This document shows positions 1-64,000 of a stretch of 64,000 bases of DNA, one piece after another. Each line of letters opens with the position of its first letter. Position 1 is the stretch's first letter. The notes under the pieces are model-generated. The model did not search any database. It saw only the letters and a program-made list of their open reading frames with translations, and was not told the DNA's origin. The stretch covers positions 124,001-188,000 of the forward strand of contig BCGN01000001.1 in the NCBI GenBank assembly GCA_001599295.1, read 5' to 3'. Source of the DNA: Sporopachydermia quercuum (Eukaryota). Both the position numbers and the translations under genes were made by a program.

Positions 1-726
1 AAGATCTATCGGGATATGTCCATCAGAAGANAGTACTATCGGATCATCGGATAATTGATAAGGAACGTTCAATGGGAGTTCTCGAACATCTCGATCGCTG
101 AGTAGATCAGTTGATGTTGATATATAAGCTTTTTGGGCATACAACGTTCTAGGGCTTTGAGTCAAATCAATATCTTGATCATCGGGTAAATTCGATTGAG
201 AATTTTCAGAGTTTGGCTCCGATGGTATATCCGGTAGCCGTATGGCGGCGGAAGGTTCATCCGACGTCAAGTGTAGTTGGGAGGTGGCCGTCGGAAGTTT
301 GATGTCCAGTTTCTCCTGTGTCAACGTATATTCTTTGTTCAATGAGATCGCCGAGTCGCAACGGATCACACCTCTCGAGTNCCCTGTTACCCCGAGTTCT
401 GAAATTCTCCCTTTTAGCATATCATTCTCCTGTATTAATCGTGAATTGAACTGTCGCACAGCCGATAGAGCTTCTTGCAGAGATTCCCATGTTTTCTCAT
501 GTCTAGCGTACAACTGAACCATTTCCTGTAATCTCCGCACTCTTTCTTCGGCCAATAGACATTTTGTAACAGCGGCAAGACTTTGGAATTCAGTGCTTTC
601 CATCATATCTCCCAGAATCACCGAGATCAATCTCTTGAAGTACGCGTTTTCCTCAGTCGCGGCTGAATTGAGATCCTTATTTAGAGTCACTTTCTCGGGA
701 ATTTTCTGGGATTGACACGTGCCCAT
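1..726 (-). CDS. Hypothetical protein, 5' part only (runs off the window start); N-terminal helical/coiled-coil region followed by a Ser/Pro/Asp-rich region
   Basis: Manual translation from ATG at 726 gives MGTCQSQKIPEKVTLNKDLNSAATEENAYFKRLISV...ERVRRLQEMVQLYARHEKTWESLQEALSAVRQFNSRLIQENDMLKGRISEL..., open for 242 codons to base 1 with no stop. It is absent from the ORF track because it is truncated. Confidence 0.7.
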   Translation of the reverse strand, partial: MGTCQSQKIPEKVTLNKDLNSAATEENAYFKRLISVILGDMMESTEFQSLAAVTKCLLAEERVRRLQEMVQLYARHEKTWESLQEALSAVRQFNSRLIQENDMLKGRISELGVTGXSRGVIRCDSAISLNKEYTLTQEKLDIKLPTATSQLHLTSDEPSAAIRLPDIPSEPNSENSQSNLPDDQDIDLTQSPRTLYAQKAYISTSTDLLSDRDVRELPLNVPYQLSDDPIVXSSDGHIPIDL

Positions 727-1602
727 TTTGATAGAACTTCAAACTACACGCTACTTAGTAAAACATCACGTTAAGGCGCAGAAAATCAGTTAAATTTTTA
801 TGGTATTTATGATAGCATAATGATTAGTCCAATATTCATCATGATTCAGTTTTCGGTTAGAAGTAAATAGAGGATCATATCGGATCTCACTACAGAGTTG
901 TTGGCATCGGAGTGATATTTTATGTGTCTGAATGTAATGGATTACATGATCAGTAAAGGACAAGTAAAAGGAAGAAAAAATGATGATCTATATAGACACA
1001 AAAATACCCTACAAGAAAATAATAGAGGATTGTATTGGTGTATTGGAGTTTAGTGGTAATTAAAATATTTGAATATGCTAAGATTAGGTGATATCCAGTT
1101 TTAAAGTGAGGGATCAATTCATTGGAGTATTTCAATGGCAAGTCGACATGAAGTTCGATTAATAGATTCACAGTCAAACAACTTTGGGTTTCACATCAAA
1201 ATTCTAATGATATATATGTACATTATTACCCAAGTTTTTACAGAACAATAGACGATATACTTACCATTTTGTCTAAAACTCCTTACCTTGTACCGATGAT
1301 TCTTTCGATACAAATAGATAGTTAATAAGCATCTTCATCCCTAACACATTTACTCTAAACCTAACAGAAAATATATGATCATATAATCACCAATCACAAA
1401 AATAGTAAGTAACGCGAAGGACATTCATTAATTATCTTCCAAATTACGCAAAGAAACAGATACCTCAACACATAATGAACTGATTATTACATAACACAAT
1501 ATTCTGTAATCCTATCCGTAAACCTAATACTAGTTTCCACAAAGAAGCAATCAGATCCCCAGAAACTCAGGACACGAACCTCTTTCCATTTCATACCCCG
1601 CA

Positions 1603-2523
1603 ATGCCAATCAATGATTACCTGGCAAAACACTACTTGAATGATGGCAAATCAAAGAAAAAGAAGCATTCTGACAATAACAAATTGGTGGTAGAAGATGA
1701 TCTGCTTGGCTGGGAAGACGATGATTTNATGACTCGTAACCCGAGGGGAAACAGAAGCGGAAGGAAAACGGAAGGGGGATTCAAGAGGATCGGCACATTG
1801 AAAGAGCATAGAAAAAAGCACAAAAGTGGGAAAAAAAAGAAGGATACCGGAAACGATGAAGGAATTGTTAGCGGTATTAACAGCGGAAGCGATATTGGAA
1901 TTTCGCGAGAGGTTTCGGAAGATTTTATCGGAGGTTTAATAACAGCAGAACAACTAGAAAAGCATACTCAACAGAAAGAAACGGAACAAGAACAGTCACA
2001 ATCACAATCACAGCTTAGCTCGGAACAATACACAGAACCCCGCCAAGAAACAATATATAGAGATGAATCTGGTCGCATTATAGACATAAAAGCCGCGGCC
2101 GAAGCTGCCGAGAGACAGGCCGAAATCGACAAATTAGAAGCTGAACGGGAACACAAACAGCTGCAACGTGGCGCACAACAAGAACATGAGGCCCTGCAAC
2201 GTCAACAGCTGCTGGAATCAATGAAAGCCACTCCTCTTTCAGTGTCAGCTAACGATCCGGCGCTTAACCGAGCCCTGCAAGCAGAGGTCCGAGGTGATGA
2301 CCCTGCATTATCTTTTATTACAACAAAACTACGCAAAGACGTTTCTGTGACTGGTAGAAGGCTGTATAAAGGTTCATATCCCCCGAATCGGTTCGACATT
2401 CGACCTGGATACCGATGGGACGGAGTTGACCGATCCAACGGTTTTGAGAAGAAGTATTTTGCTAGTATAGGTGCTAAAGCCGACCGGTCGCGGTTGGAGT
2501 ATGCATTAGAGTTGGATGAATAG
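1603..2523 (+). CDS. BUD13: Pre-mRNA splicing factor Bud13/Cwc26 (RES complex)
   Basis: 306 aa ORF with N-terminal DYLAKHYL, ETIYRDESGRIID and the C-terminal Bud13 signature PPNRFDIRPGYRWDGVDRSNGFEKKYF. Confidence 0.95.
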   Translation: MPINDYLAKHYLNDGKSKKKKHSDNNKLVVEDDLLGWEDDDXMTRNPRGNRSGRKTEGGFKRIGTLKEHRKKHKSGKKKKDTGNDEGIVSGINSGSDIGISREVSEDFIGGLITAEQLEKHTQQKETEQEQSQSQSQLSSEQYTEPRQETIYRDESGRIIDIKAAAEAAERQAEIDKLEAEREHKQLQRGAQQEHEALQRQQLLESMKATPLSVSANDPALNRALQAEVRGDDPALSFITTKLRKDVSVTGRRLYKGSYPPNRFDIRPGYRWDGVDRSNGFEKKYFASIGAKADRSRLEYALELDE

Positions 2524-4079
2524 AAGAAAACAGTGGGTGTGGGATAAATCAAAGTAAAGCTGGGTAATAACATGTTATTGAGGGCACTTACGACCAGGAA
2601 TATATACGTATGTTTATGGTTTTTTAGGAGAATCTTGAACTCGGCACAAGTAGAGAAGCAAGCCACAGAAACTCATTACTACTACATTGATGCCCACGCA
2701 AACAGGACTTTGATTGTGTTCAATTGTCTCACAGTTTTAGGGAATTAATCACGGAATCGCAGCATTTTACTATCTTCGGATTAAATACTTGGCAGGGTAG
2801 GCAAACCCAACAATTTTGCTACAGAGATAAAGGAAATAATGACAAACACGGAATTAACTAGGGAAAAATATCGGAATAGCCCATTCCGGTCATTCGGAAC
2901 CACATACACAATAGGAGAGATTGATCATTAGAGAAACCTAAATTCAATCAGACATGTTACAAAAATTTACTTCTAAATGCATGGACTGGTGATAAATGTA
3001 CAGACAAGAATTACTCATTACTTAGTGTAAGAGCTACAAATCGAAGTAATAATTACTGCAACTATCAATCAAATATTTCACTTATGACTATAATTTCTTA
3101 GAGAATATCTCAGTTCATCTTCATCTCCTTCCAGCAAACCTTCATTTTTTTTTTTCATCAGCAACCGGTTGCTATCACTAGAACCATAATTATAGTTAAC
3201 AGGGGTAGTAACCTACATGACGTTACCAAGCGAAACATTCTAGATACACCTGAAAGTGTTGATCTTATTATGATAAGCTTACTTATATAATACAGGTAAT
3301 AAAACCTATATTACGAACCAAAGCACAGTCTATTTGATGACAGATGTAAGTATAAAATAGAATAGAAGCAGAACCAGCACTATTGCGTTAGCGTGCAATA
3401 TACTCATTGTACAGCCTTGTATATCAATGTATGAATGATGCCAAGGTGCAGCACAATGCCCACCGTTTCCTGTTAGAACAAATTTACTTGCAGTAGGATT
3501 CTTGACACGTACTTTTAGGTCAATATAATTACCAAAAATTAATTTGATTCAAAAGCTAAATATCTCAGAATGAAATAAACAAAGTAGACATTAATTCTAC
3601 CGGTGAATGAGAGTTACGTTACAAAGCAATAATTGNCTTCAATTATTGTACGTCCCTGGGATTTTGACTTTTGGAATGATTTTTGTAACAATAATTACAA
3701 NATTAATTCAATATATGGTGTGGCAACTGGACAAAAATAATGATAATACAAAAAAACATTATTATCACAATTCTTAAGTAATTGTTGCATAAATTACTAC
3801 ATGAATTAATTATGGAAGCAAAAATTCGTTTATATATACACTGAGTAGAAATGAATAATACACGTTATTTACAACAGTCAGACAAAAATGATGCTGTGGA
3901 AATAATTAGAATAACATAGATAAAAAAAAAAGAATAACATAAAATCAACCATGGTGAAATGAAGCATAGAGTTGAGACAAGCTTCATCTCAGGAAGTAAA
4001 AAATAGTTGAAAAGTGGTACAGATTTCCAGCATTCTCCCTTGAGCAATCCACAATACCATATTGTGTGATTTTACCTAC

Positions 4080-7000
4080 TTATTTCCCCTTCTGCTCATC
4101 TTTGCTTGCTAGTGGCTTAGCACCTTTAAGCAAATCCATTATTTGCTTAGCTTCCTCCTTTTTAACATGAGGCACAGTAACAGGTGCCGCAGGNGCCTCA
4201 GGAGCTATATGAGACAAATGAGGCATTGAGGACTGACCTAAGGCACCAGGAGGCCCAATAGGGAATGGTGGCTGCATGGGGTATCCGTAAGGACCTGGTG
4301 GTGGCGCAGCTATCATACCAGGTGGAGGATGACCGTAAAAGCCACCTGGAAATGGAACAGGCATTAGCAGCTGAGGACCGTTTTGGGGCTGTTGTTGTGG
4401 CTTAGGGACCACATTAGAGTTTCCCGCTTGCTGTTTAGATTTCAATAAATTTAGTAAATCTTTCTTTGCTGCATCTCCATTTGAATTTTCACTGTTTCCA
4501 TTCTTGGCCTGTTTCTCTCGTTTAGGATCCTTAGCCTTGCTTCCTTTGATCAAATTGAGTAGATCCTCCTTAGCTTTCTGAGGTGGAACAGCAGGGTTTC
4601 TATCGTGAGCATTAGGTTTCGCTAATTTAGCCACGTTAGGCTCATTCTTAGACGTTTGACTGTAGGATCGTTCAATGGGTACACTAGTTTGATTAATCTC
4701 GACTGATTTGGCTCCTTTTTCTTCCTGTTTTGGTGTTTTACCACCAGGTTTAACTGCTTTCATCGATTTGACGGCCTTAGGAGGACTGGGTTTGGCTATT
4801 CCTGCGACAGACTTTTCCTTTTGTTCCTTACTACCCTTTTTGGAAGCACCAATTTCCTGCTTAGAACCATTAGCCTTGGACTTATGCTTATTCTCAGCTT
4901 TAGCTGCACTACGAAGTTTTCCATCATCCACACCTAAGCTTTGTTTTAAAGACGTCAACAAATCATCCGTTTTCCAAGCATTTGTAGCCGGAGGAGCAGC
5001 AGCCACAATTCCTCGTTGTTCCTTACGATTTCCGCTATGGTTTCTGCTGTGACTTCCGTTATGGTTTCCCGTTCGGCTTCCTGAATATTCGGATCGAATA
5101 TCCCGTACATGTCTTCCGCTTTTCTCCTCACGTGCTTTCGACGCAGCTGAATGATATACCAATTGTTTGTATGACAAATTAAGTAACATAGCCGAGTCTA
5201 AAGTAAGTCCTCTTTTAGTCTGTAGTTTATTTCCCAACGTGGATCCGCTTATTAACTCCGAGTCAAAGATAACATCTAAAAACGCTCGTGGGCCGACGAG
5301 TTTAACTGCAGCAACTATGCCTCTGGAAAACACGGGCACCAACCCCGACATTTGCACATAGGCCACTCTATCTCCAATCCGGAATTTCTGTTTACCGAGT
5401 GACCAAAGGGACAAAGTAGGGTTTAAAACTGCTTGGAGTGGAACCTTATTTATAACTTCAGATTTAGGTTTTGGCACGTTTCGGATATACTGCTGTAAAT
5501 AAGCTTCAATCGCAGCATAACTCGGACCGGAGAAAGCTTCCGAGTCTAAACTAACTTTCTCATACTCCGATTCTTTGAAAGCTTTAAGAAACTTTTTAGC
5601 TTCCGAAATCTCGCGATCCCGCGCCTTGTCATCCAGATTAGGCATCAGTTCTCTACTATCGGGTAAACTGGAATTAGTGGTCCGGATTCCTTGGACCAAA
5701 GACGGAAACAGTTCCGTATATTTCCGAATCAGTTCAATGGCTTTACCACTATAAAACCACCCACGGTCACCCTTACGGGAATACCCGAGAACTTTCTGCT
5801 GCCGGCCTTGAAATTTTATCTCCAATCCTAAAGAAACTTTAGAATTATTATGCACAATCATGTATGATGCTGTAAGTTTGGATAAGGTTAATGGAGTCAA
5901 CTTTAAAAGCCGAGCCACCTCCGTAGCCGGGAAATATCGATTAGTGTTCTCTTCCCAAGCAAGTCTTGCTTTGCCAATTCCGGGAGAAACCTTCTCGGGG
6001 TAAATTTCCACTTTTAGGTTCAAACTTTCCGATTCCTCGCTTCCAGTGGCGGATTCCTTTTCGAGGTTGTATCCGATAACTTCTGCTTCCGAACCATAAG
6101 CCATTGCACCCAAAAATACTACCTGGGATTCCGTAGGGAACTCTTCCTGAATAGGAATTGCTTCCTTTTCGGTGAATCTTTGATCTTTGTTGATTACATC
6201 ATCGACAATCAATTGAACTGGGTACAGTTCCGATTCATCCCGATATTGTTTTCTGTACGCACCTGAGTTTTCCCGATTTACTCCTTCTAATAGTAAAACT
6301 TCCACTAACACCTCAACTCGGCCAATCTGCACTGCTTTTGTCTTCTGGTAACTATTCTGGAGACCTTTAGCCTGGGCATTAAAGTTCACCCGTTCCGTCT
6401 CCGTCATCGGAACATTAATGGTTCGAGTTTTCCCGTGAAGTGACTCGACATAATGCTTTAGCAACCCATCTTGCACACTAACAACTTTCCCTTCAATTAA
6501 AAACGGCCAGTTAATGTATACAACAGAGCCGGAATACTTAACAGCTATTTCCGAAGGCGCCATCTTTTCAGACTGGGATATCGTCAAAACCACCGATTCC
6601 GATGCGGCGGGCCGACTAAATACAATTGTTCCGTTATTTTCTATCGATGCGGAGAAGTCTAATGTGTCGAAGGTGGGAAATCCCGGGAGCATTTCTCTTC
6701 CGGTGAAGCTGCCCGGTAATAATCCGTAGCGAAATTCTCCGTTTTTAGGTTCTGGAAGGGTGAATCTTATTTCAGAGCATCGGCAAACTTCCAAATCGGG
6801 GAAATTACCGGTCGATGGTGATAAATAGCCTGAAACTCTACTAGGATTGAACTCAAAAGCAATAGCCTCACTTAATTCGTTCCGACTCCGTTCCTCTTGG
6901 CTTATTTTCTCTATTCGGGTTTCCATTGCCGCAAGAAGGCGAACTTCGTCCACAAATGGAATAAGCACAACAGCCTCCCATTCATTCTTTTTCCCGTTAT

Positions 7001-9270
7001 AGTCCAATTCTACCGTATTTGGATAAAAATCAATAATAGGTGAGTCCTTATCGGTCATAAGGTTTCGGAATGGCTCAGGAAGCAAAAATCTGGACCGAGC
7101 GGGTAAAACAGCCATCAACTGCTCAAAAGGTCGGAAGGGAACATCTGAAGGGAATTCAGAGGTAAACTTTAATCCGTGCATTAAATCACTAACTCTAGGA
7201 GCATAATGATACGGGTAGTACCATGACCAAGAAGGGCAACCCCGGTAATAATAGTACAAAACCCATTGGACACCTTGAAGGTAAGCCGAGGTTATGTTTG
7301 TGAGTTCCCCAGTGTTGTTAATATCGAAGTGAAGTTTCTTTCTATAATAATTTTGTTTCCAAGATAAGAATTTGGTGTCATAGGCTTTCTTCTTTTCGGA
7401 AAGCTCATCCTTTGTGGCCACTGTGGCTTTAACATATTTCCTAATTTCGTTTCTAGCCGCTTTTACTTTCCCGTATGGGGTAATCTCATCATCTGATTCA
7501 GAAGATAACTCAACATTTAGCTCCGAATCAGGCAAAAACGGATCAAATATCACGTCATATTGTTTTTTCGCTATATTGTGTACAACCGTTAAGCCTAATT
7601 TAGCTGCTAAAAGTTGCAAAAAGGGTAGTTCATTTCCGAGCTCGCTTTCCGCAATTGCAATAGTTGCCGCTATAGTATCGGAATTTGATTCGTGGAATTC
7701 CACATTATTTCCGCTTTCCGACTCAGATTCTGACTCAGACTCAGACTCCACTTCCGCAATCTTTTCCGTTTGCCTACTCCGTGTTCCACTTTTCTTTCCT
7801 TTACTTACTACCGCATCAGGTTCGATTCCCACTTCTGCTTCTGCTTCCGCTTTTGCTGCTTCCGACATTCTTCCTTGAACTCGGGCTACCAAACTATTCA
7901 CCTTACCAACAAGCCGCTTCTGCTCCGGAAGCAATAAAACTCGCCCTTTTGCCTCAAATTGCTCCCGCGCTTGCTCGCTCATCCAACCAAGTTCCTTATT
8001 AAACCATTCTAAATCAATAGCTCCTTGTTCAAATAGACGAACTTCATAATTCTGCAACTCCGTTAACCATAGAACTAAGCTATCTCGGTTGATATCTCCA
8101 TTTTCGTTCAAATACGTTTTACATTTCCGAAGAGTTTGCTTCAATGAATCAAACAAAATCGGGAACGCTCCGTTATTGATCACTAGGTCGGGTAGATTCG
8201 GGAGGAAATCGTTTCCTACCATCATAGCCACCAGGATAAAATCATCAATGATCCGTTCTAAATCAAACCGGAAGTCAATCACGTCTTCTAAATCTTGGAA
8301 TTCTAGACGGAGGTATTCCCGAACTAAGGAGATATGAAGTAATTGGAACGGCTGATCGGCAAGATTCGAGTACTGTTTCCTGGTTCTTCCGAAAGTGACT
8401 TCTTCTCGGAGTAAAGCAAAATGCGGCTCATGGCATAACAGACCGAGCATGATTAAATCAGCGTCTAATCCGTAAAGACAATGTCGGACATTTGGAAGAT
8501 AACTCGGTTCTGATTTCATATTTCGGATATATTGCATGATTTTATGTTCACCTTCTCCGGGAACCTCAGGACCGGAAAGGATAATTTCACATGTCTGCCA
8601 ATCTGAATCCTCGGTAACTTTTTTATTGATGAAATATTGCAAATGACTTGATAACTTAGCCATAAATTCGGTACCAGGAGTAATAGTATTGGTATCAAAT
8701 GGATCCTCTTTGGGTAATTCTTCTCCGCTTTCTAAAGCTTTAAGCCGAAGTTTCTCGGCATTAAATGCCGAAAGAAACCTGCGAGCCCGCTGTTGATTCA
8801 TCTTTGCTCTCGGAGCAACTCCGTCAATGGCCATGTAAAATACCTTCTTTGGTCTCACTAAAGAGAATAAATGATCAATATAGGAGAAGATATCGGAGAA
8901 CATTTGTTCTTCCGACTTTCGGTTGAAAGTATCATCATCCGTATGAGTACAATTATGAATAATTGAGTTCATGTCCAGGTACAAGTTATCGAATTCTATG
9001 GGGAAATGAATTCCTTGTAGGTTTTGATTAATCTCGGGCCATCTTTCCGAGATGAACCGGTAGAATTTTGGGATTCCTGGAGGAAATGTTAGAAAGAAAA
9101 AGGGGAAATGAGGGGAAATGAGTCGAGATATCGGANAAAAAAATTGGATAGAACAGTACAGGAATTTAATGTACTAGACAATATTTGAGTTTGAGAATTG
9201 TTTGTTTCAATATCATTTCCAAATCGATGACTTCTTTTTCAATAAACTTGATTAAATACTACTTACCCAT
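4080..9270 (-). CDS. XRN1: 5'-3' exoribonuclease Xrn1; exons 9267-9270 and 4080-9076, intron 9077-9266
   Basis: Splicing ATGG|GTAAGT...TTCTAAC...CCAG|GAATC restores the canonical start MGIPKFYRFISERWP. Motifs YLDMNSIIH, AIDGVAPRAKMNQQRARRF, PGEGEHKIM, YGLDADLIML and GNDFLP are present. The length and the C-terminal domains fit Xrn1 rather than Rat1. Confidence 0.97.
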
Positions 9271-10744
9271 TATAGCCTCACTTTATCAATCCGTTAAGTT
9301 CCGTCTCGTATAGCGTCGGTTGTTTTCTGTTCTGCAAATTAAGCCGATTCCTCTATTATATCTTCCGGTGTCTTTTCCGCTATCTTATCCGTAATATTTT
9401 CCGCAGTATCTTCGGCAATCACTTCCGCTTCCTAACACAACTTCCTATCTCTCAATGCCCAGCTACTATTGTGTACAATTCTATAAATCCACACACTCTC
9501 ATCAATTGAATTCCCTCTTTGATGTATTAATCAATTAGATCAATTAAATTGAGTAAATTATCTTTTAATGAAAAAAAATCAAGCTCAAGCAGGAGAAATA
9601 ATAAAACAATTTTATTCTTATACGCTTGTTCTTCCTGCGATTTCCATTTGATACGTTTACTATACCTTCCAATAAGCCAGTTGGTAACACCATTGCCATA
9701 GTGAAATGACGCGTTATGGTGGGAATTATCTANTGCTGATATTTACGGAGGGGAGAAGGCATGCGTAAATGTGGGAATGCGATGAAGGGTCATATGAAGA
9801 TCTACGGGTAGGGAATCAAATAACCGGATAATCGGATATTATTGAAAAATAGTGATCCAGATAATGGGTTGGTTATGTATCAAGAATGCTAAATAGTGGT
9901 AGAGATGCTTTGTTTTGTTAGAGCACTAATCCTTTTTTTTTAGTCCTAGTTGATCTTATTATTAGTTATTGAGATACTCCTAAAATCCATACCATAATTT
10001 GAATATATTTCACTATATACTGCGAACTCTGTTTGTATTCGTAATTCAATACAATTGATCAAGTTGGTGGATAACACAAGTATGAAGGCGACAGACAATG
10101 AAATCCAGTAAACCGGGTAGAATGATAGCAACCCACTTTTGATCAATCCTACCCGGAAGGTTCTCACGCAAAAAATTCTGTGTAACAGCTTTCCTGTACA
10201 AACCCCAAACTCCACGCGGAAACATCACATTCGCACGCCGGAATCTGTTTCAGCACATAGAATCCTGTACCAGACATTCTTCTTCCTGTCTACACAGGTC
10301 TATTTCCCCGTTTGCCATCTCCAACTCTATATTCCAGGACGGACTGTTTACATGAATGTTTTTATTACTGGTGTTCACTTCTCATAAACAACAAACCTGT
10401 AAGCCATTCATTAATTNACCATATTTTTGATAAAAGCAAAACTTTAATTTATCGCTTCAAACTGGCTGGAAAGAAATTATTTATTTGGAACGTTGATTGA
10501 TGTTTTGTTGTGAATTAATCATAGCGTGTGCATTGCTTGTAACTGTCTTTGAATACTATTCTACAGATCAAGTTTCACTGATCAAGCGCACAGAACACTA
10601 GGAGAAGTAATCTGAAACTCGACAGAAAGGAGATATATTCCCTGTTTGCAGACCTTTTGTATAAGAAGGAATTTTAGTGCTCAAGTACGCCATTTTACCT
10701 CCAAGGGTAAATCTCATTTGTTGCGATTGATGATCTAGCAGAAG

Positions 10745-12361
10745 ATGTTCTCATCAGGTAATAAAACAGGATTCGGATTTGGCAACACAGCCACAGCAAA
10801 CGCTGGGACAGCTTCCAACACAACTGCTGGGACAGGATCATCTCTGTTTGGCAAACCAGCAGCTTCAGCTGGTACAGGATTTGGTTTTGGTGGTAATTCT
10901 AATCAAGGAACTACTACTACCACTGGAGGACTGTTTGGTAGTAACAACAATAACAATACTAGCCAAGCAAATAATACCAGTACAGGTTTTTCGTTTGGTA
11001 AACCAGCCACTACAACAGGATTTGGGTTGAATAACACTAGCAATTCTGCTCCCGGAACCACTGGCGGTCTCTTTGGTAATAAACCTGCTACAGGAACTAC
11101 GTCTGGCGGTACAGGATTGTTTGGCAGTACTACGAACACTGGGACCAATACGACGGGTGCTACTGGAGGTCTTTTCGGCAATACTGGTGCAAATAATGCT
11201 GCCGGTACAACTTCAGGAGGGCTTTTCGGCAACTCTGGCGCTATTGCAGGGGGTGGCTTATTTGGTGCGAAGTCTGCAGGTACCACAGGTACCACAGGAG
11301 GTCTTTTCGGCCAAAACACGGCAGTAAACACGGCCAATAACCCCAGCTTATTTGGAAACACAGGCGTAAGTCAACAGAAGCCTCTGTTTGGCGGTACCTC
11401 TGGTATCGGTCCTACCACTACAACTGGTGGTCTCGGAAGCGGAAGCTCGTTGTTCCGAAACAACAACAATAATAATAACAAGCCAAATTTCGGCTTTGGA
11501 AATAACAATACAACCGGCTCAGGCATTGGAGGAGCTCCCGGTACGCAATTCGGACTAGGAAATGCCTCCACCGGGTTCAGCTCCGTACCCCAGCAAACAG
11601 ACAATCGAGCTCAAATGCTCCAGTTTCTCAGTCCATTATCAGACCTCACAAAGTTTAGCGATCTATCGGATTTCCATAAGAACTCCATCAAGGAAATTGA
11701 GAGCAAAATAGCCGAACAAATCAAAACCGCAGAAGAAGTAAACGCTTTGAAAGCAAACCATCAAGCAATAGTGTATTCTGTGAACCCAGACTGTGAGTTC
11801 CTTACTACTAAGACAACTACATTAACTAGTGAAATGGAAGGAGATGTAAGGATTCTGGAAGAGCTCACAAGGGCGAATTTTGAGTGTAAAACCGACATAG
11901 AGATCTGTGCTAGACTGATCGAGCTTCTGAAAGCCAATTATACCGCGTCGTTAACAGCAGTATTACATGACTACTTCAAACGAACAGTCGACAGGTTCAA
12001 AGAACGAATTGAGTACTTTGGAAGAGTGCTAGGAGAAATTGAATCTGTTATTAAGGATTTGAAGGAGTCGACTGCATCAAGGACAGGAGAAATCGGTATT
12101 TTCGGCGGAGATGGAGATTTTGATAAGCATTATAGCAGTCAAAATGGGTCAAAGAGTGTAATTGGTAGTAATAACAGCCAAGGTAAGAGTGGATCAGCCA
12201 CAGGGACAGTAGCTTCCGGAGGCTTAGGAGGTTCAACAGAACAATGGAATAGTATTGTTGATGGCATTTATGCCGAGTTCAAGCTTTTCATGGCATTAGC
12301 TAATCGTGTACAAGAAGTTCATGAGATGATATTAGAGTTGAAGGTTTTAATTAAGCAATAA
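10745..12361 (+). CDS. NUP49: GLFG-repeat nucleoporin, Nup49/Nup58 type
   Basis: N-terminal half of GLFG/FG repeats, then TKFSDL and a coiled-coil C-terminal domain ending FMALANRVQEVHEMI, as in Nup49. Confidence 0.8.
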   Translation: MFSSGNKTGFGFGNTATANAGTASNTTAGTGSSLFGKPAASAGTGFGFGGNSNQGTTTTTGGLFGSNNNNNTSQANNTSTGFSFGKPATTTGFGLNNTSNSAPGTTGGLFGNKPATGTTSGGTGLFGSTTNTGTNTTGATGGLFGNTGANNAAGTTSGGLFGNSGAIAGGGLFGAKSAGTTGTTGGLFGQNTAVNTANNPSLFGNTGVSQQKPLFGGTSGIGPTTTTGGLGSGSSLFRNNNNNNNKPNFGFGNNNTTGSGIGGAPGTQFGLGNASTGFSSVPQQTDNRAQMLQFLSPLSDLTKFSDLSDFHKNSIKEIESKIAEQIKTAEEVNALKANHQAIVYSVNPDCEFLTTKTTTLTSEMEGDVRILEELTRANFECKTDIEICARLIELLKANYTASLTAVLHDYFKRTVDRFKERIEYFGRVLGEIESVIKDLKESTASRTGEIGIFGGDGDFDKHYSSQNGSKSVIGSNNSQGKSGSATGTVASGGLGGSTEQWNSIVDGIYAEFKLFMALANRVQEVHEMILELKVLIKQ

Positions 12362-12454
12362 TAAAGAAATTTCAAAGAATAGAAAGAAGTGGAAAGCAGA
12401 CTGTGTTAATATTGTTTGTATAATAGTTTTATTATTTATTGCATTAATAAATTC

Positions 12455-13283
12455 ATGTTAGATGTTCAAATTGAGCTGTAGATAACATTTTTTACTGAAA
12501 TAAAGGAAAATAAGAGATCCGTTAGCTAGGCTAAAGACCTTGCCCCAATCATTGAGAAGATTCAACCTCTTATACATTCTGGAACAGGAACACCCATTTA
12601 ATTGCCTAACTGTTATAAGAATAAACGAAAGTTTAAGGTATTCAGCACGATGAGCAATACGTCTGGGTCGGGTTGGGACGCAGATTTATATGCTCCCTCC
12701 TTCTCTGAGGAAAGCTGGGACGGATACGGAAAAAAATGTCACCCGTTTCTTGACTTTAAAAATAAGGGACTCCCAAACAATTAAACTTTTCGATATTCTG
12801 TTCGAGGCAGCAAGAGCAAATAGATTATTTTCTGGTAACTCCTACACCACTCCTTCTTCTTCTTCTGGTGATCTTTACGGAGTAAAAAATATTTGATAAT
12901 GATACAACCGTACCTTGATTTTACCTGACGATAATGAATACGTATCATCTTCTTTACTAGCTCCACAACAGAAAGTAACACCTGGGAATGTTGAGGCGAA
13001 CCAATCCGATAACTTAAGCATCGATAGCATCGATACCACCTCAGGTAAAGGGAAAAGAAGAAAAATAGAAGGTAAGGCAGTAAGCGAAGAGGTGATGGAG
13101 GCGACATGCTTGAGGACGAAAAGGATCTTCAAAAGAGCCCTTAAAACTGATATAAAACTGATAGCTTCAGCATTATTTTCAAGAGAACGCTATATATTGC
13201 AATTCCACAGAGTGAGAAATTCTGAGCTTGCTGTTGGGCGTTCTCAGATGGAGATTTGCCCAACTACCTTCAGGCTGAGCTGA
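12455..13283 (+). pseudogene. Harbinger-associated Myb/SANT-like DNA-binding protein pseudogene
   Basis: The frame from ATG 12455 has in-frame stops, then KRKFKVFSTMSNTSGSGWDADLYAPSFSEESWDGYGKKCHPFLDFKNKGLP and, after a frameshift, LFDILFEAARAN. This matches the SGxGWD...W..Y...HP...F..K pattern of Myb_DNA-bind_3-type Harbinger ORFs, followed by a low-complexity basic tail (GKGKRRK). Confidence 0.75.
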
Positions 13284-13896
13284 ATACGATAGATTGAAAA
13301 CAAGGATACCAACTCAATTTCAAATGATCATTAATCTAAATAAGATGTTTTATACAGAATCAACTTTAATTAGATAGCCCTTCTTCTGGACTATCAATTG
13401 GCCTACAGATTTTGTCAATACAGTTATTTGTTCATTTCACTCTTATATCAACATTAGAGGAATTTGTTCGTCCGAATGGTAAATCAACATCTTCTGACTA
13501 TAGATCTTGATTTGTACAGGCTCATAAACTTATTCGATATGCTCTCAATAACATAGATGATGCACCCGCGCAAAAGCTTGGTTCTTTTTATTGACATTGT
13601 ATCATTTTTAGGCTCTGGGAACGTTTCTTCAGCCGCGTCGCTTTATCAGTGCTTTCATTAATAGGAGGGTCCGTGAGAGCACGATTATTAACTGCTTTAG
13701 AACATGCAGAGGAAACTCATACTAGCATTGGAGCGCTCATACTTACTCAAATAGAGCATACTGTGGGTAGAAAGAAATCAAAAACTGAATCAGAAGCAAA
13801 AGCAAGAGCACTTTCAATTTCAATTTCATTGCTAGCAAATAATTTTTTTTTTTCATTTTTTTTTTCACCCAGCCCAGGAAGCTAGAGAACCTGCCT

Positions 13897-15265
13897 TCAA
13901 TTCACCTTCTTTTGGGATTTGCTTTTCCTCGTAATAGCTTCTTGAGCCTTGGTTTTACTATTCATTTGATTGGAGAGCTTTGCCAAGAAGTAGACATTAT
14001 ATCTTTCGATAACTCTTTCCAGAAGTCAGAAGCAACAACGTCTCACCATTTTTTNAATCTTCACGNCTCTCTTTTGACCAAGCCCGTGTTCACTTACTCC
14101 TTCTCCTTTACCCATATCAGTGCCTTCCTCAAATTCTTCATTTCCTTCACCATTAATATATATTCTTGCTCTTCTTGTTATTCATATTCACCTGTATCAA
14201 GTCCACAAACATCATGATATTTGTGCAAAGCATATCCTCTGATTGTGATATCTCTTGTGATATCAGGCCCATAGTTGTTCTCCTTGTTAAACAAAGAAAA
14301 TTGTCTATTTAAAACTCCTATTGATCTCTCGACTACCATCCTGTGTCTGAAATGAACCAAATTGAAATATTCCTTCTTCTTTAAGTCTATCAGATCCTTT
14401 CGTTCACCCACTAAGGTGATATCGGATTCCCCGATATGGGGAAAGTATATGGCCGACGGACTATAGCTTGCATTTNCTAANTAAAAATCATTGCTAGGGA
14501 CTTTGAATCCCCTTTCATATGAATCTCCCAGTACAAAGCTATCATGAGCCGAACCTTCCCAGCCAGCATTGACATACGAAACCCTTGATTGAAATCGACA
14601 ACCACCAAAACGTCTGAAGATCCGAAACGCTTGCTGTTCCTAAAGGCTCCCACATTGCTTTAGTATGGACTGGAATATGGGTTGATCAAATGCACCCAGG
14701 CAACTGCGCAATAAAGATGATTCTTTTACCAAACTGTTAACACCTAGAACGGTAATCTAGGCCATTTTGTTNCCAGTTTTCTAACGTACTTACATATCTC
14801 CCGGGTGTAGATGTGAATAGTATCACCGCTCGCTTCNCTGCAATCTTTCCTGTAAAATTCTATTTGAGTATCCAGATAATACAAATAAATAAATAGTTAG
14901 GTTCTCACGAGCAGTCGGAAATTTTGAATCTCGAAGACCAAAATTATATGATTCTTCTAAAAATATAAATGTTGATCTCTTCATATGCATCTCCTCCTCA
15001 AAACGACTACCATAGTTTGAAAGAAGATTTGTAAACCAAGCTTTATCAGAAACCCAGTTAAACGATTTTCTTCTCCAGCTCCTTTTGGTTTTAGTCACTC
15101 GATGACAAATTCAATGATTTGAGTTGGTCTAGTATATCGAATAGAAGACTCAATATTGTCTTTACTACTGTGTTGCTCGGTAGCATCCTCCAGAAACTCA
15201 TCATCCGACGAGGTACCACTTTCCGAACTGGAAACTTCAGACTCCTCAGACTCTTCAGATATTAT
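13897..15265 (-). pseudogene. PIF/Harbinger (HARBI1-like, DDE_Tnp_4) transposase pseudogene with several frameshifts and stops
   Basis: Motifs in the expected order across frames: RFEEEMHMKRSTF...LRDSK..TARENLTIYLF...SNRILQERLQXS, CLGAFD/THIPV, YVNAGWEGSAHDSFVL, PYRGIRYHL, FNLVH..HRMVVERSIGVLNRQFSLF and W*DVVASDFW (typical RDxIAxxMW). Confidence 0.92.
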
Positions 15266-16608
15266 ACCTACTTCAAACACTAGGTACCTTCTAATATGAA
15301 TACAGTACACATTATGATGTATTGATGTATACACGCTGTGATGTATTAGTTTATATAANAATGAAAAATTTGTATTTGTGGGCTCTCTTACGGCCTAACA
15401 ACTATCATCCAAAAGCGCGTTGTTAGTAATATTTATTAGCAACAATACGCTCTGAATTGGGACTTGCTTTGATTATTAGTAGTTATCCGTCCATTGATAA
15501 CAATAAACAAGTAAATCCGAAAACGACTTTAATAATACAATGAACAGTTAAAAAATTGACATCGAAAGGACATCCTATTGATGGCTTTGACGTACGTTTA
15601 TTGATTACGTAACTGGAAATAATATCTGAATGATGAGAATATATGATTACGTGATTGATTCTTTAATTGAAAAGACGATCTTCTCNAACCTTCATCCATT
15701 TTTCAGCAGCTTTTCTTTACGCTTTTGATAAATTTCTGTACATAGGAGTAGCCGAACCAGTTGAAAAAGTAATTCTCACATAGAAACATCATTTAATGTT
15801 CTTTGACCTTTTTTACTTCCTCAATAGATTTCTATTAACCTCACGTCTCATGCCATATCGTCTCATAGCAGATACTTTGGCCTTTCAGCTTCCTTTATCT
15901 CTTTCCGTACATATTATATGTCATTCTCATCTGCGCTGTAAGTTTTGGAACATTCTTCTTCATGATGCTTGCACAAAATTACCCATAAACAATACAAATG
16001 TTCTCAAGGTATGATCAAAACATTTGCCAATATTTTCATTTTAAACTTCCCTTTTTTCTTCTATTCCAATAGAGCTTTTTATCCATCCGTTCATTCTCTT
16101 GGTCTTGTCTCTTTATCTGTACATTTTATCTCAATCCGGAAATTGAAATCGAACTACTCATGCATCTGAAATCCGGTTTTGTACATCTTAATTAACTTAT
16201 TTGTACCATATCCATCTTTTTTTCTTTCTTTACACTACATATCGTAACCTTATTTTATCGGTAATCAATCGCCTTTCAATCGATATCCCTTTATCTTGCT
16301 TGCACTATCAACAAGTTAATAACTGTTCTGTCCTGTTTAATACTAACAGCTGGGTGTTTTAACGGCTACTAGATATTCAAATTTGATATTGGTTCAATTA
16401 GTTAGTATGAAAGCAGAATTAAACTTTCGAAGTATATTANTTGTAGTTAAATTGTATTTATAAATCAGTTTCACTGATATAGCTAGCACTGATAAGCTGT
16501 TAACAATCAATTGTTGTGTTCACTGTTGCATTTACTTCTTGAAAGCAGTAGATCCGAACTTGTCTGCTTTGAAGAGTAGGTTGCGGCTGGGTCAGCAAAA
16601 TAGTCACT

Positions 16609-19464
16609 ATGGGAAAGAATAATATGTCCAATAGTAACGAAACTGTTACTGATTGGCAAATAAAAGACAGAAGCGCTGGAAAGAAATCTAGATTCTGGGT
16701 TGTTCGCCAATCGCAAACNCTTGAAGACGGTGAAGAAATTAGTGTTGAGAATTCAGATGATATGATTCAACCAGAAGCTAAGAAGCCTGATATTGATAAA
16801 ATTGAACCTCTTTCTCATTATTCCAATAGTTCACATACATCTCTTGGTTCTATAATCAGCAGTGTGAGTTCTGAATCATCGTTCATTTTGAACCAGGTGT
16901 CGTCTATTGAAACTGAAAATAACGGTGAGACTATGGTTTACAAAAGTGAGAAACATAATACTGATGGACTTGATGCTTCTCGTTCGTATAGTATTATTGA
17001 TAGTTTACAAGGTGTGGATGCTATAGATGTAAATCATCATTCTTCTAGTACTATTACTACTCATGCTAGTACCAGTAATGTCAATAGTACTGTGAATGAC
17101 ACCATTAATTCTAGCTGGTCTGAACTTAATGGTAGCCCTTCAGTTCAGAGTATGATTCTTAATGAATATGATATTGTGACATCAAGAGATCTAGCTGCAA
17201 GTGTATCACCTGAATCTAATCATCCCAATCTCTCGAACGGTTCATTAACAAATGAAGGACTTCATAGCGGTCGCTCCGACACTGATTCTAGTGAATCTTG
17301 TTTTACTACTAAATCTCATTATCATTCTGGTACTTCTGACTTGTTTCGATTAAACAACAAAATTTCCGGTAAGACAGATAGGAAAGAAGAGAGAAGAAGA
17401 TGGGAAAGAAGCTGTCACGCAGCAGGAGAAAGAGAATCAAAGAAATATCATTATCAGAAGAGAAGTAACAGAGAATATTATAAGAAAAAAAAGGAGAAAT
17501 TACATGAATTTGATGTATTGAATGGCACATCGAAGCCAGAGGGTAGTTTGGTTTGGTCCGTTTTATCTAATATATTTCGCTGTTATGTAGCATTATGGAC
17601 ATTATATCAAGTTGGTTCTTATGTCAATAACAATTGGAATAACTTCATGCCTGAATCTCTTGAATTTAAAACTGAAAGAATGTTGGAAGAACGGATGAAT
17701 GAATTTTTCCTGAACTATTCGTTTCTTCAGCAAACAGGCCAGAGTACTAAAACAGTAAAACAGGCTCCTAATAGTCAAGAGGAGATATCTGAATTGATCA
17801 AAAATGATTATCATTCAAATGAGAACGTTCTCAAAGAAACCAGTTCAATAGTTTTAGATGGATTTACTATTTCTGTTGATGTTCCTTTTGTCAAGCCAAC
17901 AGAATCAAATTTACCAGAAGCATCATCAGAAATACCTACAAGCAATTCTAATACAAAGAAAGAACTATCTATTCCTCTAGCAAGAATAACCGAGTTACCA
18001 TCAGTAATAGGACTTGGATCATCCTTGTCCTCTTCTTCACACAAGGACTATGTCTCAAGCCAGTGGGAGAAATTTCCTGAATTGTTACCTGTAACTATCT
18101 ATGGGAAAGCATACACTAACGCACTTCCAAAATACACTGTTTCTCATAGAATAATGTATGGAAAGTCAGAATTGTATGAACAAAATAAGAATGCCTTCTT
18201 AGTATTGTCTAACGGAACATACATTAATCTATTACAAACTGGTGATGTCAATCATAAAATACGATGGCTAGGAGTTAGTGTTATTTCACCATTTGATGAA
18301 GTTGATGTCCCATTTGATGTTGTCCATGATAAATTGATTCACATAACATTACCCTATAAGAACAAGGGATCGGATGGTGAGGATGAGGACGAATATGAAT
18401 TCATTGACATTGATGATCAGCTGGGCACCTCTGTATTCCAGGAGTTGCCAAACAATGTTGTGTTAATATTATGGGATTTGAGTCCAAATAAAGCTATTGA
18501 AGTGATTACTGCTTTTATTGTGGATATGACTGAGAAAACTTTAGAAGTAGACAGAAATCAAACTAGAATACTCGAATACATGTGGGATAATATAAAGGTT
18601 GCTGCAATTCAAGTGAAGACAGCTATGGATTTGAAAAATCTACAATGGGCAAAACAAGCAACTATCTCACAATTCAATAGGTTTAAAAACTCATCATTAT
18701 CGACAAGATCTTATAAGAGATTCAGATCTATCGTCGATAATGTCTCAGCTAGAGTTTCAAATATGGGATCGTCATTTTGTAGTTCCAAAAAAGCAACTAT
18801 TACTGTTATTTCAGGTTTCATGAAAAGAGCAGGCTCTTGGACAACATATCAGACATATCAGTATAATGTATTAGTTCCTGCTGGTCAAGAATTGGCTGTT
18901 AGAGTAACAGAATCATTGGTCGTCCCGTATACTAAATTCACAGTAAAAGCCCAGAAGAAACTTATCACTGATGTTGTTACTTACTTCAAATCTAGAAGTA
19001 AAAGCATTATCAGCCATGTTGATGGTTTTTACCAATCGATGAAAATCGGTACAAAAGGCAATAATGATAACTATAATAAGCATAAGTGGTACTCCTATTT
19101 TTCGTTGCCGGGTTATGTGAGGAAGACAAAAACTATGTCGGCTGAAGGAGAAGAAGCAGTGTTGATTGCAAAACTTAAATCTTACAGCAATAATAAATCA
19201 GTTGCGTTATCAATAAAGAAAGGAAAAGAAGTGTTAGATTTAGCAGCAAAAGGAGGTTCTAAACTAATCTCTATTTCTCGAGAAAAGCTACCAACATTGT
19301 ATTGTGCTGTTAAACAAAAAGTTGGCCAAGAATTCTCTACAGAGCGTGGAAATCTAATCGTGAATTCGTTTGTTAATACCATTCGTTATGGACAAGAACA
19401 TTATAATTCACTTTGTAAATGGTGCAGCAAGAAGGTGGAAGAGTCAAAGGTCAAGAGGAATTAG
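16609..19464 (+). CDS. Hypothetical 951 aa protein; Ser-rich disordered N-terminus, basic patch, one probable transmembrane segment
   Basis: Long uninterrupted ORF with hydrophobic segment LVWSVLSNIFRCYVALWTLYQVGSYV preceded by YYKKKKEK. No family recognised. Confidence 0.8.
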   Translation: MGKNNMSNSNETVTDWQIKDRSAGKKSRFWVVRQSQXLEDGEEISVENSDDMIQPEAKKPDIDKIEPLSHYSNSSHTSLGSIISSVSSESSFILNQVSSIETENNGETMVYKSEKHNTDGLDASRSYSIIDSLQGVDAIDVNHHSSSTITTHASTSNVNSTVNDTINSSWSELNGSPSVQSMILNEYDIVTSRDLAASVSPESNHPNLSNGSLTNEGLHSGRSDTDSSESCFTTKSHYHSGTSDLFRLNNKISGKTDRKEERRRWERSCHAAGERESKKYHYQKRSNREYYKKKKEKLHEFDVLNGTSKPEGSLVWSVLSNIFRCYVALWTLYQVGSYVNNNWNNFMPESLEFKTERMLEERMNEFFLNYSFLQQTGQSTKTVKQAPNSQEEISELIKNDYHSNENVLKETSSIVLDGFTISVDVPFVKPTESNLPEASSEIPTSNSNTKKELSIPLARITELPSVIGLGSSLSSSSHKDYVSSQWEKFPELLPVTIYGKAYTNALPKYTVSHRIMYGKSELYEQNKNAFLVLSNGTYINLLQTGDVNHKIRWLGVSVISPFDEVDVPFDVVHDKLIHITLPYKNKGSDGEDEDEYEFIDIDDQLGTSVFQELPNNVVLILWDLSPNKAIEVITAFIVDMTEKTLEVDRNQTRILEYMWDNIKVAAIQVKTAMDLKNLQWAKQATISQFNRFKNSSLSTRSYKRFRSIVDNVSARVSNMGSSFCSSKKATITVISGFMKRAGSWTTYQTYQYNVLVPAGQELAVRVTESLVVPYTKFTVKAQKKLITDVVTYFKSRSKSIISHVDGFYQSMKIGTKGNNDNYNKHKWYSYFSLPGYVRKTKTMSAEGEEAVLIAKLKSYSNNKSVALSIKKGKEVLDLAAKGGSKLISISREKLPTLYCAVKQKVGQEFSTERGNLIVNSFVNTIRYGQEHYNSLCKWCSKKVEESKVKRN

Positions 19465-20851
19465 TAAAATTATGTGATTCTGTTCTTGGGAACAGTTATG
19501 TTCAATGAACGTAGCTGTTGTTTCCGTCAAGATTACATAAATTAAGTGNATATCTGAATGGATGGAGTAGATGAGCATGACCGGAAGCAGAATATTGTTG
19601 TTGAATAGCAATGGATATTCAAAACTCATCATCAGACAAAAGCAATTGGTTAACAGATCAACCGATTGACGGGAGTCTGAAAGTCAATAAATAGTAAAAT
19701 GACTATTTAACCATCTACGGTAATTCTTCCTCAANCGACTTTCGATGATTAACATACTTTGAGCATGCGTTTACTCTAAGTTCTCACTCACTATACACCA
19801 ATCAGAGAATATATCAGGTAGACGTCTCTATTGTTCGTACGTCATATTATCTCTACCTATCTATCATTTATCCAAATATTTTGAGGAATAACAATGGCAT
19901 ATGTTATTTTAGTTTCATGGAACAGCTGAGTTATTGGAATGTTCAAAGTACATTTATTGCAATTATTTTCTCTATTTAATTACTACCTTTATTTCTTTTT
20001 ATATTTTGTTCGCGTATTCTTTTTATTTTTTATTCATCTTACATATGTATTTTTTTGTTGGTTACATTCTATTGGGTTTTGTTGGTTACTGGTTTTCTTA
20101 TAATACAGTCAGGTATTATGTTAGGTATTGGATTATTACTTTATGTTTATAATTTTCAGGGAGTTGATGATTACAAAGTCAAATGGGTAGTATCTTGATA
20201 TATGATTACACGTTTATTTGTATGCATTTGCCAGAGGTATTATTTATACCTTCCCTTGGGTATTACTAATTAATTTCAATTTTCTTCCAGAGAGTATTTN
20301 ACAGAAAAGAAACTAACTCCTACATTATTTTAACTGATATCGGGTTGGAAGTATACATCAATGAAAGATGAAACCAAGTGAAAGGTTAAGAACAATAATG
20401 TCCACAATAAAATAAAATGAAGGTCCAAAGGAAGCTGGTTAGAATATCAATTACAGCATCTTCGAAAGCAATGGAAAGGGCACTTTTTTCAAATTAAACC
20501 AGCAAACAGTGTGTTCCGTGATCCAGTAAATAATGACTTTCCCCCGTGTTTGTCCGTGGTAATGAGTGATGTATCATTTATAGCACAATTCATAATATGA
20601 TGGAACTCCTTTGTCAGTCTAACAAACCATCGTTTTCTTGTTGGCAGCTGTTTATTATAACTGAAACGTGCCATCTACTGAATTTTTTTACTCATTCATT
20701 ATAGCATCCTACTTTACTACATCTCCAACATCATAAGCTAACATATTATACCATAGTAACTAACAAGCAGTACCACATTTTTCATATATACACGATAATC
20801 AAAATTTTCTAACAATACTTCTCTAACATTACTTCTTTTCAATATTGAGGA

Positions 20852-21197
20852 TTATTGTTTCTTTTGATCTTCAGGAAGTCCTAATTCATCCCATGGTACA
20901 GTGTCCATTAATTCACTGATCAGATTGTTAGCATATTATCCAATATTCCATTCCATTCCAATTCGTAGATTTGTAGATCATAATCACTTTCAATACATAC
21001 TGTTCCATACGACATTTCAAATAGCTTTTAGCTAACAATCGACAATTTGGTGCATTTTTCCCTTCAGTAAGCTTAATACATTTAAGGTAATCTACCATTT
21101 GTTTCCGGCATTCACTGTCGTGATCTAATGGGAAGGATCCTCTTTGAGGGGGTGTTGGTGACCAACTAGGAAGAGTTCCACCTGGTCCTCCTGACAT
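20852..21197 (-). CDS. COX19: Cytochrome c oxidase assembly factor Cox19 (twin CX9C); exons 21001-21197 and 20852-20915, intron 20916-21000
   Basis: MSGGPGG...[18 protein letters not shown]...YLKC...[17 protein letters not shown]. The intron GTATGT...TGCTAAC...CAG joins to [21 protein letters not shown], the expected Cox19 C-terminus. Confidence 0.95.
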
Positions 21198-22328
21198 TAT
21201 GATACTATGGTGATTATATATATAAACAGAAGATGAACTAACTGCCTTGTTGATAGAATTCGATATATCGTTCGTTGTTTGAATATAGTACAGACAAGTT
21301 AGTGCTGCTTTATCAGACTTGTAGTACAACCGATTTTTATTGATCGAAACTGTTATCAATTATGAAATACAGTAGCTTCTATCACAGATACAAGGCCATG
21401 AGCTACCAGTATGAAATATCAATAATCATACAGCAACCGCCAGCGTACTTTCTTCTATTTGTCTATCTGTCTATCTTCCTATCTCTAATAGTAGAAGAAT
21501 GTAGTAAATAGGAAATAATACAAATGAGCCTACTTGCTTGGGGTGGATAGTTAGTGATAGAAATTAAAGTTCAGAAAAGATTCACTTCGAATCTCCCTCT
21601 GACCGTAGTTTCGTATGTAGTTCCGAATAGTTTGTACTTACTTATACTTATGTTTAATTTATGGCACAGGAAGAGAATAAATAGGGTTGACCTAGAAAGA
21701 ACACTTGAGTTGACAGGTTCTACTATGAAAGTTAGGAGTCCCATTGTAAAGAGTATATTGAAAGTGCGTTGATATATTTATTGTAGCTTGTTCATTAGTG
21801 GTAATCGGATATGTGGTTTCTTTTATGGCTATGTAATGTTGACAGATTCTTAGTAGGTGAGAGGATCACTTCATGATGTAGAATATGAGGGTTTACAACT
21901 AGAATTGGCGNAAATGTCTATCAACATTGTCAAACTTGTTTTGAGTATCATATTTATTGGCAGCATTATGGATAAAGAGAACCTGTAGATCCTTTTCAAC
22001 TATATAAAAGATATTTCCACTTTCTTTCTAGCATTCAAGGTCATACTACTTGTTCCAACATATTATAACTTCTCTTATAGGAGACAAATATATCGAATCA
22101 TATTCTCTCTTGTTAAAGATTAAATAAGATCAGCATCGATTAAAACCATATATCTTTAATATGTTTAATTAAAACAACAATCCAATTATGAACCATTGAG
22201 TAATAAGGGAAAAAGTACATGAACAATATAATATAAAATCAGTTACAANGAAATGAAAATGAAAGTGCTTCTCAGTAGCAAGAAAATCAATAAAGTAGTT
22301 AAGAATATATAATACTATGCATTTATCA

Positions 22329-23858
22329 TCAACTTTCATCAATGCTTTTAGCATGATTCTGAGCTTTATGAATAAATTGTCCCTCTAAGTATCCTATTCT
22401 AGCTTCAGCAGAGACTAACCTTTGTTCAAGACCTATTATACGACTTTCTAATAACCCAATTAAAGCATAAGCATTCTGAGAATCCATAATAGGATTAGAG
22501 ATAGAACCGTTCATAGCACGAGTAATATGTTCCTCCTGCGCCAAAGCTCCCGCTCTTGGAACTGGTTTCAGTTTTGGGGTGGAACTGAAGGAACCACTGT
22601 ATGTAGAAGAGTTTCCTTGTGCGATAGTGCTCGAGACAGCTGTTTTTGATTCATTCTCTTTTTTGAAGTTAGGTGATAGTCTGAAACATAGGAAATTTGG
22701 TGCTGATCCACCATTTGTATCTGTTGATCCTCCATTCAAACCATTGGAATTACTGGCAGATGTATTCAAGTTTGCATTAGGATTAGATAGTATATTTCCA
22801 ATAAGCATATTGCTAGAATTTGGTGGAAAATTTGACGGCATATTTGCGTTATTAGTAGGTGTTCCTTCTATTGATAAACTTTTTCGTCCGACCTTAATAG
22901 CAGGTTCTTCGATTTCGGTGGAGAACCTTCTCTTGTTATTTACTTTCTTATCCTCTTCTTCTTGCACCGAGAGAACGGATTTTCCTCCTTCCTCTTCGGG
23001 ATTTGCTGAGCTTCTTTCAATAGAACTGGGACATCTACCTGCACTTTTCAAATGTCTAGACAAAGCATCACTTCTGGCAAACCTCCTTCCACATTTAGTG
23101 CATAGATAAGGTTTTTCCCCTGTATGTAATTTTTCATGACGTCGTAGGTCATTTAGACGTCTAAACCGTGAGGAACAGGTAGCACATATATGTGGTTTAT
23201 CTTCTGTGTGAGTTAACAGATGTGAGCGTAAATTATATAGTCTAGTGAAAACATGGTTACAGTGAGGACAAGCATGTCTTAAGACTTCTCCGGTTTTTGG
23301 GTTGATTTCTGGTTCACTAGAAGGGGAGGATGGTTGAACATTGTTCGATCCACTATCTTTGTTTTCTTGGGGAGCTACAGGTGGTGCTGATGTTGTTGAT
23401 GAATCCGCTGCTTCGGATTTTGCTGCTAGTGCTGTCACTGGTTCTTTTGATGAAGTTGTTGTTAATGTGGTGTCCCCTTTCGTAGAAATTACTGAAGCCA
23501 AGGGGACAGTTGATAAAGGTTTAGAGATGACAATATTTGAGAGAGATGACGGAGATGCGCTTTGTTGCCGCGCGTTCGTCAAAGCAGTGCTTATATTGAT
23601 AGAATCTGTTGTCGTTTTGGGGGTATTAGCATCAACACCTGTTGTTTTTGCTAATGGAGTACCATTTGAAGAATTTGATACGGAAGGTATAGTAGATTGT
23701 ATAGGGATAAATGATGTCAGTGGTGTAGCTGGTGCTTTGGTGCTCTCTTCAGAAGGAATATTGATAGAAGTAGTATTAGCTCCTGTAACAGTTTTTGCAG
23801 TATTAGCACTGGCAGTTACTGCAGTTTCTGGTGTAGAACTTGAAGCAGCAACAGACAT
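22329..23858 (-). CDS. C2H2 zinc-finger transcription factor (three fingers)
   Basis: CPHCNHVFTRLYNLRSHLLTH-TEDKP-HICATC..FRRLNDLRRHEKLH-TGEKP-YLCTKCGRRFARSDALSRH, with S/T-rich flanks and a C-terminal coiled coil (LESRIIGLEQRL). Confidence 0.9.
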   Translation of the reverse strand: MSVAASSSTPETAVTASANTAKTVTGANTTSINIPSEESTKAPATPLTSFIPIQSTIPSVSNSSNGTPLAKTTGVDANTPKTTTDSINISTALTNARQQSASPSSLSNIVISKPLSTVPLASVISTKGDTTLTTTSSKEPVTALAAKSEAADSSTTSAPPVAPQENKDSGSNNVQPSSPSSEPEINPKTGEVLRHACPHCNHVFTRLYNLRSHLLTHTEDKPHICATCSSRFRRLNDLRRHEKLHTGEKPYLCTKCGRRFARSDALSRHLKSAGRCPSSIERSSANPEEEGGKSVLSVQEEEDKKVNNKRRFSTEIEEPAIKVGRKSLSIEGTPTNNANMPSNFPPNSSNMLIGNILSNPNANLNTSASNSNGLNGGSTDTNGGSAPNFLCFRLSPNFKKENESKTAVSSTIAQGNSSTYSGSFSSTPKLKPVPRAGALAQEEHITRAMNGSISNPIMDSQNAYALIGLLESRIIGLEQRLVSAEARIGYLEGQFIHKAQNHAKSIDES

Positions 23859-25417
23859 TCTAATGATTTATAAAAGTTGACAATAATTAATTAACTCCAA
23901 CGTATTCCTCATAAATACTGTACACTTTGTCTGTTATTTTTCAATCTAACATTTAATTGCAAAGATGCTTCTCGAGGCAAGTATTCCGTTCATAACAATA
24001 CAATACAAATTGTTCCAACAGAAATATGTTCTTTCGCGCAGCAAATCTCAAAAGTTATTTGTGTCTAAACAAGATAAATGTAACAAATATCCACTTTTTT
24101 ATCCCCGTTAATAAATAATCATGAATGTGTTATAAGAGTAGGTAGGTAAAGAAATGAAATGAAAGAGTTGTTGACCAGAAGAAATAGCAGACTGAATGAA
24201 GGCTAAAGAAGGAAAAGAAGGCTCAGCAGATGAAGATATTTCCTAATTGATGAGTTTTAGTTGAAACATACAATATCGATTGTTCCAGAAATGGATACTT
24301 GAGTAACTTGTTAGTTCTGTTTTCAGCGAGGTGTGTATAACTTTAAGTTGAGAAAAAGCGGGTTAGCCACTCAAAAGATGACATGTAAATTAGCATTGTT
24401 TCTCATAATGTAAAGTTTAAGATGTGTGTGGCTTCAAGGAGTAGAGTAAATCTGAGGTATTTAATGAAGGATTCTGATTAAAGGGTATTTATGGAATATA
24501 AAAAGCTGTTTTCACTNATTCCCAGTTTATTGTATTCAAATGTNTTGCAGTCTTAACAGGTACTTTAATGTTAAATTTGGAGTACTTATACTTAAAGCAG
24601 TGAGCCACTGAAGAATATAATTATAATTTGAGTTTCTTTGTTAGCTAACTCTAAGTAGTGGCTTTAGCTCAAACTTTCTCCCCTCTCCTATTTTTGCACA
24701 AGATTTCTCATTGAAATTTCCAGATTCAGATGATATTGCCGTTTAAGCTTAAAACGTTAAATAGTGATATGTTCAGTAGCACATCAGTGGCTCATCCGGA
24801 GGTTCGTGGTGGCTTGACTTTAGAATGAGAAAAGGAGACAAAGAGGAGAGCGCGATCAATTAAGCATTCAAAGAGTTTACAGTAGTTTCGAATCCATCTC
24901 CAAATGTATAAGAAATTTCTGGGGTCTATAAGGAAGATTAGTGCCGAAGCAATAGCGTTTCTACATATACATGAACTGGAATCAAATATTATTAGGAAGA
25001 ACTCGCTATTCATTGTGACACTTGGAATTTATCCTCTTTTCACTTACTTAGTTATTTGTGAGGCTCAGGAAAATCTTACTTAAGTTCACTTTAGTCATTG
25101 CGTAGCGATCGCTGATTTTTACAAGTTATTCCCCAATATTGTCTTTCATCCACTCTACCATGTGATCAAAAATCTTTCGTCCTATCCAATACTATAATAT
25201 ATAGTTATTGAGTTTGGTATGTAATACCGTATCAGAAATAAATGCTTATAAACAATGGGTAAGAACATCATGTTTCAAGCAGAGTACTCCTTAGGATATA
25301 CATACAAAGCATACTAAACCTAAAGGTAGATAATCTTAGAAACAATCTTAATGTACAATTGATCCAGGTGAATAAATGTTAATCGTTTTCATAACAAAAA
25401 TCATCATAGTCAACACT

Positions 25418-26600
25418 TTATGACTCCTTCCGGTAACTCATCTTATCGACTTTCACCTCATCATCAATATAACTATACATAAACAGTGTACAGACACTTC
25501 CTTGTATATCCAGTAAACAGAAACTTGGAATTGGATCTGCACTTTCTTCGTCCTCGTAATCAGTATCAGAGTCATCAGCTTCTGCTTTCTTTAACTCATC
25601 TTCTAAATCATCTGTTCGTTGGTTAATCTTGATATCATCCGGGAATAAACCATCTGATACTGAGCCAGAACTAAACACATCTTTCAAATTATCTTTGCCT
25701 TCTTCATTCGTTCCATTTGATGTATCATTGTTCTCTGGTTTTCCTTCATCTGTGCCATTCTTATCGTCTTTGACTTCATCTTTGTTGTCACCTTCATCTT
25801 CTTCTTCGTCTTCAATAGGCCATTCCGAAGAAAAGGCACCTGTAGCACTACCGGGGTTGACAAGAAATTTTCCATCCAGAGCATAAGCTTCTGCTGTATG
25901 AGTTCCACCCCATAGCAAAATATCGACATCCATTTGTCTTGCTGCTGTTAATAATGCCAATGGATCACCCTTTGGAAGAATTGTGTATCCGTTGGTTATT
26001 CCAATTCGCAATTGTCCATGAGTAAATATTTTTGATAATGGCAATGTTGGATTCTCATCATATTCACCTTTCACTAATTGGAAATCCGGTGATAATGATT
26101 TCAAATATGACACTGTTCTTGGAGATGAGGTAACATTTCCTAGACATAAAACTTGAGACACTTTACCAGGTGTTAAAAGCTTTTTGAACTGATTATATTG
26201 TTTGTTAGTATTCCTTTTACTGAGGATTGACACCTGTTTACTACTTGCGATTGAAATTGATAGAGAATAGTAGTAGATGACGACTATCCTAATCATATTT
26301 TTTTGGGAGTCATGNACAACATACTTTTGCTGGTAAATCCTGTAAACAAATAAAGTTAGTTAGTATTTGTAAGAAATGATAAGCTGTTAAGTATACCTGT
26401 CATATCAACCATGATATGAACCAACATTCAAGTAAATTTCTGACTTGTGTCTTATCAAATACATAATGATACTTAACACGGAGCTTCTGTCGTATCTAAA
26501 TATNTGTATCAAAAGACATCATGTTTCTCATCAATACAAAAATATAACTTACTGATGCTCTATCAGGTATATGTATATCTCCAATGGCAAGAATAAACAT
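25418..26600 (-). CDS. VPS29: Retromer subunit Vps29; exons 26553-26600, 26325-26339 and 25418-26188
   Basis: Two introns (GTAAGT..TACTAAC..CAG and GTATGT..TACTAAC..CAG) give [39 protein letters not shown]. Also ARQMDVDILLWGGTH, VNPGSATGAF and PSFCLLDIQG, with a long acidic insertion as in yeast Vps29. Confidence 0.96.
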
Positions 26601-27396
26601 GTTGTATGGTATATTCTTTTAACTTCGATTGTATTATATTGATATTGATGTTTCCCTGGCTTATCGCTATATGATTATGCTAGCTTTGAACACTACAACA
26701 ACCACAATGAAGAATTGAATCTAATCCTATCCAAACAGCCCAGAAATACACCAACTGCAGTTTCCGCTAAAAATACAACTTTATGTATTAGATATCAATT
26801 CGATTGCTTTGTTTTATTGTTAAACCACCATATAAATGTATCTATAATATCCTTCAGGGGCCTTTTTCCCTGTCTAATAAGAAGCCTGGTGTTCATAATC
26901 TATAATTCGTGATCGAGGGATGGGTGGTCGCAAGATTAAAAGAACCCCTAGATATGTGTTATCTGATATGGGACACACTTCGAGATAGGACAATAAGAGG
27001 GCTTGATTTACATATGATTTTGTATATATTCGATTTAAGAAAGAAACAATGAATTATATGGTCATTAGGCTAGATAAATCTTTTGATTTTCAGTGATCAA
27101 CAACCAATAAGATATGGCATTTAAGGGATGTTCTTTTGATCTATGTATTTGCTTATTATCGTACCACAACATGCAAAAGGATTGCAAATAGACCTCAAGC
27201 AAGGTCGTCATTGCGGTCATCCGCGCAGTTTTATCACTATTGATTCTGAATGGATAAACAAATATATATATATAGACACTATTATGCATTACTAGTTGAT
27301 AATGTATGAAAAGACCAGACTGCAATCTCTGAATTACTAGTCATTCTATGATTCTATAAATTTATGGTCTAATGACTCTCTCTGTTTTCTATCACT

Positions 27397-28905
27397 CTAA
27401 TGCTTTAAACTATCTAACGTTTCTTTAATTCCTTCAAGCAATCTCACGATATCTCCACGCTCAGCATTCACAACGCTGACCCCCATATGACCAATTCTAA
27501 AGTAGTTAGGAGCAATTCCCTTTTGTAAACCGCCTGCTAAAACAATACCTCTTTTCCCCATAGCTGCAAGGAATTCAGAAGCAGTAACACCATCAGGGAG
27601 ATAAGCCGCTGTCATACCATTTGCAGAGTTATCTAAAGTAGTTGAAACCAGTTTCAAACCATAATATTGTAATGTGCTTTGAATGGTCTTTGCTACATTT
27701 TTATGAGAGTTGAATCTAGCTTGAAGATTTCTTTCGATTTCTTCGTCTGATAACACTTTGGTGAGTTCTGCAGATCTTGTTGACAATTCAGCTGCTGAAA
27801 GTAAAGGCTTGGCATAGCCATAGCCGAGAATCTCACATAAACTAACATGAAGAGCATTCACAAGTTGAATACTTGGAGTAGCAAAATAAGCTCCAGAATT
27901 TGACTCGTAAGCATTCATGATACCACTCCATCTGTTCATATCTGCATAGAATGCTCTAGGACCTGTTCTACTAGTAGCTTTTTGGATAGCTCTTTCACTA
28001 GCCAACATAATAGCTAAACCAGCAGGACAACCCATAGCTTTCTGAGAAGCAGTTAGAACAAAATCAATGTTCCAGTCATCAAATCTAATCTCTTCAACAC
28101 CCATGGAGCAAACAGCATCAACAACGATCATGGAGTTGGGAGAGTATACATGAATTATTGATGCCAATCTTTGGACATTACTTAGAATACCTGTGGAAGT
28201 ATCAGTCTGAGTAATAGTGATAGCAGCATATTTATTAGGATTGGCTCTCAACAAAGCTGTTAGTCTAGCTTCATCAATTTGTTCACCAAGTTCTGATCTC
28301 AAATAATGGACAGAAACTCCGTACGACTCGAAACAGTTACCAAAAGAATCACCAAAAAAACCGGTTGATAAAACCAACACAGAATCCTTTTCTGACACCA
28401 AATTACTAGCAGCAAAGTCCCATCCTAATGTTCCAGAGCCAGAAATAACAAAAGGTTGACTCCCTTCAACTTTTGCAAAAAGCAATTGCCGTATTTTCTT
28501 CAAAACTGATTGAAAAGTTGCTACGAAGGGTTGACCAGTATGAGCTTGTGACGGAGTGCTCATAGCAGCCAAGACATTATCAGAAAACTCAACAGGTCCT
28601 GGAATTAAAACTAAAGGATGTTCAGGTTGAGAATACTCAGAATTCGCGCTCCCAACAGTTCCACTGGTGCAATTGCGAGCCATCGGTAATCTACAAATAG
28701 GTGGTCTCATTAAACGTTCAGGATTGATGATGTTTACATTCTCTAAAGATCTCCATCTATCATCATGAACTTGTGTAGTATTGAAACAAGCATTTGGGAA
28801 ATGAACCGGTGCTCCTACATTATCCTGTGAAGATATATGATTCTTCATCATCCCAAGACGAGATAATGCTTGTCGGTTTCTTGGTCCTTCTGATCTTCCA
28901 GACAT
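27397..28905 (-). CDS. AGX1: Alanine:glyoxylate aminotransferase (class V PLP enzyme) with an N-terminal extension of about 90 aa
   Basis: HPLVLIPGPVEF, SGSGTLGWD, TDTSTGILS, VVDAVCS, LTASQKAMG (PLP lysine), YFATPS and YFRIGHMG. Confidence 0.93.
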   Translation of the reverse strand: MSGRSEGPRNRQALSRLGMMKNHISSQDNVGAPVHFPNACFNTTQVHDDRWRSLENVNIINPERLMRPPICRLPMARNCTSGTVGSANSEYSQPEHPLVLIPGPVEFSDNVLAAMSTPSQAHTGQPFVATFQSVLKKIRQLLFAKVEGSQPFVISGSGTLGWDFAASNLVSEKDSVLVLSTGFFGDSFGNCFESYGVSVHYLRSELGEQIDEARLTALLRANPNKYAAITITQTDTSTGILSNVQRLASIIHVYSPNSMIVVDAVCSMGVEEIRFDDWNIDFVLTASQKAMGCPAGLAIMLASERAIQKATSRTGPRAFYADMNRWSGIMNAYESNSGAYFATPSIQLVNALHVSLCEILGYGYAKPLLSAAELSTRSAELTKVLSDEEIERNLQARFNSHKNVAKTIQSTLQYYGLKLVSTTLDNSANGMTAAYLPDGVTASEFLAAMGKRGIVLAGGLQKGIAPNYFRIGHMGVSVVNAERGDIVRLLEGIKETLDSLKH

Positions 28906-29894
28906 AGTTGAATATGTAGGTAGTGTGAAAGTAATCTATATAAGATTTCTACCGAGTCAAGCCGTCGAGATGGCGATCTATTGATTCTGCATACACTTCA
29001 GAATGTAAGGTAATTCAAAAGTATCTCCTTCTTCCGTTTGAAAACCCTTTTTCCAGGTAGATAGGACTTTTTGAAGGCTTATATGATTATAACCATGTGA
29101 TAATCAGTTCTAAAAATTTTCATGCGTAACTGACACTATCAATTTTTTCACCTAAACAGGAAGGATTACGAAAAGTCACCAATATGCATTAGCACTGGTG
29201 TTTCCGGACAAATCTTCCTCTAGGAGTCCATTTTTTAGCCGTTAACATGATAATTGAATGAGGAGTTGAGAAGAATTGCTAATGAAATTTCAGTCAACGG
29301 ATTTCGGAACCTAATTTGCCTGATAAGTAGGACTCTGTATGCAGCAGCTCAATTAAACTTTTCCCAAGTGGGGAGAAACATTTCCTAATCAAAGATGGCA
29401 ATTATCCGATGATGTGGCTTGGTTGAGGTANAAGAGCGAAGTGGCAAAGAGAAGGCAAGCTATGAGATATAAAAAACATTAAAGATAATATCTAATGGAG
29501 TGAAGAATAAACTATGAATAAAATAGTCAAATTTTATTATAGGTTTGAAAATATGACATGTTTAATCATTCTTATAAGNAATACCAGCTGGACAATGGTT
29601 TAAAATGAACTAATAATTCATTACTATGTGCAAGAAAAAAAAAAATACAAAGTGTCAAACCAAGTAATTTATGTTTGAAAATAAATGTAGTATTCCTTAC
29701 TGACAGAATACNAGTATTAGTCCTGCGGTTCGGTCAGCTGAAAATTCAAATAGTTACCTAAAACTGCGCGAGCAGCAGGAACTCAGATTGAAGTACAGCC
29801 ATGAAATAGTAGTAATCATGACTGTTGACATGAACTGTATATGCAGATTCGGATCAACAGCACTTGAATTGAATATATTAATTAACAAGGTTTC

Positions 29895-30505
29895 TCAATT
29901 ATCCTTCTTTTCAGAGGCTTCTTGGAATTGTCTGGCCAAAGCAGCTCTCTTTCTTCTTTCCCTAACTTCTTCATCACGTCTTTCAAGCTCCTCGATCCAG
30001 AGTTTTTCTCTAAGTTCTGCTTTCTCCCTTAACAATTCATCCTGCGTTTTTCTTGCCTTATTATTATTGTCCAAAACATATGAACCAGCAACCATTGCAA
30101 CAACAGTGAAGCCTTGGAACACTACACGCCAACGAAACCAAGTATTAGCTGTTTTTCTGGATCCCGTCTTAACAGCCTTTGATGCCATTATTAGAGCACC
30201 AACGGTTAGAAGACTTCCTAATGGTACTAAAGGTTCTTCTTTGCACCTCAGGATCATCTTCTCTAAGAATGGCAATTCACTGTTTGATGTTAGCATTATG
30301 ATCGTATGATACTATTGTTCTAAACAAACTTGTTCAGTAACCTGCTACGAGTAGATAGGTTTTGGACATCTCACTTTCAGGTTCTTAAGCAATTTTCATT
30401 ATGTCTATTTAGTAATCAATTGACAGGAATAAAGTCAATAGCATAAATCCATACTTACTTCTCATCGTTGGATGAGTTATCGAAACTAGATGGAAGACCT
30501 GACAT
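29895..30505 (-). CDS. RCF1: Respiratory supercomplex factor Rcf1 (HIG1 domain); exons 30459-30505 and 29895-30279, intron 30280-30458
   Basis: Splicing GTAAGT..TGCTAAC..CAG gives MSGLPSSFDN...CKEEPLVPLG...WFRWRVVFQGFTV...REKLWIEELERRD. Confidence 0.95.
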
Positions 30506-31385
30506 GTTGAATTATTTTCTGTTGTAAAACTTCCAAGTGTTATAATCCTGATATAAACTGTCGCACTTTCATTCAATTACGGTGTGCTTCGTTTTATTAA
30601 TAGTAAACGTGTGTATGTTAAGATTCCCTGACGCAATCTTATTCACCTGTTCTATCGAACTCGAACAATGATTATCTTTATTGCTGCAGTATGAATCCAG
30701 AGAATCAGTTTGGAAACTAAGTAACAAGAAATGAAATTCCACTCTTGAGCTCTTAAATTCAGAGTGCTCTCAAACTAATCACAATTATCACAATCAGCTG
30801 AAGATTCGTGCGTTGATTTGTGTGTCTACAGTTCCTGTTATCCACCATCTTTTACGGGAGGCAATCAGATATTAGATGAAGTTTTTGGACGATTTTCGAA
30901 GCCACATAGATATCCAATGAGGTATATAATGGTGGCTCAGATAAGCTGTTCATTTGTCTATAGGTCTGATATTGGACATAAACTCCGAAACGAGACGGGA
31001 TGTAGATTANATTTTAACTTTAACGTTTCTAACCTTAACCTTGCCACTTGAACTTTATTTGTAAGGACATCAATTGAAGATATAAATAAAGATCAGGGCA
31101 ATCGAGATGTTGATTCATTTATATTGAGAGCAGGAGGTATATTATGATTACCATAGAGAAGTTGTTGTTGACTTAGCGGTAAACATATGAAAAGAAGGAC
31201 ATTTCATTTGAACGCAAGATATGACAGAGGAGAACAAGGAAAAGTTTTTTTTGTGAGTTACTGATATTCCTTCTTTTTACCCACGCTACACTATGTTGTT
31301 ACTGAATAAGAATGACATACCAACTGCTTCACATTCATAATAGGACACTCTACGAAACTCTTTGTTCACATCTTTGTTAAGTGGA

Positions 31386-32756
31386 ATGCTGTCAACGGAA
31401 GAAAANCTCAACACTCTACACTTGAGATATCCAGGAATTGATCAGGAAACTCTTCTTGAATTGTTGATCTCTTGTGGAGGGTCCTTACGGGAAACAAGTG
31501 CTCTGCTCAATAGTAGTAATCAAACAAAGGTAAAAGAGACAAGCGTTAGTAGACAAACTAACCTGAAGAGGTTTTTCCAAGCTGCAAAACCTAATGGTTG
31601 CGAAGAAAGCAAAAACAAGAAATTTCGACCGGAAGATCATAAGAAAAAGAATAAAAGCAAATTGATCCATCTGTACACTGAGGAAGATGTTCGGACACAT
31701 CTACCTTATTGCACGCTGCACTTGAATTTTTTACCAATACAACTCGCCAATGATTTACTAAGGTACCTGTTGAAAGAATCTGGCTCCTTTAGACGAAATA
31801 GATTCATATTGTTTGATAGATGGATAGATTCTCCTCATAAAGTTTGTATGTTCACTAATGAGTCAAGAGTACTAACACAGAAGTCTGAAGGTAGACTAAA
31901 TTATAATGGTGGAGAAGTGAAGCAACTCAGACCTTATAATGAGTTTTTAGCAATCGCTCAAACTATAGTCGAGGATATTGTTAATGAAGAGGTTGATAAG
32001 AGAGGAAGAGAATTGTATCAAGTGAAAGGCCGTTGGACTGGTGGTACATGTTTCTGTAACGTCTATGATGGAAAGAATGACTCTGTAGCTTATCATTCGG
32101 ACAGAATGACAAATATAGGACCTCATTCAGTTATAGGTAGTGTATCTTTAGGCTGTACCAGGGAATTTAGATTGAAACATATAAATCCGAAGCTGCTTTC
32201 TCAGGAAGGAATTGAAGATATGGTCAAAGAAAGCAAAGGCATATTTATTGATGATAATGATAATGATGACGTTATAGAATCAGATAATTTAATCACTGGG
32301 AAAAGGAAAGATCAAATGTTTTTACCAACATATTCAATACATTTGCCTCATAATAGTTTGTTGATAATGCATGCTAATTGTCAAGAAGAGTTCAAGCATA
32401 GCTTGGTACCATCTTCTCATCCTTTAGATGCTCATCCAATTTCCGGACAGGTCAGAGTCAATTTGACATATAGACAGTTTCGTGCAGAAATAGCTGATCA
32501 TGCACCTCAATGTAACTGTAAGATGGTTATGATTCTCAGACGTGCATTTAGAATGAGTACAGGTAAAAACCAAGGCAAATATTTCTGGTCTTGTTCAGGT
32601 GGGTATCAGGGTCATCCCTGTGGGAAATTTTATTGGGCGGACTTTGATGAACCTGATTTGATAGCTAAACCTGATAAGAGTTCAAAGGCAACTCGCATTA
32701 ATGTAAATAAAGAATTCAATGATAGTAATGACAATGATGATAATGATAGTGAATAG
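31386..32756 (+). CDS. CUE-like domain + AlkB-family 2OG-Fe(II) dioxygenase + GRF-type zinc finger protein
   Basis: N-terminal CUE-like segment (YPGIDQETLLELLISCGGSL). AlkB motifs NVY..KNDSVAYHSD, IGSVSLGCTREF, LPHNSLLIM, FKHS and RVNLTYR. C-terminal CNC...NQGKYFWSC...CGKFYW. First ATG is at 31386. Confidence 0.88.
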   Translation: MLSTEEXLNTLHLRYPGIDQETLLELLISCGGSLRETSALLNSSNQTKVKETSVSRQTNLKRFFQAAKPNGCEESKNKKFRPEDHKKKNKSKLIHLYTEEDVRTHLPYCTLHLNFLPIQLANDLLRYLLKESGSFRRNRFILFDRWIDSPHKVCMFTNESRVLTQKSEGRLNYNGGEVKQLRPYNEFLAIAQTIVEDIVNEEVDKRGRELYQVKGRWTGGTCFCNVYDGKNDSVAYHSDRMTNIGPHSVIGSVSLGCTREFRLKHINPKLLSQEGIEDMVKESKGIFIDDNDNDDVIESDNLITGKRKDQMFLPTYSIHLPHNSLLIMHANCQEEFKHSLVPSSHPLDAHPISGQVRVNLTYRQFRAEIADHAPQCNCKMVMILRRAFRMSTGKNQGKYFWSCSGGYQGHPCGKFYWADFDEPDLIAKPDKSSKATRINVNKEFNDSNDNDDNDSE

Positions 32757-32921
32757 TAATGGAAGGATAATATATTGAGGAAGAGTGTCACTCATCATGT
32801 ATTCTGTGTCTTTATTACATAAGAGCAATGTGACAGAGATTGTGGAACAATAATAATACATATAAGTAAAAACATGAGATGAGGAATTCATTATTCATAA
32901 AAAGTAGGGTTTTTATACATT

Positions 32922-33572
32922 TTATATCTTTAAGTCCTCTCTTCTTATTCTTCCTAACTCTTCCTTCCACAATTCAATCACAGGGTGTCTGGCATCTTCA
33001 TTAAATTCATTATTTCCCGGTAACAAATTGTCCAATTCATCATTATGTAATAGGTTAACATTCTCATCGTAATATTTTCTGTTGAATAAACTTTCTATCG
33101 ATAGTTCTTTGATCATAATGTCTTCTATTTGTTTCAAGGTTATTAGGTCTCCGATATGCCTTTTCTTCAAAGTATCACTATTACCGGTTGGAATGGTTGT
33201 GCTAGGTCCAAAAATATGCAAAAATGCTCTAATATGACCAAGTAGTACTCCTACATCTAAACCTATTTTAGCACCATGAGGATATCCAAGATCAAAACCA
33301 TCCTGTAAACTTGTCTCTTTACCTTTTGTTATGCCATCAATGTAACCTTCTTTTGTATGTTTCCTATATAATGCCGCAGTTGTAGGATCTTTACTTATAG
33401 AATCTTTTCTGCTCCGTACAGGAGCATCTTCCAAGTCTTCATCATCGTACCAAACATCATCAATAGCTGTGTTTACTTCAGTATCTTCTAATTTGGTACT
33501 CATGCCCTCAAACTCCATTTCTAGAACATCCATCGTATACAGATCAGATGTGTTAGAAGACTGTTGATTCAT
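32922..33572 (-). CDS. YAE1: Yae1 (deca-GX3 adaptor for Fe-S maturation of Rli1)
   Basis: DDVW...LYRKHTKEGYIDGITKGKETSLQDGFDLGYPHGAKIGLDVGVLLG and C-terminal HPVIELW. Confidence 0.9.
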   Translation of the reverse strand: MNQQSSNTSDLYTMDVLEMEFEGMSTKLEDTEVNTAIDDVWYDDEDLEDAPVRSRKDSISKDPTTAALYRKHTKEGYIDGITKGKETSLQDGFDLGYPHGAKIGLDVGVLLGHIRAFLHIFGPSTTIPTGNSDTLKKRHIGDLITLKQIEDIMIKELSIESLFNRKYYDENVNLLHNDELDNLLPGNNEFNEDARHPVIELWKEELGRIRREDLKI

Positions 33573-34344
33573 TTTGGCTAGATGAGTTCAACTCTATCAT
33601 AGGCAAAAACCACTACAAGATTTAGCTAGGATGCACAAATACTTCAGTTACAATTCCAACTGAAACTAGCTTACCCTCTTATATTCTAATCAACAATCCT
33701 GTTAAATTTCTGTAAACAATAAATTTGCAATGCTCATTTTTTATGGCTACAAGTTATATAACCTTTCTCCTTTATTGTTAGGATGAGGAATGAACACAAA
33801 TACAGAACACCTTTGTTAGGTCAATTACCTATTATTGCATNTATACCCCTTATATTGAACACTTAACTATCACATGCAAATGCATGGTTTAATCTCAGGT
33901 ATTAAACAAGCTTTATTTTGGTTAGTCTAACCTTGTTTTGATTTATTCAATTCTGTTCCATCTGTAAAGGAATATTCGGACGCAAACTTCCTCTGTAGCT
34001 TAATCCTTCTGTAAAAAAGAAAAAAAGAATAAGAAAGAGCATAAAGTAATAATGATAGGATAGATTGAACAATTAGATGTTTCTTTTGATATTTTGATGT
34101 ATAAATTTATGTGAGTTATGAGTTATTACTTGCTTTAGGTGGGTGGGTATCGTTCAGATAGACAAAGTGATATTAATTGAATGATTGACTGCATCAAACA
34201 ACAAATTGGTCAATAAGTAATTATCTCGATTTTGAAAAGCAAGCCAAAAAGATAGAAAGAAATAAAAGGGAAAAGAAAATTGAACGTTTGCAGTATTTAA
34301 ACATTACCTGAAAGCTCAAGTGTTATCCAGAATTCAGTATCATT

Positions 34345-35160
34345 ATGAGCTATAGATTTTGGGGTAGATCTATGGATTTAGATACAATGTCTTCCTTGTT
34401 CACTGAAGAGAACAATACATCACAATCAGCAATCACGACACCAGAGGAAGCGAGTAGTGATGATGATATCAGCCATAGCACTGCTATAGCTGAAAAGTTT
34501 TCAGAATCCAAGATACTTGGTCGAAGGTATACGCCTCCCCGAGGAAATTCAGATGACTTTTCTGATAGTGTAAGGACAGCTGCCAGAAAAGCTCTGATTG
34601 CTGGCATTGACATGGAAGCTGCTTTCAAAGGATATAAATTATTAGACTTATGTATGTCTAGTGATACCTTAACAGNGGACCCTTCTTTGCAATTTCACAT
34701 ATATTTGCGAGCATTATACGATCTGATTGGAGCTGTTGATAGTATTTCCAACAAAGAGGTAGAAGACCTTTTGAAGAAAATGAATCCTAGTGTTCGAAGC
34801 CAATTTATACAGCTAGTACTCAAACAACACGAACAAGATAGAATAAGGAATATTGGTAATCCCCAGAATTTCATGGAAGAGTTTATTGTGTCATTAATCC
34901 GAGTATTTTTCCTATTGTTAAAGGCTCTGTATCCATATATAAAGCAACTNATCCTACGTTTGAAAGAAGAAGAAAGGAAACGACATATTACTGAGAAGCT
35001 AATTGGATTTTCATGGCAACAATCAAGAAATTTCAATAATAGTGCTTTAGGGAAGTATATTTCTGCTAAACTACATCGATACTTGCATGCTAGTATGAAA
35101 GGAATAGCTGAAGGACTGGCTATACTTGCTGAGATAGAAACCCCTGAGAAATTAGAGTGA
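34345..35160 (+). CDS. Hypothetical 271 aa protein, helical with an amphipathic/hydrophobic segment
   Basis: Intact ORF with coding-like composition; segments IYLRALYDLI and FIVSLIRVFFLLLKALYPYIK..EERKRHITEKL. Function not recognised. Confidence 0.75.
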   Translation: MSYRFWGRSMDLDTMSSLFTEENNTSQSAITTPEEASSDDDISHSTAIAEKFSESKILGRRYTPPRGNSDDFSDSVRTAARKALIAGIDMEAAFKGYKLLDLCMSSDTLTXDPSLQFHIYLRALYDLIGAVDSISNKEVEDLLKKMNPSVRSQFIQLVLKQHEQDRIRNIGNPQNFMEEFIVSLIRVFFLLLKALYPYIKQXILRLKEEERKRHITEKLIGFSWQQSRNFNNSALGKYISAKLHRYLHASMKGIAEGLAILAEIETPEKLE

Positions 35161-35553
35161 TTTAATTAGTTCTATCCACTTAATCAATGTCTTAAACATT
35201 TATTTATTTGTTGAGCATTTTTTGCTTTATATATAGCATCAAATGAATTAATATTGTCAACTAATAATGTACTTTCCATAATCCGTTGTTTTGTAGACCA
35301 CGCATATCTTCTTACCTAACCTAACCTAACCATAAACTTTCCTCTTCAGGTAACTATCTCTAATATCAGGCTCTTCGAAACCACAAAGCAACCAATTGCT
35401 TTCACCAACCTTCTAGAATATTTAGTTATATTCCCAACTCATAAAACTAAAATCGGTTAGTCAGAAGATATGATAAAACAAGAAAAGAGAAAAACCAAGT
35501 TAATTCTCTTATCATGATCAATCATTTTACTAATGAGCACTCATATATGAATA

Positions 35554-38349
35554 ATGCTCGAGAAAAGACTACTAAAACTCTCGTTAGGTCCAACAGCGTT
35601 TATCGACAGTCCTGAGGACACCACCATTGACAATTCAAATGGTTCAAACGACAGCTGTAGATCAATAAGTCCAGAAAATCATGATATCAATCATAGGTAT
35701 ATCAGAAGGCTCAACAGATCATTTAATGGATTTTATGATGCCCTTGGTTTTGTTTTAGANAAAGATAATAAGCAACGAAAGGAGCAAGCTCTATATTCAT
35801 CTTCAACTTTAGAAACTAGTGAGAACTATCCTAATATCAATTCTAAGGTCCCTTCAGATGCATCTGGGACTTCTGGAGCTCCACTGGGATCACTTGGTTC
35901 TGCTTTTGCTTCAAGTAAAACACCATACTATAATGAATGGCTGAGGGCCAAAAGAAAATTCGCGTCGTATAGTAATGTGAGGCTATTGAAANCTCATACT
36001 TTATTCTTAATACTGAAATGGCCTTTCTATAGTTTCAGAGCAAAAGTTTCCACATTTCGACCGCCTTTAATTGAAGGTAAATTTGTGTCTATATGGCATC
36101 TGTTTAAATCTCATTTTTTTGGGTATGGAATTACAGAAGTTATTGGACCTGAAGTGAAATTATTCTCTACAGTTGGATTATGGCTCGGCTTTAAAAAAAT
36201 GTACGGATCATTGATTCTACTNACTTGCCATGAATTCCTGGTCAACTTTCTTAGCAAATCTATTGTGGCAGCCACTGGTCCAATTGTGAGCGCCACTATT
36301 CTTCGAGTTTTTGATTTGATCCTTACAAAATGGTGTAATGTCCCCCAGTCTGATTCTCTTGATATCACTACGATGTCCGTAACCATAATGCAGTCTATAT
36401 ATAGTTTGATAGTCAAGTGCGCTACTTGGATTATCTTATATCCAGTGTTGAGACAAAGCACTTTGTTGATGTTAGGTTTGATTCCTGTTAGCGATGGTTT
36501 ATTAAGCGGATTGTTAGTCCCAATGCTTACTCGACAAGAGATTTGGCCTCTCATTTCCTCAAAGCTATTCCTTGCTCAATGTGTAACATGTATTCATGAA
36601 CAGAACTGTAGAAGGATTTATACGACCCTACTACAATTGATAAATTTATTTCCTGATAGTGAACAAGAGGTGATTGCAGCAATTGACGGCGATGAGGTTG
36701 AGGAATTTTCAAGGAGAGTTGTAATTTCAAGGTTTGACAATTTGTACCCGGATGACTATTCAGATAGANCTCAAGCCCTTGTTTCACCAGAGTATTCTGA
36801 GTCTCATGAGTATAGAGAAGAGTCTGCGGAACCAGAAGAGGATGGCTATACTAATGCTAATGATAATGGTAACGAGCTTCGAGGGGAAGATTTAAGTGGT
36901 AGTGACTCACGTATTTATGATTTTTATGAGGATACTACTACTGCAGAGGATCACGATGATTATGAGTATGGGTATAGTATGAATTTTGGATATTTTGATC
37001 CAGATATGGTGGATGAAATAGTAGATTTTGGTCACGAACATGCTTCAATGGAACCCAATAATCATTTCGCGACTTCTGGTGATCCTCGAATGATTTCTGG
37101 AGATGATAATGATTTAGCAGAACAAGAGGAATATTATGGGGAAGATGGGGATCACAATGAAAATGAAGATGAAGATGAAATCTATCATTTGCATGATGCA
37201 CCACTTGACAATCAAGGAGAAAATACATATGAAAACGTTGTAGAGAATGAAAATGTGACGAACGAAGATCAAGAAGAGGTAGAAGATGATGAAGCTACTG
37301 AAGAGGAGCGTCAAGANTTTGACGAAAATGAAAATGAAAATGAAAACCAAGAAGAGGTAGGTGAGGGGGAAATCTCTGACAATTATGATGTATACAGAGA
37401 CTCGTTCTCGGACGATCCCAGCTACGCTCGTGGTGACATTGGGTCTGAGGGAAGTTTTGAAGCTGATAGACCCAATGTATACGAGCTCTTCAGTCAAACC
37501 ACCACTAATGGTTATGAGTATGCAANTATTGAGAGAACTGGTTCGAATACAGTATACAGTACAAGTTCTAGTATTATCCATAGAATACTTGGTATTCTTA
37601 AATCGTGTGCTCTACCATCGAAGGTTAAAGAAAATACAGATTCTGTTAACCGAGAGTCATCAATAGTTTTGGATGCTGAAGTCAAAGAAGCGCTTGAAAT
37701 TGGTAGAGATAGCAGAAAGAAATTATTATCGGATTTTTATGTGGAAACAATAGGAGGAATAGTTGTTGACATATTGCTGATAGGGATGAATTCTTTTACT
37801 TATAAATATGCTGTGTTTGACTGCATTGAAAAGGGTTCGAAAATAAATCTGAATGTGTTTAATCTGCCATTGTCAGATGCAAGAAGATTAGATGCCAGTC
37901 GTTTACTAATCGATGCAGCATCATGTGTAGCTCTTAATTCTCTACATTCTGGTTTTAAAGTGATAACGGTACCAAATTATCCTCCATTCAAAGAAATGAA
38001 TACAACGTCTAGTATAGGTAGTAAGTATCTTATGGGATTTACTCGTGGATTGTATTCAGTGATTGGAAGAAGTATCAATGGTATTGTTAGAAAGATTAAC
38101 AACATCTCCAGTTCACTATTATATTCAAAGGTTTGCATGAATCCAGGTGCCATAATACTGGATAATGAATTATACAATGGTTCACCATTTTTCGCTGTAG
38201 CGTCAATTTGGGAAAGATTCGAACCGGTACAGTTGGACTATATTGTATTGAGTCTTTTACCTGAATGGCTAGCGCATTTAGCTGTTTATCAGTATCATCT
38301 CATCTCTATATCTTCAACGTACGGCAGGTGTAATCAAATAGCTTCGTAA
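35554..38349 (+). CDS. Hypothetical 931 aa protein; hydrophobic helical N- and C-terminal regions separated by a very acidic linker
   Basis: Long ORF with several hydrophobic segments at about aa 150-350 and a D/E/N-rich tract at about aa 370-660. Confidence 0.8.
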   Translation: MLEKRLLKLSLGPTAFIDSPEDTTIDNSNGSNDSCRSISPENHDINHRYIRRLNRSFNGFYDALGFVLXKDNKQRKEQALYSSSTLETSENYPNINSKVPSDASGTSGAPLGSLGSAFASSKTPYYNEWLRAKRKFASYSNVRLLKXHTLFLILKWPFYSFRAKVSTFRPPLIEGKFVSIWHLFKSHFFGYGITEVIGPEVKLFSTVGLWLGFKKMYGSLILXTCHEFLVNFLSKSIVAATGPIVSATILRVFDLILTKWCNVPQSDSLDITTMSVTIMQSIYSLIVKCATWIILYPVLRQSTLLMLGLIPVSDGLLSGLLVPMLTRQEIWPLISSKLFLAQCVTCIHEQNCRRIYTTLLQLINLFPDSEQEVIAAIDGDEVEEFSRRVVISRFDNLYPDDYSDRXQALVSPEYSESHEYREESAEPEEDGYTNANDNGNELRGEDLSGSDSRIYDFYEDTTTAEDHDDYEYGYSMNFGYFDPDMVDEIVDFGHEHASMEPNNHFATSGDPRMISGDDNDLAEQEEYYGEDGDHNENEDEDEIYHLHDAPLDNQGENTYENVVENENVTNEDQEEVEDDEATEEERQXFDENENENENQEEVGEGEISDNYDVYRDSFSDDPSYARGDIGSEGSFEADRPNVYELFSQTTTNGYEYAXIERTGSNTVYSTSSSIIHRILGILKSCALPSKVKENTDSVNRESSIVLDAEVKEALEIGRDSRKKLLSDFYVETIGGIVVDILLIGMNSFTYKYAVFDCIEKGSKINLNVFNLPLSDARRLDASRLLIDAASCVALNSLHSGFKVITVPNYPPFKEMNTTSSIGSKYLMGFTRGLYSVIGRSINGIVRKINNISSSLLYSKVCMNPGAIILDNELYNGSPFFAVASIWERFEPVQLDYIVLSLLPEWLAHLAVYQYHLISISSTYGRCNQIAS

Positions 38350-39004
38350 TGACATGTAATATACTATTTCTCGGGGAGCTTTCCTATTTGGGCAATCAGA
38401 AGATCCAAATAACGGTTTGTCTTTCTATTCTGACTATATAGAACAGGGGACGCATGTGGGGTCAACTGTCTGTTCTATTTTTATACAATTTCCTGATTTC
38501 AGTAAGNTTCTTCAATATCAGATTCTAATTATGTCAAANTATGTCAAAGTTCCGTAAAAGAAAATGATAATAATCATCATTGTTCTCTCGNGTTTATGCA
38601 TGCTATAGATGCATAACTACTTGAATAAGCAAGCAAAGAACAGTACAGCTTGTCTTACGACTCTGGTTTTGATTATTTGCTTCCTTAATTCNTTTAATTT
38701 TAATTCTTGTCATATCTTAATTTTTTTTTATCATATTATATCATAAGAATGCTTCTAAGAATCTCAAAATCCATTAATATACAGTGTGTAACCTTGGTAT
38801 TACTAGGTATCAACGCCTCGTATTCAGTCCCTAACTCCAAGTAAAATCTGTAAACACAGCCATGAAAAGAAAAAATAATGAATGCTTATTGAAAAAGAAA
38901 AAGATAANTACACAATCAATTAACAAAATCAGTGTATTCATCTATATTAACTCTTCTACTTATAAATTTTCCTCCTATTCTTAAAATATGAAATCATTTC
39001 CCTC

Positions 39005-40310
39005 TCCATAAAGATCTTGGGTGGAATGACCGTTAAACTGGCTCGGTAAGTACCTAACAACCATTTGGGAAGCAAGATGGGAACAAAGTTAAGTTATTCT
39101 ACTACAGCTAGCTAGTTTCATTTTAACTCTAAAGTATTTTTAAGTTAGAAAATCTAAACCGACATTATGAGAAGTAGAAGTGAAGTTTGTAATAATTTAC
39201 CTGTTATGATGTAATCATACAGTAAAGCCTGAGGCTAAGCACGTACCAAACTATCAAACTTTATTTGATAGAGCCAGAACTTCGGGTAGTCAATACCATT
39301 TTTCAAATTTTCTGTAGGTTCCAAGAGTTTTCATTCATCCCTCACCATCCAAAAAAAAACTATGCTTGGAAGAATATTCTTCAGAATATTCTGTATATCT
39401 ATTGGTACCTTGACGATTAGTCAAAGGCAATAAAAGGATATATATCATTTTCTGATGAATAGAGTATCAAATAAAGATGCCTGTTCACTGCCACTGTGTC
39501 AAATGAGAAAAAAGGCTTTTTTTGTCTCCATTAAGGAGCGGAAAAGAAGTGAAACTATGGAATTGGTTTTCTCTGATGAACTAATAGAACGGCTAAAAAA
39601 GTGTTTTTATCAAACTCTCAGTTTGAAAGAGGTTAGTTTATTTGTTCATTAAAAATGGTTAGTTGCCCAAACTGTGGTCCCCCAAATTATATTCGACTAC
39701 GAAGTGATAGAATCAAATGTATTATAGGAGTATTTCATCCTTACTAATTCCAATGTGTCTCATGTTGAAGGAGAACGCAGCGAAAGTCTCCTATCTATTT
39801 CATTGAATAATCATTCAGTTATTTTTTTGTTTATTTTCAGTGAAAGCATACACATTTTGAAACAGTTTGTATGTATTTCATTTCATTGTAGTATTATAGT
39901 ATAATGATTTTAGGTTCTTAATCAATATTCAACGCTCCTGAAGCTCTGCCACAATTTAGAGTAATGGATCTTGGGGAAATTCTTGTAAGAGGTGATGATG
40001 ATGAGATTTCCACCTTATTTATCGTCAGAGGGTTGAGCCTGCCGACTAAACTTGTTGTGGTATGAAAGAATATGAGATCTGGTCATCTTGGTTATACTTA
40101 CAGGAAAACATCAACTGGTTGCCTCAGCATCATTAAATGTTCATATTAAAATCAAAATGCAAAGTGAGGAATATATCCTACCAAAATAATGATCATACCA
40201 GGGTGCTCTATCTAGAATATTGCATCAAGATTCAACTGAGTTAAATTTTAGCAGTCGTAGCAAGTAGAATGATCGGAAATATGGAGATAGACAACCAATT
40301 ATTGTATCAA
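39005..40310 (+). mobile_element. Highly eroded Ty3/gypsy LTR-retrotransposon pol relic (protease end, RT, RNase H)
   Basis: Colinear degenerate landmarks across frameshifts: KILG..NWLGKYLTTIW, YQTLFD, SSEYSVYLLVP, NRVSNKDACSLPL, DELIERLKK, EYFILTNS, LFIFSES, VMDLGEILVRG, RSGHLGYTYRK and ALSRILHQ...FSSRSK*NDRKY. Order and spacing are close to gypsy pol. The catalytic YxDD is lost. Confidence 0.55.
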
Positions 40311-41580
40311 CAATACTAGGTAAATAATGTATATTTTACATATATATTAGTACAATTCTATGAGCCTGTACGACAGACAACTCAAGCAAAAACTGTTAAG
40401 TTGTTCTAACTTCAATGAAAACTAAAGTTTGAGATCTTCAAAACTTTGTTTCTCAAATTAGTGTTTTCTACTTTTTCTCTGTAATGTTATTTGCAGTTCA
40501 GGCAAAAAAAAAAAGTTATTTTAGAGTTATAGCTTTTTTAATATTATTAGTTACGGCAGCTATTAATAACTCTGTTGGTGTCTCTTATCAACATAAACAA
40601 CTTAAATCTAAACTCATTTACGCTGTTCCAGATCGATGTCAGAGGACCTACTTTTTCTCAGTTCCTCTAGACTTTATGAACCNTTTGTCAAAAATCTCAC
40701 TCTACTTGATCGCATTCTTAGTTTAATATCAGCCCAGCAGTTTCCATTTTGCAACTCATATAAGAAGCAAAGTAAGAATTAAGGTTCTCTAGTCTTAAGT
40801 TAACTCCAACCTTAATATTAGAATTGCTTAAAGTTTCGGCTCTATCACATATACCAAACTATTATTACTTCTCCAACACCATACCTAACTGCTTTAGCAT
40901 CCCCAACTTCGTACATAGCGGAATCGGTTTATTCTTCTTAATGAGAACCTCTTCACAATAGCGGCTCTTCATCTTCTCGCTTTTTCTCCCCTTATCAAAG
41001 CAACCTGGTTGAAATCAACTATTTTTATTAGATGAAGGTATATAACAAGGTATTTGTTGGGATATCTGTATGTAACAATCAACACTCCCACATTTCAATC
41101 GTCTTGTAACTATCTCGTTTACTGCTGTTCATCCTGCCTATTTTTTTCGCGTCATATTCTCTGGTCCTCCATTTGCATTCCGTTCCGGTGACCGATTTTT
41201 TTCATCAGGGGATCAAAGTGTTCTTCGAAACAAAGTAATAATTCGAAAGAGACGCAAAGAAAATACTGATAGAGGTTGTTTATATGATTGTTTTAGAAAT
41301 AATTCATTTATTCTTTGTTTCAGCCTAAAGGAAAACAACAAACGTGCTTAGTTATCATTTGTCATTATTAGTCAATAGAAAACACTAAATTTNAACCATC
41401 AATACTCGTCACATCAAGTTGCATCTACTGCAAAGAGTACTTCGTTCAACAAATTAACATAAGGGTGGTTAATAATTAATATTCGGTAGTCTATGGTCAA
41501 GTTATCAATCTGTTGTGGTCAAGAGGTTCTTGTTCATGTTATGAGGAATCCGGCAACATAAGGTCATTAACAACTCAATA

Positions 41581-43320
41581 ATGCGTTCTAGTTTTTCGTT
41601 CAAATGTCTGGAATGCTTCATTGGCTTATTAGCATTCTCAAGCCAAGTGAGAAGTCAAAATGATGTCAACAGTACAAGCAATGGGACATCTCATTCAAAT
41701 ATGACAGAGTTTTATTCCTTAGAATTAAGGAATAGTCAGACATTACCCGTTATTTTAGTCGAAGGTGATGATGAGTATTCACATGTGGCATACGCAGCTA
41801 TTAGGATAGGAGGTCAAGAGATATCACTTAGATTAGATACCAGTATTGGGTACCCTTGGGTTGGTAATGGCGATGATGTTGAAGATTGTGATTTGGTTGC
41901 TGCGTCATCAACAACTACGGCTACACCAACAGGTACTAGTTCTGAACTTGAATCTATTTTCCCTGATATATCAACAGAAGTTAATACTGAAAGTGCGGTG
42001 GAAACAGCAACGAGTAATTTTGTAAACTGTCTTCAATCCATTTTTTATATCAACAAATCGACATCTTTTGAATATGCAGAACCTCAAGTGCAAGTCAGTG
42101 AGAAACTATTTTTTACTTATGACATCTCTGGTGTTCTAGGAGTCGAAAATATGTCATTCCCTGAAATTAATAATCTATCGATAACAGAAAATGGTACACG
42201 TTACGACGAAATTTCAAACCCTGGAGATTATAATATAACTGATATTCCTTTCTTGTTGGTGAATCAAAGTACTGCTAGTACTGGTTCATTCCCTTTGGGA
42301 ATATATCCTAACGGTAATCCAGTCCTTGATAAATTTGTCTCTGATGGATTAATCAATCAAAGCTCTTATTCTCTGTGGCTTAATTCTAATACTTCATTAG
42401 TACCTAACAAACTGATTCTTGGAGGTGTTGATCTTAACTATTTCGATGCTACACAGTTTTACAAGTTTGATTGGCTGGNAAATTCAGTGCAGTCTGACGC
42501 TACTTTGCCGTTCATACCTTTTACTGGCTTATCTGTTACTAACTCTAATGGGTTTACATTATCATTGAATAGTACGTACTTAGGAGACAACCCAGAATTG
42601 TCTCTTGAGCCAGTGCTTCTACAACCTAGACTGAGATTTATCTATTTACCAAGAAACATGGTTATTGCATTAGCGGTCCAATTGAATGCTTTTTACTCGT
42701 CTGATTTTGATAAATGGGTAGTTGATTGTTCAGTTGGATCATTGGATGCAATGATTGGGTTCTGGTTTGAAGGTTTAAGAATCAACATCCCGATTTCTGA
42801 ACTTTTATATGAAGCAGAAGATGATTCTGGTAAACCACTAACCTTCGCTTCTACAAAGAACCAAGCATGTTTATTGGCAGTAACGCATAATGGTGAATTA
42901 GGATTCTCGGCACTTGGATCATATTTCTTAACCTGGGCATATATGGCAGTGAGTTTACCAGAAAGACAAGTAGCNCTTTCACCAGCAGTTTATTATTCTG
43001 ATGATTCAGCTCTGAGGGATAATATGCAATTTTCTATTGTCTCCGGTACAATTCCTTATGCTACATATGTTAGTTTGAAAGAAGTACCAACAGCTACTAT
43101 TTCAACAGTTACCGCAGTGAAAACTGAAGGTAGTGATGATTCCTTGATTATTTCTAATGGTATGATATTGACATACAACACAGTCACTAGATCTAGATCA
43201 TTGGTTGGGTCATCGTCTACTGACTCATCAAGTGGAGATGAAACTGTTGCAGGTGCCAATCGAGTTTCTGCTTTACAATCGTGGCTCTGGACAATTCCTA
43301 CTTTACTATGGTTGATCTAA
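41581..43320 (+). CDS. YPS7: GPI-anchored yapsin-like aspartic-protease-fold protein (Yps7-like)
   Basis: Signal peptide, IGGQEISLRLDTS..YPWV, GLINQSSYSLWL, LILGGVDLNY, IYLP...ALAVQLNAFY...WVVDC, LGSYFLTWAYM, an S/T-rich stalk and a hydrophobic GPI-type C-terminus. Confidence 0.8.
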   Translation: MRSSFSFKCLECFIGLLAFSSQVRSQNDVNSTSNGTSHSNMTEFYSLELRNSQTLPVILVEGDDEYSHVAYAAIRIGGQEISLRLDTSIGYPWVGNGDDVEDCDLVAASSTTTATPTGTSSELESIFPDISTEVNTESAVETATSNFVNCLQSIFYINKSTSFEYAEPQVQVSEKLFFTYDISGVLGVENMSFPEINNLSITENGTRYDEISNPGDYNITDIPFLLVNQSTASTGSFPLGIYPNGNPVLDKFVSDGLINQSSYSLWLNSNTSLVPNKLILGGVDLNYFDATQFYKFDWLXNSVQSDATLPFIPFTGLSVTNSNGFTLSLNSTYLGDNPELSLEPVLLQPRLRFIYLPRNMVIALAVQLNAFYSSDFDKWVVDCSVGSLDAMIGFWFEGLRINIPISELLYEAEDDSGKPLTFASTKNQACLLAVTHNGELGFSALGSYFLTWAYMAVSLPERQVXLSPAVYYSDDSALRDNMQFSIVSGTIPYATYVSLKEVPTATISTVTAVKTEGSDDSLIISNGMILTYNTVTRSRSLVGSSSTDSSSGDETVAGANRVSALQSWLWTIPTLLWLI

Positions 43321-44048
43321 TAAGCATAGTAATAAAATCTTATAATTCTCAAACATTTGAGTGTAGAGTTCCCAATTAGGAACAAACTCTCAATAATATT
43401 ATAATCAAAAATAANCATCAGAAAGAAATCATAAAAATAGACTCACATCAAGATTTGATCCATCGTTTGATAACTAACATTAAAAAAGAAAATTCTCATA
43501 TAGCGGAATCTCTTCTCTTGTGCAGTTGTTTGTATTTTAGCTAGGTATATGATCATATCTATATCTGATTAGATCTATGTATATCAATATAATAACTATC
43601 AAGTTATAATCATGTTTTCTAGCAATAGAGTACTATGTCATGATGATCNGCATAGGTAGATTTACACCCGATCAATCAAATCTATGTATAGATCAGGGAT
43701 AATTATAATACCGAAAAGTTACATTAATAGCAGTTGAAAGGTGATGAGGGATACAAAGTAGTGATTATCAGAAGCAAAAATCAAAATATACAAATTCTGA
43801 ACATAAAAGTCAAAAAAAAAAATTCTGGTTTTATTGCTGAATTATCAGATTTTCCATGAAGAAGCCAATAATTGTCATCAACGATATGTTACCAAACACT
43901 CATATTCCTGAATGGGACCCAAAAAATTTCATAACTAACATTTCAATTTTACATCATCTAAATTATTACGTAATCAGAAATACCCTCGAAANACACACGA
44001 AACATTCCCTAACATTAAATTCCTGTCATCTTTCTATCAACACAAATT

Positions 44049-44225
44049 ATGGCACGTACTTTTGGATTGAAGCAATTGCTACAATATTCATCTTCTTATT
44101 ATCCTCGTCCACTATACAAGAAGGAAGTACTATCTTACACTATCGTCAACCTATCAGTCGCCATAGTACTTTACATATTCGCTGTAATGAAGAAACCAAT
44201 ATTTCACATCTCTCCTACACTATAA
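44049..44225 (+). CDS. Candidate 58 aa single-pass membrane micropeptide/uORF, in frame with the downstream transporter
   Basis: MARTFGLKQLLQYSSSYYPRPLYKKEVLSYTIVNLSVAIVLYIFAVMKKPIFHISPTL*. The ATG has A at -3 and G at +4. It falls below the ORF-track size cut-off. Confidence 0.35.
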   Translation: MARTFGLKQLLQYSSSYYPRPLYKKEVLSYTIVNLSVAIVLYIFAVMKKPIFHISPTL

Positions 44226-44243
44226 ACTTCCTCTTACAACTTA

Positions 44244-45512
44244 ATGGTGTCCCGCAAGATGACAACCAAAATACCTAGTCCTAATAAACCTGTTAAAGAG
44301 ATTATATTAACTGTTGTTTTCATACTCCTATGGTATTTATTTTCTTTAACATTATCACTTTATAACAAATGGATGTTTGCTCCTGAAAATCTGGACTTTC
44401 ATTTCCCAGTCTTGGTGACATCGGGCCACCAAATCATTCAGTTCATATTTTCCTTCATTGGAATGGCATTATATCCTAAGATAAGGCCAAAGCCTACTCA
44501 AGAAATTCTATATGATTCAGATATCATATCAAAATGGTGGATGTTGTTGAATATGGGGTTTCTGGCTTATATGACNAATATTGGACCATGTGCTTTCGCT
44601 AGTGCTGGTGATATTGGAATGGGGAATATGTCATTTCGGTTCATTACCCTAACGTTCTATACAATGATCAAATCGTCATCATTAACTTTTGTTTTATTAT
44701 TCTCATTCATTTTTAAACTTGAAANACCTAACCTAACACTCATTTCGATCATTGCTATAATGACAGTTGGCGTGGTTATGATGGTGGCTGGTGAAGGTAA
44801 TCAAAAAGATACTACTGAAGATGAAGATTTCGTATTGGGCTTCATATTAGTTTTATCGGCAGCGTGTTTATCAGGTCTAAGGTGGGCATTAACTCAATTA
44901 TTACTAAGGAAGAATCCTTATACTTCAAATCCGTTCGCTACAATTTTTTATATCGCGCCATTAATGGCTGGTGTATTATTTCTTGCTGGGTCAATCGTGG
45001 AGGGAATCGGTAGTTTTTTTGCTGGACAATTATGGGAACAGTATGGAATCATTCTTGGAATTGTGATGTTATCAATACCGGGAATACTGGCTTTCTGTAT
45101 GACGCTAAGTGAGTTTGCTTTGTTACAACATGCAAGTGTACTAACATTATCAATTGCTGGTATATTCAAAGAATTACTTACGATATCAATATCCACAGCT
45201 GTTTTCCATGATAAACTTACTCTTATCAATATTTTAGGTCTTATAGTTACCCTTGTTGCAATTATTTGTTATAATATTTATAGATTATGGGGATCTGATG
45301 AAGATTCTGAGTATGAAAGGCTACCTATTGATTCCAATNCTACTCCTGAGATTGATAGTACGCCATCATATGAATTAAGGCGGACATCAACTATGAATAA
45401 TGATGATACAGTTCAGGGGAAATCGGATGAAATAGAGATTAGAAATGAAGAAGAATTAGAAGCAGGTGTCCAGTCTTTATTGCATCATAGAATAAGTAGC
45501 ATAGATATATAA
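44244..45512 (+). CDS. YMD8: Triose-phosphate-transporter-family nucleotide-sugar transporter (Ymd8/SLC35C2-like)
   Basis: WYLFSLTLSLYNKWMF, FHFPVLVTSGHQ, DIGMGNMS..ITLTFYTMIKSSS, SGLRWALTQLLL and SVLTLSIAGIFKELLTI. Confidence 0.88.
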   Translation: MVSRKMTTKIPSPNKPVKEIILTVVFILLWYLFSLTLSLYNKWMFAPENLDFHFPVLVTSGHQIIQFIFSFIGMALYPKIRPKPTQEILYDSDIISKWWMLLNMGFLAYMXNIGPCAFASAGDIGMGNMSFRFITLTFYTMIKSSSLTFVLLFSFIFKLEXPNLTLISIIAIMTVGVVMMVAGEGNQKDTTEDEDFVLGFILVLSAACLSGLRWALTQLLLRKNPYTSNPFATIFYIAPLMAGVLFLAGSIVEGIGSFFAGQLWEQYGIILGIVMLSIPGILAFCMTLSEFALLQHASVLTLSIAGIFKELLTISISTAVFHDKLTLINILGLIVTLVAIICYNIYRLWGSDEDSEYERLPIDSNXTPEIDSTPSYELRRTSTMNNDDTVQGKSDEIEIRNEEELEAGVQSLLHHRISSIDI

Positions 45513-46327
45513 ATGCAATATTATTGGATAGGTTTGAGAGAGACTTCTTACTAGTACTCCTTAATGATTGTTTAATGTAGGTTTATTACTGATTTTATTC
45601 ATTGCTTTTCTCTTGAATAATTAAGTTTAATAGAAAGACCCAATGAAGCATATAGCGATACTAGTTGTTGCTTAATCAAACGAAAAAAATCAACTTAAGA
45701 GGTTTTATGATTTGCCTGAGAAAAGGAATTACAAAAATGTTAATCNAAACAATCTAAGATCAAAAGAAAATACAGTAAAAGAGATAGTTCTTCTTATTTT
45801 ATGGAAAAATATGAAGAGAAACGGTGTATAGTATATGGTGCTAGAATATAATGATAATATTTTGTTGTAACTAGTCAAATGTTTCTCACATATACTGTTT
45901 TGAAAGAATATGTCATGGTCAACTATTCCTGTTCGATAGTAAGCGTATGAAACGTAATCCAACATTGATTCTTTCTTTTCATCTGAAATTTATCTCATTC
46001 AAATTAATGAATTTTCATATCTTCAGTTAATTTCTGTCAAATGTTTAGAATATATAGATTTATTCTCCTTCTTTGTGCAACAATTACTGTTCATTTTGAT
46101 ATACATCACTCGTATTTGTTGAGGTAGAGGAGACATCAATATCGGAGACGTTACCAAATGAAAGCAGTAGCTTAATTAGTAATTAATTGATATATAAAGT
46201 AAAGATCAAATTTATGTTCAGCATAATAGCGACTTTTCTTTTCTCTTTATCTCCTACATGCTGTTCTTTCACAAATGACTTTTTCATCCTAACAGATACC
46301 TCATGTATTTTTCATATCTTACACGTC

Positions 46328-47350
46328 TTATAACAACAAGGCTTTAGGAACATAAGCCTCATCAATATATTGAATTTCTTTTTCAGTNAACTCGAAATTA
46401 GTAACAGCATTGACTAGTTCCTCAATTCTTTCTTTTCTATTAATTCCAACAATTGGGATTGTTCCTTTAGCTAAATTCCATGCTACAGCAATTGTCGCCA
46501 TAGTCACATTTCTCTTATTGGCAATTTGCTCAACTCTAGCAATTACTTGCTTATCAGAATCAGTAATAGCTTTATGAGCATTAAATCTACCCCTAAGAGT
46601 TTCCTCGGCTTGTTCAANAGGTCGTGCAAGTTTCCCCTGTGCCAATGGTGACCAAGGTATAATTCCCACTCCATGTTTCTTGCAGAAGGGATTCATTTCT
46701 CTTTCTTCTTCTCTATACAAAGCATTATAATAATTCTGCATGGAAATAAATTTAGTCCAGTTATGTTTTTCGGCAATAAACTGTAATTCAGCAAATTCTG
46801 TTGCTCTCATAGTTGATGCCCCTATATATCTAACTTTACCTAACTCAACTAAATCGTGNAGCGCTTTCATAATTTCTTCCATAGGGACGTTAGGATCAAA
46901 TCTATGAATTTGATAAACATCAACATAGTCAGTCTGAAGTCTTCTTAAAGAGTCATCAACTGCATCAAACAAATGCTTCCTTGAAAGACCCTCGCGGTTG
47001 ACACAATCAACTTCAGAAAGAAATTTATCCTTATTGAAAAGGTTCAAACCAGGATTGCTTTCATCAACAATAATGAAAGCCTTCGTAAGAATAACAACCG
47101 TTGATCTATTAATATTATACTCTTGCAAAAATTCACCAAGCAGTTTTTCTGACAGACCATTTGAGTAAGTATCTGCCGTATCAAAAGTACGAATTCCAGC
47201 ATCATAACATGATTTAAGTATTTCAAATACTTGCTGCTTATCTTCGATGACCCAGTCCATCCATGCTTTAGATCCAAACGACATGCATCCAAGAATGATC
47301 TTTGATACCCTAAGCCCAGAAGAGCCAAGATTAGTAAATAAAGAAACCAT
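46328..47350 (-). CDS. Aldo-keto reductase (aryl-alcohol dehydrogenase-like)
   Basis: [77 protein letters not shown] and PWSPLAQG. First ATG is at 47350. Confidence 0.93.
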
Positions 47351-48367
47351 TGTGTTCAACTAATTGAATTGAATTGATGTCGTTCTGATAATAACTACTA
47401 CCATAAGCTATAAAAAATGGGTACTCTATGTTTTTTTAATAATCATCAATTGGGCTTATAACCGAATAGCAGCAATTAGCTAGGAGTGAATAAAAAGAAG
47501 GATCACCTAATATCAGAAAAACAATCCATTAACCACTACTAGAAGCATCAACAGTGTAGAAGAGTTTTCAAGAGGAACGCATATCATATAGCCTTGCATC
47601 AAAATTTCTTTTCATTCAAAATAACATATATTTCCTCTTGTATCCTATTGATAAGACCAATTGAGTTCTCAAAACAAGAATCATATTTAACAAACTTAGA
47701 ACTCCCCTATCATTTATCAAATGAAGGATGAATTTTTAGGATTGTTGTTAGGTTAAACTACTCATACGCCAAGTACAAACCTAACACATTCCTNTTTTGT
47801 GCTTATTACCGGAAAATAATATGTTTCTTATCATGTNGTATAAAAGGAANCACTAATGTATGGACAAATAAACAATCTACTGTGCTATTGACAATATCTA
47901 ATTGATATAATATTAAAAACATGACAATCAAAAAGACCAAACCGTACACGTATACCACGTGTGCCCATATTACTCTACTCTATTACTTCATATGCATCGA
48001 CATATTGAATCAGGTGTTAGGTATTACTAACTAATAAACTATGGATTAATTGGTACTATGATTCTTACTCAACCACTATCAAAACAATTACTTGAAAAAG
48101 AGGAAACTGATTTTAATTGATTCAAAATACACGCAGCAACTATATGGCAATAATATTTAATTGAGATAAATAATTAGAAGAATAATTTGAAGAAGATGAA
48201 GATGAAGATGAACAACAAAATAGAAGATATACTTCAGATTCGCAGTACCAAGACAGCGGAACACAGATTGATAGGATATCATATTGATCATCCTTCCTAA
48301 GCACATTTCTCTAACAAATCATCTAAAGGTCATTATTCCTTCTTAACAACAGATTTCTCACAATAAC

Positions 48368-50359
48368 TTAACGCTTACTATTCTTTGCTACCTCAACATT
48401 AAGAATCATATTTCTATAGCCCTTACCATCCAAAAATTCAACAACTTTCTTAGCTGTTGTTTGATCCATAAATGTGATATAAGCCAAACCTTTGGATTCT
48501 CCAGTTTCACGATTACGAATAAGCTTGAATCTTGTAATTGTTGCCTTTTTGATTAACTCTCTCTTAATAGTATCCTCATCTGCTTCAGGNTTCAAATTTG
48601 AAATCTTAATAGTGCATCCTTCATCCTCATCCATCATAGTTGATCCTGCTCCCGCGGCCCCTCTATTTCTTAATGATGGTGGAACATATTTACCTGGCTT
48701 ACCAACACCAACCCCACCGGCACTTGCAATTGCTTCGTTACTATCCCCAGTGGTTCCTTCTTCCTCATCCTTGAACTGATCTTTATAGGGACATTGATAA
48801 GTGAAATGAGGTCCTTTGCAAACTCTACACAGGTTACCACCTTTTCCGCTTGCTTTTGCTCGAGCTTTCTCTTCTTCTGCTTTCTCAGCTTCTTCCTTCT
48901 CAGCTTGGCGTAAAGATGAATGTAATTTGACTGTGATAGCAGTATCTAAAGACGTTGTACCAATATTTGGTCCTGGGGCACTGCTTTTCTCTTCGCCATA
49001 TTTAATCCATTTTTTACGTTCGGCAACAGATCGGTTAACCTTTTCCTTGACAGCAATCTCTTTCACTTTCTGGGTTACTTTTATTTTCTTTCCGTCGTCG
49101 GAAAATCTGTAGAAAACGACGGTTGATGTCCCGTCCGGGTTTTTAGTCACAATTGGACTTGATCCATCTTCTTCTTCCACGTCTGCCCAGGCTTGGGTTT
49201 TAGGTTGTCTATAAATACAGGTTAGTAACTTACAAGCTAATAAAGATGTAAAAGTAGGTTAAGAGGTATAAACAGGCGTAAACGGGTAGTCTCGGAATTG
49301 TTTACGTTGTGAATAAATTCCGAGCATCCAAATATGCCGAATCAATACGGAAATAGGGGCCGAAACGGTCACTTGATTAGATCGAAGCGGAGGAGCCTAG
49401 CACTCTTTCAACACGCTCATAATTATTCTGTTAATCCGACANNAAGGAAGACAATCAAAAAATTGTATTGTCTATACCAACAGCAGCAAAATGTCATAGT
49501 ATATCAATGCCACGGTTTTCTTCTAAAACATTCCTAATTTCATGATGAATGGNGAAAATTGATCTTCCTATTCTTATTAAAATCTCAACAACCCTGCGAT
49601 GAGTTCAAAGAAAGTTCTGTATTCAAATTGATTTTGACGGCCGGATCATAACAACATCTAAATCATTAAGACCGTTTATCAGATATTACTATATGATTCT
49701 GATGTCTTTCTTATCAGTCTGATCCAACAAACAGAACAGACGTCATTGTGAGTGAACACTCATTGCTGTCAAGGAACGCAAATATATCCAACGACACTTC
49801 GTCTTCTGTAATCAAAGACACACTGGAAGCTTTTTATATGAATATGAATCACATGTAGTAGTAAGTAACTGTTCCGTTCTGTTCTATTGCCTATCCAAAT
49901 GGTTGGAACTGTGAGAAGCTATCTAAAGTCTGACATCCTTCAAATGCTGACAATTCCGGTGTTACTTCTGGTGTTCTTGATCACCTTCTCCAGTTCTGTT
50001 CCATTATTTCTTCCATTTTTTTTATTTGATTTGATTTGATTTGCCTTCGGATCCGAATTTCGTCATGCTCGTGTTTTCGTAGTTCAGTTCTGTTCCGAAC
50101 ACCAAAAACAAAGTAGCTGTTATGCATTTATCAAGTCGGTATGACCTCTGCTTTATTATCTCCTATCTCTTCGGTGCTCTGTTCCTTACGCCTCCCTTTG
50201 TACTCCCATTCTCGTTTCCGGAACTCTCGCAATTCACCCAAACTTCCGTCTTTCTTCTAAAAGTTACCCCTGTTCTTCCCATTTTACACTTCCTGCTGCT
50301 ATTAAGCATTTTCATCACCACAAACAAACAAAAAATCCTACTTACATAACACTCGTCAT
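48368..50359 (-). CDS. TIF35: Translation initiation factor eIF3 subunit g; exons 50346-50359 and 48368-49208, intron 49209-50345
   Basis: AWADVEEE, GKKIKVTQK, VAERKKWIKYG, zinc knuckle CRVCKGPHFTYQCPYK, GKYVPPSLR and a C-terminal RRM. The ORF lacks an ATG unless ATGACGAGTGTTAT|GTAAGT is spliced to TACTAAC..TAG|A, giving MTSVIQPKTQAWAD. Gene identity is secure; exon 1 is less so. Confidence 0.9.
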
Positions 50360-50750
50360 CTTAACAATGTGGCTTCTTTTCTCTGATGGGTTCTGAATGC
50401 TATACTATACAAGTAGTTACTAATTAACAGCTTGAATTCNTAACTGAATATCTGAAAGAGCCACTTTTTCACTATTACAAACCCAGTCTGTTTTTCGCCA
50501 AATTCCTGTTAGAAAAATCACGCCCTTTCTTTAATTTTCCTTTGCGTTTATGCATATTCGTTTACTATTTCTTTTCTCTGGATCGTTTGATAAATTTTCA
50601 GTGGCAGATAGAAAATGAAACTTTTCGGGTTACAAATTGAATAGGTTACCCGGAGATGTAAACTAATTAATTGATTACGCTATATATTAGTTTTGAGGGA
50701 GAAGTTGAGAGATAGAGAGAAAAATGCTATAAATATAGCGCCCGACTTAT

Positions 50751-50760
50751 ATCACGTGAT
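50751..50760. promoter_or_regulatory. Palindromic E-box ATCACGTGAT (Cbf1-type bHLH site) about 400 bp upstream of TIF35
   Basis: Exact RTCACGTG match in a divergent intergenic region. Sequence match only. Confidence 0.3.
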
Positions 50761-52319
50761 AGAGATATAATATGTAGTAATACGTAAGAATATGCACTCA
50801 TATGTAATATTGAGAGAATCTTAACGAAAAAAAGTATGTGTGAAATAATTAAACTTCGCACCGCCTCAAATCTAAAAAGTAACTTAAATATCATACACAT
50901 ATATATAATTCAAGTTAGGATTGTCAATACTGCACATAAGTGCATACTACTACATATTATTTGTCTTAACTTTGTCACGTAATCTAACGGTACAGACAAG
51001 AGTTAAGGACAGCTTCCAACGGCCAAATTAGCAATTACCTAGAAAGAGAAGAAAGAATGAAAGGTTTGTTATAGAAGTGATGATGAACACAAATGGNTGG
51101 TTACTGGTAGATAAGAAATCTAACGAGATATTAGACAACAGTATAAGTTTGATATAGTCTACATTATAATGCAGGTGAAATGAAGGTTAAGTAGAAGTAG
51201 CGAGAATGAGACTGATGTGGCAAATAAAGTGTTTTAGATAACTTGCATTGAGGAGGAAAATGTAGAAGGTCAATAAGCGTACATGCATGACTATGCATAA
51301 GGATTGCATTCAGTTGCAATGTGTTAAATTCCAGATTAAGAGTGATTTGAGGATTGTTACTCAATTGGCATAGAATTATAGCATAATAACCTAGGTGTTT
51401 GAATGTTTGAAGATAGTAATATTAGTAGTAAATAAACTGTTATATATTTAACTATTATCGAATAACTTGAATTCAAATTGATTAGAAAACCGTCGAATGA
51501 GAACATGTAAGAATGGTACTATTTCAGCGAACAAATAGCAGAATAGAAATAGGAATGGTTAGTCTATTNATAAGAATTTAATTTTATCTAATAATTGTAT
51601 TTTTGTTCCACTTATCGGAAACAAAATATTGTCCTGAAACGAAGCTTGACCATTCATCACCTAACTATTTCACGTTAAATGTTTTGCTAGAAGGGGAAAC
51701 CCCTTATGAAGAAGATGATCTATAATATAAATAGAATCAGATTAACATTTTTATCTTTTATTCATACTACATACAGCTATATATCATATNTAGCTTAAAG
51801 AGATTATGCCAATACAGAATCTGCCATTAAACTCGAGTGTCCCATACGTATNGTGTCCGAAAGTAAAATTTCACAATCAGATTATCAACATTTTAGCAAA
51901 CGACCCCGATTACATCTTAATACCATCTCCGGAATATGCATTATATGATTCAACTTCAAAACTTGATCACTACATGATTTCCGCTTTTATGAGTTAGATC
52001 ATCAAGTTATCTCCGCTTTGATGCTTCTCTCCAGTCATCAAAGCTTTAATTCATCATATAACGGTATTAATTAACGCCCTATTATTTTATTTTTTGTTTT
52101 TACTGTTTTGTTTTTGTTCAGTCATCGTTGGTTTACTTATCCGCTGTGTTCTCGGTACATATTTTGTTCCGAAATTTTGACACTCACCGCCCTTTTAGGC
52201 AGGCTGATTTAGACATATAGCTCGTTCAGACGTAAAAGAAGCCGATAACAAAGTCAAGAGCTTTTTTGCACTTATTCAGTGCTCTTTTACTCAATTGTTG
52301 TTATTCCACCAAAAGAATA

Positions 52320-54623
52320 ATGCCGCTTACAGAATATACNGGAATAGTTCCCGCGCATCTAGATTCCGATTTGATGACATCGGGGGTTGTCGGAATCTCT
52401 AGTGAATGCGTACCAGCTCATGAGAATATTGATACACAGTATTCCGATGTTGTGTCTGACGCTGGTTCGGGATCGAAAAATATTGGAACCTCAAATGAAC
52501 CTTCCGTTTCGGCTAACCCTAGATTGAAAGAGGAAAATAATGCTAAACAAAGTTCGGAAGTGATATCTGAGAAATCGGCATCGTCTCAGTATGGGTCTCG
52601 GAGAAATTCTAGAAGCTTGTTTGGCTTTTTACATGGTAAAAGGCATTCAAAACGTTCTAGTTCAACACAAGGTTATCCTGAACATTTTTTGGATCCAGCT
52701 GATTCCGGTTCTTCCATGAGCATATCCGGTATTCCATCAATCTCCATAGACAATCAATCACCAGAGATCGGATCCTCTCAGAATCTATCTGTTCCGTACC
52801 GTTCCGGCTCTCAAGGTGACGCAGAAAGTATTTTGTCCTTGTCGTCAGGAAACCCGAAAGGTTTAGAAGTATTTTCCGGTATCAGTTCCGTCCTGGCCTC
52901 TCAAACGGCCGGCTTATGCCTTGATTCCGGAAGTAATGTCTCCGACATATTCCCCCAGCCAAATTATATTCGAATCCATCGTTCGGGGAAGTCCCGACAC
53001 CTGGGGCTAACTTCTTCTTCTGTGGATATACATCATCTGTTTTTAGCTCAAGAAATGCACCCGGAAACCCCAGGAGCAATCTGGGCTGCTGAATTTTCGT
53101 TAAACGGTAAGTTCTTAGCTGTAGGAGGTACAAGCAAAAATGTTCTGTTATATAAGGTTTTAACATCACCTACGGCACATTCTGATCCGACTTATTCCGC
53201 TTCAGGCTCCGCCTCTGTCTTTTCGCCTTCTCCAGCCCGGGTTTTCTCAGGACACACTTCCGATGTTCTGGACCTTGCCTGGTCTAAAAATACCTTCTTA
53301 TTATCAGCATCGAAGGATTCCACAGTTCGGCTTTGGCATCCCGATCGGAACGGCTGTCTCAGAATTTTCCGGCATGATGATTTTGTCACTTCTGTTAGTT
53401 TCCATCCTTTGGATGATCGGTTCTTCATCTCGGGATCTCTTGATTGTTCTGTTAGATTTTGGAGCATTCTAGACCATTCAATTCTTCATAATAAAAATGT
53501 CCAGGATCATGTCACAGCGGTGAGTTTTTCGCCCGATGGGGAACGAATTTCCGTAGGGACTTTTTCCGGATTTATTTTTGTGTTTGAAATCCGGGAATTG
53601 TCGGAACTGTTTAAATGCGTATTAAGAACAACTCATGGAAGGAAGAATCCAAAAGTAACCGGGATTACTATGATAGAGCGGAAACACGACGGAACAGGAG
53701 ATTTGAATGTCGTTTTGGGTGCCAATTTCCTCTATTCAGGAAAGATACTCGTTTCGTCCAATGATAATCCAATTGAACTATATGATGTCCAAAGTAGGAA
53801 GCTGGACTCTAAATTTAAAGGCGCTACCAACTCGTCGTCCCAAAATCAAGCCAAGCTGTCCGATGACGGGAGGTTTCTTATTTCCGGTTCTGAAGATCAT
53901 TATGTGTATATATGGGATTTTGTGGCCTCCGAAAGTGAGACAACAAGTACACTATCAGATTCCGATGGTGATTTCGACGATTTGAGTTTTGGAAGTGAGA
54001 ACGGAAACATAGGTAAAAGCGACTTCTTCTCTAAGCTTCTAGAAGGAAAGAAGAAAACTGCAAAGCAAATNAAGAAGATCCGAAAGCCGGGATATATAAG
54101 TTTTCATGCTCATTCTGCACCAGTTTCTGTAGCATTGATTGCTCCGAAAAGCACCCGAAGATTACTAACTTTATCCAATGACCCAATTTATGATTTGTGT
54201 CAATCTTTGAGCGGGGATTTGGGAAGAAATCGGGGTAATAGTATTACAAGTAATAGTGGAACCTACATGCGAGACAGAGGGCGAACACAATCACCATTTC
54301 GAGATCCCAGACCTAGGCAGAGCCAATCACAGAGCAGCAAACCCGGATCAAGCTTATCCCCAACTAGGATATCCGTATCAGGAGTCGGACTCGTAAGATC
54401 CCCATCTCCCGGCCAAGACAGATCACATTCAANNGGGAATATTATTGTGACTGCAGATACAAACGGGTTAATTCGGGTGTTCCGAGAAGATTGTGCATAC
54501 GATGCTCGCAAGTTATGTAGAGAAGCGGAAAGAAGCGGAAGACGATCCCGGGCTACTAGTAGGAGTACGGTAGTTTCTGACTCTCCGCAAAGTTCGGTTG
54601 ACATTTTCAATGGAAAACGTTGA
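52320..54623 (+). CDS. WD40-repeat protein, WDR44/Dgr2-like
   Basis: AIWAAEFSLNGKFLAVGG, FSGHTSDVLDLAWSKNTFLLSASKDSTVRLWH, HDDFVTSVSFHPLDDRFFISGSLD and IIVTADTNGLIRVFRED. First ATG is at 52320. Confidence 0.9.
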   Translation: MPLTEYXGIVPAHLDSDLMTSGVVGISSECVPAHENIDTQYSDVVSDAGSGSKNIGTSNEPSVSANPRLKEENNAKQSSEVISEKSASSQYGSRRNSRSLFGFLHGKRHSKRSSSTQGYPEHFLDPADSGSSMSISGIPSISIDNQSPEIGSSQNLSVPYRSGSQGDAESILSLSSGNPKGLEVFSGISSVLASQTAGLCLDSGSNVSDIFPQPNYIRIHRSGKSRHLGLTSSSVDIHHLFLAQEMHPETPGAIWAAEFSLNGKFLAVGGTSKNVLLYKVLTSPTAHSDPTYSASGSASVFSPSPARVFSGHTSDVLDLAWSKNTFLLSASKDSTVRLWHPDRNGCLRIFRHDDFVTSVSFHPLDDRFFISGSLDCSVRFWSILDHSILHNKNVQDHVTAVSFSPDGERISVGTFSGFIFVFEIRELSELFKCVLRTTHGRKNPKVTGITMIERKHDGTGDLNVVLGANFLYSGKILVSSNDNPIELYDVQSRKLDSKFKGATNSSSQNQAKLSDDGRFLISGSEDHYVYIWDFVASESETTSTLSDSDGDFDDLSFGSENGNIGKSDFFSKLLEGKKKTAKQXKKIRKPGYISFHAHSAPVSVALIAPKSTRRLLTLSNDPIYDLCQSLSGDLGRNRGNSITSNSGTYMRDRGRTQSPFRDPRPRQSQSQSSKPGSSLSPTRISVSGVGLVRSPSPGQDRSHSXGNIIVTADTNGLIRVFREDCAYDARKLCREAERSGRRSRATSRSTVVSDSPQSSVDIFNGKR

Positions 54624-54995
54624 TGTAAACGGATGGTTTTGGGATTTCCATTCTCGGATCCAACTTTGAGTGAGCAGGCGGAAGCGGCGGCTGGAGCTGA
54701 AGGAAGTTGAGCAATTAGTTGGTAAAGGCAATGCGAGCGAGACCGCGAGCTGCATAGGAATCGGAATTAGGAAGAGTTTTGTTCAACTAATGAGGTTGCG
54801 AGATATAGTTTAGCCATATAGAAAGGAAATAATTACTGATTACGGGTAAGCTAATAAATCAACTTAGTACGAATAGATTAACTAGTAGAACTAAAATTTT
54901 ATTGCAGTTAGATTATATTTCCTGATTAGGAAAAAGTCCGCCTTACCCCAATTTGATCAATCAGCTTCCTAAGGAAGCAAACACTCGAAAAATCA

Positions 54996-57170
54996 TCATC
55001 TGGCCTCACTTTCCATTTCGGACCATATCCAACTGCGCCACAAATCTCCCGCTTGAGAGATTATCGTATGGATATCTCTTTGTGGTGAAGACACAAAAAC
55101 AGGAACTTCTTCCTTTTCCAGCGATTGTAACGATTCAGCTGAACCAAAAACAGAATTGGTACTACTGCTGCCTGAAGAGGTAATAGACCCGGTTCCTAAC
55201 TGATAATTATCGCTAGTATTGAAGTTGAAATTACCGTTTCCTTCTGATGCTAAATTTGGACTCCGATAAGCTTCATCTTCCCCGATCTCAGATCTTCCTT
55301 TGTAGTAATGATGATTAGCTCGGGTATTCTTCCTTAATGGCCTTCCTTTCCCATTTACTGAGCTCATTCCGGAACTACCCGATTGCTGCGAACCTAGTTT
55401 TGATCCGTTTTCGGAGGAGCTCTGCTTTATATAACCTTTTTTACTCTCCCAGGAAATAGTTCGGGATAAATATTCCCGAATTTCACTTTGGTCTAGTTCC
55501 ATTAAGGTTAATTCCTTAGCTTTCAGCATAGCTAAGCACACAAATATATGCTCCGTATGAACATCCGCCCCCGGAGGAAGATTTAAAGTTCCGGTTGTAG
55601 TTTGGGAAGCGGGATTAATTATTTTTGGACCCGTCTCTGATGTTAAGTCATAATTGAGCACCGGCTTCTCCCGAGAGTAAATTCCATCACAGATTGTAAC
55701 AACTGAATCTCGGACTCGGGCCGAGTTTAAGCTTCCCGTCGACCAAAACGGATCGGAACCTATTCCGGCTTTTTGGTCTAGAGTTAATTCTAACACAGAA
55801 CAAGTTTTGACCGGCAAACTCCGCATTTTACTTTTTCTAGAAGAACTAGTACTAGGATTGATACTGTTACGGTTGCTAGCATTAGAATTTCCGTTTTGAG
55901 AATCGGAGTTAAAGCTGGTTTTTGAGGTTTCTGCCTCTTTCCCGTTATCGTTTCCGGTATCATTTCCGTTATTAAATCTAACTTCTGCTTCTTCTTCCGA
56001 AATAACCCGAACCAACGGAACCTTATCTCGCCATCCGAAATACATGTCCCATACCCGACCACGGTCCCGCTTGTCCCACACTTTTGACCCTGCCCATTTG
56101 ATCCACCAATGAAGCCATTTCTCTTCTTCAACGGCGCTTAAAACATTCTCTTCGTAAAAGTAATTAGAAAGATCGGGTAACAAGGTTTGGAAGGCATACA
56201 AAAAGAATGACACAATATCTGATCCGAGATTAGTTACGTGTGAGATTTTGGGAGAAGAATCGGCGTTCGAATTGATGTTGCCTCTATTATTTTTATCTCC
56301 CGTGCTATCATTTCCGAAATTATTGATGATGTTTCCGCTAACTAAAATATCGTTTCCGTTTTCCCCATTGTCAGAATTCCCGTTTCCGGCCCCATGCAAC
56401 TCAGGAACAACTTCCGCTACTAAATCTTCTTCAGAATGTAACAAAACAAGCAATAAACGTTCATAAACTTCATGAAATTTCATGTCAGGCCGATAATTCT
56501 GAAAAAATTCAAAATCAATATTGGAATCAGTCTGTAGATTCCTGTAGTTATCTTCCAGTAATACTCCTTTCCATCCCGAAAGTATCCAGTTTGTTTTATA
56601 AATAGGCGGAATCCATTCCGCTAATGCCATGGCTGCCCAAGTCATTCCTGGATCATACGGAACCAATGGACCCCATTTATTAAGAAACCGGGTAATTGCT
56701 TCTTCTATGCATGTGAAAAAAGTATCTGCTGTATCAACTAATTCTGAATCTTCTCCAGGAGGAGGTAATCTTTTCCGAATTCTGGAAATGTCGGTTCGGA
56801 TTTGTTTTATCGGAACAAGCTCAAACTCTTCTGAGTTTTCATTCCGAGATAGCTTCGAGGTTTTATTCAAGATTTCTTCTTCTGGGATTGGCATAATCAT
56901 CGGATCTAATACATTCGGATGATCTATGAGCAACAAAGGCCACGCAAACTGCCGAAGCGAGGAAGGGATACCTTTGTGGCGAGCCAACATGGCTAATCCC
57001 GTTGTGTTACGTTGTCGAATGTAATATTGGCATAATCGCACGATTATTTCGGAGTTGGGTCCAATGAACTCTGATGAAACAACAGAAAATGTTCCGCTCA
57101 AAGCTAAGGATAAGTTGGTACTGGAAGCGGATGCTGACGAAGCGCTTGAGGAACATGAAAGCGCGTCCAT
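54996..57170 (-). CDS. OCA5: Oca5 (TBC/Rab-GAP-like fold protein)
   Basis: GLAMLARHKGIPSSLRQFAWPLLL..HP, FLNKWG...YDPGMTW..MALAEW, WLHWWIKWAGSKVW...DRGRVWDMYFGWR, HIFVCLAMLK...LMELDQSEI and IISQAGDLWRSW. Confidence 0.85.
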   Translation of the reverse strand: MDALSCSSSASSASASSTNLSLALSGTFSVVSSEFIGPNSEIIVRLCQYYIRQRNTTGLAMLARHKGIPSSLRQFAWPLLLIDHPNVLDPMIMPIPEEEILNKTSKLSRNENSEEFELVPIKQIRTDISRIRKRLPPPGEDSELVDTADTFFTCIEEAITRFLNKWGPLVPYDPGMTWAAMALAEWIPPIYKTNWILSGWKGVLLEDNYRNLQTDSNIDFEFFQNYRPDMKFHEVYERLLLVLLHSEEDLVAEVVPELHGAGNGNSDNGENGNDILVSGNIINNFGNDSTGDKNNRGNINSNADSSPKISHVTNLGSDIVSFFLYAFQTLLPDLSNYFYEENVLSAVEEEKWLHWWIKWAGSKVWDKRDRGRVWDMYFGWRDKVPLVRVISEEEAEVRFNNGNDTGNDNGKEAETSKTSFNSDSQNGNSNASNRNSINPSTSSSRKSKMRSLPVKTCSVLELTLDQKAGIGSDPFWSTGSLNSARVRDSVVTICDGIYSREKPVLNYDLTSETGPKIINPASQTTTGTLNLPPGADVHTEHIFVCLAMLKAKELTLMELDQSEIREYLSRTISWESKKGYIKQSSSENGSKLGSQQSGSSGMSSVNGKGRPLRKNTRANHHYYKGRSEIGEDEAYRSPNLASEGNGNFNFNTSDNYQLGTGSITSSGSSSTNSVFGSAESLQSLEKEEVPVFVSSPQRDIHTIISQAGDLWRSWIWSEMESEAR

Positions 57171-58839
57171 TATGAAAGTCTATATGGTGATGAAATACTA
57201 CAGGAGATATTTATGTTCGTGTGTCGATGCTTGTATGCTGATAGGATACACTGTTTATGGTTGTAGTTTTCTTTTTCTTGCTTCNGTTCCGTTTCTTTTT
57301 ACCGTGGAGTTCGGAATTACTAAAAAAAAGTTCTGCCAATAAACAAGGTTTAGATTCAGACTCAGAACAAATTCAAACAAATTCTCGGTTGGTTTTCCGC
57401 TTCCGTTATGTGAATGTGAAATCACAAACTGTCAGAAGGCATCTTCGAAAAATTAAAACAGACGATAGACAAAATGATACAAAGAATATGTGTGCAAAGG
57501 GTAAACAAATGAGCTTTACCGAGATTTGAACTTCTGAATTTTAGCTGTTATTGCCGAGCTTTTCAAATTCGTGTCGTTTATTTCTTCCGTTACTGAGAAG
57601 AACACATCCACTGATGTTGTAATTGCTGGAAACACAAGTAGGGGGAACTTTGGCTCGNAGTATATCCTACTTCTGACCGCTTTGAGTTTCGTATTTTCCT
57701 TTTGAAGAAACCTTTTGAGAAAATGATCTGCTTTCCACTTCCGAAGTCTTCTTTCTGATAGTTTTGTATCATATAATAGGAAATAAGAGAAAAATAGAGA
57801 AGAAAATGTGTGTAGAGCAAAGTCGTTTGTGAAAGAAAAAACGCTGGGGGTCTATTAGGGTCTTTGTCCTGGTTAGATACTTTGTTTAAGGTTTAGCTAT
57901 GACATTGTAATAGTTGAAGGGTCTAGTTAAATGGAGATAATGGAACGTAAGCTTTTGGGATAAATAAGAAGCCTGAAGGTCTCTNCTTTTGCAAATACAA
58001 GATAAAGAAATGTCTAATTCTATTCAAAAAATTTAAAGCTCTTATAGATAGTTTTAACCAATTGCTAAAGNTTGAGTTATGTATATATGAATGCTGTAAA
58101 ATTAAGTGTTAACTGAGTTTGTGCATGTCACACTGAAGACTAGGGCTTGTCCTGCATAACTATGGACAAAGACAATAACTTTCTTGTAAGCTTACCCGAA
58201 AGAGACACAGAGAAGACGTTTCAGTGAAGACCAAGAATAGAATAGCTTGGCCAAAGAGGTTGAAGCAAAGTGATGGAAACAGGAAACTTGTAGATGTTAC
58301 TTGACTACTTTTCAATTAGATCTCTTACATTAGTCATTTCCTTTTACATTCAAACAAGCTTCGACCTAACTATTTCCTCCTTAGAATGATACTCCTGTTT
58401 AAAGAGGCACAAACTATGTCCTTTGTTCTAGTTACAGCATAAAAAAGCAGACAGGAAAGACCCACTAAAACGTGATAGAATCCCATATGCTACAATTCCC
58501 AATCGGGATTAGTTTCAATTACGGAAAACATACTATATATCTGTCATCAGGATTTCCGAAATTNCCCATATCCATCCATATTTCACCCCCTATTTTGAGA
58601 CACAGAAATTTTTTTTTAAGCATCTTCCTATTATCACGATTACCATTCTCTAGAATTGGCCATAGATTAATATTGAATGTATACGAACCAATAGCTTAAA
58701 TCAGTCTCAATTCCAGTTTATATTGTCACAACCTCTTTGNCTACCCTGACAATATTTAATTGGCTCCAATAATTATACAATACTCTCTCTTATTGTCATC
58801 TCTTTCAAATAGCATAACTATCACAGGACTATCTGTGCA

Positions 58840-59997
58840 ATGTCTGAGTCTGAAGAATCCTCCAAATCTTCTTCAAAATCTGAGAAAATTTCCTCTAAAC
58901 GGGATTTAGAAGAAATCGAAATTGATTTAGAAGAACCAACGCCTCTTTCAAAGAAGCAGAAGCGTTTAGAAAAGAAGAAAGCTAAAAAAAGCTCCTCAGG
59001 AAACGATACAAGCAGTTCAAATGAACAATCAAACGAACAATCAAACAAAGAATTGAAGCCTCAGAAGGCACAAGAATCTTCAAAATCCAAAAGTGAAAAT
59101 GGTATTTGGATTGGAAATCTCTCATATGATACTCAGAAAGATGATATTATCCGTTATTTGGTTGCTAAGACTGCACCTTATCCAGTTTATAACAATGATG
59201 ATCCNATCGGAGAAGATAACCTTTATAAGATCACCGAGTCAGATATAACTCGGGCATTTCTTCCATCAGGAAAGAATAAGAAAAGCATAAAAGGGTTTGC
59301 TTATGTTGACTTTTCAGGACCACAGTTTTTACAATCAGCTATTAGTTTATCTGAGAGTAATCTGAACGGAAGAAATCTACTCATCAAGAATGCTAGTTCA
59401 TTTGAGGGAAGACCGGCAAAGCCTGTTGGAGATAATAGTAATTCAAATCCNCCATCTCGAATCCTTTTCGTAGGAAACCTATCATTTGATACTACGGAAG
59501 ATCAACTTGTTATGCATTTCCAATCATACGGTGAGATAGTTAAAGTAAGAATGGCTACATTTCAAGATTCAGGAAAATGTAAAGGTTTTAGTTTTATTGA
59601 CTTTTTAGAAATTGATTCAGCCACAGCAGCATTAAAGGATAAATCGTGTTATCGCATGAACGGGCGAAAGTTACGAATGGAATATGGAGAAGATAGAAGT
59701 AAGCGAAATCCTAAGATGTTAGCCAAAGCCATAGAAAACGGAAATGATGATGGGGATGTCACCCATGAAGCCGAAGAAGTTAGCACTACTAATAGTAAAA
59801 GCTATTATGAAGGTGGATTCGATAGTGAGAATAAGGGAAATCACAACGCCAATACAAATGTTTCATCAGAGAAAACGAAGAAGAAGAAGAAGAGTATGCG
59901 AGAGAAGCCGAAAATCGCGCCCGGTGCCGCTTTGGCAAAAGCAGCCAGGGGAAAAGTCGGAATTGTGGAGTCTACGGGTACTAAAATTACCTTTTAA
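58840..59997 (+). CDS. NOP13: Nucleolar two-RRM protein Nop13
   Basis: EIEIDLEEPTPLSKKQKR, GIWIGNLSYDT, KGFAYVDF, LNGRNLLIKNASSFEGRP, PSRILFVGNLSFDTT, VRMATFQDSGKCKGF and C-terminal GTKITF. Confidence 0.93.
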   Translation: MSESEESSKSSSKSEKISSKRDLEEIEIDLEEPTPLSKKQKRLEKKKAKKSSSGNDTSSSNEQSNEQSNKELKPQKAQESSKSKSENGIWIGNLSYDTQKDDIIRYLVAKTAPYPVYNNDDXIGEDNLYKITESDITRAFLPSGKNKKSIKGFAYVDFSGPQFLQSAISLSESNLNGRNLLIKNASSFEGRPAKPVGDNSNSNXPSRILFVGNLSFDTTEDQLVMHFQSYGEIVKVRMATFQDSGKCKGFSFIDFLEIDSATAALKDKSCYRMNGRKLRMEYGEDRSKRNPKMLAKAIENGNDDGDVTHEAEEVSTTNSKSYYEGGFDSENKGNHNANTNVSSEKTKKKKKSMREKPKIAPGAALAKAARGKVGIVESTGTKITF

Positions 59998-60885
59998 GCA
60001 AGACAACTATGCAAGCGATACATATTGTGGGTATTGATCAAATTTCTTTAAGTAACTAACGGAAGTTGCTGCCTCAATTTGGAAATGCATAAGCAGAAAG
60101 TACGAGTATCNTGAGAAAATCAGGTAATAAAGTTGCCAATCCTGGCATTTAACTTCTGGCTCATGTACAGTAGGTGATAGGTTAATTTGCATATATTTAA
60201 CTAAGGAAACGGATTTTGGTGAAAGGTCGCCGGATACAAAATAACTGTCCTGGTTAAACTACGTCAAATTAGGCAAACTTCCTGGTAAGTCAATTACTTT
60301 GGCGCAATATTTCAACGAGGTTTCCCTTAACATTTTGGTTATAAACTTGGTCGTATAAATACTTTCTTCTCTCCTTCCCGACTACCGTATTACTATTTTA
60401 TACGGAAAATTGAACATTTACACAGCTGCTCATTACCTGTGTAATCGCGTGTAACTGTCTTTTTGTTCCGACGGAGATCAACCGAGGAATTCAGTATACC
60501 ATTCCCCTGTTGTTGCCATCCCTGTCTTATTCTTACCACTGCAGCATACAAATATCAGATCTGGCAAAGATCACTAATAGTCTAATAGTTGAAACAACTC
60601 AATTACAGACAGCTCTTTCTATATTTCTTAATTGATCATTTATTCCGTTGTCCCAATTCTGGCAAGTTTTGCACTTGTATAATGTTTTACTCACAACAAC
60701 AGGAACCATTTGTAGCATTAGAATAGCTATCATATTTAGAGTACAGGAAATAGAAATACGAAAAAAATTTGTCACTATTGAATTGAAAACACTACGCTTG
60801 ACTCATTATTATGTCATTATCGTCACTCTTATATTATATATGAATTTATTTTCTCCGGTTTTAATATATCATCTCCAAAATATTT

Positions 60886-60922
60886 TCACGTGATATAACT
60901 TTCAATTTCTGTAGATCACGTG
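60886..60922. promoter_or_regulatory. Pair of TCACGTG E-boxes about 400 bp upstream of the ENTH gene
   Basis: TCACGTGA at 60886 and TCACGTG at 60916. Sequence match only. Confidence 0.3.
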
Positions 60923-61309
60923 CTCTTGGATTCTTAATTCGTATCCTTCATATTATAAAAACGCATGGATATCCCTACCAAATCGGGAAAGTTACAAAGA
61001 AATCATACAGTTCTTCATCAGAGGCCGAACTTCACATTTACCCTTACTTGTTCGGTCTTTTTCGGCTTCATTTCAACCTAAATTTAAATCTTTCGGAGCA
61101 CCTTACAAATTCCATCTTTGTACACTGAATCGAAACAAGGTCACATTACTGATAATTGGTAGCATAACCATCAGATCATCCCATCACTGATCATTGTACG
61201 TCTCGGCTTCAGATAAGATCAGCTCGTCAAAACGCAGGGTTACTCTGTAATTGAGCCGAGGGCGGAACAAACTGAACAGAAAGTCAATAAAACATTATAA
61301 CGGGAAAAG

Positions 61310-62656
61310 ATGACCACAAAAAAGGTCATCCGACAGATAAAGAACATAACAAACGGGTACTCCAGCACGGAGATAAAAGTGCGCAATTGTATGTTTGATA
61401 TTCTGAGAACCGGAGGAAAGTCAAGGGATTGAATGGAAGAATTCGGAACAACTCTGAAAGGTTTTCGAAGTCCTGGAATTATTCATAGATTGCTAACCTT
61501 TTATTTTAGCTACAAGCAATGATCCGTGGGGTCCTTCGATGGATGAATTGAATGAGATTTCGCAGCTAACCTTTGACAGGTGAGTGAGATAACTAGAATA
61601 CCGGAAACGATAGCAGGTTTGATTTGGAAATGATAAGGATAAGGAATGAGGTAGTAAAAGAGAAGTTTGAAGTACCGGGACATGATTGTGAAATCAGAAT
61701 CGGAGAGAGAGATAATAGCGGAATGGGTTGCACTGTAATTACCAGTCAGCTAGGCGACTCCAAACCGCTCTTGAACAATACCTTCTTCTAACTTTCATAC
61801 CCTGTTTTCTCCGAAATTTACCCCAAAACTAACCCCTCCTGCTCCTACCCCTCTTTTTGCTGCAACTTTATTTCTAACCTTATTTTCTAGCCGGAAACTA
61901 TCCGATGTTACCAAAATCCTTCTGAAAAGACTAAACTCCAACGGTAAAGACTGGAGACATGTAAATAAAGCACTAGCTATAATCAAGTTTTGTGTTATTG
62001 CTGCTTCCGAGAACTTCTTGAAATGGATAGAATCCCGAGCTTATTTAGTAAAAAGCTTATCGGAGTTCAAATTCATCGACTGTAACGGTATAGATCAAGG
62101 AATAAATATACGGCAGAAAGCATTAGATATCTGTGTGCTACTATCGAATGAAGAGGCGCTAGAGAACAAACGGGTAGAATTTCACAAGCTGCGGTCACGG
62201 ATGTCTAAACCAGGAATTCTAGAGTCTGCTCGGAAAACTCCGGGTAGAAATAGTATAGATGTGGCAGGATGTAAACGGATAAGAATGGGAATGGCAGATA
62301 TAATATCGGAAGAAAACGGAGACTCGGAAGAAGATGAGTTGTATCAGGCGTTAGGAAGTTCTCCGTTAATGGCAAATCCAGAAATGCTTACATCCGATCG
62401 GCTTAATGAGGTGGTTTTGCCGGTTAATTTGGATTGGGATGCGTTAGCTCGCAGTAAATCGGGAAGTTCTCGGTACAAAAATAAGGGCAAGAATCGGAAT
62501 ACTGTAGATTCAGTAATATCTCCGGCTTATTCCCGGGCTACTCCCTGGGCGGGAAGAATGACTTCGGCTTCATTGGATATTCCTCGGGATCAATTCACCC
62601 GAAGCTTTAATTTATCAGAAAACCCGATCTCTGAATCGGAAGAACGCAGGTTGTAG
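61310..62656 (+). CDS. ENTH-domain protein (Ent4-like); exons 61310-61388, 61510-61579 and 61891-62656
   Basis: Two introns (GTATGT..TGCTAAC..TAG and GTGAGT..TTCTAAC..TAG) give MTTKKVIRQIKNITNGYSSTEIKVRN-STSNDPWGPSMDELNEISQLTFD-SRKL...KRLNSNGKDWRHVNKAL...DQGINIRQKA. No UIM or NPF motifs, so Ent4-like rather than Ent1/2. Confidence 0.88.
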
Positions 62657-63194
62657 AATAGTTTGGGCGGAAAGAGAAGAAACATGGATAACTCTAGAGG
62701 AAAGACCGGAAAAAGTAGCGGAACATCGGGTTGAATTACGGCGCTAATATATAGAAATTAAGAAGAATCTTCAGAAGCTCGAAGTATTGCTTTTCCGGAA
62801 ATGGGGTTGCATAATAAATGAGTAATTATGGCACAAAAGCATATTATGAAGTATAAGCTAAAGATTTGCAATTAAATTAGGTAATTGTATCCAAATTCAG
62901 TAGTCAATTTAGTTATATTCCTCAAAATGAAACAAGTTTTTGCTTATTTGAAGCATTTCATTTACTTTGGATCATACTTTCCGTCCTTACTCGAAATTAG
63001 ATACGAAAATCACCTTATTTGAAATCATTTACTTTCTAGTCAACCAAAATTATCCTAGTTCAGCAATTCTACTAGTTCTCTTCTTCCTGAAACGATAAAA
63101 TATCTCAATTTGTTTGCCTCTTTCAGCAGAATATGAACAAACATGATTAGCTTTATATACATAACTTACTCCTCTTTTCAACTTTCGACTTTAC

Positions 63195-64000
63195 TTACTC
63201 CACCACATCCAACCCGACGATCTCCTCAAACAACTCGGCACAAGGGACATTAGCATTCATTCGTGCACACAATAAAAATGATCCCGAGAATTTCCGGTGT
63301 AAACTATACGTCTCCTCTGGTGGAGGGGTTAACCGTTGCTGTAACATAACACCGATATTAGCCCGAACCCTATTGGTTATATCCTGATTACTGAAATCAA
63401 ACCCTTTCCCGCGGTTCTCCTTACTGAAGGGTTCACCTAGTACAAGCATGGAATCCACATGAGCATCCTTCATAGTTTCCGTTTCCATTCCAGTGAGATA
63501 TCCGAGTTTTAACGAGTACTTTTCACATAAGACTCTATCCTGTTTTACTGCGGCTCGGAGACAGTTTAGGTAATTGTGAATAAACTTCTCCGAGAATTCT
63601 CGAGCAGATCCGAAGTCCAAAAGCTCGATCTTACCCGTTTTCTCATTATACAAGAAATTTGCCCAATTCGGATCAGTTTGCATAAACTTGAATTTAGCTA
63701 TTTCAAGCAAACAAAGTCTCATTATATTTGTGGCAATCCAATTCTTTGTGGCTTGGTTCCAATCTCCTTTCACAATCTCAGTTCCTTCCATTTTCTCCAT
63801 GGTAAGCACGTTACTACCCGATAAATCATGAANCACTTGAGGAACCACAAATACTTCGTCCCGAGATTCCAAAAGTAAGTTTCGGAACCTTTCAAGATTT
63901 TGTGCTTCTCGGATATAATCACATTCCCATTTCAGTTCCATCCGGGCGTTATCTACCGATTGTCGGAGAAACAGCCCATCAGGGAGCATCCGAGAAGCAG
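63195..64000 (-). CDS. COQ8: ABC1/UbiB atypical kinase Coq8, 3' part (start lies beyond the window)
   Basis: LPDGLFL...[39 protein letters not shown] and [18 protein letters not shown]. Confidence 0.95.

Follow-up and report, generated by a model that had tools for sequence, protein, structure and literature searches.

Two states of CCG/CGG abundance form a sharp-bordered mosaic in a 64-kb window of the Sporopachydermia quercuum genome

In Saccharomyces, tracts of GC-biased gene conversion produce local peaks of GC3, with AT-to-GC changes fixed locally, on a kilobase scale and blind to coding. Enterobacterial very-short-patch repair (Vsr/Dcm) corrects T:G to C:G in a context-dependent way, so that the corrected word becomes over-represented and oligonucleotide frequencies are shaped across the genome, and vertebrate CpG islands have a CpG observed/expected ratio (o/e) near 1 within a CpG-depleted background. 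The distinct tract on Lachancea kluyveri chromosome C reportedly takes up a single arm of ~1 Mb, its GC shifted overall by more than 10 points. This GC-rich left arm has been read as introgression, as cited in the available part of PMC9246145. The same part describes yeast genes in physically clustered sets of higher and lower GC3 that translational selection does not explain, and discusses biased gene conversion, introgression and context-dependent mutation as causes.

Here we analyzed a 64,000-nt window of Sporopachydermia quercuum (BCGN01000001.1, positions 124,001–188,000, forward strand). Two kinds of DNA alternate along the window, set apart by little other than CCG/CGG, at the level of the DNA itself and with sharp borders. 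No description of such a trinucleotide-specific domain structure was found in the literature searched.

Two states of CCG/CGG density

The 939 CCG/CGG words of the window were segmented with a two-state Poisson HMM in 100-bp bins (Table 1). The rich state carries ~35 CCG+CGG per kb in 10 segments (17.6 kb in total) and the poor state ~6.8 per kb in 9 segments (46.4 kb), a 5-fold difference; individual rich segments hold 25–43 words per kb and the remainder 1.7–8.3. Poisson mixtures fitted to binned counts give two components, at 6–8 and 32–35 per kb. With 500-bp bins, BIC drops from 1151 for one Poisson to 771 for two, a gain of more than 300, and a third component brings no clear gain (change in BIC +5.8, −4.7 and +2.6 with 200-, 300- and 500-bp bins, lower being better). 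Relative to local base composition, CCG/CGG o/e is 1.33–2.17 in all ten rich and 0.12–0.98 in all nine poor segments (overall 1.92 versus 0.64), and with dinucleotide conditioning (Markov-1) CGG stands at 1.65 versus 1.06; the difference survives both corrections.

The abundance mosaic reported in the initial annotation is real and stronger than first stated, with its poor core at 11.6–49.0 kb. The underlying hand counts were exact (CpGs in CCG/CGG context: 15 of 18 at 5521–5820, 15 of 16 at 55501–55800, and 1 of 2 at both 17821–18120 and 27781–28080), and the excess noted in non-coding DNA holds (10 of 12 at 9290–9430; 6 of 8 at 62660–62800). The 49–64 kb stretch, described there as mostly rich, is not uniform, being poor at 50.3–51.9, 57.6–59.9, 60.5–61.0 and 62.8–63.2 kb.

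Table 1. HMM segments (rich or poor in CCG/CGG; densities in words per kb) and genes of the window
Feature	Position	Strand	Content
Rich segment	1–700		32.9 per kb, o/e 1.52; 3'-open ORF 1–726 (-), no Pfam match
Poor segment	701–1700		6.0 per kb; divergent intergenic DNA, first ~100 nt of BUD13
Rich segment	1701–2900		BUD13 plus ~380 nt of 3' flank
BUD13 CDS	1603–2523	+	Pfam Bud13
Poor segment	2901–4900		Convergent intergenic DNA, final ~890 nt of XRN1 (its disordered tail past aa 1335; 6.8 per kb)
Rich segment	4901–9500		38.5 per kb; XRN1 aa 1–1335 and 5' flank
XRN1	exon 2 4080–9076, intron 9077–9266, exon 1 9267–9270	-	Model inferred from splice motifs
Mostly poor	9501–11000		Intergenic DNA, first 250 nt of FG-nucleoporin gene
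Rich, short	10101–10400		Within the 9501–11000 intergenic stretch
FG-nucleoporin gene	10745–12361	+
Rich segment	11001–11600		43 per kb; inside FG-nucleoporin gene; left large-scale border
Poor domain	11601–49000		Uninterrupted 37.4 kb, 6.9 per kb, o/e 0.64; ORFs include C2H2, Metallophos_2, AGX1, 2OG oxygenase, YAE1, Asp protease, TPT, AKR and a smaller HIG1/RCF1-type ORF
Harbinger-type DDE_Tnp_4 transposase remnant	14181–14639	-	Inside poor domain
Rich segment	49001–50300		25 per kb; 5'-most ~200 nt of TIF35 exon 2, nearly all its intron; right large-scale border ~49.0 kb
TIF35 intron	49209–50345	-	1137 nt; inferred (GTAAGT, TACTAAC, AG)
TIF35 exon 1	50346–50359	-
Poor segment	50301–51900		Intergenic
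Rich segment	51901–57600		35.8 per kb; WD40 gene, 372-bp convergent spacer, 724-aa ORF, both 5' flanks
WD40 gene	52320–54623	+
724-aa ORF	54996–57170	-	Putative OCA5 (name from initial annotation); no Pfam match
Poor-to-intermediate	57601–59900		Intergenic DNA, most of RRM-protein gene
RRM-protein gene	58840–59997	+	16 per kb overall
Rich segment	59901–60500		RRM gene 3' end and 3' flank
Poor segment	60501–61000		Intergenic
Rich segment	61001–62800		37.8 per kb; ENTH-domain gene from 5' flank through 3' flank
ENTH-domain gene	ATG ~61310, stop 62656	+
ENTH-gene introns	~61385–61510, ~61582–61890	+	Both with CGG words; inferred from splice motifs
Poor segment	62801–63200		Convergent intergenic
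Rich segment	63201–64000		ABC1-kinase gene
ABC1-kinase gene	63195–window end	-

The poor domain contains less coding DNA, and all 12 ORFs of at least 150 aa wholly inside it are poor, a count that includes an antisense ORF inside a 931-aa ORF and the TIF35 exon-2 ORF. Density is intermediate, ~14 per kb, at 11.6–12.4 kb. Borders are sharp: gaps between sites shrink from 200–400 bp to 10–50 bp within 200 bp. As the initial annotation had proposed, the state switches inside genes, in XRN1 at about nt 4967 and in TIF35 exon 2 at ~49.0 kb, within the eIF3g Pfam domain; a further border lies inside the FG-nucleoporin gene at ~11.6 kb. The broader claim that borders ignore genes is only partly right: of the DNA in the two flanks, 85% of the coding part is rich, compared with 27–50% of the non-coding part (circular-shift p=0.008), poor gaps there lying preferentially between genes. 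Several borders lie near the ends of transcription units, one near TIF35 exon 1 and others 150–400 bp past several CDS ends. Within the rich part of XRN1, lineage-specific inserts, 378 nt with 20 words, reach a density of 52.9 per kb versus 38.9 in conserved columns; the non-conserved residues 1285–1334, adjoining the border, carry 60 per kb and the tail beyond them 6.8. CGG overlap is alike for conserved (65/387) and derived (15/100) residues. Position, not conservation, decides the state.

Specificity and spacing of the excess

In line with the initial annotation, the shift is no general rise in GC: once the CCG/CGG words are masked, the GC content of coding DNA is 36.5% in the rich and 36.2% in the poor state (non-coding, 33.6% and 31.4%), and nearly the whole increase in raw GC, 41.9% versus 34.9%, consists of the CCG/CGG words themselves. 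CpGs outside CGG words number 14.3 versus 12.8 per kb, and CGN/NCG words other than CCG/CGG have Markov-1 ratios of 0.71–0.86 in rich DNA, these other CpG words remaining depleted in both states. In poor DNA this depletion is mild and alike for all CpG words (0.51–0.65, with CCG at 0.64 and ACG, CGC and CGA in the same range), and CpG o/e is 0.55–0.64.

Across 3749 rich and 5745 poor codons, the share of CGG among Arg codons is 0.28 versus 0.04 and that of CCG among Pro codons 0.28 versus 0.07, with no shift between states in Lys, Glu, Gln, Leu or Phe codon use. Of the codons that precede GG, 37% end in C and 18% in T in rich DNA (234 codons), against 9% and 49% in poor DNA (337 codons), the share of A being the same; in NCN codons followed by G, the third base is G at 0.29 versus 0.09 and C at 0.26 versus 0.05. 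The coding excess arises through synonymous choices set only by the neighboring bases. GC3 at CGG-neutral codon sites differs slightly (35.7% versus 30.5%; chi-square p=6e-4). Codon selection, already doubted in the initial annotation, fails to account for the pattern: the excess is found in all three codon frames, both ENTH-gene introns, the 1.14-kb TIF35 intron and gene flanks. The effect covers coding DNA, introns and flanks alike, regardless of conservation.

On the sense strand, 347 CGG against 252 CCG words constitute a modest excess, so strand symmetry is imperfect. CGG prefers certain flanks (consensus T/C-CGG-A-A; CGGAA 9.5-fold and TCGGA 7.6-fold enriched), every flank variant being enriched at least 1.9-fold. 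Sites in rich DNA favor a spacing of 10–13 bp (103 pairs versus 49 expected; nearest-neighbor gaps, 93 versus 41.6 ± 6.3), a preferred distance of about one helical turn that is common to all pair orientations, which are themselves random, and absent from poor DNA (6 versus 8.0 expected). The XRN1 5' flank holds six TCCG/TCGG words 11–13 bp apart (9363–9430). GGC and GCG give a 10–13-bp ratio similar to that of CGG, on small counts. Ambiguous bases occur at 0.68 per kb in rich and 1.5–1.9 per kb in poor DNA; the difference is not significant when split into coding and non-coding DNA (p=0.096 and 0.26), and these bases show no excess at potential CGG positions (13/87 versus a background of 0.146).

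Origin of the rich state

Is the contrast a gain or a loss? In 44 metagenomic XRN-bearing eukaryotic loci, CCG+CGG o/e spans 0.17–1.35; the poor DNA resembles these loci, and the rich state, at 1.9, exceeds all of them. Since the rich state is the outlier, the pattern is a gain in rich DNA and not a loss in poor DNA.

We tentatively propose a reading, possible rather than probable, in which a fixation-type bias toward CGG acted in rich DNA and the large borders are junctions between tracts of differing history. Rich patches would be ordinary DNA of this genome with ~28 extra CCG/CGG words per kb, loaded by a bias that acts on the DNA itself, treats both strands almost alike and favors the fixation of AT-to-GC transitions yielding a C/G-flanked CpG; TGG to CGG, CAG to CGG and their complements would be favored. 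Mismatch correction or gene conversion may supply such a fixation bias, for example as T:G-to-C:G repair that prefers certain flanks and perhaps works on nucleosomal gene-body DNA; the process itself would largely follow transcription units. The nucleoporin (~11.6 kb), TIF35 (~49.0 kb) and perhaps XRN1 borders would be recombination junctions, and the window a mosaic of DNA from a bias-exposed and an unexposed lineage. Against the ancestry component, it shifts the origin of the excess into a donor lineage; the states are nearly identical apart from CCG/CGG, where a different lineage might differ more (the small GC3 residue aside); and a single 37.4-kb tract beside tracts of 0.3–5.7 kb gives no simple length distribution. 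Best matches place XRN1 (rich, ~49% identity) and AGX1 (poor, 45–50%) equally far from known fungi. Furthermore, within the flanks the rich state goes with coding DNA and transcription units (p=0.008), which suits a chromatin-linked process acting in place at least as well.

Such a process, a CGG-favoring repair, conversion or mutation bias acting today only in certain chromatin, recombination or replication domains, is a rather unlikely but serious alternative. Within those domains it would target gene bodies, as nucleosomal and transcribed DNA; the poor 37-kb stretch would be a cold domain, and no foreign ancestry is needed. The flank association (85% versus 27–50%), the borders near transcription-unit ends and the equal background composition are consistent with it, and the 10–13-bp spacing suits a process reading one face of wrapped DNA. 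Richness in fast-evolving neutral DNA (the TIF35 intron, the XRN1 inserts) fits an ongoing force, and the poor domain has a transposase remnant and less coding DNA. Clustered gene sets with differing non-adaptive nucleotide biases are also known in many budding yeasts, according to the available part of PMC9246145. Step-like borders in mid-transcription unit (TIF35 exon 2, a non-conserved XRN1 stretch, the nucleoporin gene) and the presence of only two states, with no gradient from any center, speak against it. All scored genes of the poor domain are poor, including the housekeeping types YAE1 and HIG1/RCF1, so transcription alone is not the determinant.

Could the words serve a function? Fungal zinc-cluster factors read CGG triplets, and selection for CGG half-sites bound by a double-strand DNA-binding protein coating gene bodies, a candidate reader being of this type, would account for the flank preference, the spacing and the six words just upstream of the XRN1 start. 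Such arrays are improbable: pair orientation is random, enrichment of every flank variant implies a very degenerate motif, and ~550 sites in 17.6 kb, even over conserved and non-conserved codons, far exceed known regulatory densities.

Very improbable is the erasure of CCG/CGG in poor DNA from a CGG-rich ancestor by cytosine modification and deamination, a form of the modification-driven loss that the initial annotation had raised. Synonymous sites do differ by C/T and G/A only, as deamination transitions would, and poor DNA has a low CpG o/e (0.55–0.64). The suggestion is nevertheless unsupported: all CpG words are equally mildly depleted there (CCG 0.64 versus 0.51–0.65 for ACG, CGC and CGA), Markov-1 CGG is 1.06, and poor DNA is like other eukaryotic loci, with rich DNA above 44 of 44. 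The C:T ratio before GG of 2:1 in rich DNA, against a non-CpG ratio of ~0.5, requires a positive push and not mere absence of decay.

We give almost no credence to an assembly chimera or contamination joining the DNA of two organisms, since, two-state composition and sharp borders notwithstanding, ORFs and a Pfam domain continue across borders, and two Logan contigs (56 kb and 236 kb, runs of two studies), which may stem from the same strain, with the source data possibly among them, cover 51853–64000 with 0 differences, identical over 12.1 kb; assembly error is excluded, and no second copy of at least 80% likeness was seen in this comparison. An origin in gene content, whether through codon or amino-acid usage, expression level or local GC, is just as implausible: GC3 of rich genes is indeed higher (0.37–0.44 versus 0.24–0.34 in ten scored poor-domain genes; the RRM gene, lying in a poor patch of the flank, has 0.30), and so is their Arg content (6.2% versus 4.2%), but the excess spans frames, introns and flanks, survives base and dinucleotide correction, depends at synonymous sites on the next codon's first bases and switches within single genes. 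Codon selection and a general GC rise are excluded by these frames, introns and flanks and by the equal masked GC. Tandem repeats are likewise excluded as the source of the pattern.

Comparison with known systems

Like CpG islands, the rich patches are CpG-enriched in a depleted background, but they keep ACG, CGT, GCG and CGC depleted (Markov-1 0.71–0.77) and cover gene bodies instead of centering on promoters. Vsr/Dcm repair shares the context-dependent T:G-to-C:G correction enriching a word that we propose here; it is bacterial, tied to a known methylase and genome-wide, whereas the window is patchy. The L. kluyveri arm, attributed to foreign ancestry in the available part of PMC9246145, is likewise a compositionally distinct tract, set in a yeast genome that is homogeneous elsewhere. 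Unlike that arm, the window has many patches of 0.3–5.7 kb, with the shift carried by one trinucleotide.

As in Saccharomyces gene conversion, the pattern is local, on a kilobase scale and indifferent to coding. Biased conversion, however, raises G+C generally, whereas here the two states agree in GC outside CCG/CGG (36.5% versus 36.2%), and Lys, Glu, Gln and Leu codons ending in G keep their frequencies. The yeasts of PMC9246145, as far as its available part describes them, share with the window a physically clustered, non-adaptive bias within one genome. The unit scored in that work is the whole gene, through its codon frequencies, and the main text contains 'CGG' 0 times and 'CpG' once. Compared with what its available part reports, the shift described here is confined to one trinucleotide pair, extends through introns and flanks, has intragenic borders and carries a 10–13-bp spacing.

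Two states of CCG/CGG density

Our analyses of the window revealed a real gain of CCG/CGG that is two-state, position-dependent, nearly strand-symmetric and trinucleotide-specific, arising from TpG/CpA-to-CpG transitions next to C or G and showing one-turn spacing. The initial annotation had proposed a mosaic of DNA rich and poor in these words from four hand counts, which proved exact: 15 of 18 CpGs lie in CCG/CGG context at 5521-5820 and 15 of 16 at 55501-55800, against one of two at each of 17821-18120 and 27781-28080. Its non-coding examples were borne out as well (10 of 12 CpGs in context at 9290-9430, 6 of 8 at 62660-62800), and a 1-kb profile of CCG/CGG and a 2-kb profile of GC show the same contrast across the entire window. 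A two-state Poisson hidden Markov model (HMM) on 100-bp bins settled at densities of 0.68 and 3.55 words per bin, assigning 624 of the window's 939 CCG/CGG words to 10 rich segments totalling 17.6 kb and the other 315 to 9 poor segments totalling 46.4 kb, with 11601-49000 forming a single unbroken poor segment of 37.4 kb. Two Poisson components (6-8 and 32-35 per kb) beat one by 300-380 BIC units in 200-, 300- and 500-bp bins; a third was not clearly better (BIC 5.8 worse, 4.7 better and 2.6 worse, respectively), and the histogram of 500-bp counts is visibly bimodal. Relative to each segment's own base composition, observed/expected is 1.33-2.17 in every rich segment and 0.12-0.98 in every poor one. 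GC at third codon positions (GC3) is 0.37-0.44 in the 8 scored genes whose density exceeds 23 words per kb, 0.24-0.34 in the 12 scored genes of the poor domain and 0.30 in the RRM gene; these classes are contiguous along the window, neighbouring genes sharing a class as in physically clustered mutational gene sets (Cope and Shah).

A single trinucleotide pair carries the difference. CCG/CGG is 5-fold (log2 2.3) commoner in rich than in poor DNA, and the next-ranked words, CGC, CGA and CCC, are about 2-fold up, largely through overlap with it. Conditioned on dinucleotides (Markov-1), observed/expected in rich DNA is 1.65 for CGG and 0.71-0.86 for CGA, CGT, CGC, ACG, TCG and GCG, compared with 0.93-1.06 for CGG and all other compared CpG words in poor DNA. 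With CCG/CGG masked, GC is nearly level between rich and poor DNA (36.5% versus 36.2% coding, 33.6% versus 31.4% non-coding), and therefore the 7-point rise in GC consists essentially of the words themselves; CpGs outside CGG in coding DNA number 14.3 and 12.8 per kb, respectively. A small residue is found at codon sites where no CCG/CGG is possible, with GC3 of 35.7% in rich and 30.5% in poor DNA and more NCC and NNC codons (2561 of 3732 rich and 4546 of 5710 poor codons tested; chi-square 65.7, 33 df, p = 6e-4).

These observations rule out several familiar sources of regional composition. A tract of general GC-biased conversion would gain G and C without regard to context, but masked GC is flat and the shares of AAG, GAG, CAG and TTG are unchanged; sparing of the CpG-island type would protect all CpG contexts, but only CGG is high. 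Triplet repeats are ruled out, Tandem Repeats Finder reporting 6 short arrays in the window, none of CGG type, and CGGCGG being rare (3 occurrences). RIP-like mutation is ruled out too, as the anomaly is a gain of CpG and the window is without duplicated segments; a repeat scan found no dispersed repeats of at least 40 bp, and Rfam, tRNA and repeat scans of the window returned nothing that accounts for the patches.

Context, spacing and direction of the substitutions

The excess operates at the level of DNA. It is seen in every rich gene in all three codon frames, in both introns of the ENTH gene and that of TIF35 (1137 nt), and in flanking sequence on the 5' and 3' sides, and non-coding DNA holds 25 words per kb in the rich state versus 6.1 in the poor. 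Within coding DNA it arises by synonymous choice: CGG makes up 0.28 of arginine codons in rich genes versus 0.04 in poor ones, CCG 0.28 versus 0.07 of proline codons, and NCC and NCG codons are about doubled, with the shares of lysine, glutamate, glutamine, leucine and phenylalanine codons unchanged. The choice depends on the following bases. Before GG, the third codon base is C in 37% and T in 18% of 234 codons in rich genes, versus 9% and 49% of 337 codons in poor genes, A standing at 28-30% in both, whereas before other bases the share of C barely moves (0.16 versus 0.14); in NCN codons preceding G, T and A are replaced by C and G in rich DNA. Thus, the states are set apart by AT/GC transitions creating or abolishing a CpG with a C or G beside it. 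Codon selection and amino-acid content are ruled out as causes: frames, introns and flanking DNA are all affected, and the synonymous effect tracks neighbouring bases. A transcription-strand-specific deaminase is likewise rejected, since synonymous sites show both complementary classes of transition, A-to-G and T-to-C, on the sense strand, with a strand bias of just 58:42 (347 sense-strand CGG versus 252 CCG overall, in step with purine richness).

Is the pattern a gain in rich DNA or a loss in poor DNA? In poor DNA every CpG word is mildly and similarly depleted (0.51-0.65). Across 44 XRN-bearing eukaryotic metagenome loci, collected through XRN1 and serving as a composition baseline only, none being close (best segments at most 59% identical), CCG+CGG observed/expected is 0.17-1.35; poor DNA is similar, and the value of 1.9 in rich DNA lies above all 44. 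The ratio of C to T before GG is 2:1 in rich genes, versus about 0.5 at non-CpG sites. An absence of CpG decay cannot produce such a ratio, and a positive push towards CGG is therefore needed. Conserved and derived XRN1 residues, compared with orthologues, overlap CGG equally (65 of 387 versus 15 of 100), so polarisation by orthologues is uninformative on direction.

The words carry a weak flanking consensus, T/C-CGG-A-A (CGGAA 9.5-fold and TCGGA 7.6-fold enriched, all variants at least 1.9-fold), and a preferred CpG-to-CpG distance of 10-13 bp, with 103 pairs versus 49 expected from 6-nt block shuffles and 93 nearest-neighbour gaps versus 41.6 +/- 6.3. The preference occurs in coding and non-coding DNA (ratios 1.52 and 1.6) and is absent from poor DNA (6 observed, 8.0 expected). 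Control words give ratios of 0.95-1.26; GGC (1.52) and GCG (1.65) equal CGG, on small counts and with words that often overlap CGG. All orientations share the preference in their baseline proportions, which argues against a dimeric transcription-factor site of fixed geometry, and the clear peak is confined to 10-13 bp, with no clear higher harmonics, which argues against a long-range, nucleosome-like periodicity. At 9363-9430, some 90-160 nt before the start codon of XRN1, six TCCG/TCGG words lie 11-13 bp apart, reading CGGA on the XRN1 sense strand; Tandem Repeats Finder reports nothing there, and the array may serve as an element of the promoter or 5'UTR.

Genes, borders and authenticity of the sequence

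Coordinates and basis of the gene models and other features discussed
Feature	Coordinates	Strand	Basis
XRN1	exon 1 9267-9270, intron 9077-9266, exon 2 4080-9076	-	splice motifs only
TIF35	49209-50359 (14-nt first exon, 1137-nt intron)		splice motifs only
PIF/Harbinger-type transposase remnant	14181-14639, perhaps to ~15394	-	Pfam DDE_Tnp_4, E=3.5e-8
HIG1/RCF1-type gene	29898-30311	-	Pfam HIG_1_N
Small ORF	20931-21359	-	weak CHCH/Cx9C match, E=2.5e-4, below Pfam cut-off
ORF, 951 aa	16609-19464		no Pfam match
ORF, 931 aa	35554-38349		no Pfam match
ORF, 724 aa	54996-57170		no Pfam match

The initial annotation had held that the borders of the mosaic ignore gene boundaries. An introgressed or hybrid-derived mosaic would consist of discrete tracts with abrupt borders unrelated to annotation; the window does show two states and abrupt borders inside three genes, yet in the two flanks of the large poor domain the state tracks coding DNA. 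XRN1 is rich over residues 1-1335 and has a poor tail (6.8 per kb), the border near nt 4967 falling within non-conserved sequence; the lineage-specific residues 1285-1334 reach 60 per kb, and in the rich part lineage-specific inserts hold 52.9 per kb versus 38.9 for conserved columns. TIF35 is rich through its intron and for ~200 nt into exon 2; at about 49.0 kb, within the eIF3g domain, it turns poor, and its RRM half is poor as well. The FG-nucleoporin gene runs from poor to rich to intermediate. Given these switches within genes and the richness of non-conserved DNA, position, and not conservation or gene identity, sets the state. A scheme in which rich DNA is conserved and old and poor DNA young is contradicted by the rich lineage-specific inserts of XRN1 and the poor, conserved RRM half of TIF35.

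Within the two flanks, 85% of coding DNA is rich, versus 27% (left) and 50% (right) of non-coding DNA; 5000 circular shifts give a null of 0.66 +/- 0.07 (p = 0.008). Several borders fall near the ends of transcription units, one of them lying no more than about 100 bp from exon 1 of TIF35. In the 37-kb domain, all 12 ORFs of at least 150 aa lying wholly inside are poor.

Some features merit separate mention. The introns carry the signals GTAAGT or GTATGT and TACTAAC, that of XRN1 directly following ATGG, so that the spliced product begins MGIPKF. The transposase remnant, located in the poor domain, is broken by stops and Ns, and its adjacent ORFs are without a Pfam match. The HIG1/RCF1-type gene is overlapped (region 29818-30311) by a probably spurious 163-aa ORF running antisense to it on the + strand. 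The small ORF may belong to an intron-containing gene for a mitochondrial intermembrane-space protein. The 724-aa ORF was labelled OCA5 in the initial annotation, a putative name only.

Assembly chimerism is ruled out. Logan contigs of 56 kb and 236 kb, from two runs of two studies (possibly of the same strain and possibly including the window's source data), both span 51853-64000 with 0 differences; reading frames and Pfam domains continue across the borders, and the Logan contigs of the compared runs hold no second copy at least 80% alike. The window also contains 85 isolated N sites, each one or two letters long and averaging about 1.3 per kb, which are probably ambiguity codes for bases that are heterozygous or uncertain. 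Rich DNA has 0.68 of them per kb, compared with 1.50 for the large poor domain and 1.89 for the small poor patches (p = 0.005 and 0.009). The two-fold difference persists after division into coding (7 sites in 12.85 kb rich versus 24 in 21.2 kb poor; p = 0.096) and non-coding DNA (5 in 4.75 kb versus 49 in 25.2 kb; p = 0.26), where it loses significance. As a sign of an ongoing process, enrichment of N sites at potential CGG positions was tested for and not found (13 of 87).

For XRN1 (rich) and AGX1 (poor) alike, identity to the best named relatives is only 45-50%; those closest to XRN1 are budding yeasts, and those of AGX1 include Pezizomycotina too. The source looks like a yeast lineage that is isolated, branches deeply or evolves fast, and neither the rich nor the poor class of genes appears to have been imported recently from any known clade. 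An exact protein look-up found none of 8 ORF products on record, a weak blank given that the queries carried the stop codon, and the sequencing runs listed as sharing words with the window include no RNA run. One compared run, X4, from a different organism in the same study as the run X3, shares 7% of the window's words. It holds two contigs (273 and 251 bp, depth 2-3) near-identical to 52671-53168, with 0 and 1 differences, and one 43-bp fragment; a further run, X5, holds one 35-bp fragment, and the uncovered parts are uninformative. The X4 matches look like carry-over between libraries and not like a relative, and with two tiny contigs only, X4 provides no usable relative. No relative was found in the sequencing runs and metagenomes searched.

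Origin of the domains and relation to known systems

What force could push DNA towards CGG in this manner? We infer a bias in fixation, of the mismatch-correction or gene-conversion type; a less likely source of the push is selection for a CGG-binding coat protein. With regard to the domains, we rank first, tentatively and at less than even probability, a composite in which the CGG-gaining process itself would track gene bodies, and the large-scale borders would be junctions between tracts of exposed and unexposed ancestry. Abrupt borders within single transcription units and non-conserved DNA, without a gradient or an intermediate class, are most simply read as recombination junctions between tracts of different history. 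A purely in-place, chromatin-linked process ranks second, somewhat less probable than the composite; it gives the simpler reading of the link with transcription units and of a background composition that is the same in both states.

Differences in regional composition are usually ascribed to GC-biased gene conversion, to methylation-driven CpG decay or to foreign ancestry. We rate the pattern described here as belonging to intragenomic compositional heterogeneity, in which a single trinucleotide pair carrying nearly the whole difference offers an unusually clean read-out of context-specific substitution or repair. If the pattern arose in place, the patches mark a hitherto unknown domain structure, whether of recombination, of chromatin or of repair, in a yeast lineage that has been little studied, and they provide a natural setting in which to measure context-dependent fixation bias. 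If it reflects ancestry, CCG/CGG density paints introgressed tracts at about 200-bp resolution, with no need of a reference donor. In both cases, analyses of codon usage and selection in this organism would go astray if they took the genome to have a single mutational background.

Searches of the full-text literature available without subscription turned up no account of yeast domains specific to CCG/CGG. The nearest known case is that of physically clustered gene sets of higher and lower GC3 in 49 budding yeasts (PMC9246145); those sets are defined at the level of whole genes, and "CGG" is absent from the main text of that paper, whereas the pattern in the window is trinucleotide-specific. 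We speculate, giving it a fair but less than even chance, that a budding-yeast lineage harbours a trinucleotide-specific drive, in which a correction or conversion bias would turn TpG/CpA into CpG only if C/G-flanked, on gene-body DNA, with a phasing of about one helical turn and in sharply bounded on/off domains. Such a drive, if true, would be a eukaryotic, domain-restricted counterpart of the footprints of very-short-patch repair or of uptake-sequence drive in bacteria.
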